In this document: positions 1-63,620 of the stretch, piece after piece
How the letters are laid out: each line of letters begins with the position of its first letter
How positions within the stretch are numbered: position 1 is the stretch's first letter
NCBI GenBank assembly: GCA_964202905.1
Contig: CAXNJO010000017.1
Span: 1 to 63,620, forward strand
DNA length: 63,620 bases
Reading direction: 5' to 3'
Source of the DNA: Polyangiales bacterium
GTDB lineage: Bacteria; Myxococcota_A; Polyangia; Polyangiales; JADJQN01
Made by a program: the position numbers and the translations under genes
The notes under the pieces: generated by a model
Databases searched by the model: none
What the model was told of the DNA's origin: nothing
Seen by the model: only the letters and a program-made list of their open reading frames with translations

Positions 1-830
1 CCGCGATCGCGCGCATCACCGCGGCACGCAGCCACCTCGCGATGTACCCCGCGAGCTGCGCCGCCCGCACCCGCCGCGAGGACGCGTTCACCGATCTCTA
101 CGCGGTGATGGACGAGTTCTTCGGCGACGACCGCGCCGCCGTCGACGCGCGCTACCGCACCCTCTCCGACCGTGTCTTCGCCGAGCTCACCTACGCCGAG
201 GCGCGCACCTGCTGCTGGAACGGCTCGACCGCCGCGATGCAGTCCATCGTGTCGCAGTACGCCGAGCGCGAGCAGGCCGACGCCGCGGCCGCGGGCACGT
301 GCGTGGAGCCCACGATCTTCCGCGCGGAGCAGGCCGATCTCGCAGCCGGCGGCGATGGCTATGGCCGCTGGCGCCGCTTCGCCGAGAGCCTCGGGCGCGG
401 CGCCGAGTGGCGCGCGTGGAGCGAGGACGAGACGTGCTCCGGCACGGCCGTGCAGGGCGATCGCGCGACGGGTCGCGGCCCCGGCGCGCCCTCCTGCGGC
501 GCGCCGATGGCGCCCTCCTGCGACCCGGCGGGCGGCAACGACACGATCGCGCGGGCGACGCCGCTCGCGGCCGGCACGACGAGCGCGCGCCTCTGCACGG
601 GCGACGTGGACCTCTACCGCGTCGACGCGGGCACGAGCACGGCGACCGTCGTGCTCGCCTTCCGCCACGCCGCGGGCGACCTCGATCTCCAGGCGCTCCG
701 CGCCGACGGCAGCGTGATCGCCGAGAGCAACGGCACCGGCGACGAAGAACGCGTGCAGGCGAGCGGCACCTTCTACGTGCGCGTGCTCGGCTACGCCGGC
801 GCCGCGAACGACTACACGATCCGCCGCTGA
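1..830 (+). CDS. 3' part of a secreted Cys-containing protein ending in a PPC (pre-peptidase C-terminal)-like domain; runs in from before the window
   Basis: ORF 42..830; C-terminal NDTIARAT...GDVDLYRV...GDLDLQAL...GTFYVRVLGYAGAANDY pattern resembles PPC domains. Confidence 0.65.
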   Translation, partial: AIARITAARSHLAMYPASCAARTRREDAFTDLYAVMDEFFGDDRAAVDARYRTLSDRVFAELTYAEARTCCWNGSTAAMQSIVSQYAEREQADAAAAGTCVEPTIFRAEQADLAAGGDGYGRWRRFAESLGRGAEWRAWSEDETCSGTAVQGDRATGRGPGAPSCGAPMAPSCDPAGGNDTIARATPLAAGTTSARLCTGDVDLYRVDAGTSTATVVLAFRHAAGDLDLQALRADGSVIAESNGTGDEERVQASGTFYVRVLGYAGAANDYTIRR

Positions 831-1205
831 ACCCGCGCGAATCGCGCCGTACGCACGACGGGCAGCGTCCCCAAATCAGGACATGGTGGGCAGCGGGCGT
901 CGTGCCCGCTGCGCGTCCCGTCGAACCGACCGCCCCCTGCAGGCAACGAGCAGCTGCGCCTCGGCATCCTGCTCTTCGCCGCCTGCGCGCTGCCGCTCGC
1001 CATCGAGCTCGCGGCGCGCGTGCTGTGCGCCTCGGCCCTCTCGCGCCGGCCGAGGCGCCCGCGACCCGCCCTGTTTTTCAGGCGGCCTCCGCCTCGCGCA
1101 GCTTGCTCTCCGGCAGCGTGCCGGGAGGGCCCAGCGATCGCCTCGTGCGCGTGGCCGAGCCGCTCGCGCGCGACCTCGCCCTCGACGAAGAAGCGCGCAG
1201 ACGAG
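287..1205 (+). repeat. Long direct repeat, copy 1 (~920 bp)
   Basis: Near-identical to 29403-30322 from ggccgcgggcacgtgcgtgg to gcgcgcagacgag. Confidence 0.95.
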
Positions 1206-1229
1206 GTTCACCATCGGGGTTGGCGCGCG

Positions 1230-1460
1230 TCGAGGCGGTTACCCTCGACGCCGACGAGATGGTGGTGCCGATCGGCCCGGGCCGCACGGTCATCGACGTG
1301 CCCGCGGGCATGAGGCGCAAGGCGCTCGAGGTCGTGGTGCGCGCGGCGGACGCCGTGGTGGCGCCGGTGCAGTCCGGCCCCTTCGACGAGGCGGGCATCG
1401 AGCGCTTTCTCGAGGTCCTGCGGGAATTCAAGCCCGTCCGAAAGGGGCGTCGGCCGAATG
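1230..1460 (+). pseudogene. Internal fragment of a ParA-family ATPase
   Basis: TVIDVPAG...ADAVVAPVQSGPFD matches the ParA IDxP and ADxVxxPVxPSxFD motifs; no Walker A region present. Confidence 0.65.
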
Positions 1461-1480
1461 CAAACGTTGTTTCCGGACGG

Positions 1481-1650
1481 GCCCATAGGAAAAACGAACC
1501 CCGCTTCGCCCAATCCACGCACCTGACCCTCCCCTCCGTCAACCCCTCCGCCCGTCCCATCGGGGATGCGTCGCGTGGCCGGCGGGTTCACGACGATGCA
1601 GCGGAGCGTGAGCGGGCCGCCGCAGCCGGGGCACGCGAAGCCCCCTACCG
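1481..1650 (-). mobile_element. IS91-family remnant: transposase C-terminus plus oriIS-like end
   Basis: Minus strand reads GFACPGCGGPLTLRCIVVNPPATRRI and ends GGTTCGTTTTTCCTATGGG, resembling the TTCCTAT oriIS terminus. Confidence 0.65.
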
Positions 1651-1699
1651 GGAACAGTTCCGGCGGTGCCGACGTCCACCGAGGCCGGGCGCGAAACGC

Positions 1700-1962
1700 G
1701 CGCCGCGTTGAAGTTGGTGAAGGCCGAGGACAGGCGGGAGGTGAGCGCCCGGGCGGAGGACCGGCGCTGTTGGGCTGAACTGCTCGAGCGGGTGTTTGAG
1801 GTGGATGGCTGGGCGTGTCCGCACCGCAACAAGCCGATGACGCTGCGGACGATCGTGATCCGCGAACCTGCTACCACGCAGCTGATGAGCGGGTTGTTAC
1901 GCGCGACAGGGCCGACGCCGCGAATGGCTCGCGACGTAGGCGTCGAGGTCCGGGGGGCGTAG
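1700..1962 (+). pseudogene. IS91-family transposase C-terminal remnant
   Basis: WAELLERVFEVDGWACPHRNKPMTLRTIV matches the WAxLLxRVFxxDxxxCPxC tail also seen at 25875-26249. Confidence 0.7.
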
Positions 1963-2121
1963 CGCATGCGTGCGCGCGGGGCCGGAGGGCCCAGACACGC
2001 CTGCGACGGCGGAAACGCCCGGATCGCGGTCGGGCGAGGCGGTCTTCGGGAACTCCCGGTGCTTGCGCAGAGGGCCGGGAAGGGTGTACGCCCTTGAAGT
2101 GGGCTTGCCAACAGGCCGTTC

Positions 2122-2574
2122 TTGCGAAGGCGGCGAGTGAGCCGACCGTCGTTGCCGCCGGGCCTGTTTGCGGGCGGCGCCTTGGCTTTGGAGTCGTCGC
2201 CGACGGAGCCGTGCGCCGAGGACCTCCCGGCGCTCTGGTCCTGGGTGGCGCGCCACGCCACGCCGCCGTCGCTGATCCTCCCGGGTAGGCCGGACCCCGC
2301 GACCCTCGGGGATGCGTTGGTCAAACAAGCCCACGCGCTCAGCGGGCTCGACGACCCGGGGGCGCGGTGGTGGCTCTCGGTCTCGGGCCTCGACGCCGCG
2401 CGACCCTACGCGCTCCAGGTCGACCGCCCGGTGGATGCGCTGCGCAGCCTCGCCGCCGCCTTCGACGAGCCGTCCTTCATCCTGGTCGACGAAGCCTCCG
2501 GCGTCGTGCTCGCCGTCGACACCGAGGAGTGGGACGTACGCCTCTTCACGCGCGGTGCTCCGCCGGCCGACTGA
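2122..2574 (+). CDS. Hypothetical protein; start uncertain, possibly 5'-truncated
   Basis: 150-aa ORF with protein-like composition. Confidence 0.45.
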   Translation: MRRRRVSRPSLPPGLFAGGALALESSPTEPCAEDLPALWSWVARHATPPSLILPGRPDPATLGDALVKQAHALSGLDDPGARWWLSVSGLDAARPYALQVDRPVDALRSLAAAFDEPSFILVDEASGVVLAVDTEEWDVRLFTRGAPPAD

Positions 2575-2854
2575 AGCAGACGCTCACACCGCGTCCAGAG
2601 GCCTGTCGAGGGGGCGTCGGCGTTGGTCGGGCCGGTGCACGCGACGAGAAACAGGAGCGGGGCGGCGAGGGGGCGGCGGAGCATGGGTGGGCGGTGTCTC
2701 ATCCACCGTGACACGGAGGGGGACCGCCGGAAACCTGACGATGCGTCTCATGCTGCGCTTGAGAACACTGTGTAATTCCACTCCCCATGGCAGTCCCAAC
2801 GCTCGATCTGCACCGCGTTCCGTTCGTCATCGCTGACTCGGAGTCCCTTCTCGG

Positions 2855-3169
2855 TTGGACGCCGGGCCGCTGGCTCGCGGCGCACGCTTTGACGTCGTCG
2901 CGCGCTTCGGAGGGCGCGAGGTCCCCATGACCTACGAGCTCGTCGAATACGACGAGACTGCGCTGAAGGCCGAGTTCCGCGGCGTCTCGAGCGGCGTACG
3001 CGCCGTGGATCGCATCTCCGTCAGCCCCAAGGGCCCGGGTGCAGAGGTCCACTCGTCGGCCGATCTCGAGCTCGAGGGGCTGCTTCGGCTCACGACCCCC
3101 GTGATGCGTCGGCTCTTCGCGCGGACGGCGCGAAAGGCGATGGACGGGCTCCGCGCCCGACTTGGCTGA
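2855..3169 (+). pseudogene. SRPBCC (polyketide cyclase/dehydrase-like) protein, N-terminally truncated
   Basis: GARFDVVARFGGREVPMTYELVEYD...ARKAMDGLRARL fits SRPBCC; N-terminal strand/helix missing. Confidence 0.6.
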
Positions 3170-3242
3170 GCGCCTCGCGACGAGATCGTCGCGCGGAGGT
3201 TCCGCGATGGTCAAGGGGGCCCGAAGCGCTGACCCTCCGCCG

Positions 3243-3578
3243 ATGAACATGCTGACTCGCCTTCTCCTCGCCGCTGGCTGCTCTCTGCTCTCGCTCGTCG
3301 CCGGCTGCGCCACCGGTCCCGCCACCTGCCAGTCGATCTGTGATCAGCAGGGCGCTGCGGGCTGCCTTGCCGCAGGGTGCGTCACCCAGTGCGAGAACGG
3401 TCGAGCGCTGGCGAGCCGAACAGGCTGCAGCGCGCAGCAGGACACGCTCATCTCGTGCATCGAGCGCAACGTGTGCAGCTCGTCGACGGCGTGCTCGGGC
3501 GAGATCGCGGCCGTCACCGCGTGTGGCGTGACGTACTGCGCTGCCAACCCCAGCGACTCGGCCTGCGTCAGCCCGTAG
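3243..3578 (+). CDS. Small Cys-rich lipoprotein
   Basis: Signal peptide with LVAGC lipobox followed by many Cys in ~90 aa. Confidence 0.7.
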   Translation: MNMLTRLLLAAGCSLLSLVAGCATGPATCQSICDQQGAAGCLAAGCVTQCENGRALASRTGCSAQQDTLISCIERNVCSSSTACSGEIAAVTACGVTYCAANPSDSACVSP

Positions 3579-3602
3579 CGCGCGCAGGGCGGGCGAGCCC
3601 CG

Positions 3603-5060
3603 TCAGGGGCAGCCGCCGCCCTCGTCCACGCCGGTCTCCCCCTCGATCATTCCATCTGCGAGCGTGCAGCCGAGCTCGCAGCGGTCCTCTACTCCGTTGG
3701 TGCACGTGTCGATCGCGTCTCGGTGCGTATTCCACACGGCCGTGATGAAGGGGTTGCCGCGGAAGCCACCCCCTTCGCTCGAGACGTAGCGATCGACGTA
3801 GTCGAAGAAGGGCTGGTGCCCCCACGCCTGCTCGAGGCGCATCCAGCGCGCGACGAGCGCCTGGCCGACCCACACCTCGGAGTTACAGCAGAGGCGATAG
3901 CCGCTCGACTCGTCGTTGTAGTCGGCACGCATCGGGTCCTGGCAGTGGCGGATGCCCCAGCGCGGCATCCCGGTCTCGTCGTGGTAGGTCTGGCAGTCCT
4001 CCTGGAAGGCACCGCCGTTGCCGCCGATGGAGAGCATGTCCTCGTCGCCGAAGACCGCGCCCGCGAAGAGGATCGGGAGCTTGCGGCCCGAGCCGTGACC
4101 GCCGTCGGCCGGCCAGGAGCCACCCGTCCTGTAGATGCCGTGGAGGTCGATCCCGGTCTGGAGGTACGCGATGAGCAGGGGTTCCTTCTCGGCGGCCGGG
4201 AGATCCGAGTGGAGGAGCACCGCGACGAGGCTCAGCCGAGCGGTGACGTCGGCGCCGTAGCCGGTGATCGCGTTCATCGGCTGGATCTGCTGCGCGGTCC
4301 AGCCCTGCTTGTGGTCGAGGCGTGCGATCTCGAGCCGGGCGATGATCGGCGCGAGCTCGGGCACGGACACGTCCGACGGAATGGCGTGCGTCCCGAGCAG
4401 AGCGCGGTCGATCTGCGACAGGCGCCGCAGGGGCTCGTCGCCGGGGGTATGGCTCGGTCGGAACGCGTCGAAGGGCGGAGCCTCCGCGAGCGCCGTCAGT
4501 ACGGCCGCACTGCGCACGTAGCCCGAGCGATTGCACTCACCGTCGGGGTCCATCCAGCCCGCGAAGCCGCCACCGTCGGTGCACTCGGTCTCCTCGGGGC
4601 TGCTCGCGGTGGCGACGAGCGAGCGACCCGTCTCGAGCGCGAGCGGGAAGCGGGCCGCGCGTGATGCGTCGAAGCCGTTGGCGCGATCGTCGAACGCGTG
4701 CGCGGAGCCGGGCTCGGGGTCGACCTCTGCGCCGCTCCGAGTCGCCGTGGGCTCGGGCGAGACCGCGCGCACCGCGACCGCACTCGCGCCGCTCGCCGGG
4801 AGCACCCACCAGTCGCCGCTCACGAAGCGACCGCACGGGTGCGGGCCGTCGAGCTCGAAGGTCACGCCGTGGCGCTCGATCGTCGTGCACGACGAAGCCG
4901 GGCCGGCGTCCGGCTCCGCCGGGGGCGCGTCGCGCGGACCGGCATCGACGGGACCGCCTGCGGGGTCGCAGCCGAGCGCGAGAAACGAGGCGGTGATGAG
5001 GGTAGCGATGCGGCGCTCGCGCAGCCTCGCGCTCGTTGGTTCCGTGGTCGTGGGTCGCAT
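3603..5060 (-). CDS. Secreted lipoprotein of unknown function with C-terminal myxobacterial Cys-rich repeat
   Basis: LALGC lipobox, DAG linker, globular region containing WPADGGHGSGRKLPILFAG, C-terminal CTNGVED...ETGVDEGGGCP. Confidence 0.7.
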   Translation of the reverse strand: MRPTTTEPTSARLRERRIATLITASFLALGCDPAGGPVDAGPRDAPPAEPDAGPASSCTTIERHGVTFELDGPHPCGRFVSGDWWVLPASGASAVAVRAVSPEPTATRSGAEVDPEPGSAHAFDDRANGFDASRAARFPLALETGRSLVATASSPEETECTDGGGFAGWMDPDGECNRSGYVRSAAVLTALAEAPPFDAFRPSHTPGDEPLRRLSQIDRALLGTHAIPSDVSVPELAPIIARLEIARLDHKQGWTAQQIQPMNAITGYGADVTARLSLVAVLLHSDLPAAEKEPLLIAYLQTGIDLHGIYRTGGSWPADGGHGSGRKLPILFAGAVFGDEDMLSIGGNGGAFQEDCQTYHDETGMPRWGIRHCQDPMRADYNDESSGYRLCCNSEVWVGQALVARWMRLEQAWGHQPFFDYVDRYVSSEGGGFRGNPFITAVWNTHRDAIDTCTNGVEDRCELGCTLADGMIEGETGVDEGGGCP

Positions 5061-5259
5061 CGTCGGTCTCCGAGCACGAGGATGGGGGAATCGAGAACGC
5101 AGGTCACTTACAGCTCGATCACCGTCCCCCGAGTCGAGGGCCTGCGAGGTGCTCTTGCGGTCAGCGCGCGAGGGCTGCGTGGGTTCACAGCGTGAGATCA
5201 GCGCGGTCTGCGATCTCGAGATCGATCCGCGCGCGTACGAGGGGATCCTCTGACCCGTC

Positions 5260-5451
5260 TCATTCCGCGACGGCGAGCGAGCCCCACTCCAGTGGGCTCA
5301 TCGCCTCCAGGACGATGGCGGGACCACCAACGCCGGAGCTCGTCCCGACGTAGACGTTCACCTGACTCGCGGGCCAGTACGTGGCGAGCTCGGCCCGCCC
5401 ATCGGCGTCGAGATCGCCGACGACGGAGAATCCGTTGCCGAAGGTCTCCAT
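5260..5451 (-). pseudogene. FG-GAP/integrin-like repeat fragment
   Basis: FGNGFSVVGDLDADGRAELA...VYVG single repeat, directly adjacent to an oriIS end. Confidence 0.55.
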
Positions 5452-5466
5452 GAACTCGCCCCGCAG

Positions 5467-5758
5467 GCGTATAGCTCATCCGATCGCCCCTTCGGTCGTG
5501 CTCCGTGACGCTGCATCTTCTCCGAACGCTACGCGAGCGCGCCGCGGAGCACAATCTCGACGTCAATGCTGCTCTGCCGGAGGCGCGTCGACGTGCCTCG
5601 AGCGCCCACTTTCAGCGCATGTTCGCGCAGCGAACGCACGTCTCCCTGACCGCGCTGTGCGCAGCCGCTCGGCTCACCGTGCTCTCCGCTCAACCGAACA
5701 CGAGCCGCAGCTGCCCGTGCGCGGACGCTCGCGGCTCGGCGTCGGGCGGCGCTCTCGG
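5467..5758 (-). mobile_element. IS91/ISCR oriIS end copy (292 bp)
   Basis: Matches 25652-25943 apart from a C/T change near the tip. Confidence 0.9.
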
Positions 5759-5925
5759 CGGCGCTCTTGTCGCGCGGGGAGACGACGGTGAGATCGATGG
5801 CGATGCCGGGATTCGCGTAGCGGAGCTGGCGCTCGAAGGTCGCGAGGGTCGCGTGGAGGCAGCGGATCGCCTCGTTTTTCACCCCCGCGTTCATGTCGAT
5901 GAGGCAGACGCGGACGGGCGGGGCT
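5759..5925 (-). pseudogene. N-terminal fragment of a probable type 1 glutamine amidotransferase-like gene
   Basis: VRVCLIDMNAGVKNEAIRCLHA... breaks abruptly at the oriIS copy; family call from recalled motif only. Confidence 0.4.
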
Positions 5926-5987
5926 GCGGGACGTTACTGGATCTGCGCGACGATCGCGAGAGAGACGCGCGGCGATCCGATCCGCCC

Positions 5988-7418
5988 TCAGACCATCAGC
6001 TCGCTGAGCGGCCCTTCAGCGATGCGGTTGGGCCCCTCGCGACCGAACGCGTTGAGTTCGATGCCGGCCAGATGGCCGAGTGTGTTCCACAGATTGGAGA
6101 GCTGGCGGTGGGTGCGCGCGATCCGGACGCCCGGGTAAACCACGGACCGCCCCCCTGTCCGCAGGCCGAGCGCGCGCCCCCCGAGGAGCAGCACCGGGAA
6201 CTCGAGCGCCTGGCTGTGGTGCTGCTCGCCATTGTCGCCGATGTACACGATGACGGTGTGGTCGAGCATGGTTCCTCCGTCTTCGGGGACGGCGAGGAGC
6301 CGACGCGCCAGAGACGCGACGAGATCGACCTGACGGCGCGTGATGTCATGGATCTGCGCGGCGAGCGTCGCGTCGGCGCCCGAGCCGTGGTGGAGGACAT
6401 GACGCGACTCCCCGGCGACGTCGGCGGGATACGAGACATTGAAGTCGCCACCAGTCCCGCATCCCACGACGCAGACGTGGGTGAGCCCACCGATCAGTGC
6501 AGCCGCGGCCACGTCGAGCTGCGCCCCAAGGCGTTCGAACACCGACTCGGATTCGTAACGGGTGTCGGACGACGGGTCGGTCGGTCGGGCCGCAGCGAGC
6601 GTGTCGCGCAAGGCGATGATGCGGCTCTGACGCGCGGACAGAACCTCGAGAGACGCGAGATACGCTTCCAGTTTCGCGCGCTCCACGCTCGTCCCCGAAA
6701 AGGCGGCGAGCGCCGCGCGCACGTCCGCCGCCGCGAAGTCGAGGAGCTCGTTGCGGCGCGTGAACGCGCGCTGGCCAGCAGCCGAGGCCACGGAGCCGAA
6801 CAGCAGATCGTGCGCGGCCTTCGGCTGCAGGATGAGCGGCGCGCTCGCACCACGGTCGAACGCGCAAGTCCCGAAATCGAGCGCCTTGCTCACGTCCGCC
6901 GCCACGCCGAGCCGGACCGCATCGAATGGCGCCTCTGCCCGGACCTGCGCGAGCGACGCGAGGAGAGCGTCGATCGTCGTCCCACCGGCCACGCCTGCGA
7001 TCGTCCGAGTCGAGCTGAGCACCCCGTGCTCGGCGGAGTGTCCGCCGTTGACGATGCGGGAACTCAGCCCGAGCACGACGGCTGCGTGCGGAAGAAGCGA
7101 CGGGACATCCGCGCTCCCGGCGAGCGCGCCGAGCGCCGACGCAGACGCGAGGTCTCCCGGGATATCGAGCGTGGTTTCGTGGCCGGCCTTGTCCGGCCAC
7201 CAGCGGTCTTCGCCAATCGGCGCCGTCGCACGCGCGTCGATCGCGGCACGCGCCGAGTTGGAGAGCATCGTCACGGGCTCGAAGCCGTTCCCCTCGACGA
7301 CGAAGACGAAGCGGCGAGCGGGTGCCCCGCCAGCACGCGCGATCCGCGTGAGCAGCGGCGCGAGGACGAGGCCGCCCGCCCCGAGCCCGAACATCTTCAC
7401 GATCTCCCGGCGGTTCAT
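5988..7418 (-). CDS. DUF1552 family protein, Tat-exported
   Basis: MNRREIVK Tat signal, RRFVFVVEGNG, HVLHH, GGTMLDHTVIVY, PVLLLGG; coupled to upstream gene by ATGA overlap. Confidence 0.85.
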   Translation of the reverse strand: MNRREIVKMFGLGAGGLVLAPLLTRIARAGGAPARRFVFVVEGNGFEPVTMLSNSARAAIDARATAPIGEDRWWPDKAGHETTLDIPGDLASASALGALAGSADVPSLLPHAAVVLGLSSRIVNGGHSAEHGVLSSTRTIAGVAGGTTIDALLASLAQVRAEAPFDAVRLGVAADVSKALDFGTCAFDRGASAPLILQPKAAHDLLFGSVASAAGQRAFTRRNELLDFAAADVRAALAAFSGTSVERAKLEAYLASLEVLSARQSRIIALRDTLAAARPTDPSSDTRYESESVFERLGAQLDVAAAALIGGLTHVCVVGCGTGGDFNVSYPADVAGESRHVLHHGSGADATLAAQIHDITRRQVDLVASLARRLLAVPEDGGTMLDHTVIVYIGDNGEQHHSQALEFPVLLLGGRALGLRTGGRSVVYPGVRIARTHRQLSNLWNTLGHLAGIELNAFGREGPNRIAEGPLSELMV

Positions 7419-9892
7419 CGGTCCTGCTCCTCGAGCGTCCGCATTTGGAACGTGTCGCTCGCGACGAGGGTTCGGATCATCGTGAAGAACGAGCCATCGG
7501 CGTCGAGCGACGACTCCATCGCCGAGAGGGTGCACGCATCGCCCTCGGTCTCGTTGCGCCCCGTGAAGTAACGGAACGCGTGGCGGATGAAGCAACGACG
7601 CGCGACGCGTGAGGCCGCGATGCGCTGCGAGAGGTCGATCGCGTCACGGACCTCCCCGATAAGCGCGACGTCGGGCGCGAGGGTGATGGTGCTCGCGCCG
7701 CTCGGATCGAGCGGCATCGCCCCCGGTCCATGGTCGTAGGCACGTACGAAACCCGCATGGTTGTAGATCTCGAACGGAAATCCGAGCGGATTCATCAGTT
7801 CGTGGCAGCCCATGCAGGTCGGCGCGAAGGGATTGGCATCCGGGTCCTCGACGCTCGTGACGAGCCGCTGGCGTGCCGACCGCGACGGGTCGCTCGGGAT
7901 CAGGGTCGCCGGAACGGACACGAGATCGAGGCCCGGCACCGTCTCGCAGAAGAGCTGCTCGCGAATCCAGCGCCCGCGACGCACGGCGCTCGCGTCGTCT
8001 TCGAAATTGCCACCGTGCGCTGCGAGCCAGGCCGGGTGCGTGAGCACGCCCATGCGCTCGCTCGCCGGGACCTCGACCCATCGCCCCTCGGGCGTTGCGG
8101 GAATGTCCTCACGTCCGTACACACGGGCGAGCGACACCATCGAACCTGCGATGGAATTTCCGCAAACATTGATCGACGTGCAGTTCGTGAAAGGCGCTGC
8201 GGTGCAATCGGCGGCTTCCGTAGCCTCCGTGCAGGGGACCCCGTTGGTCGACGAGAGATTCGAAGGGAGACGCCACATCCGCGACGTGAAAAGCGCCGCG
8301 AAGACGTCTTCCCCGCGCTCGTGACTCTCGACCACGATGCGCGCGATCGTGTCGTCGAGCTGGTCGACCAGCGTGGTCTCCTTGCCGTAGAAACCGCTCT
8401 GAAGATTCGCGAAACCGCCCGTCGTCCGGTCGAATCTCGAGCCGTCACGATCCGGTCCTCCGTACCGCCCCGTGCCGCCGGGTGTGTCCTTGAATGCGCT
8501 GTTGGCGCCGGCGTAGTCGAGCCACTCGCGGAAGAAGGCGCTGAAATTCTCGGCGATCCAGAACTCTCCGCGCGCCGCAATCCGGCGTGTGTCCGCTTCG
8601 TCGAAGAGATCCTGCCGCGTCGGATCTTCGCCTCCCTGATAAGCCTCGAAGATACGACGGAGCGTGGCCTCGTCGTAGATCGCGCCGTCGTCCGCGGCGG
8701 CGCGGATCGCGCTCATCCGACCAAGCAGCGCGTCGGCATCCGGGTGCGGCGACGCGAGCGCAAGCGACACAGGCGTACCCGTCGGATGCGAACTGAACAC
8801 GTGACCGACAGCGAGGGCCATCTCGTCCGGAGTCAGCCGACGACGTCCAGCGGCGTCGCCCGCGACGGGCTCGCCGAGCTCGCTGCGGAAGAGCGACCCC
8901 GCCATGAGGTACGCCGCCTGCCCGACATGGTTGAGTGTCGCCTTGCGCCGCGTGATGTCGCCCGCCTCTTCGCCGAGCGTTCGCACGAGCCGTGCGCGCA
9001 GCCGGCCCGTCTCGTCGTCGCTCGGCGCCCGGAACAACGTGCCTCGGCGTAGCAGGGTGTCGAGATAGCGATCGATGCAGGCATCGGCCGGGGCGGGGTC
9101 CTCGTGAATGCAACGCAAATCGCGGTTGTTGTAGATGCCGACCGTCCGTCCACCGCCCACGAACTCGCCTCGGTCGGACTGCGGGTCATTGGTCGACCAG
9201 ATTGCTGGCGCTTCCGGGAGGACGAGAAGCAGCAGTTCGAGGGTGGTCGGATCGACGGTCACGCCCCTCGCATAGGTCGAATAGGGCAGCACCCGCGGAG
9301 TCTCGAGGGGATTGTCGCGAGAGTTGGAGTCCCGGGAAATTTCGACGCTCACGGGTTTGACGACGGCGTGGGTCCATTCGCGTCGCTCGACGCGACGGAT
9401 GCGCGCCGCTGACGCGTCGACCGTCGGCGTCGCGCACTCGAACAAAGCCTCCGGATCGAGATGGTTCGGATCGTAGAGATCCGGCAGAAAATCGGGGACA
9501 TCGCAGCGCGTGCTCGCGCCCGCCGCGATCCACGCCCGCACCTGCTCGACCTCTGGAATCGGCTCCGCCTGACCGAGAGGCATGAGCGGACCGGTGCTTC
9601 CGTCGGTCATCCGCTGAAAGAGGCGACTTCCCTCGGGATCGCCCGGGACGACATAGTCATCGAGCCCGGCGGCCTCGACCGCGTCGCGCGTGAGGACGAG
9701 CTCCGTGCGGGGATTGTGCGGCAGATGGCAGCCGCCGAGCGCGCAGCGACGCTCGAAAACCGCGATCACCTCGCAGGCCTCGGCACCCCTCGCCGCATCC
9801 GTACCTGCGTCGGCCGGCGCATCGTCGTCTCCACAAGCTCCCCAGAGCAGGGCTCCAAAGAGCACCACCATCCGCATCGACGTGGTTTGCAT
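7415..9892 (-). CDS. DUF1592/DUF1588-family lipoprotein with cytochrome c-type motifs
   Basis: LWGAC lipobox, CALGGCH...VVPGDPEGSRL (planctomycete cytochrome c-like), RMGVLTHPAWL, RRGRWIREQLFC, CMGCHELMNPLGFPFE. Confidence 0.85.
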   Translation of the reverse strand: MQTTSMRMVVLFGALLWGACGDDDAPADAGTDAARGAEACEVIAVFERRCALGGCHLPHNPRTELVLTRDAVEAAGLDDYVVPGDPEGSRLFQRMTDGSTGPLMPLGQAEPIPEVEQVRAWIAAGASTRCDVPDFLPDLYDPNHLDPEALFECATPTVDASAARIRRVERREWTHAVVKPVSVEISRDSNSRDNPLETPRVLPYSTYARGVTVDPTTLELLLLVLPEAPAIWSTNDPQSDRGEFVGGGRTVGIYNNRDLRCIHEDPAPADACIDRYLDTLLRRGTLFRAPSDDETGRLRARLVRTLGEEAGDITRRKATLNHVGQAAYLMAGSLFRSELGEPVAGDAAGRRRLTPDEMALAVGHVFSSHPTGTPVSLALASPHPDADALLGRMSAIRAAADDGAIYDEATLRRIFEAYQGGEDPTRQDLFDEADTRRIAARGEFWIAENFSAFFREWLDYAGANSAFKDTPGGTGRYGGPDRDGSRFDRTTGGFANLQSGFYGKETTLVDQLDDTIARIVVESHERGEDVFAALFTSRMWRLPSNLSSTNGVPCTEATEAADCTAAPFTNCTSINVCGNSIAGSMVSLARVYGREDIPATPEGRWVEVPASERMGVLTHPAWLAAHGGNFEDDASAVRRGRWIREQLFCETVPGLDLVSVPATLIPSDPSRSARQRLVTSVEDPDANPFAPTCMGCHELMNPLGFPFEIYNHAGFVRAYDHGPGAMPLDPSGASTITLAPDVALIGEVRDAIDLSQRIAASRVARRCFIRHAFRYFTGRNETEGDACTLSAMESSLDADGSFFTMIRTLVASDTFQMRTLEEQDR

Positions 9893-9904
9893 GAGCCCGC
9901 TCTG

Positions 9905-9920
9905 GCGTATAGCCCATCCG
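9905..9920 (-). mobile_element. Minimal oriIS tip (16 bp)
   Basis: gcgtatagcccatccg identical to the extreme end of the copies at 10731 and 25652. Confidence 0.75.
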
Positions 9921-9992
9921 GACCGCAAGCGCTTCACCGTGACCGACGACGGCATGGTGGTGATCCCCAAGCGGGCGCGGCTCAAGGGCTGA
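9921..9992 (+). pseudogene. glgC: 3'-terminal fragment of glucose-1-phosphate adenylyltransferase
   Basis: DRKRFTVTDDGMVVIPKRARLKG* resembles the GlgC C-terminus (DxxRFxVxxxGxVVIPK). Confidence 0.6.
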
Positions 9993-10073
9993 GAGGTCTC
10001 AACCCGCTCACGCCACCAGCCGTCGGCCGCGCCCTCCGAGGGGAGTTCCAGCCCACGCCGTCAGCTGTCGTCC

Positions 10074-10691
10074 CTACTCCTTCGCTGTGGACTCGGTCGC
10101 ACCCCCGATGGCTCGCTCATCGTCGGTGATCGCCGCGGCGTCCGAGACGCGCAAGCCCGTCGCGGTGGCGCGCGCACCACGGGCGGCATCGATCTGCGCG
10201 GCGAGCGCGGCGGGGTCGTTGGCGGGGAACAGCAGGCGCTTCGTGGCGCCCGCGTCGGTCCAGGAGAGCAGCACCGAGCCGCGGTCGGCGAAGAGGACCC
10301 AACCCGCACCCGTAGCGACGGTGGGTCCGCCGGTAACGGACTTCGCCTCGCAGGCGGTGATCGCGGCGACGCGGATGCGGTGGTCGGAGAGGCCCCACCG
10401 GACGGTCACCTCGTCGCGGGTGACGGCGGTGCGCACCACCATGCGGGTGAGCAGCGTGTACACCGCCCCAAGGAAGGCTCCGAAGGGGAGGATGGCGGCG
10501 AGGCGTGGCGCGGCCGGGTCGGCCCCCGAGGCGACCGCGATCGCGGCGAGCAGCGCGATGAGCCCACCCGGGATCATCAGCGCCGCCGCCGTGCGGGCGA
10601 CGTGCTTGTCGCGGTGCTGCGCGCGGGCGTCGTCGACCATGGCGCGCTCCTGCGCGTCGGTGGCGGTGGTGCGGGTGCCGGTGTCGCTCAT
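10074..10691 (-). CDS. Membrane protein with two TM helices and a bacterial PH-like domain
   Basis: Two hydrophobic segments then VTRDEVTVRWG...I..AAI and LLFPANDPAALAAQI. Confidence 0.6.
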   Translation of the reverse strand: MSDTGTRTTATDAQERAMVDDARAQHRDKHVARTAAALMIPGGLIALLAAIAVASGADPAAPRLAAILPFGAFLGAVYTLLTRMVVRTAVTRDEVTVRWGLSDHRIRVAAITACEAKSVTGGPTVATGAGWVLFADRGSVLLSWTDAGATKRLLFPANDPAALAAQIDAARGARATATGLRVSDAAAITDDERAIGGATESTAKE

Positions 10692-10730
10692 GGCTCGCGA
10701 TGAGATCGTCGCTGGGGGCATCGGGTCAAG

Positions 10731-11075
10731 GCGTATAGCCCATCCGATCGCCCCTTCGGTCGTGCTCCGTGACGCTGCATCTTCTCCGAACGCTACGCGA
10801 GCGCGCCGCGGAGCACAATCTCGACGTCAATGCTGCTCTGCCGGAGGCGCGTCGACGTGCCTCGAGCGCCCACTTTCAGCGCATGTTCGCGCAGCGAACG
10901 CACGTCTCCCTGACCGCGCTGTGCGCAGCCGCTCGGCTCACCGTGCTCTCCGCTCAACCGAACACGAGCCGCAGCTGCCCGTGCGCGGACGCTCGCGGCT
11001 CGGCGTCGGGCGGCGCTCTCGGATAGCCGCGCTCGCTGAGCACGCGCGCTATCTCGCCGGGCTTCTTCGCGATCT
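10731..11075 (-). mobile_element. IS91/ISCR oriIS end plus transposase tail (345 bp), truncated by IS3
   Basis: Matches 25652-25996; outside flank reads CTTG on the minus strand, a known IS91 target tetramer. Confidence 0.9.
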
Positions 11076-11120
11076 TGAGCTTGCCCCGCTTCGGTGGACA
11101 TCTCGGAAGAGGTGGGCACG

Positions 11121-11456
11121 ATGGCGAAGATGGCAGAGAGCGGGTCAGGGAAGTCGGGCAAGGCACGTCGCGCGCGGCGTAGTTTCAGCGACGAGTTCAA
11201 GGCCGGGGCGGTCGCCCTGGTGCTCAAGGAAGGCGGCACCGTCACGCAGGTCGCGAAGAATCTCGACCTCACGGACTCGGCGCTGCGAGGCTGGGTGGAG
11301 CGGACGCGAGCCGACGCCGGCAAGGGCAAGCCCGGCGTGCTGACGAGCGACGAGCGCGAGGAACTCACGCGCCTCCGACGCGAGAACCGTGTTCTCCGCG
11401 AGGAGCGCGAGATCTTAAAAAAAGCCGCGGCCTTCTTCGCCAAGGAACGGACGTGA
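11121..11456 (+). CDS. IS3 transposase OrfA
   Basis: HTH RRSFSDEFKAGAV...EREILKKAAAFFAKE; A7G slippery motif near 11417-11425. Confidence 0.9.
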   Translation: MAKMAESGSGKSGKARRARRSFSDEFKAGAVALVLKEGGTVTQVAKNLDLTDSALRGWVERTRADAGKGKPGVLTSDEREELTRLRRENRVLREEREILKKAAAFFAKERT

Positions 11457-12322
11457 GGTTCGCGTTCGTCGAGGCGGAGAAGGAGACCCACGCGGTCACC
11501 ATGCTGTGCCGCGCCGTGAACGTCTCGCGAGCCGGCTACTACGCGTGGCAGGCGCGCACGGAGTCGGAGCGCGCCAAGCGCGACGCGCAGCTGCGGGTGC
11601 TGGTGCAGGCGGCGCACGTGAAAAGCCGACGCACCTACGGGAGCCCTCGAGTCTTCGCGGAGCTGGTCGAGGGCGGCGAGCGCGTCAGCCGCAAGCGCGT
11701 CGCTCGGCTCATGCGCGAGCAAGGCCTCGTGGCACGGCAGCGCAAGCGCTACCGCGTCCACGTCGTCCCGGAGAACGAGCAGCCCGTGGCCGCGAACGTT
11801 CTCGCCCGCGAGTTCGAGGCCGACGCGCCGAACCAGCGGTGGGTCGGGGACACGACCGAGCTGACGACACCGGGCGGCAGACTCTTCCTCGCTGCGCTGC
11901 TCGACCTTCATTCGCGCCTCGTCGTCGGTTGGGCGACGAGCGCGGTGAACGACCGTCACCTCGTGATGAGGGCGCTTCGTGCGGCGCTGCAGCATCGACG
12001 GCCGCACGGCGGCCTGCTGCACCACAGCGACCAGGGAAGCCCGTACGCCAGCGGCGATTATCAACGACTGCTGCGCCACAACGGGCTGACGTGCAGCATG
12101 AGTCGCCGTGGGAACTGCTACGACAACGCGGTGATGGAGAGCTTCTTCTCCACCGTGAAGTTCGAGCTCGGCGAACGCTTCGACTCGCACGCGGACGCGA
12201 AGACGAAGTTGTTCGATTACATCGAGGTCTTCTACAACCAGGAGCGCAGGCACTCGGCGCTGGGCAACATGAGCCCCGCGCGCTTCGAGCGCATGCCCGC
12301 GAAGCAGGCAGCAGCGAGCTAG
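11453..12322 (+). CDS. IS3 transposase OrfB (DDE/rve)
   Basis: YGSPRV, WVGDTT, HHSDQGSPY, NCYDNAVMESFF. Confidence 0.95.
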   Translation: MRFAFVEAEKETHAVTMLCRAVNVSRAGYYAWQARTESERAKRDAQLRVLVQAAHVKSRRTYGSPRVFAELVEGGERVSRKRVARLMREQGLVARQRKRYRVHVVPENEQPVAANVLAREFEADAPNQRWVGDTTELTTPGGRLFLAALLDLHSRLVVGWATSAVNDRHLVMRALRAALQHRRPHGGLLHHSDQGSPYASGDYQRLLRHNGLTCSMSRRGNCYDNAVMESFFSTVKFELGERFDSHADAKTKLFDYIEVFYNQERRHSALGNMSPARFERMPAKQAAAS

Positions 12323-12376
12323 GCAACCTGTCTACTGAACCGGGGCAAGCTCAAACCAGATTGGGAGGACGCCAGG

Positions 12377-12979
12377 ATGAGCAAGCGAACGTTTTATCGA
12401 CCGAGGACTTCGGATCGCGTCTCAGCGGCAACGGCGTTTGCCCTCTTGCTGGCGGGGTGCACCGGAAGCAACGCGCCTGCGGTCGATCGCGCCACTGGCG
12501 CACTTGGGGAGGCGCCGCTTCCCAGCGACGATGTACCGCCTGGTACCGTGGACTCTGCCCGCGTAGATCGCGCCGACGACGCACTGCTGCTTGTACTTGA
12601 GGGGACCGACGACCCTGAGGCGCGACTCGCCGCTCGATTCTCGCAGTTCGAGACGGCGTCGGCCGAAGTTCAGCGCGATGCCGACTTGGACCTCAGTTCG
12701 GTGACAGCGACCGGGGCTGCGCTGCGTGCTCGCCTCCTCGATTCGCCCGAAGCGCGCCGAGACGGCGAGGAAGCGGATCGCGCGCGTGCGCTCCGTGGCG
12801 ACGTTTTCGTGCCCACGGCAGCGGATCGTGCGTCGTTCGAGATGGTGCTAGCCGGCATAGATGAGCGAGCTGCGGAGCGAGAGCGCGCCCCCGCGCCGCG
12901 AGAGCTTCGAACTCCCGAAGGCGTTTCGACCACTACTGTCATGCCCACCGCTGAGGAGCTTCGTCATGGCGCGCGCTAA
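12377..12979 (+). CDS. Hypothetical lipoprotein, first gene of the protease operon
   Basis: GGAGG RBS, LLAGC lipobox, overlaps next gene start. Confidence 0.65.
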   Translation: MSKRTFYRPRTSDRVSAATAFALLLAGCTGSNAPAVDRATGALGEAPLPSDDVPPGTVDSARVDRADDALLLVLEGTDDPEARLAARFSQFETASAEVQRDADLDLSSVTATGAALRARLLDSPEARRDGEEADRARALRGDVFVPTAADRASFEMVLAGIDERAAERERAPAPRELRTPEGVSTTTVMPTAEELRHGAR

Positions 12980-13885
12980 ATGCACTCTCGCGGTACGTCT
13001 CGGAGCCTTTGTTGCGCTTGGGTTGGCGCTGCTCACGTCGACTGAAGTCGCCGAAGCGCAGGTGTTCGTTCAGCCTGACCCCATCGGCACACCCATAGGA
13101 CTCTTCCTCACGCCGGTCCTCACCAACGGCGCGTGCTACGAGATCGAGACCTCCAACTTGTCGGCGAACGCCGACCCCGTCATGAGCATTCGCGACGGTC
13201 AGAACGATCTCGCGAATACACTTGCTGGCGCCGACTCTTGCTCGGGCAACGTGCGTCCGGCGTGTACGCGGTTCTGCCCCGTACAATCACGCGCGTACTA
13301 CGTTTGGGTTCGGTCGTACAATGTCGTGACTCGCGGAACCGCGGACGTGCGCATCCAGCAGATGGCAGGGCCTACGGGCGGCACCCCTGGCGCCGGGATC
13401 TGCCCGCCGGGGTCCCCGGTGAGCTTCGGTTGCTGGACCAACATGGTGACCAATCTGAGCTTTGGCGGGATGATTCGAAACGAAGCCTTCCCAACGGGCC
13501 AGCTTCAGTTCGAGACGGGCGAAATGCCTGGCTCGCAGACGAGCACGGGCAATGTGAGCTCGCACATCATCGTTTTCGCGGGCGAGAACGACAACACCGC
13601 TCTGAACTGGAAGATCGCCTCCAGCGCGCACCCGCCACTGCTCGGCTCTGGCGCCCCGGCGTCTCATCGTAACGGCGTCCTCCGGACTGCGCAGTACAGT
13701 GGATTGCGACCTTCGCAAGTCCCGAGCGGGGCGACGTATGTGGCGATCGCCGGGCCCTTCGGAGGCAGTGGCCCGTATCGATTCATGCGCAACGACTTTG
13801 TTTTCGACACGGCCGAGCGCGCAGGTGTAGATGCTGACCTCGACAAGATCGGCGTGAACCTCCCCCCGTTCTGCGGACAGTTTGA

Positions 13886-14761
13886 CTATGCAGCCCGCCC
13901 TTGAATCTGACTCATCAATTCGAACTCGATAGGACTCATGTACCCGAGATGCGAGTGACGACGTCGCGTGTTGTAGAAGTTGTCGATGTAATCGCCGATC
14001 GCGACGGTCGCCGCGTCGTGCGACGTGTAGATGTGCTCGCCGACGAGCTCGGTCTTCAAGGTGCTGAAGAAGCTCTCGGCGACGGCGTTGTCCCAGCAGT
14101 CCCCCTTCCGGCTCATGCTCGCGATCATGGCGAAGCGCTCGAGCTCGGCGCGGTAGTCGGCGCTGGCGTAGGGGCTTCCGCGATCGGAGTGCTGCACGAG
14201 GCCCGCTGGTGGCCGCCTCGTCGTGATCGCGTCGCGGAGCGCGTCGAGCGCCAGGAAGCGGTCGTTCGTCGCGCTCGTCGCCCAGCCGACGACGCGGCGC
14301 GAGAACAAGTCGAGCATCACGGCGAGGAACAGCCAGCCGCTGCGCGTCCAGATGCACGTCACGTCGGTGACCCAGGTGTCGTTCTTCTCGTCGGTGACGA
14401 AGTTGCGATCGACGACGTTCGGCGCGATCGGGTCACCGTGCTTCGAGTCGGTCGTCGCGCGGAAGCGCTTCTTGGCCCGCGCCACGAGGCAGTCTTCGCG
14501 CATGATCTTCGCGACGGTCTTCTCGCTCACGATCACGCCGTCGGCCTGCAGCTCGGCGCGGACGCGAGGACTCCCATAGGTTCGTCGGCTCGCCTCGAAG
14601 GCCTCGCGCACCTTCGCGCGCAGCTCGGTGTTGCGGGCCTTCCGCTTCGACACGGGCAGCGCCTTCCATCTGTAGAAGCCGCTCGTCGAGACGCGGAGCA
14701 CGCAGCACATCACGGTCACGGGGTAGGCCACCGTCCACGCGAGGATGAACGCGTACTTCAC
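13886..14761 (-). CDS. IS3 transposase OrfB
   Basis: YGSPRV, WVTDVT, HSDRGSPY, DCWDNAVAESFF. Confidence 0.95.
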   Translation of the reverse strand: MKYAFILAWTVAYPVTVMCCVLRVSTSGFYRWKALPVSKRKARNTELRAKVREAFEASRRTYGSPRVRAELQADGVIVSEKTVAKIMREDCLVARAKKRFRATTDSKHGDPIAPNVVDRNFVTDEKNDTWVTDVTCIWTRSGWLFLAVMLDLFSRRVVGWATSATNDRFLALDALRDAITTRRPPAGLVQHSDRGSPYASADYRAELERFAMIASMSRKGDCWDNAVAESFFSTLKTELVGEHIYTSHDAATVAIGDYIDNFYNTRRRHSHLGYMSPIEFELMSQIQGRAA

Positions 14762-15072
14762 GCGTTCTCCTTGGCGAAGAAGGTGGCCGCCGCTTTTAGG
14801 ATTTCGCGTTCCATTCGGAGCTGCTTGTTCTCTCGCCGCAGCCGCGCCAGCTCGGCCCGCTCTTCGGTCATCAGCACCGTAGGGCTTCCGACGCCTGCGT
14901 CTGCCTCAGCTCGCCGCACCCACTCGCGCAGCGTCGTCTCCGTGAGGTCGAGGTCCTTCGCCACCTGCGTCGCGGACTTCCCGCTCACGACCAGCCGCAC
15001 CGCGTCTGCTCGAAACTCCGGCGTGAACGATCGCTTTGCTCGCCGGCCTGTCTTCAGCTTCTTCATGGACAC
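14758..15072 (-). CDS. IS3 transposase OrfA
   Basis: RSFTPEFRADAV...MEREILKAAATFFAKE. Confidence 0.9.
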   Translation of the reverse strand: MSMKKLKTGRRAKRSFTPEFRADAVRLVVSGKSATQVAKDLDLTETTLREWVRRAEADAGVGSPTVLMTEERAELARLRRENKQLRMEREILKAAATFFAKENA

Positions 15073-15085
15073 TCCTCGCGCATCT

Positions 15086-15165
15086 TCGCGCTACCCGGGG
15101 TGTCCGCAAACCGGGGGGAAGCTCATCGCGCTACCCGGGGTGTCCGCAAACCGGGGGGAAGCTCA
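15086..15165. repeat. Exact 2 x 40-bp tandem duplication of an IS3 end
   Basis: tcgcgctacccggggtgtccgcaaaccggggggaagctca at 15086-15125 and 15126-15165. Confidence 0.95.
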
Positions 15166-16028
15166 GCGCGGAGTTGGAGATCCTGTGGAACTCGTGCGAT
15201 TCCGCCGCCACCCCGAACAGTAGCGGAATGAGTTGCGCAGCGCTGCCGTCTTGCAATGCGTCGATGACCACGCGTGCGCTGATGTCCGCGGCGTGCAAAC
15301 AGTCGATGCGCGATTCCGACCAAGACGGCCTGCGAGACGACATCGAACTCTATGGCGTGCCGCTGTTCGACACGGTCGGAAATCCAGTCAACGGAGGGTG
15401 GTTGGCGCGGTACGGCGCGCTCCCCGGGCACTACGATGTCTTCGTCGAGGTCGACTATCGGGGCACTCCCTTCGGAGGCGTGTGCACCTCCCCGGTTGCG
15501 CCGCTCACTCGGCAACAAGTCCTCGCGATGGCGTCGCAGCATGCGTTCGCCACGAGCATCACGTTCCCTAATCGCAACGGTGTCGAGGGCATCAGCACGC
15601 ACTACGACGTCGGCCCGGGGAGTGGAATGCTCCCGACTGACACCGTGGGTGGCGACTGGGGCGGCTCGAACTGCTACGTCGACAACCCCCCGTGTACCTC
15701 GGACGCAAGTTGCGGCGGCGCGGCGGGGTCGTGCTGCACGTCGCCTTCTGGCTGCGGCGCTGGAGGTGCGATCCTGCAGAATACTTGCATCACCATGGAC
15801 GCGCGTAGCGTCTACATGAGCAAGGCGCGCCGTTGGCTCTTCTTCGCCCTCGGCGACATCAACGGCGGCGGCGGCGGCGGTGGCTCGCCGGTCCTGGGCC
15901 TCCAGGGCTACGGTGGCGGCGCCGCAGCGATCGTCCATGAACTCGGTCACCAGGGCGGGCTCGAACACGGTATCCGTTGCACGACCACCGTCATGGCGCG
16001 GTGACGTTGGCGCGCGAAGCTCTGGCGC

Positions 16029-16331
16029 ATGGCGGATGCGAAGACGTGGTCGAAGCGTGTGTCGGTATGGCGATCGAGCGGTGAGACGGCCGCTGTGTTC
16101 GCGTCGAAGGGCGACTTTGCACCGAGCACGTTGAAGTACTGGGCCTGGCGCTTGAAGCGGGGGGAGACCGCACTGGTGCGCGTCGTTCGGGAAGTCGAGC
16201 CAGCGGTCGCGCAGTGTGAGAGCCCGATCGAGATCGAAGTCGGTGGTCTACGGGTGCTGGTCCGCGCCGGCTTCGATGGCGCGGCGCTCGGGCAAGTGCT
16301 CGAGGTCGTGCGGGTGGGGCACGCGCGGTGA
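16029..16331 (+). CDS. tnpA: IS66 TnpA
   Basis: WRSSGET...STLKYWAWRL...IEIEVGG..V.V..GFD. Confidence 0.85.
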   Translation: MADAKTWSKRVSVWRSSGETAAVFASKGDFAPSTLKYWAWRLKRGETALVRVVREVEPAVAQCESPIEIEVGGLRVLVRAGFDGAALGQVLEVVRVGHAR

Positions 16332-16657
16332 TTCCGCGCGGCGTCGACATCTATCTCGGTATCGAGCCCATCGATCTCCGCTGGGGCTTCGACCGACTCT
16401 GCGGCGTGATCTCGGATCGCATCGGTCGACGTCCGCGCAGCGGTGCCGTGTTCGTATTCTTCGGGCGACGTCGGCATGCGATGAAGGTCTTCTACTTCGA
16501 CGGCACGGGGCTGTGCATCTTCTACAAGAGGCTCGACCGCGGGACGTTCAAGCTGCCGCTCTCGCACGATGGCGAGTCCCGCACTGTGGTGCTCAGCGAG
16601 CGCGAGATCGACGACCTCTTCGCGGGTCTCGATCTCGAACTGCCGACGCGGCACTGA
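16328..16657 (+). CDS. tnpB: IS66 accessory protein TnpB
   Basis: PIDLRWGFDRL...VFVFFGRRR..MKVFYFDGTG...YKRLDRGTF. Confidence 0.9.
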   Translation: MIPRGVDIYLGIEPIDLRWGFDRLCGVISDRIGRRPRSGAVFVFFGRRRHAMKVFYFDGTGLCIFYKRLDRGTFKLPLSHDGESRTVVLSEREIDDLFAGLDLELPTRH

Positions 16658-16690
16658 CCGCGAAACGCCCTTTGTTGCAGGCGTGATCCT

Positions 16691-18526
16691 GTGAGGACGG
16701 ACACACCTCTAACAGGCATTCTCACGAGGAGAGTATATCTTCCGGTCGTGCTCTCGTACGAGCAACTGACGGAGCAGAATCGGACGCTCGCGGCGTTGCT
16801 CGCCGCCGAGAGAGACCGAGTGCGCGCCGAGCGCGAGAAGCGCGAAGTGGCCGAAGAGCAGCACGCGCTCGCGGCGCGTTTGCTCGAAGAGCTGCGCAAG
16901 TCGTACGCCATCCTCCAGCAGCAGCACGAGCTGCTCCGTCGCCGCATCTTCGAGGCAAAGGCCGAGCGCATCGACCCGACGCAGCTCGAGCTCGAGTTCG
17001 CGCAGACGCAAGCGGCGCTCGACGATCTCCAGAAGCAACTCGAGCGCGCTGCGGCTACTGGGTCGGATATCGATCCGCCACCGGCGCCCGCGCCAAGCAA
17101 GCGCAAGCCGACGGGTCGCCGCAACCTCGACGAGTCGACGCTGCCGATCGAGCGCGTGGAGATCGACGACCCCGCGATGGAACTCTTGGTCGCGAGCGGT
17201 GAGGCGGAGGTCGTCGGTGCAGATGAGAGCTCGACGCTCAAGCACCGCCGCGGCGCGATGATTCGTTTGGTGGTCTCCAAGAAGACTTACCGACTGAAGA
17301 AGTCGGATACTGGCGCGGAGACGACGCTGGTCACGGCGGAAGCGCCGCGCACGATCATCGAGCGCTCGATTGGGACACCATCGCTCTACGCGAACATCGC
17401 TGTCGAGAAGTTCGATCGAGCGATGCCGCTCTTTCGCCAGGAAGAGCGCTTCGCGCTCGCGGGCGCGCCTGTCGATCGAAGTGTGATGTCACGTTGGCTC
17501 GAGCAGCTTGGCGCGACGCTCGGCGCGACCGTCCTGCGCGTCATGCGCGACGAGGCATTCCGCACTGCCATGTGTCTGTCGACCGACGCGACAGGCATCC
17601 TCATCCAGCAAGGCCGCGACCCCGCGACGAAAGCTCGACGCCCGTGCAAGAAGGGGCACTACTTCGTTCAGATCGCCGACCGCGACGCGGTCTTCTTCGA
17701 GTACACCGAGAAGGAGACGAGCGCCGTCGTACTCTCGATGTTCCGCGGCTTCAGTGGCTATGTGCAGGCCGATGCCAAGAGCGTCTACGACATCTTGTTT
17801 CGCGAGCCGGATGAGCCGCCGGAAGACGGCGAACTGCCGGATGAAGGCCGGCGCTACGAGGTCGGGTGTTGGGCACACACCCGCCGATATTTCTTCGAGG
17901 CCGCCGCGGTCGCGAAGGAGAACACGGCCAAGGAAGCGCTGCTTCGGATTCGGCGCTTGTTCGGCATGGACAGCAAGTGGCGCGATGATCCGCCATCGAA
18001 ACGCAAGCTCATGCGTGAGCAATTCCTCAAGCCTGAACTCCTACTCTTCTTCGATTTCGTCCGCGTCGAGTACGCGAAGGTCGAGCACCATCGCGGCCTG
18101 CTCCGATCGGCGCTCGGCTACGCCGTGAGGCAGCAAGCTGCGCTCATGCGCTTCCTCGAAGACGGCCGCTTGAAAATGGACAACAACGCTTCCGAGCGCG
18201 CACTCCGCAGAGTAGCAGTCGGCCGCAAGAACTGGCTCTTCGTCGGCAGCGACGATCATGCGGTATCTACCGCAAACCTACTCTCGATGATCGCCAGCGC
18301 GAAGCTACACGACCTCGATCCCGAGCAGTACCTCAGAGACATCTTCCGCGTGCTCCCGCACTGGCCCGCAGACCGCTACCTCGAGCTCGCGCCCAAGTAC
18401 TGGCTCGCCACGAGGGAACGCCTCGACGCCGCGCAGCTTGATGCCGAGATCGGGCCGCTCACCGTGCCGGCCGTCGTCGCAATGCCGCCCGCGCGCACCG
18501 TCGCTGGCGAGCCCGACGCCAGCTGA
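16691..18526 (+). CDS. tnpC: IS66 DDE transposase TnpC
   Basis: Coiled-coil N-terminus, STDATG, GYVQADA, GCWAHTRRYF, MDNNASERALR..AVGRKNWLF. Confidence 0.95.
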   Translation: MRTDTPLTGILTRRVYLPVVLSYEQLTEQNRTLAALLAAERDRVRAEREKREVAEEQHALAARLLEELRKSYAILQQQHELLRRRIFEAKAERIDPTQLELEFAQTQAALDDLQKQLERAAATGSDIDPPPAPAPSKRKPTGRRNLDESTLPIERVEIDDPAMELLVASGEAEVVGADESSTLKHRRGAMIRLVVSKKTYRLKKSDTGAETTLVTAEAPRTIIERSIGTPSLYANIAVEKFDRAMPLFRQEERFALAGAPVDRSVMSRWLEQLGATLGATVLRVMRDEAFRTAMCLSTDATGILIQQGRDPATKARRPCKKGHYFVQIADRDAVFFEYTEKETSAVVLSMFRGFSGYVQADAKSVYDILFREPDEPPEDGELPDEGRRYEVGCWAHTRRYFFEAAAVAKENTAKEALLRIRRLFGMDSKWRDDPPSKRKLMREQFLKPELLLFFDFVRVEYAKVEHHRGLLRSALGYAVRQQAALMRFLEDGRLKMDNNASERALRRVAVGRKNWLFVGSDDHAVSTANLLSMIASAKLHDLDPEQYLRDIFRVLPHWPADRYLELAPKYWLATRERLDAAQLDAEIGPLTVPAVVAMPPARTVAGEPDAS

Positions 18527-20384
18527 CGGAGCCGCCCCCGGCACCGTGCCACATCGCGGAGACGCCGTGGCCACGGTGGTCGTGCAACGGATACCGAACA
18601 CGGTGGGCCGCTGGGCACCGGGATGGCAGCGCTAGCAAATCTCGCAGTGCACCGGCCGTCCATCATGAACTATCTGTACTCATACGTGGCCGGGACCATG
18701 TTCACTACCCCCTATCCCAACGGCGGTACGGACACTCCCACCCGGATCACGTTCTCCAGCGGTTCGCAGCCGTCTTTGCGGCCCCTCGCACTTCCGGAGT
18801 CCATCCCGCTAGGAGCCGCCGCGGACTACGATCTCATCCGCAGGACGTCCGTTTTCATCGACGATCTCCCGCCGTTGGGCGCGCGACAGCGAGTCGTGAC
18901 GACCCCAGGCGCTCAATCCATCGACTTCAATGAGGACGACCAGGTCACGCCTGCCGGCCAAACTGTCGAAGGCCGAGCCGGCGGGGGTACCGAACGTCTC
19001 GGACGAGCCGTCATCGAAAACTTCAGCGCTGGCCGGTTCGTGTCCGAGGGCGGGCCCGAGATCCTGCAGGTCGGCGCGACCATGTTCCGCCTCCGGGTGG
19101 CGACCATCGACAACCTGGGCGCGACGCCGTTCCTTTGGCAATCGAGCGGAACGAGCTTTGTTTGTAGTGAGAATCCGCTCCCGGGATTGGGCGAGCGCTT
19201 CCCAGCGTGCCCGTTCGTCACGACACCCGACACCACCCTCGCGACCGGAGTCGACTCCCCAGTCGCCGTCGCGGCCGACACAGCCGTCAATAGTACGACT
19301 CCCTACGGCGTCGTCGTCTGGCGAACTGCGACGGGCAAGCTCTCGCACGGCCGACTGGCAAGCAACGGTACGTGGGTCTCCAACGGCCAGATTCCTGCGA
19401 TCCCGGCGCTCGCCACGTTGAGTTCCGGAACGGGCTTCCCGTCCGTGGCGCGAATCGGCGGCTCTCCGGAAAAAATGCTGCTCATGTTTCGCACTGCAAG
19501 CGGCGCACTGCATGAGCGTGTGGGAACGTGGCCGGCCGCAGGAGTCATTGACTGGGCGCCCGCTGTCGAGATCATGCCTAGCACCGCTGGCGTCCTCGGC
19601 TCCCCGACGTTGACCACACTCGAAAATACCTCGCTTGGTGCCAACGGCGTGCTCATGATGACAGCGCGAAACGTCGCCGGGGTCTTCACCTGGGAGTTCC
19701 GCGTTCGCGTCGCAACCGGCGCTACAAGCGGTAGCTGGACTCTGGTCGCGAGTCTACCAGAGCCTGGTCACGGGACGTGGGGCCGCCCTGTGATCGAGGT
19801 AAGGCCGTTCCGGATTGGCACCACCGCGAGTGTAGACCGCCTGATTCTCTCGTGGCGGTCAACGCTTGCGGGAACGCCGCTGGACTCATTTACCCGCATG
19901 TCGCCTCGTGGGACGCTGCTGCCAATCGCGGGCAATCAGTGGACGACCGCCAATCCACTCGTGGACTTGGTGGAGCCGACCGCGCATGCTACGGAGATGC
20001 ATCTGGATACGCGGTTCCCGCTGCGGGGCCTTCGTGGAAGCTGGACGTCAGTCGTGAAGTGCGACGGCTCCACCGTGTGTCCCAGCGGCTCCACGTGCAT
20101 GCCGATCGCAAACGGAAGCTCGGTCCCCACCGTTAGCGCTTGCACCACGCCCACGGGGCTGATTCGAGCCACCGAGCGGTTGACTCCCGGAGCCGACGGC
20201 GTTCAGCCGATTACAGAGCCCGACTTTAACGAGTGGCCCATGATGCGCACTGGATACTGCTTCACTCTGAGGCAGGAAGGTTCCACGGCGGGGGCCACGC
20301 TCCTCGGGCAAGCGTACACGGGACGGGGCTGGGCACCTGCCGCGTATAACGAAAGCAGCGCGTCCTGCGCGCCTCCTCCGATCT

Positions 20385-21830
20385 ATGCGCGCTGAGGCCG
20401 TAGTCGCGCTCGGATTTGCGCTCGCGCTGCTCGCTGCATGCGACGGCGCGGGCAACAAACCCGCGCGCGACCTCGGGGTCGACTCGGGGTCCTACCCACT
20501 CGTCCCGTTCGCGCCACGCCTGCTTTTTGAAGACCCGTCGGTGCGCTGCGAGGTGCCGCCGCCGCCAGCGATGCGGCCAGCAACGACGCCGCGTCCAACG
20601 CGCGGCGCCGTGCGATGGGTGTTCAATCCGTCTCGAGATCCTGCGACCCTCGCCGCTCTGGCCGGGGAGGGACGCAGCGGCTTAGGTCTCACAGGCGAAG
20701 CGCTCACGGGAATGGCTAGCGGCGGTTTTGTAACCACAACGGACCTGGGCCGGTACTACCTTGGTGTCAACGGAGACGGAGAGTTCGCACTCTTCGGCGG
20801 CGCCGGTGCCTCACGATACGGCGCCACGTGGCTCATGCCATCGACGTACATCAACCGGCCCCATCAAGACGTACGCCTCGATCTCTACGACGCTGTCGAT
20901 CGCAGCCTAACTCGGACCGCCGCCCTCACTTCGCTCCCGGGCGGTTATCCCGGAACCTCCGAGGGAGATATCGAGTTCGTTGGGCCGGCCGTGCTGCCCG
21001 ACGGCACTATCGCGTGGCTCCCTACGACTCGCACCCTTGCGGCATCGTGCCCAGACGGGCGGCTGCGCTGGGTGATGGAGTTCTACAACCCGGCGGCGGT
21101 CACTATCCCTGCGATCTTCGCGGCGGGCGACGGCAACATTATCCTCGCGCGAGGCTTTGTCGGCATTCATCGGATCGATCCCGGTGGGCGTGTGCTGGCC
21201 AGCCGCCCGCTTGCGGGCATCGACGGAGGGGCGATGGGGTTCTCGGACCGCTGCGGAGTCGCATTGCTCACACCGAACCCAGCAGCGCCCACGTCACTCG
21301 TCCTCAAGTACTTCTCCGGTACGGACTTCTCGACGGAGCGCGAGTTGCCCCCCGAGGCGATTCCAACGAACGATTGCGGCTGGTGGAGCAGCACACCGCC
21401 CCCGTCGACGGTGTGGTCTCGCTACCGGCCAGATGGCACGCTCGCCTTCGTAAACCCGGGCCGGAGCCCTTCGCTCACGAAGTTCGAACTCGCCGATGGC
21501 TCCTGGCTGATGGTTGACCGGGGTGGCAGTCGCGAGACCCCGCCGGGTATGAGCATTGTCTCGGACGACGGCACTCTAGTCTTCGACACGGCTTTCGATA
21601 CCAGGGTCGTTGGTGAAGACTTCAAGCTCGGAGCGTATTTGCTCACGCCAGACGGTGTGCTCTACGTCACCGCGACGTCCGGCTTCGAGGCGGTACAGCA
21701 GTTCGTCGCTATTGAAGTCGGGGTCGGCGAGGGGTCAACCTGGGCGCGCTGGTCGGGCGCCGCGCTACGCGGCGACGGCGGCAACTGGACGCGCGACAAC
21801 GCGACATGGCATCCGACGCCTGCTCTCTAG
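20385..21830 (+). CDS. Lipoprotein, probable beta-propeller (PQQ-like repeats)
   Basis: LAAC lipobox; repeated PAVLPDGTI, PDGRLRW, PDGTL, PDGVLYV; overlaps the protease stop. Confidence 0.7.
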   Translation: MRAEAVVALGFALALLAACDGAGNKPARDLGVDSGSYPLVPFAPRLLFEDPSVRCEVPPPPAMRPATTPRPTRGAVRWVFNPSRDPATLAALAGEGRSGLGLTGEALTGMASGGFVTTTDLGRYYLGVNGDGEFALFGGAGASRYGATWLMPSTYINRPHQDVRLDLYDAVDRSLTRTAALTSLPGGYPGTSEGDIEFVGPAVLPDGTIAWLPTTRTLAASCPDGRLRWVMEFYNPAAVTIPAIFAAGDGNIILARGFVGIHRIDPGGRVLASRPLAGIDGGAMGFSDRCGVALLTPNPAAPTSLVLKYFSGTDFSTERELPPEAIPTNDCGWWSSTPPPSTVWSRYRPDGTLAFVNPGRSPSLTKFELADGSWLMVDRGGSRETPPGMSIVSDDGTLVFDTAFDTRVVGEDFKLGAYLLTPDGVLYVTATSGFEAVQQFVAIEVGVGEGSTWARWSGAALRGDGGNWTRDNATWHPTPAL

Positions 21831-22051
21831 TGCTCGATCCCGCGCTATTCAAGCGCTGCTACGGTCGATGAACTTCGCAGCGGCGCGGAGAGCAATCGGC
21901 GAAGTGGACCGCCGTCGCGATACCGGCACCGAGGTGCTGATCGTGGAACCCGAAGCCGGCGACGGCGTGAGTGCTCTTGTGGTCGACGGTAGGGGGAGAG
22001 CGGAGCGCGTCCTGCGCTCGCAGCTCGAAGCGCTCGATCAGCCCGCCGGTC

Positions 22052-22420
22052 AGCCTTCAGGCACCACGACGTAGTCGGCGACGCGGTCAACGGCGCAGAT
22101 GACCTATCCATCGGTGCCGATCAGTTCACTGCGCCCGGTCTCGTGCATCACGCCACCGTCCGGCGTCTCGGACCAAACGCGCAGCGTCCACGCCGTGACC
22201 GTCGCACCAGCGTACGCACGCTCGCCGACGTTGGTGGGGTCTGGAGCGCCGAGCGATACGCAAGGGATCGACTCCCACGCTCGCGGCGGGACGCAGCTCA
22301 GCGTGTTCAGCTCGCTGCAGGCGTCGGGCGCGCTGAGCCTAAAGGTCGGGCCGCGCGTCTGGTCGAGCCAGTTGACGGCCTCCATCTGTGCTTCGTCGCA
22401 CGTCGTCGTGATGCCGTCGC
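22052..22420 (-). pseudogene. 3' remnant of a Cys-containing secreted protein truncated by IS3 copy 2
   Basis: Frame starts at the IS boundary, has an in-frame TAG at 22104 and continues VICAVDRVADYVVVPEG*. Confidence 0.5.
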
Positions 22421-22465
22421 TGAGCTTGCCCCGCTTCGGTGGACATCTCGGAAGAGGTGGGCACG

Positions 22466-22801
22466 ATGGCGAAGATGGCAGAGAGCGGGTCAGGGAAGTC
22501 GGGCAAGGCACGTCGCGCGCGGCGTAGTTTCAGCGACGAGTTCAAGGCCGGGGCGGTCGCCCTGGTGCTCAAGGAAGGCGGCACCGTCACGCAGGTCGCG
22601 AAGAATCTCGACCTCACGGACTCGGCGCTGCGAGGCTGGGTGGAGCGGACGCGAGCCGACGCCGTCAAGGGCAAGCCCGGCGTGCTGACGAGCGACGAGC
22701 GCGAGGAACTCACGCGCCTCCGACGCGAGAACCGTGTTCTCCGCGAGGAGCGCGAGATCTTAAAAAAAGCCGCGGCCTTCTTCGCCAAGGAACGGACGTG
22801 A
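22466..22801 (+). CDS. IS3 transposase OrfA
   Basis: Near-identical to 11121-11456. Confidence 0.9.
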   Translation: MAKMAESGSGKSGKARRARRSFSDEFKAGAVALVLKEGGTVTQVAKNLDLTDSALRGWVERTRADAVKGKPGVLTSDEREELTRLRRENRVLREEREILKKAAAFFAKERT

Positions 22802-23667
22802 GGTTCGCGTTCGTCGAGGCGGAGAAGGAGACCCACGCGGTCACCATGCTGTGCCGCGCCGTGAACGTCTCGCGAGCCGGCTACTACGCGTGGCAGGCGC
22901 GCCCGGAGTCGGAGCGCGCCAAGCGCGACGCGCAGCTGCGGGTGCTGGTGCAGGCGGCGCACGTGAAGAGCCGACGCACCTACGGGAGCCCTCGAGTGTT
23001 CGCGGAGCTGGTCGAGGGCGGCGAGCGCGTCAGCCGCAAGCGCGTCGCTCGGCTCATGCGCGAGCAAGGCCTCGTGGCACGGCAGCGCAAGCGCTACCGC
23101 GTCCACGTCGTCCCGGAGAACGAGCAGCCCGTGGCCGCGAACGTTCTCGCCCGCGAGTTCGAGGCCGACGCGCCGAACCAGCGGTGGGTCGGGGACACGA
23201 CCGAGCTGACGACACCGGGCGGCAGACTCTTCCTCGCTGCGCTGCTCGACCTTCATTCGCGCCTCGTCGTCGGTTGGGCGACGAGCGCGGTGAACGACCG
23301 TCACCTCGTGATGAGGGCGCTTCGTGCGGCGCTGCAGCATCGACGGCCGCACGGCGGCCTACTGCACCACAGCGACCAGGGAAGCCCGTACGCCAGCGGC
23401 GATTATCAACGACTGCTGCGCCACAACGGGCTGACGTGCAGCATAAATCACCGTGGGAACTGCTACGACAACGCGGTGATGGAGAGCTTCTTCTCCACCG
23501 TGAAGTTCGAGCTCGGCAAACGCTTCGACTCGCACGCGGACGCGAAGACGAAGTTGTTCGATTACATCGAGGTCTTCTACAACCAGGAGCGCAGGCACTC
23601 GGCGCTGGGCAACATGAGCCCCGCGCGCTTCGAGCGCATGTCCGCGAAGCAGGCAGCAGCGAGCTAG
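22798..23667 (+). CDS. IS3 transposase OrfB
   Basis: Near-identical to 11453-12322. Confidence 0.95.
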   Translation: MRFAFVEAEKETHAVTMLCRAVNVSRAGYYAWQARPESERAKRDAQLRVLVQAAHVKSRRTYGSPRVFAELVEGGERVSRKRVARLMREQGLVARQRKRYRVHVVPENEQPVAANVLAREFEADAPNQRWVGDTTELTTPGGRLFLAALLDLHSRLVVGWATSAVNDRHLVMRALRAALQHRRPHGGLLHHSDQGSPYASGDYQRLLRHNGLTCSINHRGNCYDNAVMESFFSTVKFELGKRFDSHADAKTKLFDYIEVFYNQERRHSALGNMSPARFERMSAKQAAAS

Positions 23668-23698
23668 GCAACCTGTCTACTGAACCGGGGCAAGCTCA

Positions 23699-24079
23699 GA
23701 CCTGCTCTACCTCGTCGAACGTCGGCGCACCGAGCGCGCGAAACGCGAGCGCGCCGATGGAATCACGCACCTAGACGCCATCGAGAAACAGCGAGTGCGC
23801 ATGCACGTTGAGGCGTAATGCGGAGTCGCTGCGCTGAATGAACGTCACTGCGCCAACATGCGCATCGTCGACGCTCGGCAGGCCGAGACGTGCCTTTGCC
23901 CGGTGTCGGAGCGAGCGAGAGACCGCGCCCGTGAACGCCGACATCTCCTCTGCGCGAAGCCCCCTGTCATAGCCGAGCAAGATGCGCAGTCGCCAAGGCA
24001 GCGAGCACACCCACTGTCGCGCTGGCACCTCGGGGAGCACGTCGTCGACGAGGTGCGCGGCCGTGTCTGACATGCGCCG
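23699..24079 (-). pseudogene. Internal fragment of a second copy of the IS91 transposase (HUH region), without the IS1380 insertion
   Basis: RQWVCSLPW...FIQRSDSALRLNVHAH; matches 26787-26929 joined to 28631-28867; premature TAG at 23771. Confidence 0.9.
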
Positions 24080-24146
24080 GATTCAAATCTCGACCCGCCG
24101 CATCGATCGGGCGCGCTGCGCTACGCGCTAGCCGCCAAGCGGTGAC

Positions 24147-24653
24147 TCACTCCGCCGTCGCGCCCGCTGCGTCCGAGGACGCGTCCCACGAGCTGACCTC
24201 GATGAAGAGCTGCTGAGTCCCGCGCAAGTCAGCGCGGCGCACCAAGGTGCCCCGGAGCGTCGTCAGCTCCGCGAACTGTTCTTCGCACGCTGCACCGAGC
24301 GGGCACTCTTCGGTCGGTTGCAGCCCGACTCCGCCGCGCGTGTTGCAGGCGAAGTTCGGGTCGGGCACGCCGCTCGATAGCATCGATCGGGGCGTGACGA
24401 AGATGGTCGGCTGACCCGCACACGCAAACGCCGGGGCGTAAGTCACCACGTTGCAGCAAGTCCCTGACAGACAATACGCGATCGTCCCCGTGAGGAACGT
24501 CGTCGCACCGGGCGTCGGCGGTCCATGCACGATGATCTCACTCCCGACGAGCGACTCTGCCTCTTCACAAAGCTCTTTGGCTGTGAGCTCGGATGGCCCA
24601 CATCCGACAACCGCCAAGACTACGAATATCGCGAATGCACGAGCGGGTGGTAT
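24147..24653 (-). CDS. Cys-rich lipoprotein; apparent start is ATA behind a GAGGA RBS
   Basis: In-frame IPPARAFAIFVVLAVVGC lipobox upstream of the annotated ORF. Confidence 0.55.
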   Translation of the reverse strand: MPPARAFAIFVVLAVVGCGPSELTAKELCEEAESLVGSEIIVHGPPTPGATTFLTGTIAYCLSGTCCNVVTYAPAFACAGQPTIFVTPRSMLSSGVPDPNFACNTRGGVGLQPTEECPLGAACEEQFAELTTLRGTLVRRADLRGTQQLFIEVSSWDASSDAAGATAE

Positions 24654-24753
24654 GGTGTTCGTCCTCTGTGCTCGATTCTACACAGGGGCATCATGTGGCC
24701 GCCAGGCAGCGCAACGAAGCGCGACGCTTCGCCGCGGCGAGCGCCGCCCGGCG

Positions 24754-25593
24754 TCAGCGTCCGAACTGCAAGTGGTCGATCTCGAGCCCACTGCCAGTGT
24801 TGATGATTCGGATCGCGGCGATGCCATCCGGGGCGCACACACCGAAGAAACGATCCTCGGCGACCTGACCCGTAGTCGCCGCGTCGGGGAACACACCGGC
24901 CTCGCTGCTCGGCCCGATCGTCGCGATCACCGAGCCATCCGCAGCGAGCGCTTCGAAGGTCACGGTGCCGCCGCCGCCGTCGGTCCACACGAGCCCAGCG
25001 ATCGTCGGCAGTGCACCGTCGAGCGCCGACGGTGCGAAGTCGAAGCGCATCGCACCGCTCGTGAAGAGCGTGTGGCACGTCATGTCCGTGCGGACGCACA
25101 TGCCGTCGACCGTCCCGTCGTCTCCGTCGACCGAGTCCTCCAAGCCGATGAAGCCACCTCCCGTGCCCACCAGCGTCACCGCCGCGGAGCCGGTCGTGCA
25201 CTCCGTCAGGCCGCTACACGCAGTCACGCCGTCCGTCGTCGCCACTGCATCCTCGAAGTCTCTCAGCACGAAACGCGTAGGCGCCAGCGCGTCGAACGGG
25301 CTGTCAGCGCGAGACAAATACGGCGTCGGACCGAACGTCTTGACGACCGTACACAACGGGACCGTCCCCGCGTCCGAGCCCGCGTCAGAGCCTGCGTCGG
25401 AGCCCGCATCGGTCGTGGTGCCTCCATCCATACCCATGTCTGCCTCCGTCCCCGCATCGGCTGGAGGAAGCCCCGCGTCGACGTCCATGCCTCCGGAGTC
25501 GCGACCCGCGTCGATGACGACAATAGTACTGTCTCCACAGCCCTGAGTGAGGAAAGCGGCGAGAACGAGAAGTCCGATGCGGTAGGTAACCAT
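24754..25593 (-). CDS. Lipoprotein with DAG low-complexity linker and beta-sandwich-like domain
   Basis: LTQGC lipobox, DAGS repeats, C-terminal EDRFFGV...GIAAIRI...LEIDHLQFG. Confidence 0.75.
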   Translation of the reverse strand: MVTYRIGLLVLAAFLTQGCGDSTIVVIDAGRDSGGMDVDAGLPPADAGTEADMGMDGGTTTDAGSDAGSDAGSDAGTVPLCTVVKTFGPTPYLSRADSPFDALAPTRFVLRDFEDAVATTDGVTACSGLTECTTGSAAVTLVGTGGGFIGLEDSVDGDDGTVDGMCVRTDMTCHTLFTSGAMRFDFAPSALDGALPTIAGLVWTDGGGGTVTFEALAADGSVIATIGPSSEAGVFPDAATTGQVAEDRFFGVCAPDGIAAIRIINTGSGLEIDHLQFGR

Positions 25594-26929
25594 TGCGGCG
25601 GCAAAGACTACGTTAACCACCGCTGGATTGCAAGATGGTCGAACGAGACCAGCGTATAGCCCATCCGATCGCCCCTTCGGTCGTGCTCCGTGACGCTGCA
25701 TCTTCTCCGAACGCTACGCGAGCGCGCCGCGGAGCACAATCTCGACGTCAATGCTGCTCTGCCGGAGGCGCGTCGACGTGCCTCGAGCGCCCACTTTCAG
25801 CGCATGTTCGCGCAGCGAACGCACGTCTCCCTGACCGCGCTGTGCGCAGCCGCTCGGCTCACCGTGCTCTCCGCTCAACCGAACACGAGCCGCAGCTGCC
25901 CGTGCGCGGACGCTCGCGGCTCGGCGTCGGGCGGCGCTCTCGGATAGCCGCGCTCGCTGAGCACGCGCGCTATCTCGCCGGGCTTCTTCGCGATCTCGAC
26001 GATGCGCAGCCGGCCGCCGCACTTCTCGCACTTCAAGATATCGACCGCGAACACCCGCTGCAGGAGCCAGCTCCACGGATGTCGCGACGGCTCGGCCGTC
26101 TTCTTCTTCGTGGCGCTCTTCGCTGACATCGTCGGCTCGTCCGTCTCATCGAACAGCGAGAGCTGCTTTGGCGGCGCGGCCGGCTTCTTCGGCACGACCT
26201 CGGCACGCAGCGACGAGTGCCCGGCGAGCACGCCGAGGTAGCGCATCAAATGAAAGCGCGGAGGCGGTACCAGCGCGCCAAAGTGCTCGTCGCTTCGCTT
26301 CTGCGCGCTATGGCCGCGCGATGCAGTCCGCGGGCGAGAGCACGACGGCGTGCGTCCCGTCCCTCCACGCCTTCTTGAAGCGATAGACGACCTGTCCCAG
26401 GGTGCTCGTCGCTACGCTCCTGCGCGCCATGTTCGCGCAGCGACAGCCGATCGAGCGCCAGAGGCGGCCGCGCCATGTAGCGCAACACGTGCTCGAGGCG
26501 CTGCCGATCGCGGCCGTCTATCGCCACCTCCGCGTGCACGTTGACGCCGCCGAACGCCGCGAGCGCGCGCGCCCCTGAACGCACGGCGCGCACAGGCTGC
26601 ACGAGCTTCAGCGTCTTTTGACCGGCATTGTCGCCGAGCAGCTGTAGGTCCGCCGCGGACGCCGCGTAACACGAGGCGAGCACAGGCTGAGCGTGCGTGA
26701 GCTCCGCCGGCTCATCGTCGAGTCCGTCGAGCGTACGGCCGTGCGCCAGCAGGACCTTCACGATGCGCGCGTGCGTCCATTGCGCGACCTGCTCTACCTC
26801 TTCGAACGTCGGCGCACCGAGCGCGCGAAACGCGAGCGCGCCGATGGAATCACGCACATAGACGCCATCGAGAAACAGCGAGTGCGCATGCACGTTGAGG
26901 CGTAATGCGGAGTCGCTGCGCTGAATGAA

Positions 26930-28625
26930 CCTCGATTTCGCGCTTGTCGCCCTTCGAGGTATCGTGAGCCGGTCTGCGACATGCTGAGTCGTCGCATCGA
27001 TGCATGAGAGTGTCCAAATGGCATGTATCGAGCACACTTCCCCCTTTCCCCCACGGTCCGTGGCAGGCTCTGCAACGCAGCGGTGGAGGACGTCACTCAC
27101 GCCGACCGCCGATCGCGTAGAGCGCTGTGCCGGGCATGACGAGAATGGATGTCCGTCGGCCTGAGCGCGCGAGAATGCCAGCGACGCAGAGAAAGGCGCG
27201 GCGTACCCAGTCCGCACGCCACACGACGACCTGCGGCGCGACCGCGCGCACGAAGCGACGAAGAAGGTTGAAGGCCAGCATCTTGAGCAGCAGCGTCGCG
27301 TGATTCGCGTTGAAGTGCCAACTCGGAGTCTCGGCGATTCCCCACTGGTTCTTCCACTCGGCGATCATCGTCTCGATTCCTGCACGACCGTCGTAGCGGG
27401 CGGCGACCGCCTCTGGCGCCTCGTCGGAGTTCGTGACGTACATTCGCACGGCCCACTCTTCGCCTTCCCAGAGCGTGAGCTGCTTGCCACAGCGGTCTTC
27501 GTTCGTGCGCACGGCGACGACCCGTGGCTTGATGCCCGCGGCATGCCACGAGCCCCGCGTGAAGGGCACCTCCGCTACCTGCGTGACCGGCTTGCCGTCC
27601 GCGTCCCACTCGGTCGTGCACCACGTGATGGTTTCGCGAGCGACCCGGCAGACGAGGTCGTCGGTGGCGCGAGCCTTGACGACGTAGACCGCGCCTGCCT
27701 CCGCGATCGCGGCCAGAATCTGCGCGCAGTCCGCCGCACTGTCGATTCGCACGAAGAGCTTCTGACGGCGCGTGAGCGTGGCCTTCACGCGCTCGACGAT
27801 CTGCTTCACGGCGGGTGCGTCGTCGGCGCCGAATGTGGTGTCACCGGGCCGGAGAATCGCGGCGACGCACGTGTCGACCTCCGCGATGCGGGCGACGATC
27901 GGGTGGTAGCTCTCGCGACCGTGTGCCCTCGGGTTGTAGCCGACAGCTGCGCCCTCGCGGCTCCCGTAAACGACCTCGACAGTCGAGTCGATGTCGAGAT
28001 GCACCTCTCGATGCGACTCAAGCGCATGGCCAGTGACACCATGCGTGAACATCAGCGCGTCGAGCGCACGCAGTGCGTCGACATCGAAACGCGCGAGGTC
28101 GCGATAGACGGTGTCGATGCTCGGTATGTAGCCGCCGTTGAGCAGGACGAAGAGCGGGTCCGCCGACAACGTTTCGATGTCGAACACGCGCGTTGCCCCG
28201 ACGGCCTGCGCGTCGATGAGCAAGCGCAGCTGTCCGGCCATCGGATAGACGACCCGCGGACCGTCCTTGAGCCGGTTCGCGATGTGCGCGAGATCCCGGC
28301 CGAGCCCGAGTTCGTCGACGAAGCCCGCGAACGTCGCGAGCCCAGCCATGTTGGTCAGCTTCGCAGACGTCGCTCTCAGGCCCAGCCTGCGAGCCTCCCG
28401 CCGCTTCACCTGTCGGCTCTGGGCTTGCAGCGCGTGCCCTGCACCTCGCTGTCCGCCCATCGCATCGCGCCTCACCTTGCAGGTGCCCAAAAGCTTCGCT
28501 GTGCTCGTCATCATGCGCGCGACAACGCCCGAGGCGATCGACGGATTCCCTTGCAGAACAACGTTTCTCACGATTCTTTCTCAGCTCGCACGGCAAATGG
28601 TAGCCGCGACGGAGCGAAAGCTAGG
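26930..28625 (-). mobile_element. IS1380-family element (1696 bp)
   Basis: CC...GG ends, IR CCTCGATTTCGCGC / CCTAGCTTTCGCTC, 5-bp TSD ATGAA; empty site visible at 23835-23845. Confidence 0.9.
27093..28571 (-). CDS. IS1380-family DDE transposase
   Basis: LDIDSTVEVVYGSREGAAVGYNP...YHP, LRPG, VRIDSA, YDGRAGIETMIAEWK. Confidence 0.9.
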   Translation of the reverse strand: MRNVVLQGNPSIASGVVARMMTSTAKLLGTCKVRRDAMGGQRGAGHALQAQSRQVKRREARRLGLRATSAKLTNMAGLATFAGFVDELGLGRDLAHIANRLKDGPRVVYPMAGQLRLLIDAQAVGATRVFDIETLSADPLFVLLNGGYIPSIDTVYRDLARFDVDALRALDALMFTHGVTGHALESHREVHLDIDSTVEVVYGSREGAAVGYNPRAHGRESYHPIVARIAEVDTCVAAILRPGDTTFGADDAPAVKQIVERVKATLTRRQKLFVRIDSAADCAQILAAIAEAGAVYVVKARATDDLVCRVARETITWCTTEWDADGKPVTQVAEVPFTRGSWHAAGIKPRVVAVRTNEDRCGKQLTLWEGEEWAVRMYVTNSDEAPEAVAARYDGRAGIETMIAEWKNQWGIAETPSWHFNANHATLLLKMLAFNLLRRFVRAVAPQVVVWRADWVRRAFLCVAGILARSGRRTSILVMPGTALYAIGGRRE

Positions 28626-29402
28626 ATGAACGTCACTGCGCCAACATGCGCATCGTCGACGCTCGGCAGGCCGAGACGTGCCTTTGCTCGGTGTCGGAGA
28701 GAGCGCGACACTGCGCCCGTGAACGCCGAAATCACCTCTGCGCAAAGCCTCCTGTCGTAGCCGAGCAAGATGCGCAGTCGCCATGGGAGCGAGCACACCC
28801 ATTGTCGCGCTGGCACCTCCGGGAGCACGTCGTCGACGAGGTGCGCGGCCGCGTCTGACATGCGCCGCGCGACGCACGACGGACAAAAGCCGCGCTTCTT
28901 GCACGAGAACGCGACGACCAGCTCTTGCCCGCAATCACAACACCGCAAGTGCACGAGGCCATGCTCGAGCAGCCCGCACTCGAGATATGCCTCGACCTCG
29001 CGGACCACGAACGTCGGCAGCCCGCCCGCCTCCTCCGCGCGCTCGAGGAATGCTGGCCAGTGCGCGCGCACCACGCGGTGCAACACAGTGTCCTCCGGAC
29101 GCCGCCGCGCATAGCCGTCCGCGCGAGGTGCGTGAGCAAGAGCTGAACAAACAGCGGCAACGGCGGACACCGCCGCTCATCGGCGCACCACCTGGCCCAG
29201 TGCTCAGCGCGCTCGGCTGCGATGGGGACGGCAGACGCGAGCCGGGCTCCCTCGATCGCCGCATCCTGAGGCGCGGCCCCGCGCCCGGCCTCGTTCGTGG
29301 GCGGGCTTCAGGGCAACCCCTTCTGGCAGACCCGCGCAGACGTGTGCGCGCGCTGGAACGCCGACAGCGTGGATCGCGCGGCAAACGCGTGGACCGCAGG
29401 CG

Positions 29403-30322
29403 GGCCGCGGGCACGTGCGTGGAGCCCACGATCTTCCGCGCGGAGCAGGCCGATCTCGCAGCCGGCGGCGATGGCTATGGCCGCTGGCGCCGCTTCGCCG
29501 AGAGCCTCGGGCGCGGCGCCGAGTGGCGCGCGTGGAGCGAGGACGAGACGTGCTCCGGCACGGCCGTGCAGGGCGATCCCGCGACGGGTCGCGGCCCCGG
29601 CACGCCCTCCTGCGGCGCGCCGATGGCGCCCTCCTGCGACCCGGCCGGCGGCAACGACACGATCGCGCGGGCGACGCCGCTCGCAGCCGGCAAGACGAGC
29701 GCGCGGATCTGCAAAGGCGACGTCGACGTCTACCGCGTCGACGCGGGCTCGAGCGTCGGCGACCGTCGTGCTCGCCTTCCGCCACGCCGCGGGCGACCTC
29801 GATCTCCAGGCGCTCCGCGCCGACGGCAGCGTGATCGCCGAGAGCAACGGCACCGGCGACGAAGAACGCGTGCAGGCGAGCGGCACCTTCTACGTGCGCG
29901 TGCTCGGCTACGCCGGCGCCGCGAACGACTACACGATCCGCCGCTGAACCCGCGCGAATCGCGCCGTACGCACGACGGGCAGCGTCCCCAAATCAGGACA
30001 TGGTGGGCAGCGGGCGTCGTGCCCGCTGCGCGTCCCGTCGAACCGACCGCCCCCTGCAGGCAACGACCGGCTGCGCCTCGGCATCCTGCTCTTCGCCGCC
30101 TGCGCGCTGCCGCTCGCCATCGGGCTCGCGGCGCGCGTGCTGTGCGCCTCGGCCCTCTCGCGCCGGCCGAGGCGCCCGCGACCCGCCCTGTTTTTCAGGC
30201 GGCCTCCGCCTCGCGCAGCTTGCTCTCCGGCAGCGTGCCGGGAGGGCCCAGCGATCGCCTCGTGCGCGTGGCCGAGCCGCTCGCGCGCGACCTCGCCCTC
30301 GACGAAGAAGCGCGCAGACGAG
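29403..30322 (+). repeat. Long direct repeat, copy 2 (5'-truncated, frameshifted copy of the PPC-domain gene end)
   Basis: Matches 287-1205 with clustered substitutions and a 1-bp indel near 29755. Confidence 0.95.
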
Positions 30323-30401
30323 CGAGAACCGGAGGTCGCCGACCTGGAGCGCGCGGTCTACCGGCCTTCGCCTTCGACCGCGAGCTCCAGGCGTGCGCGG
30401 G

Positions 30402-32258
30402 TCAGCGCACGGTGCAGGTCACGCCGGACGCGTCCCCGCCCGGCACGACCGGCGCGCGGAACACCGACACGAGGCCACCGATCTCGGTCGCGTCGCGCGC
30501 GACAGGGCACGACACCTCGACCGTGACCGGGGCATCCTTGGCCACGACCGTGCCGAGCGCGTCGGCGTGCAGACACGGGAAGCCGCCGAGAACGTGGCTC
30601 GCCTCGCACACGCGCACCGCGACCGGCGCGCTCGCCGAGGCCGCCGTGCACGAGAGCGTCACCGTCTCGCCGGGTGTGCACGTGACCAGCTCGCCGGGCT
30701 GACGCGCATAGTCGCAATTGCGCTCCGCGCCGACCAGGAAGCGGCCGCACGGCGCGGTCGCGAGCCCACCCTCCTCCGGGAGCGTCACGGGCGCCTCGGC
30801 GGAGTTGTCGGCATTCGCGTCCGGGAAGCGGTCGCACACGAAGCGCTGCTCGATCTCGCCCGCCTCGCTGCGGAACTCGGTCGGCTCGAAGGTGGGATTG
30901 CCCTCGCCGTCGAGCACGAGCGCGCCCTCGCAGAGGAACTCGTCGGGGTTCACGACGAAGCGCAGCGGCGCCGTGATCCCGCCGGTCGCGTCGATCGGCG
31001 TCACGTCGACCCACTGGCAGTCGAGCCCCGCGATGTAGTCGTCGCCCCAGCCCGCCGCGACGCCCTGGAACGCACACGAGTATGGGTGCGTGAGCGGCGT
31101 CTGCTCGTTGTTGAAGTAGCGCGACGTGCTCTCGAGGCAGAAGGCGCGCTTGCCACCGAGCGCCGTCTCGCCCGAGCCGAACTCGAAACGGCCGTAGTGG
31201 TTGAAGTGCATGTGCCCGTGGCACTCGCTGAACGAGACGAGGCGGTTCTGCACGGCGAGGCTCGTCGGCCCCACCTCCCCGAGCGCGATGTCCTCGTCGC
31301 CACGGTTCTGGACCGTCGCCGTGAACTGCAGCAGGCGACGCCACCCGCCGGCGCCGACGCATCCCTCGCTGATGGCGCACGAATCGGCCCGGAAGTAGCG
31401 GTACACGATGCGGTGATCGCGGACGCCCTCCTCCATCGCGCGGAGCTGCGGGCCCCCGTCGCGCTGGGTGCCGACGCGCACGTCGGCCGCACGCGCGTCG
31501 TCCCACGCGATGCGCTCGAAGTGGAAGACGACCTCGCTGCGACCGACCGCCGCCTCGAGGGCCTCGACGCACGACTCGACGGGCATGTCGGTGATGTGGC
31601 ACTCGCTCGCGCCGGGCACCCGGGCGCCCTCGCACGTGTCGTCGAAGAACAGGCGCGCGTTCTCCGTGTCGACGCTGTTCGGCGGGAAATCCGACTCGTT
31701 CATGCACGCGTACCCGGTCCGCTCGAGCAGGCTCTCGGGGTCGGCCGGCAGCACGAAGGGCTCGTCGACCGTGCCGCCGATCGTCGCGAGGGCCGGGTCG
31801 GCGAGACCCGCCTCCTCGAGCGGCGAGAGCAGCGTGCCCGCGAAGGCGTAGTCGACGAACACGTAGTCGTGCCCATCGACGGTCCCGCGCGACGCGGTGC
31901 CGGGCGTGATCTCCCATTGCTCGACCGGCGGCAGCGGGAGCTGCCCGAGGCCGTCGACGTAGAGGTTGCGATACACGAGGCGGTAAAGCGCCGTCTCGAC
32001 CTGCCGCGCCGCGCGCCCGCGCCAGAAGCCCGCGTCTTCGGCGAGCAGGGCCGTGGCGAGCGCCTCGCGCGCCCCCTCGGGCACCCCATCGAGCAGCACG
32101 CCGACGCGGCTCTGGAGCGAGACGTCGATGAGCGCACCCGGGTCGGTCGGGGCGGGTGCCGTCGGCTCGCAGCCGCCGAGCGAAGAGGCGAGGCAGAGGG
32201 CTGCGCCGGCGCCGAAGGTCCGCGCACGGATACGTGGGGAAAGGTGGGACTGTTTCAT
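30402..32258 (-). CDS. Lipoprotein with lysyl oxidase domain
   Basis: LGGC lipobox; RRLLQF...VQNRG, CHGHMHF (Cu-binding), GKRAFCLE (LTQ Lys), GWGDDY (LTQ Tyr), LDCQWVDVT. Confidence 0.85.
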   Translation of the reverse strand: MKQSHLSPRIRARTFGAGAALCLASSLGGCEPTAPAPTDPGALIDVSLQSRVGVLLDGVPEGAREALATALLAEDAGFWRGRAARQVETALYRLVYRNLYVDGLGQLPLPPVEQWEITPGTASRGTVDGHDYVFVDYAFAGTLLSPLEEAGLADPALATIGGTVDEPFVLPADPESLLERTGYACMNESDFPPNSVDTENARLFFDDTCEGARVPGASECHITDMPVESCVEALEAAVGRSEVVFHFERIAWDDARAADVRVGTQRDGGPQLRAMEEGVRDHRIVYRYFRADSCAISEGCVGAGGWRRLLQFTATVQNRGDEDIALGEVGPTSLAVQNRLVSFSECHGHMHFNHYGRFEFGSGETALGGKRAFCLESTSRYFNNEQTPLTHPYSCAFQGVAAGWGDDYIAGLDCQWVDVTPIDATGGITAPLRFVVNPDEFLCEGALVLDGEGNPTFEPTEFRSEAGEIEQRFVCDRFPDANADNSAEAPVTLPEEGGLATAPCGRFLVGAERNCDYARQPGELVTCTPGETVTLSCTAASASAPVAVRVCEASHVLGGFPCLHADALGTVVAKDAPVTVEVSCPVARDATEIGGLVSVFRAPVVPGGDASGVTCTVR

Positions 32259-32585
32259 GCGGCGCAACCTACAGTCGCACGCAGCGCATGGTCAACCCTG
32301 CAGAGGCCGACCGCCGATCGCTTCCCACCCCTTCAAAAACCAGTTGGTCCGACGCTGCGCCGGTGGAGGTAGGCGCTCGAATCGCAGGTCGTCGAGCGGA
32401 AGTCCCCGGCCGAGTGCGGCGTAGCGCGAGCCGATCGTGCGCCACGACGGGCGTGGCCCCTTGCTCGTGCTCACGCGCTCTGCCGCGCGAAGCAAGACGG
32501 CCGCAATCGCGTCTCGGTCATGTGCTCCGCGCGCGCCCGCATCCCGGCCGGGCGCACGCGGTCATGGACCTCGGACGCGTCCCGG

Positions 32586-33121
32586 TCAGCCCTGCTTGAT
32601 GAGCGCGAGGTCGAGCTGGATCTTCACCTCGTCGGCGACGAGCACGCCGCCCGCCTCGAGCGCCACGTTCCACACGCAGGCCGAAGTCCGAGCGCTTGAC
32701 CTTCGTGGTCGCCGTGCCGCCGATGCGGAGGTTGTCCCCACGGATCGCGCGCCTCGGGCGTGATGTCCGAGACCGCGAGCGCGACCTCCTTGGTGACGCC
32801 GTGCATCGTGAGGTCGCCGAAGAGCGTGAGCCCGTCACCGGTCGTCTCGGCGCGCTTCGACGTGAAGGTGATCGCGGGGTGCGTCGCGGCGTCGAAGAAG
32901 TCGGCGCTGCGGAGGTGCTCGTCCCGCTTCTCGTCGTGCGTGGCGATGGAAGCCGTCTCGATCGTGACGCTCGCCGTGGTGCCCTCGGGCTGCGCCGGAT
33001 CCCACGAGACCTCGCCGCTGAAGCGCTGGAACTCGCCGCGCACGGTCGAGACCATCATGTGGCGAATCGCGAACGAGGCGTGCGAGTGCGAGGGATCGAT
33101 CGTGTAGGTGGCGCGGCTCAT
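32586..33121 (-). CDS. yceI: YceI family lipid/polyisoprenoid-binding protein (two apparent frameshifts)
   Basis: IDPSHSHASFAIRHMMVSTVRGEF, RDEHLRSADFFD, GDLTMHGVTKEV, DPWG, RSDFGL. Confidence 0.9.
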
Positions 33122-33338
33122 GGTCGGGGGCTCTTTCGTGTTCGGGGGCGGCACGAGCGGGCATCCAACGATGTCCGTGGCGTGCTGCGAGAGGCCGCGA
33201 CTCTGGGTCGTCGCGCCCCGCCCGACCAGATCGCCGCACGACAACCCCACGTTGCGGTCTCGGAAACGCGCGCGGCCCGGCGTGTCACGCGCCCCCACGC
33301 CATGGCCAGACGGCAGGCCGTCCCTGTAGGCTGCCCGC

Positions 33339-34724
33339 ATGACGCGCCTCTTCCCGCTGCTCTTCGGTCTGCGCACGCGTGTGCCGCGCAAACCCTACGT
33401 CGTCGCGGGCCTCTCGCTCGCGGCGCTCAAGTTCGCGGTCGATTTCACGCTCGTCCAAAGCTTCACGGGCGAGTCGTGGTCGCCGCTCGGCTACCTCGTG
33501 CCGAGCGTGCTGCTGCGCGAGACGGGGCACGGCTCCGCGCCGGTCGCCATGTACGTGCTGCTCGCGGTGAGCGCGATGCCCTTCCTCTGGATCGGACTGT
33601 CGATGAGCGTGCGGCGCGCGGCCGATGCGGGCCTCTCGCCGTGGCTGGGCGTGCTCTTCGTCGTGCCGCTCGTCAATTACGCGATCATCGCCGCGCTCTC
33701 GCTGCTGCCTTCGAAGGGCGACGCCGCGTGGCACGCGCAGCTCGGCGCTGCGAGCACACCGCGCGACGAGCCGCCGCCGCTCACCGACGGCGTGCGCGCG
33801 GCGCTGCTCGGCCTGCTCGGCAGCATCGGCGTGGGCCTCGCGATGCTGTGGCTGAGCGTCTACGGCCTGAAGCTTTACGGCGCCGCGCTCTTCTTCGCGA
33901 CGCCCTTCGCGATGGGCACCGTCTCGTCGGCCGTCTACAACCGCACCGTGCAGCGCGGCCTCGTCGCGACGCTCGCCCTCGCGCTCGTCGGCACCGCGAT
34001 GACGGGCTCGATCGTGCTGCTCTTCGCGCTCGAGGGCGTGATCTGCCTCGCGATGGCCTTCCCCATCGCGGCCGCGATCTCGCTCGCGGGCGCGCTCGTC
34101 GCGTGGGCCATCGCCGCGGGCGTGCGCGACACGGCGAGCAAGCCCGTCGGCGCCGCGTTCCTCTTCATCCTGCCGCTGCTCGCCTTCGGCGAATCGCACG
34201 TCGAGACGCCCACGCTGCGGCACGTCACGACCACCATCGAGGTCGACGCGCCCCCCGAAGCGATCTGGCCGAACGTGATCGGCTTCTCCGAGTTGCCCCC
34301 GCCGCCCGAGTGGTTCTTCCGCCTCGGCGTCGCGTTCCCGCAGCGCGCGCGCATCGAGGGCGCAGGCGTCGGCGCGGTGCGCCACTGCGAGTTCTCGACG
34401 GGCCCCTTCGTCGAGCCGATCACGGTGTGGGATCCCCCGCACCGGCTCGCCTTCGACGTGACCTCACAGCCCCCCTCGATGAGCGAGCTCAGCCCGTACC
34501 ACCGCGTGAACGCGCCCCACCTCGAGGGCTACATGGTCTCGCGCGGCGGCGAGTTCCGCCTCGTCCCGCTCCCGGGCGGCCGCACCCGCATCGAGGGCAC
34601 CACGCACTACACCCTCGCCATCTACCCCGAGCTCTACTGGGTCGGCTTCGCCGAAGTCCTGCTCCACGCCATCCACTGGCGCGTGCTGTCGCACATTCGC
34701 GATCTCAGCGAGCACGGCGGCTGA
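33339..34724 (+). CDS. Membrane protein: DUF805-like N-terminus fused to SRPBCC domain
   Basis: SVRRAADAGLSPW...VPLVN, multiple TM segments, TTIEVDAPPEAIW...RHCEFSTGPFVEPITVWD. Confidence 0.75.
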   Translation: MTRLFPLLFGLRTRVPRKPYVVAGLSLAALKFAVDFTLVQSFTGESWSPLGYLVPSVLLRETGHGSAPVAMYVLLAVSAMPFLWIGLSMSVRRAADAGLSPWLGVLFVVPLVNYAIIAALSLLPSKGDAAWHAQLGAASTPRDEPPPLTDGVRAALLGLLGSIGVGLAMLWLSVYGLKLYGAALFFATPFAMGTVSSAVYNRTVQRGLVATLALALVGTAMTGSIVLLFALEGVICLAMAFPIAAAISLAGALVAWAIAAGVRDTASKPVGAAFLFILPLLAFGESHVETPTLRHVTTTIEVDAPPEAIWPNVIGFSELPPPPEWFFRLGVAFPQRARIEGAGVGAVRHCEFSTGPFVEPITVWDPPHRLAFDVTSQPPSMSELSPYHRVNAPHLEGYMVSRGGEFRLVPLPGGRTRIEGTTHYTLAIYPELYWVGFAEVLLHAIHWRVLSHIRDLSEHGG

Positions 34725-34787
34725 GCCGCCTCCCGTCCCCCCGCTTTCGCTGGCACGCCCGGACGCGCTCGGGGCATCCTCCGCCGC

Positions 34788-37700
34788 ATGCTGACGCTCC
34801 CCGGCGCCCCGGCGCACTCGCCCGCGCGCACGCAGAAGATCCTCGACGCGCTCCGCGCGCACGTGCCCGGCGTCTCCGCGCTCGCCGCGGAATACGTGCA
34901 TTTCGTCGACGTCGCGCGGCCGCTCACGGCGGAAGAAGCCGACGTCCTCGCGCGGCTGCTCGAGTACGGGCCGCGCTTCACGTCGCAGGCGCTCGCGGGC
35001 GCGGTGCGCATCGTGGTGCCGCGGCTCGGCACGATCAGCCCCTGGTCGTCGAAGGCGACGGACATCGCGCGCATCGCCGGCCTCGACGCGGTGCGCCGCA
35101 TCGAGCGCGGCACGCGCTGGGTGCTCGCGGGCGCCTCCGAGTCTGAGATCGACGGGCTCGCCGCGCTGCTGCACGACCGCATGACCGAGGCGGTGCTGCG
35201 CACGCCCGAGGAGGCCGCCGCGCTCTTCGTCCGCGAGGCGCCGCGCCCCGGGCGCAGCGTGCCGCTCGGCACAGAGGGCCGTGACGCGCTCGTGCCGCGC
35301 CAATCGCGCGCTCGGGCTCGCGCTCGCCGAGGACGAGATCGATTATCTGGTCGCCGCCTTCGGCACGCTCGGCCGCGACCCGACGGATGTCGAATTGATG
35401 ATGTTCGCGCAGGCCAACTCCGAGCATTGCCGACACAAAATCTTCAATGCCGATTACGTGATCGACGGAGTTCCGCAGGAGCGCTCGCTCTTCCAGATGA
35501 TCCGCAACACGGCAGCCCACGCCCCCGCGGGCGTGCTCGGCGCCTACAAAGACAACGCCGCGGTGCTCGAAGGCAGCGTCGCGCAGCGCTTCTTCGTCGA
35601 TCCGCGCACGGGCGTCTACGGCGCGCACGAAGAGCCGATTCACATCCTCATCAAGGTCGAGACGCACAATCACCCCACCGCGATCTCCCCGTTTGCGGGC
35701 GCGTCCACGGGCTCGGGCGGCGAGATCCGCGACGAGGGCGCGACGGGGCGCGGCAGCAAGCCCAAGGCCGGCCTCGTCGGCTTCACCGTCTCGAATCTCC
35801 GGATTCCCGGCGCACTCCGTCCCTGGGAGCGTGACCACGGCAAACCCGCGCGCATCGCGAGCGCCCTCGACATCATGCTCGACGGCCCGCTCGGCGCCGC
35901 CGCCTTCAACAACGAGTTCGGTCGCCCCGCGATCTGCGGGTATTTCCGCACCTTCGAACAGCGCGTCACGGGCCCCGCGGGCGACGAGATCCGCGGTTAT
36001 CACAAACCCATCATGCTCGCGGGCGGACTCGGCAACATCCGCCCCGAGCACGTGAAGAAGGGTGCGATCCCCGTCGGCGCGCGGCTCGTCGTGCTCGGTG
36101 GTCCAGCGATGTTGATCGGATTGGGCGGCGGCGCGGCCTCGTCGATGGCGACGGGCGCGAGCCACGAAGACCTCGATTTCGCCTCCGTGCAGCGCGACAA
36201 CGCCGAGATGGAGCGGCGTTGTCAGGAGGTCATCGACCGCTGCTGCGCGCTCGGCGCGGAGAGCCCGATCGTCTCGATCCACGACGTCGGCGCGGGCGGC
36301 CTCTCGAACGCGATGCCCGAGCTCGTGCACGAGTCGCATCGCGGCGCGCGCCTCCAATTGCGCGCGGTGCCGAGCGACGAGCCCGGCATGTCGCCGCTCG
36401 AGCTCTGGTGCAACGAGAGCCAGGAGCGCTACGTGCTCGCGATCGACGCGGCGCGCTTCGACGTGTTCGCGGCGCTCTGCGAGCGCGAGCGTGCGCCGTA
36501 TGCCGTGCTCGGCGACGCGACCGAAGCGCCCGATCTCGTCGTCGAGGACGCGCATTTCGGCGACGCGCCCATCGCGCTGCCGCTCGAGGTGCTGCTCGGC
36601 AAGCCGCCCAAGATGACGCGGCACGCCGAGCATCTGCGCACGCCGCGCACGCCGCTCGACACGGCGTCGATCTCGTTCGCGGAGGCCGTCGAGCGCGTGC
36701 TGCGCCTGCCCGCCGTCGCCGACAAGACCTTCCTCATCACCATCGGCGACCGCACCGTCACCGGCCTCATCGCGCGTGATCCGATGGTCGGTCCGCACCA
36801 GATCCCCGTCGCCGACGCCGCGCTCACCTGCGCGAGCTTCGAAGGCTACGCGGGCGAGGCGATGGCGATGGGCGAGCGCACGCCCGTGGCGCTGCTCGAT
36901 CCGGCCACGTCTGCACGCCTCGCCGTCGCCGAGACGATCACGAACCTCGCGGGCGTGCCGCTGCGCGCGCTCGGCGACGTGAAGCTGAGCGCAAACTGGA
37001 TGGCCCCCGCGGGCCACCCGGGCGAGGACGCAGGCCTCTACGACATGGTGCGCGCCGTCGGCATGGAGCTCTGCCCCGCGCTCGGCATCGCCATCCCCGT
37101 CGGCAAGGACTCGATGTCGATGCGCACCGTCTGGGAGGAGCAAGGCGAGCCCCGCAGCGTGACCGCGCCGCTCTCGCTCGTCGTCTCGGGCTTCGCGCCG
37201 GTGCCCGATGTGCGCGCGGCGATCACACCGCTGCTCCGCACCGATCGCGGGCCGACCGCGCTGCTGCTCGTCGACCTCGGGCGCGGCCGCGATCGCACCG
37301 GCGCCTCCGCGCTCGCGCAGGTCTACGAACAGCTCGGCGATCTGCCGCCCGACCTCGACGCACCCGCCGATCTCGTCGCCTTCTTCGACACGGTGCAATC
37401 TCTCGCGCGCGAGGGGCTGCTGCTCGCCTACCACGATCGCTCGGACGGCGGCCTCTTCGTCACCGCCTGCGAGATGGCCTTCGCGGGCGCGACGGGCCTG
37501 CGTCTCGCTCTGCCCGCAGGCCGCGATCCGCTCGCCGCCGCCTTCGCGGAAGAGCTCGGCGCGCTCCTCCAGGTGCGCGAGGGCGACGCCGCATCGGTCA
37601 TCGCACGGTTCGCCGCCGCCGGTCTCGCGGGCTGCGTGCACGTGCTCGGCGCTCCCAGCGACGACGGCGCGATCACCATCACGCAGGATGGTTCCTTGAT

Positions 37701-38670
37701 CTACGCGGCACAGCTCACGGCGCTCCGCGCCGCGTGGTCCGAGACGACGCACCGCCTGCAGCGCCTCCGCGACGACGCGGGCTGCGCCGATGAGGAGCAG
37801 GCACTGCGCGTCGATTCTCACGCCCCCGGCCTCGTGCCCGCGCTCACCTTCGATCCGCAGGAGGACATCGCCGCGCCGCTCGTCGCACGGGGCACGCGGC
37901 CGCGCGTCGCCATCTTCCGAGAGCAGGGCGTGAACGGGCACGTCGAGATGGCCGCCGCCTTCCACCGCGCGGGCTTCGAAGCGGTCGACGTGCACACGAG
38001 CGATCTGCTCTCCGGCCGCGTGACGCTCGAGGGCTTCCGCGGCCTCGTCGCGTGCGGCGGATTCTCGTACGGCGATGTGCTCGGCGCCGGCGGGGGCTGG
38101 GCGAAGACGCTGCTCTTCCACGCGGGCGCGCGCGCCGCGCTCGCCGCCTTCTTCGCACGCGAAGACACCTTCACGCTCGGCGTCTGCAACGGCTGCCAGA
38201 TGGTCTCGACGCTGCGCGATCTCATCCCCGGCGCCGCGCTCTGGCCGCGCTTCGTGCGCAACCGCAGCGAGCGCTTCGAGGCGCGCCTCGCACAGGTCCG
38301 CGTCGAGAAGAGCGCCTCCATCCTGCTGCGCGGCATGGAGGGCGCGCGCCTGCCCATCGCCGTCGCGCACGGCGAGGGCCGCGTGGAGGTCCGCGACGAC
38401 GCGCACCTCGCCGCGATCGAAGACGCCGGCCTCGTCGCCCTGCGCTGGGTCGACGGCCACGGCGCCGTCGCGAGCAGCTACCCCACCAACCCCAACGGCT
38501 CGCCGCACGGCATCACCGCGCTCACCTCCACGGACGGCCGCGCCACCATCCTGATGCCGCACCCCGAGCGCGTCTGGCGCACCGTCCAGCACTCGTGGTC
38601 CCCCGACGACTGGGGCCCCGATGGCCCGTGGCTGAGGCTCTTCCGCAACGCCCGCGCGTGGGTGGGGTGA
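34788..38670 (+). CDS. purL: Phosphoribosylformylglycinamidine synthase, large single-chain form (frameshift near 35295)
   Basis: [58 protein letters not shown]. Confidence 0.97.
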
Positions 38671-38697
38671 GCCTGAGGGACATATCCCGTCCCTCTC

Positions 38698-39384
38698 GTG
38701 CCCGACCGTCGTGAGGTGCGTTACGTCGATGTCTGCTGCGGGCCGAGCGTCACCCACCTCGACGTGACGGCACGCGACGCGGCCGCCGCCGCGCGCATCG
38801 CGCCGTGGCTGCGCGACGTCGAAGGCGATTCGACGGCGCGCGACGACGGGTCGCTGAGCGACGACGCGGACGCGCAGGCCCCGCGCATCACGCTCGTCGT
38901 CGGCACCGACCCGCATGCACCAATCGTCGAAGCACGGTGCGGCGCGCGAGCGCTCGTGTTGTACGCGCCGCAGCGCGACGGCGATGTCTCTTCGCCGCTG
39001 CGCCGCGCGAGCGTCGACGAGGCCATCGCGCTCGGCCTCTCGTGGGCGCTCGGCGCCGACCGCGTCGGTTGCTTCGACCCGCTCGAGACGCTCTTTCCGA
39101 TGCCACACATCCGCGCCGAGGCGTGGGTGCTCGATTTGCACGACGGCATCGAGACGGTGCTCGCCACGCTGCTGCAGATTCCCGAGCTGCCGCGCGCAGA
39201 GCGGCTCGTGCAGCTCTGGTGCGGCGCCGGGCTCCCGCGTGGCCACCGCGTCGATGCGCTCACAACCTCCTTCCGCGCCAACGACGCCGACGCATGGGCG
39301 CTGCTCGACCCGCGCGCACCGCTCCCCGGCCGCGCCGCGCATCCGCACGTGCTCTTCGCGACGCTGGTAGTCTCCGGGCCGTGA
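38698..39384 (+). CDS. Hypothetical protein
   Basis: 228-aa ORF in the high-GC3 frame immediately after purL. Confidence 0.55.
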   Translation: MPDRREVRYVDVCCGPSVTHLDVTARDAAAAARIAPWLRDVEGDSTARDDGSLSDDADAQAPRITLVVGTDPHAPIVEARCGARALVLYAPQRDGDVSSPLRRASVDEAIALGLSWALGADRVGCFDPLETLFPMPHIRAEAWVLDLHDGIETVLATLLQIPELPRAERLVQLWCGAGLPRGHRVDALTTSFRANDADAWALLDPRAPLPGRAAHPHVLFATLVVSGP

Positions 39385-39446
39385 TTCCCGCGACGACGCG
39401 CCATCGCCACGACGTGAACCCTGCAAGCCGCGCATCGAGCGCCCTG

Positions 39447-40845
39447 ATGCTCGACGTCAGCCCATCGCCTCGCCGCGCGCGACCGAATCCTCCCCATCAC
39501 GGACGCACGCTCTCCGTGCTTGCGTTCGTGTCGCTGCTCGCCCTGAGCGCGTGTTCGCCGGGCGATTCGCCGATGATCGCTCGGCCGCGCGACGCCGGAA
39601 TGGACGCTGCGCCCTCCGACGCGTCCTCCGACGACGCCGCCCTCGACGCAGCGCCGGACGACGGCGCGGGACTCGACGCTGCGACTCCCGCCGACGCTGC
39701 GACGGATTTGGCCGCGCCGGATGCGAGCATGGGATTCGACGTGCCCACCGACGCGTGGACGCCAGGCCCGCTCAGCGGCACACCGCCCCGCGCGGAGTTG
39801 CTGCCGCTTCCGGGCGGCGGCGAGGGCGGGCCGGTGCTGACGAGCAACAACCCCGAGGAATACACGGGGGATGGGCTGCTCTACGGCAACGCGCGGCCCT
39901 CCCCCACGCGCGGCGGCACAGCCTATCCGCTCTCAGGCGATTTCGGCGTGTATCTGCACCACCTCAACCGCAGCGGGCGCATCTCCTATGTCTGGATTCT
40001 CGTCACCAATCCCGGGGCGAGCGACGTGACGGTGAGCGCCGAGGGCTCCGGCTACGACCAGTCCGAGACAGGCGGGCTCGGGCTCGGCACGAGCCCCGAT
40101 TACCGCGTGAGTCGCGAGTGGCTGAGCGGGAGTTTCGACACCACCGTCCCGCCGACCACGCTCGCGCCTGCGCGCCCGCTCGTCGTCTACCGCGAGGACG
40201 TGCCGAACGGCGCCGAAGTCGACGGGCGCTTCGCCATCCGCACGAGCGCACCCGTCTACGTCTACGTGGTCGCCACCGTCGATCGACGACGTCAACGAGG
40301 CCGTGCGCCGCTCCCGCGACGACGCGCCCGGCGATTACCGCGTCTCGGGCACGCCGCCGCCGCCCTTCGGCCGCGAAGCCGGCGTGTACGCGCACGACAC
40401 CTGGCGCGGACGCTTCGACGTCGCCGTGCCCGGCCGCGACGCGCACGTGGGGCTGATGGTCAACACCGCGACGGGCGCAGGCCTCCCGCAGGTGCAGGCC
40501 TTCCCGGCGCTCGCGCACTACGACCAGAGCGCGGCCGAGGCCGTCGGCATGTACGGCAACGTCTACGATCTCGACGTCGGCCTCGCGCACGACAGCGCCG
40601 ACACCGCCCCGCGCCGCGTGCGCGTCACCTTCCAGAGCCTCTCGACGGGCGCCGCTTCGCGCTATTGGGACGGCGTCGCCACGGTCGACGGCGTCGAGCG
40701 CGACATTCGCCACACCCCCGGATCCGTCGCGACGACCCTCGGCGAATTCACCCTCACCCCCGGCGAGCGCGTGCGCTTCCGCTTCCGCGCGATGGTCCCG
40801 GGCCTCACGTCGATCCCGCAGGCGTTGGTGTTGGAGTCGTATTGA
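39447..40845 (+). CDS. DUF3370-like lipoprotein (frameshift near 40283)
   Basis: LSAC lipobox, PLPG...PVLTSNNPE...GLL...YPLSGDFGVYLHH, GMYGNVY. Confidence 0.65.
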
Positions 40846-40939
40846 TCGGCAGAGAGCGTCGGAGTCGTTGTGTGGATTTCGCCCTCGTCATGCACGGCTG
40901 GACGCGTGCACGGCGTCACGCCGAATCCAGACGCCGAAA

Positions 40940-42560
<1,621 letters not shown>

Positions 42561-42637
42561 GGTCGGCGAGGATACCGCGGGCGCACGGCGCGGCGGCGCC
42601 TCGAAACGAGCTGCCCACCGGATGCGCGGCGATGCCG

Positions 42638-46031
<3,394 letters not shown>

Positions 46032-46117
46032 GCGCCGCGAATCTATCGCAACGCGCGCACGCACGCGGCGAGATCGGCGCGCCCCGCGCCACCGAGCGCC
46101 TGCGCTACCGTCGCCCC

Positions 46118-46474
46118 ATGACCCGCCCCGTGATCCTCTCCTACGCCGGCTGCAGCACGTGCAAGAAGGCCCTCGCCTGGCTGCGCACGCGCGGCCTCGA
46201 CGTCACCGTGCGCCCCATCGTCGAACAGCCGCCCACGGTCGCCGAGCTGCGCCGCTGGATCCCCGCGAGCGGCCTGCCCGTGCGCCGCTGGCTCAACACG
46301 AGCGGCCAGAGCTACCGCGCGCTCGGCAAGCCCGCGATCGACGCCGCCGACGACGCCACGCTCATCGAGTGGCTCGCCGCCGACGGCAAGCTCGTGAAGC
46401 GCCCCGTCCTCGTGCGCGGCGACCTCGTGCTCGTCGGCTTCCGCGAAGAGGCGTGGGCGGCGGCGTGGGGGTGA
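46118..46474 (+). CDS. ArsC/Spx/YffB family thioredoxin-fold protein
   Basis: CSTCKKA, NTSGQSYR, KLVKRP, VGF. Confidence 0.9.
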   Translation: MTRPVILSYAGCSTCKKALAWLRTRGLDVTVRPIVEQPPTVAELRRWIPASGLPVRRWLNTSGQSYRALGKPAIDAADDATLIEWLAADGKLVKRPVLVRGDLVLVGFREEAWAAAWG

Positions 46475-46526
46475 GCGAGCATGTCTCCCGGTAGGTCCAC
46501 ACATCGCCCCGCGTCTGAACCGCGAC

Positions 46527-48398
46527 TCAGTCGCTCGCCACGCGCCCCGCATCCTCGCGCGCGAGGTGCTCTTCGGGGACGTCGATGCCGGCCATGCGGA
46601 GCAGGCGCAGGGCGTTGCTGGTGCGCACGACGCCGGGGCGGAGGCGGTAGTCGAAGACCATCTCACCATCGCGCACGACGTCGGTGAAGTGCGCGTTGCG
46701 GACGCGGCCGTCGAGGTCGTCTTCGAGGGCGGCGAGGGCGATGTCGTGGGTCGCGACGAGTCCGCTGCCGCCGCGCGCGAGCAGGTGCAACACGATGGCG
46801 CGCGCGCCGAGGTGACGCGCGCTCGCGTTGGTGCCGCGCAGGAGCTCGTCGAGCAGGAAGAAGAGCGGCGGTGCGGCGTCGGCGTCCGAGACCACGCCGC
46901 GCAGCTTCGTGAGCTCGGCGTGGAAATAGCTCGAGCCGCCCTGGAGCGAATCGTCGGCGCGCATGCTGGCGCGCAGGCGCACGGGCGCGAGGCGGAAGGC
47001 GCGCGCGGTGACGGGGCCGCCCGCGAGCGCGAGCGCGACGTTGAGGCCGACGGCACGGAGCAGCGTGCTCTTGCCGGCCATGTTCGAGCCGGTGACGACG
47101 AGCGCGCTGCCCGGGCCGCCGAGCGTGACGTCGTTCGCGACGCGCTTGCCGGGCGGCAGCAGCGGATGCGCGAGCCCGTCGATCGCGAGCGGCGCGCCGG
47201 GCGCCTCGATCGTGGGGAAGGTCGCGGACGGGTCCTGGTGGGCGAGCGTCGCGAAGGAGGCCAGCGCCTCGACCTCGCCGAGCACGTCGAACCACTGCGC
47301 GGCGTGCGTGCCCACGCGATCGGCCCAGCGCTCGAGGCGCAGCAGGCACTGCAAGTCCCAGAGCAGCAGGTGATTGGCGGCGAGGTGCAGCGGGAACTGG
47401 GCGCGCAGCTCGGCGAAGCCCGCCCAGCGATCGAGCACGCGCAGGTGGCGGCTCGGCGGCTCGCCCGCAATGCGCGCGCGATCCCGCAACGTGCGCAGCG
47501 CCTCGGCCTCGAAGGGCTCGCCCTCGAGCGCCGCGAACATCTCCGCGAAGGCCTCGCCGAAGCCGCGCCGCGCGGCGACGAGATCGAGCGCGGCGCGCAC
47601 CTCGGAGGCCGTCGCGAAGTTCAGCGCGAGGTTCACGAGCACGGGCGCCATCCACACGAAGCCGGGCACGAGCCCGAGCGACGAGAGCGCCACGCACGCG
47701 AGCGTGACGACGGGCATGACGAAGAGCAGCGGCACGAGCCACGCGCGCCGCGCGAACACGCGGGGCATCGCGGAAAACACGAGGAATGGCTGCGGATCGA
47801 GCTTCTGCGCGGCCTGCGCGCCGCTCCCCTTCCGGGCCGCCGGGGCGAGCGCGGCGGCGACCTCGAGGCGCTCGCGGAAGTCGATGCGCCCGGCGAGCTC
47901 GCGCACGCAGGCCTGCCGCGCGGCGATCGTCTCGGGCGAGGCGGGCGCACCGAGCCACGCGGCGAGCAGCGACTCTCCGCGCGTGGTGTGCGTGACGTCG
48001 AGGCGCTGCACGAGCGAACCGCGCCCGACGAGGTCGAGGTCCCACGCGTAGGGATGCGTCGCGGGCAGCAAATCGGGCGTGAAAGGCAGCTCCGTGAAGC
48101 GCCCCGTGAGCCGCGCGAGGTGCCGAACGTGCACCTGCCGCCGCGCCTCGGCCGCGTCGCGCCGCGCGTGGATGCGCGCATGCCACGCGACGGCGGCGAA
48201 GAACGCGAGCGAGGCGGCGAGGCCAACGACGCCGATGACGGGCGAACGCTCGAGCACCGCTGTGCCGCCTGCCACCGCTGCCGCAAGAAAGAGCGCGAGG
48301 CGCAACAGGGAGACGCCGTTCGCGCGGCGCTCGTGCGCGGCGGCCTCTGCGGCCGCTGCGGCCTCGCGCGTGGTGTGGACCTCGAGCGGTGTGCTCAC
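46527..48398 (-). CDS. Membrane-associated MutS domain V ATPase (MutS-like, lacks mismatch-binding domain)
   Basis: TM segments, HPYAWDLDLVG, TGSNMAGKST, SYFHAEL, LLDELLRGTN, ATHD. Confidence 0.9.
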   Translation of the reverse strand: MSTPLEVHTTREAAAAAEAAAHERRANGVSLLRLALFLAAAVAGGTAVLERSPVIGVVGLAASLAFFAAVAWHARIHARRDAAEARRQVHVRHLARLTGRFTELPFTPDLLPATHPYAWDLDLVGRGSLVQRLDVTHTTRGESLLAAWLGAPASPETIAARQACVRELAGRIDFRERLEVAAALAPAARKGSGAQAAQKLDPQPFLVFSAMPRVFARRAWLVPLLFVMPVVTLACVALSSLGLVPGFVWMAPVLVNLALNFATASEVRAALDLVAARRGFGEAFAEMFAALEGEPFEAEALRTLRDRARIAGEPPSRHLRVLDRWAGFAELRAQFPLHLAANHLLLWDLQCLLRLERWADRVGTHAAQWFDVLGEVEALASFATLAHQDPSATFPTIEAPGAPLAIDGLAHPLLPPGKRVANDVTLGGPGSALVVTGSNMAGKSTLLRAVGLNVALALAGGPVTARAFRLAPVRLRASMRADDSLQGGSSYFHAELTKLRGVVSDADAAPPLFFLLDELLRGTNASARHLGARAIVLHLLARGGSGLVATHDIALAALEDDLDGRVRNAHFTDVVRDGEMVFDYRLRPGVVRTSNALRLLRMAGIDVPEEHLAREDAGRVASD

Positions 48399-48703
48399 CC
48401 GCCCGACCCGGTCGTGTCGCCGGGATTCGCGTCGACGGCGACGAACTCCTTCGGCGCCTCCGAGCCCTCGCCGAAGAAGTACTTTTCGCACTCCTTGAGC
48501 AGGAAATCGCGGCCCGACGCCGACATCACGTCCACGCGGTACTCGTTGACGAGCATCGTCGAGTGCCCGATCCAGCCGCGCCACGCCTCCTTCGAGATGC
48601 TCTCGAAGATGCGCTGCCCGAGCTCGTTCTTGAACGGCGACCGGTCGAGCCCTTCACCCTCGCGACCGAGCTTCACGCACTGCACCATCTTCGGCTCCGC
48701 CAT
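48395..48703 (-). CDS. yggX: Fe(II)-trafficking / oxidative damage protection protein
   Basis: MVQCVKLGREGEGL...ELGQRIFESISKEAW..W...TMLVNEYR. Confidence 0.92.
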   Translation of the reverse strand: MAEPKMVQCVKLGREGEGLDRSPFKNELGQRIFESISKEAWRGWIGHSTMLVNEYRVDVMSASGRDFLLKECEKYFFGEGSEAPKEFVAVDANPGDTTGSGG

Positions 48704-48749
48704 CGTGTCTGCCTCCGGGCGCGCACCCTAGCAGCCCATCGCGCGCCCG

Positions 48750-48789
48750 CATCGCGGCATCGCGACATCGCAGCATCGCGGCATCGCCA
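48750..48789. repeat. 5 x 8-bp tandem repeat CATCGCNN in divergent intergenic region
   Basis: catcgcgg catcgcga catcgcag catcgcgg catcgcca. Confidence 0.85.
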
Positions 48790-48813
48790 CGCGCCGCGGC
48801 GTATCCTCGCGCC

Positions 48814-50190
48814 ATGCCCCTGCGCTCCCCCGACCGCGCCGCGCACGTCGCGCGCCGCGCCCGCCTCGCCGCGCTGCTCGGCGATCGCCCCGCCCTTCTG
48901 CCCGCCGGCGCGCACGCCCCGCGCAACTACGCGGCCAACGTCTTCCCCTTCCGCACCGCGAGCCACTTTCTCTATCTCGTCGGGCTGCCGCTGCCCGGCG
49001 CGATGCTCTACCTCGCGCGCGGCGAGGCGACGCTCTACGTCACGCCAGGCACCGCGCAGGACGCGCTCTGGCACGGCCCGCAGCCCGATTTCGACGCGCT
49101 CGCGGCGCTCACGGGCTGCACCGTGCGCGCGCTCGACACGCTGCCCGAGGCGCTCCGCGGCGCCGGCACCGCGACGCTCCCCGCCGTCGACCTCGCGACG
49201 TGCGAGCAGCAGTCGGCGCTGCTCGCGCGCACCGTGCGCCCCGGCGCGCTCGCGCCCGTCGACGCGCCGCTCGCCGACGCCATGATCGCGCTGCGCCTCA
49301 CGCACGACGCAGCGGCGCTCACCTCGATGCGCGCGGCCGTCGCGACGACCGTGCGCGCCTTCGCCGCCGGGATGCGCGCGACGCGGCCCGGCGTGCGCGA
49401 GAGCGCCGTGCGCGCGGCGATGGAGCACGAGATCGTCGCGGCGGGCGGCGCGCCGGCCTATGGCTCGATCGTCAGCGTGCACGGCGAGGTGCTGCACAAC
49501 GACACGCACTTCGGCACCTGCGCAGAGGGCGATCTGCTGCTCGCCGACGTCGGCGCCGAGAGCGAGGACGGCTGGGCGAGCGACGTCACGCGCACCTGGC
49601 CCGTGAGCGGCCGCTTCTCGCCGACGCAGCGCGCGATCTACGACGTCGTGCTCGCCGCGAACCGCGCCGCGATCGCCGCCGTGCGCCCCGGCGTGCGCTA
49701 CCGCGACGTGCACCTCACCGCCGCGCGCACGATCGCCGAGGGGCTCGTCGCGCTCGGCATCCTGCGCGGCGACCCCGACGCGCTCGTGGCCGCGGGCGCG
49801 CATGCGCTCTTTTTCCCGCACGGCGTCGGGCATCTGCTCGGCCTCGACGTGCACGACATGGAGGATCTCGGCGATCGCGCGGGCTACGCGCCCGGGCGCA
49901 CGCGCAGCGCGCAATTCGGCCTCTCGTACCTGCGCCTCGATCGCGACCTCGCGGCGGGGATGTGCGTCACCATCGAGCCGGGCTTCTACGTCGTGCCAGC
50001 GATCTTCGACGATCCCGCGCTCGCGCCGCTCGCCGCGCAGCACGTCGATCGCGCGGTGCTCGCCCACTACGCGGACGTACGCGGGATCCGCATCGAGGAC
50101 GACGTGCTCGTCACCGACGACGGCGCCGAGGTGCTCTCGCGCGCGATCCCGAAGGACGCGGTCGAGGTGGAAGCGGCGGTCCGCGGCTGA
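48814..50190 (+). CDS. pepP: Xaa-Pro aminopeptidase (M24B)
   Basis: LLADVGAE, SDVTRTWP, HGVGHLLGLDVHD, TIEPGFY, GIRIEDD. Confidence 0.9.
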   Translation: MPLRSPDRAAHVARRARLAALLGDRPALLPAGAHAPRNYAANVFPFRTASHFLYLVGLPLPGAMLYLARGEATLYVTPGTAQDALWHGPQPDFDALAALTGCTVRALDTLPEALRGAGTATLPAVDLATCEQQSALLARTVRPGALAPVDAPLADAMIALRLTHDAAALTSMRAAVATTVRAFAAGMRATRPGVRESAVRAAMEHEIVAAGGAPAYGSIVSVHGEVLHNDTHFGTCAEGDLLLADVGAESEDGWASDVTRTWPVSGRFSPTQRAIYDVVLAANRAAIAAVRPGVRYRDVHLTAARTIAEGLVALGILRGDPDALVAAGAHALFFPHGVGHLLGLDVHDMEDLGDRAGYAPGRTRSAQFGLSYLRLDRDLAAGMCVTIEPGFYVVPAIFDDPALAPLAAQHVDRAVLAHYADVRGIRIEDDVLVTDDGAEVLSRAIPKDAVEVEAAVRG

Positions 50191-50292
50191 CGCGGCGCGC
50201 TCACGACGCAGTGCGTCAAGGATCGCGCGCGCCCCGAGACGCGGGCCCTTCAACGACGCGCCGGGCCGCCGTTCCGCTCCGCGGGTCATCCC

Positions 50293-52227
50293 ATGCCGCT
50301 CACCGCGCTCATGCCGCTGATAGGGGCCCTGCTCGGGCTCGTCGCGGGGCTCGTCGCGCGGAGTTTCGCGCGCACCCCTGGCTGGGAGTCGTTCCGCAGC
50401 GTCGCGCCGCCCGCGCTCTGGGCCACGCTCTACTGCACGGGCGACCTCGTCCTCGCGGTGCCCGCCCTCGGGCAGCACGCGAGCCTCTGGTCGCCCATTC
50501 AGCACTTGGCAGCGGGCGGCGTGATCTACGCGCTCGCGGGCTACCTCGCATCCGTCTCGGGGCCGCGCCCCCTCGACCGCGCGATCCGGGCAGCCGGGGC
50601 GGCGGTGGGCTGTGCCGGCGTGCTCTCGTTCGTGCCGGGGTTGTTCTTCGAGTCGCGCGACCATGCGCGCGAGGTCCCCTGGCTCGACGCCACGTACACC
50701 GAGGCCGAGCCCACCGCGCTCGGTGCCGTCGTGCTCGCGGCCACGCTGCTCTGCATGCTCCTGCCCATCGTGCGGGTCGGGCTCGACCTCCGCGACGGCC
50801 GCCCCGAGGCCGCGCGACACGCGGCGGGCTTCGTGGTCCTCACGATCACAGGCGCCATCGACGTGGCGACGATCTCGCTCCAGCTGCCGCTGCCGTTCTT
50901 CTTTTCGCTCGGCTTCGTCTGCACGCTCTTCGCCGGCGCGCAGGCGGTGTTCTCGCGCTGGGCCGCGCACGCGGCCGCGCTCGACGAGCGCTCGCGCTCG
51001 CTCAGCCGTCTCATCGAGGAGCGTACGCAGGAGCTCGACCGCGCCCGCGACCGGCTGTTCGAGACGGAGAAGCTCGCGGCGCTCGGTCAGCTCGCGGCGG
51101 GCGTCGCGCACGAGGTGAACAACCCCTCGGCCGCCGTCGTCGCGAACCTCGGCTACGTGCTCGACGCGCACGCGCGCACAGGCACCTTCCCCGCGGACGC
51201 GCCGAACGCGCTGCGCGAGTCGCTCACCGCGATGGGGCGCGTCGCGCGCATCGTGCGGCAGCTGCTCGACACGGGGCGGGCGGGCGCGCGGCACGAGGTG
51301 CTCGCCCCCGTGAACCTCGCGCGCGCGGTCGAGGGCGCGCTCGCCATCGTGCGGCCGCTCGTCCCGGCGCACGTGACGCTGCGCGTCGCCGTCCCGGACA
51401 CGGTCGCCGCGCAGGCCCGCGAGGACCTGCTCGTGCAGGCCCTCGTCAACCTCGTCACCAACGCGGTGCAGGCCATCCCGGAGGGGCGCGACGGGCACGT
51501 CACCGTGAGCGCCGTGACCGCGGGCGAGCGCGTCCAACTCGACGTCACGGACGACGGGGCGGGCATGTCCCCGGACGTACGACGCCGTGTGTTCGAGCCC
51601 TTCTTCACGACGAAGGCGCCTGGCGTCGGCACGGGGCTCGGGCTCTCGGTGACGCTCGGCATCGTGCGCAGCCTCGGCGGCGACGTCGCGATCGAGAGCG
51701 AGGTGGGCCGCGGGACGCGCGTCTCGCTCGATCTCCTCGGCACCGAGCCCGTCCCGCGCGCGCCGAGCGTCGCGCCCGGCCGCTCGCTGCCGCCCCTGAC
51801 GCGGCTCAAGGTGCTGCTCGTGGACGACGAGCGTCCCGTGCGCGCGGCGCTCGAGCGCGTGCTCCGGCGCAGCTACGACGTCCGCTCGGCCGGAGGCGTC
51901 GAGGAGGCCCTCGCGAGCCTCGAGGCGGACCCCGACGTCGACGTGATTCTCTGCGACGTGCTGATGGCCGATGGCGGCGGCGAGCGCGTGTACCGCACGC
52001 TCGCGACCCGCTCTCCGGAGCTCGCCCAGCAGCTCATCTTCGTGACGGGTGGCGCACACGACGCGGCGCGCGACTTCCTCGCGACGCAGCCCCAGCCCGT
52101 GCTCGAGAAGCCGCTCGACACGGCGGCGCTCAAGGCGACGATCGCGCGGCTCCGCGGCACCCCCGTCGAGCCGGCGCGGGGCGACAGCCTCGCAGCGCTC
52201 GCGGCGCAGCTCCCGCCGAGCGATTGA
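50293..52227 (+). CDS. Membrane hybrid sensor histidine kinase with C-terminal receiver
   Basis: Multi-TM N-terminus, AGVAHEVNNP, NLVTNA, DDGAG, FFTTK..GTGLGL, LLVDDE...CDVLM. Confidence 0.95.
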   Translation: MPLTALMPLIGALLGLVAGLVARSFARTPGWESFRSVAPPALWATLYCTGDLVLAVPALGQHASLWSPIQHLAAGGVIYALAGYLASVSGPRPLDRAIRAAGAAVGCAGVLSFVPGLFFESRDHAREVPWLDATYTEAEPTALGAVVLAATLLCMLLPIVRVGLDLRDGRPEAARHAAGFVVLTITGAIDVATISLQLPLPFFFSLGFVCTLFAGAQAVFSRWAAHAAALDERSRSLSRLIEERTQELDRARDRLFETEKLAALGQLAAGVAHEVNNPSAAVVANLGYVLDAHARTGTFPADAPNALRESLTAMGRVARIVRQLLDTGRAGARHEVLAPVNLARAVEGALAIVRPLVPAHVTLRVAVPDTVAAQAREDLLVQALVNLVTNAVQAIPEGRDGHVTVSAVTAGERVQLDVTDDGAGMSPDVRRRVFEPFFTTKAPGVGTGLGLSVTLGIVRSLGGDVAIESEVGRGTRVSLDLLGTEPVPRAPSVAPGRSLPPLTRLKVLLVDDERPVRAALERVLRRSYDVRSAGGVEEALASLEADPDVDVILCDVLMADGGGERVYRTLATRSPELAQQLIFVTGGAHDAARDFLATQPQPVLEKPLDTAALKATIARLRGTPVEPARGDSLAALAAQLPPSD

Positions 52228-52298
52228 CACCCCACGCGCGAGGCGCGCCGTGGCCGCAGACGACGCAGCACAAAACGCGCCTGCTACGCTCGCCGCGC

Positions 52299-52877
52299 AT
52301 GACGATCCTCAAGATTGCGCAGCTCGGGCACCCGATCCTCCGCGAGCGCGCGCGCGAACTCACGCGCGACGAGCTGCTCGGGGCGCCGGTCCAGACCTTC
52401 ATCGACGACCTCATCGAGACGATGCACGACGCCGACGGCGCGGGCCTCGCCGCGACGCAGGTGTACAAGCCGATCCGGCTCTTCGCGATCGAGGTGCGCC
52501 CGAACAACCCGCGCTACCCGTATCGCCCCGCGATCCCGCTGACCGTGCTCGTGAACCCGCGCCTCGAGCCCATCGGCGAGGAGATGTTCGACAACTACGA
52601 AGGCTGCCTCAGCGTGCCCAACCTGCGCGGCATGGTGCGGCGGCACACCTCGCTGCGCGTGCGCGGCTGGGACCGGCACGGCGCCGAGGTCGACGAGGTC
52701 GTGCACGGCCTGCGCGCGTGCACCTACCAGCACGAGAACGACCACCTCGACGGGCGCGTGTTCGTCGACCGCGTGACCGACCCGACGACGCTCGCGACGT
52801 GGACCGAGTTCGACCGCCACCACCGCGCCGCCTTCGCCGAGCGCGCGCGCGCGCTGGTCGAGCGCCACGGGAGCTGA
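52299..52877 (+). CDS. def: Peptide deformylase
   Basis: GAGLAATQ, EGCLS, QHENDHLDG. Confidence 0.95.
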   Translation: MTILKIAQLGHPILRERARELTRDELLGAPVQTFIDDLIETMHDADGAGLAATQVYKPIRLFAIEVRPNNPRYPYRPAIPLTVLVNPRLEPIGEEMFDNYEGCLSVPNLRGMVRRHTSLRVRGWDRHGAEVDEVVHGLRACTYQHENDHLDGRVFVDRVTDPTTLATWTEFDRHHRAAFAERARALVERHGS

Positions 52878-52967
52878 CGCCGCCGCGTCGCAGGCGGCGC
52901 CCCGCACACATGCGCCGGACGCCCGCGAACTTCCGACGCGCGCGTCGGGCGTGATATCCCCGCCGCC

Positions 52968-54467
52968 GTGAAGCGATTCGTGGGCGGACTCGGCGCGCTC
53001 GGCGTGCTCGCCGGGATCTGGGGGGTGCTGATCGCCGTCGGCCTCGTCGCGGGCGCGTTCCCGCCCATCCGCCCTGTCGGCGCGCCTTCGAACGCAACGA
53101 ATCTCAACAGGGAAACGCGCGTCGACGCCGGCCCGGGCCGCGCGACGAAGGCGCCGGCGCCGCGCGTCGATGCAGGCGCGAACGTGGCCCCCGAGGCGCC
53201 GTCCGCGGACGGGGCCGAAATCACGGAAACGCCCGAAAACGCAGATATTTTCAACATTTCGGCGGATGCGGGCACGGGCCACACGGCGACGGCGTTCGAC
53301 GCGCGCGCGGCCGCCCCGCGCACCATCGTGTGCGACGCGGCGACCGCACGCCCCGGGCTCGCGCTCGTGCAGCTCATCGGCGACGCGCGCCCCGAAGTCG
53401 TCGTGCTCTGCGGGCGGGACGCGCATCTGCTCGCGATCGGATTGCCCGAGGACGGCGTCGCGCCGCGGCCGGTGCGCGTCGCGACCTTCACGCTGAGCGC
53501 CCAGGGCACCGAGCCCGAGGCCACCCTCGTCGCGCGCTCCGTGGGCGCGGGCGACGTCGACGCGGACGGCGCGCCCGACCTCGTGCTGGGCTTCGCGGAC
53601 CCGACGGAACGCGCGCGAAATGGTGCGCTCTTCCTGGTCGCGCGCGAGCCGAACGGCGGCTTCACGCGGCCGCGCAGCCTCGGTGCGCTGCACGCCGTCG
53701 CGCTCTCCGTGCAGCCCCTCGACGTGCGGCCGGGCGCGGAGATCCTCGCATTGCACCGCGCGCAGGCGGCGTCGCGTCGGCCGAGCGAGTTGTGGGTCTT
53801 CGGCGGCGGCGCCGCGCCGAGCCGCGTCGCGCAGCAGCGCGTCGGCATCGGCGCCGAGGCGCTCGCGCGGGCCGATCTCGACCGGGACGGACACGACGAC
53901 GTCCTCGTCGTGACGGGCGACGGACCGCGCGTCGACGTGCTCTATGGCGACGGCGCGACCTCCTTCCCACGGAGCGCGCAGCTCGCGGTGCGCGGCGCGC
54001 GCGAGGCCGCAGCCGTCGACGTCGACGGTGATGGCGCCCTCGACGTCGTGCTCGGCGGCGAGACGACGACGCTCGTGCGCGCGACCGCGGACGGCGCGCC
54101 CCTCGAGCCGCAGGCCGTCGAGGCCGCACGCGGCCTGCGACTGCTCGTGCCGGGCGATCGCACGCCCGGGGGGGCGCAGGAGCTCGTCGGCTACATGCAC
54201 CCCGATCTCGTGGCGCTGAGCGGCCTCGCGACACCGACCCCGACGCGGCGCACGTTGCGGGTCCTGCACGACGGCGAGCCGATGCCCGTCGCGCTCGCGG
54301 TCGGCGACGTCGATGCCGACGGCCACGCGGACGTCGTCGCGCTCGCCCGCGCCCGCCCGGAAGGGCCCTATGAGGTGGTCGTCATCCCGACCGGCGCGGT
54401 CCCCTTCGCGGCGGAGGCGGCGCCGCTCCGCGACGCCCCCTTCACGCTCCAGGTCCCCCTGCGCTGA
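52968..54467 (+). CDS. FG-GAP/VCBS repeat protein with N-terminal membrane anchor
   Basis: GDVDADGAPDL, ADLDRDGHDDV, DVDGDGALDV, GDVDADGHADV. Confidence 0.85.
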   Translation: MKRFVGGLGALGVLAGIWGVLIAVGLVAGAFPPIRPVGAPSNATNLNRETRVDAGPGRATKAPAPRVDAGANVAPEAPSADGAEITETPENADIFNISADAGTGHTATAFDARAAAPRTIVCDAATARPGLALVQLIGDARPEVVVLCGRDAHLLAIGLPEDGVAPRPVRVATFTLSAQGTEPEATLVARSVGAGDVDADGAPDLVLGFADPTERARNGALFLVAREPNGGFTRPRSLGALHAVALSVQPLDVRPGAEILALHRAQAASRRPSELWVFGGGAAPSRVAQQRVGIGAEALARADLDRDGHDDVLVVTGDGPRVDVLYGDGATSFPRSAQLAVRGAREAAAVDVDGDGALDVVLGGETTTLVRATADGAPLEPQAVEAARGLRLLVPGDRTPGGAQELVGYMHPDLVALSGLATPTPTRRTLRVLHDGEPMPVALAVGDVDADGHADVVALARARPEGPYEVVVIPTGAVPFAAEAAPLRDAPFTLQVPLR

Positions 54468-54499
54468 GGCGCGCCGCCATCCACGCCGACCGAGGTCCC

Positions 54500-57400
54500 A
54501 TGAATCGACGCACCCCTGAGCACGTCCACCGCGCCGTGCCGCCCCAGCCCGCCACGCCCGCTCACGTCACCCTCTCCCGCCTCGCCGCCCTCGCCGCGCT
54601 CCTCGCGCTCGTCTCCCCGCTCCGTGCGCGCGCCGACTCGCCCGACGCGCGTCGGTCCCGCGCCCGCAGCGACGGTCGGCGCGACGGCCACCGTCGAGGC
54701 CTCCGCGACGGTGAGCGCGCCCCCGCCGCCCACCGTCGCGGCGAACGCGAACGTCACCGTGCAGGTCGATGCACGCGCCGCCGCGGATTCGGCAGCCCGT
54801 ACCGCCGTGCGTGCCGTGCCCGTGGTGCCCGTGCGCCTGCGCGCCGGGCTCGGCTTCGGCGCGCTCGGCGTCGACGACGTGCGCGTGCTCGGGCCGCACT
54901 TCGCGCTGAGCGGCGGCATCGACGCGGATCTCGCCTCGTTCTTCGCGCTCGGCGCGCGCGCCGACTACCTCGTGGCCGGCGCCGTGGGCGACGCGCGGCC
55001 GCTGCGCGCCAACTACTTCGGCGGCAGCGCGATCTTCCGCGCATGGACGGACCGCCCGCGTCGCGAGGGCTTCTCGCTCGAGCTCGGCGCCGGCTATCTG
55101 CGCATCGCCGACGACCTCGCCCCGAGCGGAGCCGTGCTCGAGGTCGCGCTCGCGCGGCTCGCGGGCGCGCACGACGGCACGACGAGTCAGGGGCTCGGCG
55201 GCGCGATCGTGCTCCGCGGCCAGCACGGCGTCGGCGCGACGTCGAACTACCGCGCGCTCACGCTCGGCCTCGAAGCGGACCTCGATCTCAACCTCCCCGG
55301 CGAAGGCGGCGCGGACGATGCGCCCGCCACGGTCCGGCACGTCTTCGGCGTCGAGGGCCTGATCGGCGTCGCCCCCGCCGCGGACGGATCCCGGGAAGCG
55401 GGCCGTTTTTCCGGCGGTTTCGGCATGTGGGCGGGCTTCCCGCTCGGCCCCGTCGTCGAGCCGCAGCTCCGCCTCGACGCCGTGCGCAGCGCGGGCGGCG
55501 ACGGCCTCGACCCGCGCTACGGCTACGGCGCCGCGGGTGGCCTCCGCGTGCGCTTCGATCCGTGGGCGCCCGTCTACCTCGAGGCGCACGGCGGCTATGC
55601 GTGGCTCACCGAGCGCGATCACGGCGCCTACGCCGACGTCGGCGCGGGCCTGCGCTTTGCGCCCTGCAAGGACGACGCGCACTGGGCCTTCCTGCTCGGC
55701 GCACGCGGGCGCCTCGGCTTTGGCGAGGCCGCGGGCCTCACGGGGATCTACGGCACCCTCGGCGTCGAGTACGTCGGCGGCCCAAGCTACGCGCGTCCGC
55801 GCTGCGTCGAAGCGCCCCCGATCGTCGCCGCGGAAGGTGGCGCGGAGGTGCGCGTGGAGGTCCCCGCGCCGCGCGTCGACGTCTCGGTGACGGTCGATGC
55901 GGGCGCGAGCGTGGGTGTTCAGACTCCCACGCGGACTCCCGCGCAGACTCCCACTCAGACTCCCGTGCGCACTCCCCCCGTCGCACGCACGCCGCCCCCC
56001 GCGGAGGAGCCCGAGGTGCCGAGCGAGCCCGTGCCCTTCCCCCTGCGGATCGGCCTCGAGGGCACGTTCGGCTGGCTCGACGCGGCCCAGCCCGTCTCCG
56101 GTGTCGCGGGCGGCCTCGCGCTGCACCTCGACATGCAGCTCACGCACTGGCTCGCGCTCGGCGCGCGGCTCGGCTACGTGACGCGTCCCGACGGCGTGAC
56201 CGATGTGAACCTCGACGCCATCGACGACCTGGACACGCATGATTTCAAGGCGCTCCAGGTCACCGCGGGCCCGCGCTTCACCGCGTGGACGGACGAGGCC
56301 TCGCGCGAGGGCTGGGACTTCGAGCTCGGCGCGGGCTGGATGGGCCGCGGCGGTCGTCTCGACGGCCCGGGCCTCCTCGCCGAGGGCGCGATCTACCGCA
56401 AATTCGGCACGATCAGCGCCACCGGCTTCGCGGCCGACCTCGCGCTCGGCGCGCGCTACCAGCAAGGCTTCGGCGCGGCGGGCGACTTCCGCGCGGTGCT
56501 CGTGTCGATCCGCGGCGGGCTCGGTTGGGATCAGCCGATCCCCGAGGTGCCGGTCGACGAGGTCCCGGGCTTCTCCTACACGACGGGCATGCGCCTCGCG
56601 CTCGGCTTCCCCTTCTCGGCGCCCGGGCCGCTCGAGCCCGGCAGCCTCTTCGGCGTCGGCGGTCACTTCGGCGTGCCCCTCGGCGCCTGGTTCGAGCTGC
56701 GCGCGCGCAGCGAGGTGCTCACGCGCTCGCAGGGCAGCAAGGAAAAGGGCGACCAGACGAGCATGGTGAGCTTCACCGGCGCGGGCATCGCGCGGCTGCG
56801 TCTCGACCGCGTCGCGCCGATCTACGTCGAGGCGGGCGCGGGCTACGCGACGAACACGGGCGCACCCGCGCTCTACGTCGCGGACGCTGGCTTCGCGACC
56901 TTCGGCGCGGGCGGTCGCCTCACCTGGTGCGGCACCGACAGCGCCCTCGAGCTCGGGGTCGAGGGCCGCATCGGGCTCGGCGACGACCGCGGGCTCGACG
57001 GGATCTTCTTCGTCATCGGCGCGGAGTACGCCGGTGGCCGTCGCAGCATCGGCCGCGACTCCTTCGGCTGCCGCATGACGACGCGCGCCCGCGAGCGCAA
57101 CGAGGCCAACGCGCGCGTTTACGCAGAGCGCGAGGCGCAGCGGCGCGCGGCAACTCGCGTCGCCACTGGCACCGTCGGTGTCGGCGGCAGCGTCGGCGGC
57201 AGCGTGGACGTGAACGGCGGCGCGACCGTCGCCGCGCCCGCGCCGATCGAGCCCGTGCGCATCGAGGTGCTGCTCGGCGTCTCGCTCTTCGGCGGCGCGG
57301 TGAGCGTGCGCGTCGATCCCTCGATGCTCCCCCTCGCGCGGCTCGCCGGCGCGGGCCGCGTCGAGGTCCGGATCGAGGGCCCCGCGTCGGCCCTCGTCAC

Positions 57401-57527
57401 GGCCGAAGCGCAGGTGCGCGGCGTGCTCGACCGCGACGGCAAGCGCGTCGATGCGATCGTGCGCGTCCCGACGAACGGCTCGCAGGTGCGCGCCGTCTTC
57501 ACGATCTGGCCGCCCGGCGCGCGCTGA
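54500..57527 (+). CDS. Large outer-membrane protein with tandem beta-barrel-like domains (frameshift near 54645)
   Basis: Signal peptide in the 54500 frame; alternating Gly/aromatic beta strands; internal A-B-A'-B' duplication. Confidence 0.7.
55920..55979 (+). repeat. 5 x 12-bp coding tandem repeat (QTPT/RTPA linker)
   Basis: cagactcccacg cggactcccgcg cagactcccact cagactcccgtg cgcactcccccc. Confidence 0.8.
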
Positions 57528-57585
57528 GTGGGCGTGCGGCGGCCCCCGCGATGCAGGGCGCCGTCGGTCCGCCATCGCTGCGCCG

Positions 57586-58023
57586 TCAACGCGGAGGAGG
57601 CAGCGCGTACGCGCCCGTCACGTGCGCGGCGGGCTCCTCGTCCTCCGCGGCGCGGATCGTGACCTCGCCGACGACGAGCCGCTTCCCCGCGCGCAGCACG
57701 CGCGCCTCGGCGAAAATGGGCCCCGGCGCGAGCTTGCGCAGAAAGCGGATCGAGAGGTCGCTCGTCACCGCGAGCGGCTCCGGCCCCACGACCGAGAGCG
57801 TGACCAGATAGAGCGCCGTGTCCGCGAGCGTCATGAGCGCGGGGCCGCTCACCGTGCCGCCCGCGCGCACGTGCCGGGCGTCGGTGTCCATGCGCAGGAC
57901 GCAGCGCCCGTAGGAAACGTCGTCGACGACCCACGGAAAGAGGTCCGCGAGCGGTATCGTCTGACGAACGATGCGCTCGAAGTCGGCAGCGGAGACGAGT
58001 GACGGGCGCGCGGCGTCGTGCAT
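57586..58023 (-). CDS. PaaI family hotdog thioesterase
   Basis: RAGGTVSGPALMTLADTA, AVTSDLSIRFLRK, GKRLVVGEV. Confidence 0.9.
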   Translation of the reverse strand: MHDAARPSLVSAADFERIVRQTIPLADLFPWVVDDVSYGRCVLRMDTDARHVRAGGTVSGPALMTLADTALYLVTLSVVGPEPLAVTSDLSIRFLRKLAPGPIFAEARVLRAGKRLVVGEVTIRAAEDEEPAAHVTGAYALPPPR

Positions 58024-58093
58024 GGCCGCGAGGCTCGCACGCGCCCCCCGTCGCCGCACTTCGACGCCGAGACCTTCGCGCGCTGCGTGCGCG

Positions 58094-59824
58094 ATGCGGG
58101 TCCTTCTCATCGCCTTGTTCGCCTCCGGCGCGTCCTCGGCCTGCGAGCCGGGAGACATCGATTCTCCACGCGGAAATGGCCTGAATGTGGGCACTTCCGC
58201 GGATCGCGACGCCCCTTCGAACACCCACTCTGAATCCCATGCAGGCCGCCACACTCCCGCGTCGCCACGCACCGACGCTCGCGCGCCGCAGCCGCACGCC
58301 GAGTCGCAGCGCGCGGCGTGGGCGCGGGCCGAGGCGCTCTGGCGCGAGCGCGATGGGCGGGCCTACGCGGCGTGGCGCGCGCTCGATCCGGCGAGCCCCG
58401 AGGGACGCGAGGCCGAGCGCCGCCTCGACGCCGCCGACGCTATCTACCGCGGCGTCATCGCCCGGCTCCGCGCCGGCGAGCCCGACGCCTCGGCACCGCT
58501 CGCCGCGCTCCCCGGCGCGCTCGCCCTCGCGCCCATCGATCCGCGGCTCTACCTGCCGCTCGCACGCGCGCTCCGCGATCACCGGCCCTCCGACCCGGTG
58601 CGTGCGGCCCGCTATTACCTGCGCTTCCTCGCCGCCGGCCCGGAGGAGGACGAGGCGCGCGCCGCCGTGCGCGAGGTGCGCGCGCTGCCGCTCGCCGCCT
58701 CGCCCGAGACGGCCGCCAGCGTCACCGCCACGGTGCGCGCCTTCGACGCCGCGCGCCGCGACGCCGCCCGGAGCGCGCGTGCGTCGCGCGCGCTCACATC
58801 CACCGCGACGCTGCCCGCGCCCGCGCTCGTCACCGCGGGCCTCGCCGCCGGCCTCGCGCTCGCCGCGCTCGCCGCGCTGCTCGTCACCCGTCGCCCGCGC
58901 GGCACCTCGCTCGCGCGCGCGAGCGACGACGCCCCCGAGCTGCACCCCGCGATCACCTACCTCGTCGGCGGGCTGCGCCACGAGCTGCTCAAGCACCGCA
59001 TCGGCGCGGCCTCGGATGCGCTCGCGGCCCTCGTGCGGGGCGAGGCGACCGCCCCGCAGCGCGCGTTCCTCGAGGGGCGTCTTTTCGGCGGCGAGCCGCT
59101 GCTCGCGGCGTGGGAGGGCCATCTGCGCGCGTTCGAGCGTGCGCTCGGGCCGCGCGTGGATCTGCGCCGCCGCGACCGCGCCTTCCGCGACGCGGCCCGC
59201 GCGATCACGCAAATCGTGCGCCTCGAGCCGCTGCTCGCGCGCGATCCATCCACCGCCACTCCGCGCCTCGCGCAAGCGCACGCGAAGCTGCGCGCCTTCG
59301 ACGATCAGCTCGCCACGCTCGCCGCACGCCTCGTGCGCACGCGCGTCGACGAAGCGCTGCTGCACGAGGTCGTGGACGCGGTGCGCGGCGAATACAGCGC
59401 GAGCCTCGTCGCGCTCGACGAGGTGCACGTGGAGGTCACAGAGCCCGACCTCGAGGTCGAGGTCTTCCGCGTCGACCTCGTCCTCATCCTGAAGAACCTC
59501 GTCCGCAACGCGATCCTCGCCGTGGGCCGCGAGCCCGCGCCGCGCCGCCTCGCGATCGGCGTGTCGGTCGATCTCGAGGCGACGGGCGAGGAGCTCGTGC
59601 GCATCCACGTGCGCGACTCGAGCCCCGAGACGCTCACCGCCGACGCCATCCGCGAGCGCCGCGCCGACCGCGGCCTCGGCCTCGTGAGCGCCGCCCTCGC
59701 CCGCTACGACGGCGCGCTCAGCGTCGAGCCCGCGGGCGACGGCTACGCGAAGGCCGTCACGCTGCGCTTCTTCCGCGCGCTCGAGCGCCCCGGCGCGCCG
59801 GCGTCGCTCTCGGAGGCGACATGA
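58094..59824 (+). CDS. Atypical sensor kinase-like protein (TPR-like periplasmic region, TM, degenerate HATPase)
   Basis: N-terminal signal, TPR-like helices, TM, LRHELLKH, LKNLVRNA, VRDSSP, RGLGLV. Confidence 0.7.
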   Translation: MRVLLIALFASGASSACEPGDIDSPRGNGLNVGTSADRDAPSNTHSESHAGRHTPASPRTDARAPQPHAESQRAAWARAEALWRERDGRAYAAWRALDPASPEGREAERRLDAADAIYRGVIARLRAGEPDASAPLAALPGALALAPIDPRLYLPLARALRDHRPSDPVRAARYYLRFLAAGPEEDEARAAVREVRALPLAASPETAASVTATVRAFDAARRDAARSARASRALTSTATLPAPALVTAGLAAGLALAALAALLVTRRPRGTSLARASDDAPELHPAITYLVGGLRHELLKHRIGAASDALAALVRGEATAPQRAFLEGRLFGGEPLLAAWEGHLRAFERALGPRVDLRRRDRAFRDAARAITQIVRLEPLLARDPSTATPRLAQAHAKLRAFDDQLATLAARLVRTRVDEALLHEVVDAVRGEYSASLVALDEVHVEVTEPDLEVEVFRVDLVLILKNLVRNAILAVGREPAPRRLAIGVSVDLEATGEELVRIHVRDSSPETLTADAIRERRADRGLGLVSAALARYDGALSVEPAGDGYAKAVTLRFFRALERPGAPASLSEAT

Positions 59825-60297
59825 CAACCTCCTTGATGCATCCCGCGCGCCCGGTGCTCCTCGTGATCGAGGACGGCACCGAGTACGTCGAGTTCGCGCG
59901 GCTCTTCGTCGGCGACACCTTCGAGATCCATGCGGCCCGCTCCGCGCGCGAGGCGCTCGCGCTGCTCGCCGATCCCGGCGCCGACGCGCTGCTCGTCGAT
60001 CTGCGGTTCGACCGCGCCCCGCGCGAAGACCTCGTCGGCGACGTCGACGCGACGGCCGCGCGCCTCTTCGGCGGCGACCGCGCGCGCGCGCTCCGCCACG
60101 TGCAGGATCAGCAGGGCGCGCTCGTGCTCGGCGCGCTGCGTGAGGCCGGATTCCCGCAGCGCGCGGTGTTCGTGCACGACTTCCCACCGCGCCGCCTCGC
60201 GAACCTGCGCGGGCTCTACGGCGACGTGCACGCCGTCGCGTCGTTCGACGCCACCGCCATCCGAAGCGCGCTCGCAGGCGCCCGGAGACCCGCGTGA
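59821..60297 (+). CDS. Stand-alone divergent receiver domain protein
   Basis: LLVIEDG...ARSAREAL...LLVDLRF; ATGA overlap with upstream gene. Confidence 0.7.
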   Translation: MTTSLMHPARPVLLVIEDGTEYVEFARLFVGDTFEIHAARSAREALALLADPGADALLVDLRFDRAPREDLVGDVDATAARLFGGDRARALRHVQDQQGALVLGALREAGFPQRAVFVHDFPPRRLANLRGLYGDVHAVASFDATAIRSALAGARRPA

Positions 60298-60680
60298 TGA
60301 GTGGCACTCCGGCAAGCGTCCGAGAGGCGGCCGCGCTGCTCGCGCACGATGTCGGCAAATACATCGGACGCATCGCCCGCAACGTCGAAGGCGAGGTGCC
60401 GCCGGCCCTCGCGCCGCTGCTGCTCCGCGACGTCTACGAGACGCAGGACGGGCAGCCCGCCCTCGCGCGCCTCGACGCGCTCCGGCCCGCGCTCGGCCCC
60501 CTCGCCCACGACGCACGCGTCGTCGCCGCGCGAGACGCACTGCAACGCGCCGCCGCGCTCGAATCCGCCGCACGCGCCGGCGATCCCGCAGCGCTCGGCG
60601 CGCTCGTCGCGATCGCGCGCGCCGTGGAGTCGCAGCTCCGCGCGCTCGCTCGCGCGCTCCACGACGCAGGCGCACCATGA
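60294..60680 (+). CDS. Small helical protein with H-box-like LAHDVGK motif
   Basis: Translationally coupled ORF; LLAHDVGKYIGRIARN. Confidence 0.6.
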   Translation: MMSGTPASVREAAALLAHDVGKYIGRIARNVEGEVPPALAPLLLRDVYETQDGQPALARLDALRPALGPLAHDARVVAARDALQRAAALESAARAGDPAALGALVAIARAVESQLRALARALHDAGAP

Positions 60681-60690
60681 GGCCGCCGCG

Positions 60691-62503
60691 ATGAGCCCGC
60701 GCCCCGACGCCCCGCGACGCCCGAAACTGCTCGTCGTCGACGACGGTGACCGCTACGTGGAGCTCGCGCACGCGCTGCTCCGCGACTTCGACTACGCGAC
60801 GCGGTGCAGTCTCCCCGGCCCGTGTTGGACATGCCCCGAACGCCCCGGCTGCACGCTCACGCACGCGCACGACGCGCGCGAGGCCGACGCCGCGCTCGTG
60901 CAGCACCCCGACGTCGACGTCGTGCTGCTCGACGTCGCCTTCGACATCCCCGAGGCGCGCCTGCTCCCCTCGGCCGAGCGCGACCTCGCGCGGCGCCGCC
61001 GCCTGCGAGGGCATCACCATCCTCGCGCATCTGCGCCGGGCGCGCGGCGATCTGCCCGTGATCCTCATGACGAGCGAGGCCGAGCTCGCCTACGAGGACG
61101 CCGCCGAGGCGCTCGCCGTCGACGAGTTCGTGACGCTCGCGGGCGAGGCCGCCTTCGACGCGCGCGCGCTGTCTCTCCTGATCGAGCGCGTGCTCGCGCG
61201 GCGCCGCGAGGCCCCGGCCTCGGGCGGCTACGCGTGGGGCACGACCCCCGCGATGGCGCGCCTGCGCCGCGACGCGACGACCCTCGCGCGCACCTCGCTG
61301 CCGATGCTGCTCGTCGGCGAGACGGGCACCGGCAAGAGCGCCCTCGCCGAGCGCGTCATCCACCCCGCGACCGCGCGCCGCGGCCCCTTCGTCGCCGTCG
61401 ATCTCTCGGCCCTGCCCGAGTCGCTCGTCCCCGCCGAGCTCTTCGGCACCGCGCGCGGCGCCTTCAGCGGCGCGGTCGATCGCCCCGGCCGCTTCGAACA
61501 GGCGAGCGGCGGCACGCTGCTCCTCGACGAGATCGGCCACCTCTCGCCCGAGCAACAGCGCACCCTGCTGCTGGTGCTCCAGGACGCGCGCGTCACGCGC
61601 CTCGGCGAGAGCACCCCGCGCCCCGTCGACGTGAAGGTCCTCGCGGCGACCAACACCGATCTCGACGACGCCGTGCGCCGCGGCGACTTCCGCGCCGATC
61701 TCCACGCACGCCTGAACCCCGCCGCACGCCTGCGCCTGCCCCCGCTGCGCGAGCGCATCGCAGACCTGCCCGAGCTCGCGCGCGCCTTCGTGCAGCGCGC
61801 CTTCGCCGCCGGCGCGGACCGCGCCCTCCTCGCCCGCTACCTCGAACTCGCTCACCTCGCGCCTCCGACGCCGCACCGCGCCACTCGCCCCGACGCGCAG
61901 TCCCCTGAGCCGCCGCACGCCGAGCTCGCCATCGGCCGCCCACCGCCCGGCCCCGCGCGCGGCGTCGTCTTCGTCCTCGCGCCCGCGAGCCTGCGCGCCC
62001 TCGCCGCCCACCCCTTCTCCGGCAACGTCCGTGAGCTCGAACTGCTCCTGCGCACCGCCGCCGTCTCGGCCCTCTCCGACGCCCTCAGCGCCCTCGAATC
62101 CCGCCCTGCGAATTCCCGCGCCGCCTCCACGCCCGCGCGCAAGCCCGGCGCCCTCGACCCCGCCCGCGTCATCCCGCTCCCCGCCAGGCTCGTCCGCGAG
62201 CTCCTCGCCACTGCACACGCGCCTGCGAGAATCCCATTCTCCGGCACGCAGCACATGATTCATCACAACGCCGAAATACCATCTTCGAATCCCACACACG
62301 CACTGCGCGTGCGCCCCGGCGACACCGCCCACGCCGTCGCCGCCGATCTGGAACGCCAGCTGTATGAGCGCCTGTACGCCGAGACGAACGGCGATTTCGC
62401 CGCGATGGCCCGCACGCTGCTCAACGGCGACGCGACCAAGAACGCCCGCCGCGTGCGCCTGCGCTTCAACCAACTCGGGCTGCGGGTGCGGAAGCGGGGT
62501 TGA
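60691..62503 (+). CDS. Sigma54-dependent enhancer-binding response regulator with Cys-rich receiver insert (frameshift near 61006)
   Basis: LLVVDDG...VLLDV; GETGTGKS, ELFG..RGAFSGA, LLLDEIG, LAATN, FSGNVRELE. Confidence 0.85.
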
Positions 62504-62609
62504 GACGGCGCAGCGGTTTCTGCGATACGGTGTTGAATCAAGCTGCCGCTCGACACGTCAGCCGCCCGCCGTCCGTCCCTCGACACGCCCTCACCCCGGG
62601 GAAGACCCG

Positions 62610-63534
62610 ATGATTCCCTCACGCCGCCTCGCTTGGTGCCTCGTCCCGCTGCTTCTCGCGTGCACGCTCCCGGCGGGGTTGCCGATGGGGGGTGGGTGCG
62701 GGCTGCCGGGCCTGTCCAAGTCTGCACTCGACGCGATGCCCGCCGACCTCGACGGACTCAGCGTCGTCGACCTGCAGGCCATGCGCGCGTCTCCCCTGCT
62801 CCTCACGGTCGTCCGCGAGACGTTCGGCACGGGGGACAATGAGTTGACGCAGAAGTGCGGCTTCGACCCGCTCACGAAGATCAAGCGGCTCACCGTCGGC
62901 ATGGTCGGCGACGAGGCCGTCGTCGGCGTGGAGGGCGAACTCGGGGACGCGCTCGTCGTCGGTTGTCTCGCGAAACTCGGCGCGCCGGTCCTCGCACCCA
63001 GCGTCGTCGGCACACGGACCCACTGGCGTGACCCGCAGCGGCGCGCTCGTCGTCGCGCAGGCCGCCCCCGGACTCATCCTCGTCGGCACACCGCTCCTCG
63101 TCACCCAATCGCTTTCAGTCTTCGACGGCGCGATGCCCTCCGTCCGGACGAATCGCGCTCTGAACGACGCCATCAGCAGCGTCGCCACGACGCACGCCGC
63201 ACGCGGCGCCTATCTCTGCAACGGGCGTACACGCAGCGTGGATCGCCTCTGCGGAAGGAGCGATTTCGCAGGCGTCGAGGCTCTTTCCGGTGGTTTCTCG
63301 ATGAGCACGGATCTCGCCGTCGATGTCCGCACCCGCTTCGAGTCCGACGCCCTCGCCGCCGAGCGCGGTGAGATGTTCAAACTCCTCGCCCTCGGCCTCC
63401 TCATCGGCATGGAAGTCCCCCAGCGGGAACGCCAGTTCGACGTCACCGCGACGGGCCCGAACGTCGACATGAAGTTCCGCATGAGCGCCGACGCCGTCCT
63501 CCGCATCGTCCGCAGCCAACGCAGCGCGTTCTGA
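62610..63534 (+). CDS. Hypothetical exported protein / lipoprotein (frameshift near 63030)
   Basis: Signal ending LLAC, then MPADLDG..VVDL..MRASPL...KCGFDPL, continuing in ORF 63028..63534. Confidence 0.55.
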
Positions 63535-63620
63535 GGGCATGACCGCTGCGACGTTCGTCACGCTCGACGCACGTCGTTGCCGTACGGACGCACCGTTGAC
63601 CGCCTCGTGGCGCGCCTCTA

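Follow-up and report, generated by a model that had tools for sequence, protein, structure and literature searches.

How four ends of one mobile element came to stand in a row, in a single orientation and each beside different genes, is the question raised by a 63,620-nt stretch from a Polyangiales bacterium (the window; other contigs of this genome are numbered with a C). A preliminary description had reported four same-orientation tips sharing their end base, and these indeed start on the + strand at 5467, 9905, 10731 and 25652 with the copy lengths it had listed (Table 1); its 15-letter tip pattern had lost one C and, as written, matches nothing, the consensus being GCGTATAGC(C/T)CATCCG. 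Exact copies of the tip are expected by chance 3e-6 times in the window and 3e-4 times in the genome, and all 8/8 type-A tips share an identical terminal base but have unrelated outer flanks. The window tip can be aligned with the published ISCR1 ori end CCTATACCC (PMC13023784). The transposase pieces of the window score above cut-off for PF14319 and PF04986 (HUH Y2 with an N-terminal zinc finger), and the element is 38–40% identical to ISVsa3/ISCR2; the best-scoring model is that of ISCR clade Ia (NF052416), its 291 bits lying below the curated cut-off of 925, and the IS91 model (NF033538) is also below cut-off (82 bits vs 125). HxH, CxxC and RY motifs are present in the C6 transposase frame. 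The oriIS is precise and lies downstream of the transposase, terminal inverted repeats are absent, and on the terIS side the copies on C17, C5 and C2 part ways after GCTCG(G). An ISCR1-like ori end together with these transposase domains supports the earlier IS91/ISCR assignment, and by their sequence the four window ends are oriIS of an ISCR-type HUH element. No target-site duplication was seen at aligned copy ends (a comparison made without an empty site), a sigma-70 scan, which may not fit this host, gave no match in 25560–26000 around the ori end, and the tip has 0 matches in viral contigs.

Table 1. Features of the window, from left to right.
Feature	Position	Strand	Remarks
920-bp direct repeat, left copy (3′ part of PPC-domain gene and downstream DNA)	287..1205	+	98% to 29403–30322
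ParA-like fragment	1208..1498	+	NF041546 E 1.8e-6, under cut-off
Divergent ISCR-like transposase tail, ori-like end	1612..2091	+	NF052416 positions 413–479, E 0.031, weak
485-aa protein, lipobox-like motif, no family	3603..5060	-	
FG-GAP repeat gene, 3′ fragment cut by tip 1	5260..5466	-	PF01839 E 0.002
oriIS stub 1	5467..5769	-	292 bp vs copy at 25652, 303 bp vs C2 variant
Glutamine-amidotransferase-like gene, cut 5′ start	5758..5894	-	91% over 43 aa to C3:716960
DUF1552 gene	5988..7418	-	
DUF1588/DUF1585 protein, lipobox-like start	7415..9892	-	DUF1592 itself without score
oriIS tip, 16 bp	9905..9920	-	bridged by X1 contig without difference
Foreign glgC-like gene, last 23 codons	9921..9992	+	NF002023 positions 387–406 of 408, E 0.013
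Membrane protein, PH-like only by look-alike	10074..10691	-	bPH_4 cluster, score 0.93; 42% of its members carry the family
oriIS stub 3 (345 bp), truncated by an IS3	10731..11075	-	
IS3-bounded block with IS66 and unknown genes	11076..23702	.	contains further IS3 at 13855–15125
Internal transposase fragment, fifth piece of same element, without ori	23699..24079	-	inner end CCG/G (junction at the stroke)
Two open frames	24147..25593	-	first (24754–25593) with lipobox-like start, second without clear start
Full-length but broken ISCR-type element	25652..29216	-	ori 25652; transposase about 29170–25875; terIS-like end near 29216
IS1380-type element inside transposase	26930..28622	-	
920-bp direct repeat, right copy	29403..30322	+	whole region flanked by the pair

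The full-length window copy is dead: two small insertions and the IS1380-type element disrupt it. The sole full-length transposase frame that is open lies on C6/C15, in a variant whose ori differs (scanning the contigs with a single transposase protein gave only 4 loci). From 5467 to 29215, 14,320 of the 23,749 bp (60% of the span) are other IS and the block bounded by two direct IS3-family copies (11076–12357 and 22421–23702), and the mobilisation of ~24 kb proposed earlier is conjectural. The IS1380-type break, the fifth piece, the opposite stub and the 920-bp repeat had been missed earlier; the stub at 1612–2091 faces against the four tips, and its end motif, read by eye, is weak. There is no tRNA in the window, and nothing in 1–31000 reaches the Rfam gathering score. 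A tandem look of 5746–5769 that might have been a capture scar was dropped, as the C2 and C5 element variants carry the same 12-bp unit.

The genes beside the tips fit the preliminary description in part. Gene starts within about 12–60 bp are found beyond three tips (12, 39 and 58 nt), but at 5467 the tip is within the FG-GAP frame, and an ATG internal to that frame is 15 nt from it; a general rule that tips sit just before gene starts was not adopted (by reading, 7/22 genome tips vs 18% of random intergenic positions). In its DUF1592/DUF1552 pair DUF1592 itself has no score, its PH-like gene has a look-alike cluster but no Pfam PH match, and of its two lipoproteins beside 25652 just the first has a lipobox-like start. 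The C3 and C13 trains do not share the theme of secreted proteins. The cargo is cut from other chromosomes, often mid-gene, and for several tip-cut genes (an SCFA transporter, residues 1–77 of 453; FG-GAP; TrkA_N) the remainder is not found across the stub. A search of five relatives shows it not to be core, and the borders of the DUF1552 block (5758 in X4, X5 and X6; 9897 in X4 and X6) are nearly the same in strains from three other studies. Candidate joints from the contig comparison with 20–24 letters on one side were left out; an apparent ISCR match downstream of the PPC gene in G001 vanished on inspection, synteny with G001 ending at that gene.

Trains of this layout are also seen in other genomes and in metagenomes. 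This genome carries four trains from two transposase lineages, with neighbours co-oriented in 14/15 pairs (p 5e-4), and relatives, which as kin are not independent, give 18/22 (p 0.002), bearing out the clustering and co-orientation first noticed in the window. The metagenome scan returned 74 loci, of which 52 were removed as chance motif matches and 22, several redundant, were retained. Tyrosine integrase (PF00589) has three matches, on C6, C8 and C11, and none on any of the four array regions, as had been stated.

C2 holds three mini-elements whose outer flanks differ and in which 414, 863 and 863 bp of cargo follow terIS; the first 410 bp of this cargo match C2:663647–664128 at 91–96%, and both cargo ends are CCG. 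By sequence signature this is nested, one-ended read-through cargo. Inner or cargo ends fall after CG, like terIS, in 7/8 cases in this genome (null 0.35, p 0.004).

We therefore favour, as probable though well short of assured, a history in which the co-oriented stub trains were built by one rolling-circle move after another, each one-ended and stopping early or late. An ISCR-type HUH transposase would nick at the tip (putatively 5′-GCGTATAG on the + strand) and copy the + strand towards terIS; termination would be loose, early stops after internal CG sites leaving ori stubs and late ones carrying flanking DNA along. Where a stub lands a few kb outside an existing tip, it would take over as outermost origin; a further move would then bring the stub, the intervening host DNA and the older copies together to another site. 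In this presumed order, repeated rounds would yield a train of co-oriented stubs with cut-out cargo. Replication in this direction would place the cargo towards terIS from its ori rather than past the tip, where it was first described. Later, host deletions and IS3, IS66 and IS1380 insertions would have remodelled the window train, and further movement would be limited to pieces keeping an ori. The scheme is supported by IS801, in which ori stubs of 229, 360 and 679 nt arose by early stops in 26% of events and flanks were carried (PMC3189936). Against it, IS91 assays used an 82-bp ori (PMC13181058), and the shorter 16-bp tip is unlikely to have fired as it stands. The scheme is weakened further because the CG rule was noticed post hoc and holds for only 3/9 ends in metagenome relatives (p 0.67); because conserved target tetranucleotides are absent (nor is CTTG/GTTC found next to oriIS, where flanks vary) and end hairpins are no stronger than shuffles (z between -0.8 and 0.7); because the tendency of flanks to start with G is marginal in the main family (8/14, p 0.053) and absent in two others (5/11); because some neighbour pairs are opposed (4/22 in relatives, 1/15 here); and because no circle junction was seen among the assembled contigs. 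Nor does each inner junction point to the same maker: the earlier proposal that repeated HUH joining built the train finds its footing in the C2 read-through, but the end of the 345-bp stub was made by IS3, and a 12-bp microhomology with the cargo (5758–5769) explains the 5467 junction equally well.

These last two junctions are what an ordinary IS hotspot would leave, with nearby strand-biased insertions whose 5′ parts and flanks were removed by host deletions and other IS; the transposase would then make the tips but not the inner ends, and there would be no stepwise capture. The IS3-made ends at 11076 and 23702, the share of the span taken by other IS or IS3-bounded DNA, and the attribution of most natural IS801 fragments to reorganisation (PMC3189936) fit such a hotspot, to which we give a minor but real chance. 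Against it stand the nested C2 cargo, the CG ends, the retention of ori ends far oftener than of ter ends, and identical inner breakpoints with differing flanks (twice in G004, twice on C13). Misassembly of repeats in a metagenome-assembled genome is highly improbable: the window is a whole contig, none of the listed contigs spans the entire stretch, and the intact element is common to C6 and C15 at contig ends, but C18, overlapping by 5,936 bp, repeats both stub 1 junctions with one difference, an X1 contig crosses the 16-bp tip identically (X1 may be the source sample), and the copies differ in length and sequence within a layout that recurs elsewhere.

Integron-like shuffling is a more doubtful rival than the hotspot. 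Replication from one ori to the next would give a single-stranded circle of stub and cargo, which the transposase would insert where a resident ori is nicked, with short tips as acceptors. This would explain the 16-bp tip and locus L095, where 20-bp and 60-bp tips are stacked directly before a long copy; the ori begins with G and a purine comes first in 13/14 flanks after stubs, and a two-ori ‘sandwich’ capture is reported for ISCR28. The purine bias fails in two other families (7/11), however, no cargo unit was found in two orders or in two trains, and no circle was seen. We regard as similarly improbable the wider proposal of functional cassette trains without an integrase, in which a single HUH enzyme excises single-stranded ori-to-ori circles and puts them back at the nick sites of resident oris, tips as short as 16–20 bp serving for attachment and the cargo being open to reordering; if true, such a system would be common throughout Myxococcota and in further environmental phyla, concealed by short-read assembly.

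The loose one-ended moves that we favour have close precedents, and the platform is not new, two- and three-copy versions having been described. In In6, a 28-bp ISCR1 end is duplicated. Like ISCR2/ISVsa3, the elements here have a zinc-finger Y2 HUH transposase of about 490–510 aa, an ori that ends in CTATAC plus two bases about 220 bp after the stop, and variable genes beside the tip; unlike the ISCR group, they have 4–6 ori ends per locus and no resistance genes or class 1 integron, and the scan gave no sigma-70 match for an outward promoter. The ISCR19-like trio at blaAFM-1 (PMC8075316) and the ISCR28 sandwich likewise combine one terIS copy with 5′-shortened oriIS copies and captured genes between, but those have two or three copies at a single selected gene, whereas here there are several trains, stubs down to 16–42 bp and mixed cargo. 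Miniature derivatives of IS801 share ori-anchored stubs from early termination and flank capture from late termination (PMC3189936); IS801, however, stops at GAAC-like tetranucleotides and its stubs were trapped singly, not chained. IS91/IS1294 share the HUH transposase and oriIS/terIS, and one-ended transposition, of which C2 has the sequence signature, and action in trans are described for them (PMC13181058); the IS91 model match is weak here and the CTTG/GTTC target missing. Integrons also present unrelated genes in a row parted by a repeated site, but these array regions lack an integrase, and their cargo lies in both orientations and is broken off within genes.

Gene capture of this ISCR type is a known habit of resistance elements; in the environmental bacterium studied here it is found repeatedly, and no resistance genes are involved. 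The spread of many resistance genes is blamed on ISCR elements, yet how genes reach their place next to the ori is so far explained by a model, and ISCR transposition was stated as not demonstrated in 2018 (PMC6218425) and 2022 (PMC9376610). In this genome there are a transposase frame that is open, a 740-bp mini-element of natural origin, a graded series of stubs, and ends that are mapped; because the material is free of resistance genes and its ends are mapped, termination and capture become directly testable. Our findings suggest that stub-and-cargo trains are a routine route of island assembly in environmental bacteria.

The terminus GCGTATAGC(C/T)CATCCG occurs four times on the + strand of the window (chance expectation 3e-6 copies), bearing out the four same-orientation termini of the preliminary description. 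This train, a row of oriIS ends kept without the rest of their element (stubs) with cargo between them, is a real feature of the window, which makes up the whole of contig C17 in a genome of 5.68 Mb and 19 contigs. The 23,749 bp accounted for comprise 2,916 bp of ISCR pieces, 14,320 bp of other IS or IS3-bounded DNA and 6,513 bp of cargo.

Features of the window train (bare coordinates, C17) and of related copies elsewhere in the genome
Feature	Position	Detail
ParA fragment and weak, divergent ISCR-like tail	1208-2091	tail opposite in direction to the four tips
Stub 1	from 5467	292 bp (303 vs C2 variant)
Amidotransferase-like gene	right of stub 1	first 45 codons
DUF1552 gene, then DUF1588/DUF1585 protein	right of amidotransferase-like fragment	
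16-bp tip	from 9905	16 bp
glgC-like gene	right of 16-bp tip	last 23 codons; unlike the genome's own glgC
Membrane gene	right of 16-bp tip, beyond glgC-like fragment	
Stub 3	from 10731	345 bp; cut by IS3
IS3-bounded block	11076-23702	two direct IS3 copies as borders; another IS3 and IS66 inside
Transposase piece without ori	23699-24079	two open frames after
Full element	from 25652	ori end
Transposase	about 29170 to 25875 (- strand)	PF14319 and PF04986
IS1380-type element	26930-28622	breaks window transposase
C3 train	C3:295-306 kb	4 stubs
C2 train	C2:667-683 kb	4 tips
C13 train	C13:102752-124271	6 co-oriented ends of second ISCR-like lineage, ragged tips
Single copies	C5, C6/C15, C2:489 kb	

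To the left of stub 1, an FG-GAP gene is severed by the tip of this stub, and a cysteine-rich frame without a family match (13062-16004) is interrupted by IS3 and terminates at IS66. A 920-bp direct repeat (98%; 287-1205 and 29403-30322) encloses the whole 29-kb region and is read as a putative homologous integration scar; a contig of X4, from another study, matches up to 1205 and then continues for 737 letters.

The element belongs to the IS91/ISCR superfamily, but is no named member of it. Its window transposase is additionally broken by two small insertions at 26275-26305 and 26395-26425; they resemble each other, are about 25 bp long, share the core GCG(T/A)AGCGACGAGCAC and disrupt the frame. 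Three C3 copies have one of them at the same position, and the rest of the genome almost lacks the motif. Among the long copies checked, only the one shared by C6 and C15 has an open frame (520 codons), and C5 is without one. The C6/C15 protein shares 88% identity with the transposase pieces of the window and is best matched by the NCBIfam ISCR clade Ia model (291 bits, cut-off 925), with 82 bits against the IS91 model (cut-off 125); its best plasmid matches, among those listed, reach 38-40% identity, one annotated ISVsa3, and the closest transposases among titled loci are from Sandaracinaceae and "delta proteobacterium" MAGs, which points to a host in Myxococcota. Read on the - strand, the tip ends GGCTATACGC, resembling the ISCR1 end CCTATACCC (quoted in PMC13023784), and the C6/C15 copy has the variant end GCGCGTAGGCCATCCG. 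Upstream, copies on C17, C5 and C2 begin to diverge after GCTCG(G), a point that is likely terIS; no hairpin at the element ends was better than those of shuffled sequences.

The window cargo is foreign: the rest of the genome lacks close copies of it, and long matches were absent from all five relatives searched (54-94% complete), where the passengers are not core genes. The DUF1552 block, between stub 1 and the 16-bp tip, recurs at about 98-99% identity in contigs of three other studies (4 of the 23 listed runs were compared), with borders at 5758 (X4, X5, X6) and 9897 (X4, X6) and other DNA beyond; X4 additionally has a 283-bp stub with different flanks.

Three further trains lie on C3, C2 and C13. 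Cargo of the C3 train includes DUF2141, dehydrogenase, TetR and serine hydrolase genes with TrkA_N and transporter fragments; that of the C13 train, whose lineage is 34% identical, with ends as short as 42 bp and a serine recombinase element fused to the longest copy, includes PLD-like, SPASM, PIN and PH-domain genes. The shared orientation of ends was checked and held, in that neighbours were co-oriented in 14 of 15 pairs in this genome and 18 of 22 in relatives (all 59 matches used), the pairs not being fully independent. One relative (G004) carries seven co-oriented copies at C15:231-255 kb and four on its C17, with the end GGCGCCAAGGACATCCG and several open transposase frames. In metagenomes, 22 of 74 motif matches were real tips; in eight of these (three overlapping) another piece on the same strand lay outward of the tip, and one had opposed pieces. 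At one metagenome locus (L095:1490-1570), 20-bp and 60-bp tips are stacked directly before a long copy, an arrangement that might stem from abortive initiation or from insertion at an ori.

Published work describes IS91-family replication as starting at oriIS and ending at terIS with frequent failure to stop, acting in trans and carrying up to 40 kb (PMC13181058), and 26% of IS801 events as early stops that leave ori stubs (PMC3189936). Similar early and late stopping would apply here, to which three signs in the sequence point. Three C2 mini-elements, short derivatives with differing outer flanks, extend past terIS by 414, 863 and 863 bp of cargo, of which the initial 410 bp match a stretch 3 kb away. 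Inner or cargo ends fall after CG, as at terIS, in 7 of 8 cases in this genome (null 0.35, p 0.004), a post hoc rule counted without IS-made ends; the two C2 ends, examined after it was formed, both fit (p 0.13 alone), and 3 of 9 do in metagenome relatives. Inner breakpoints recur with different flanks once in G004 and once on C13. On C2, a mini-element tip at 682274 lies within the transposase of another copy that lacks its remainder, and 668449-673679, directly after mini-element cargo, matches C5:365518-370758 at 86%, which suggests a second imported copy.

Simple insertion is ruled out for the stubs, because known genes severed by a tip do not continue on the far side of the stub. Given this and the three stopping signs, we favour, with some reserve, stepwise accretion in which every new stub would become the outer origin. 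Against it count the 5467 junction, which fits a 12-bp microhomology equally well, the shortness of 16 bp for an origin, and the circle, none being seen in contigs. Host deletion within an IS hotspot is rather unlikely, and ori-to-ori shuffling of cassettes appears distinctly improbable. Misassembly is hardly credible; a contig from run X1, which may be the source sample, spans the 16-bp tip with zero differences, and stub 1 is present again on C18, whose positions 5937-2 overlap window 1-5936 with one difference over 5,936 bp, so that C18 probably adjoins the window.

The feature works like ISCR capture. Among published cases, blaAFM-1 sits amid three ISCR19-like copies, of which a single one has terIS (PMC8075316); ISCR28 forms a two-ori sandwich, attributed to Yuan 2024 (10.1101/2025.01.22.634252); sdpA has IS91-type repeats and an 11-kb circle (PMC5737581); and the genes adjoining the ori of ISCR1, which bears outward promoters, vary (PMC6218425). 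A literature search that mostly covered non-subscription papers gave no account of multi-stub trains from environmental genomes. ISCR-like capture is already known, and the repeated multi-stub trains are a further form of it.
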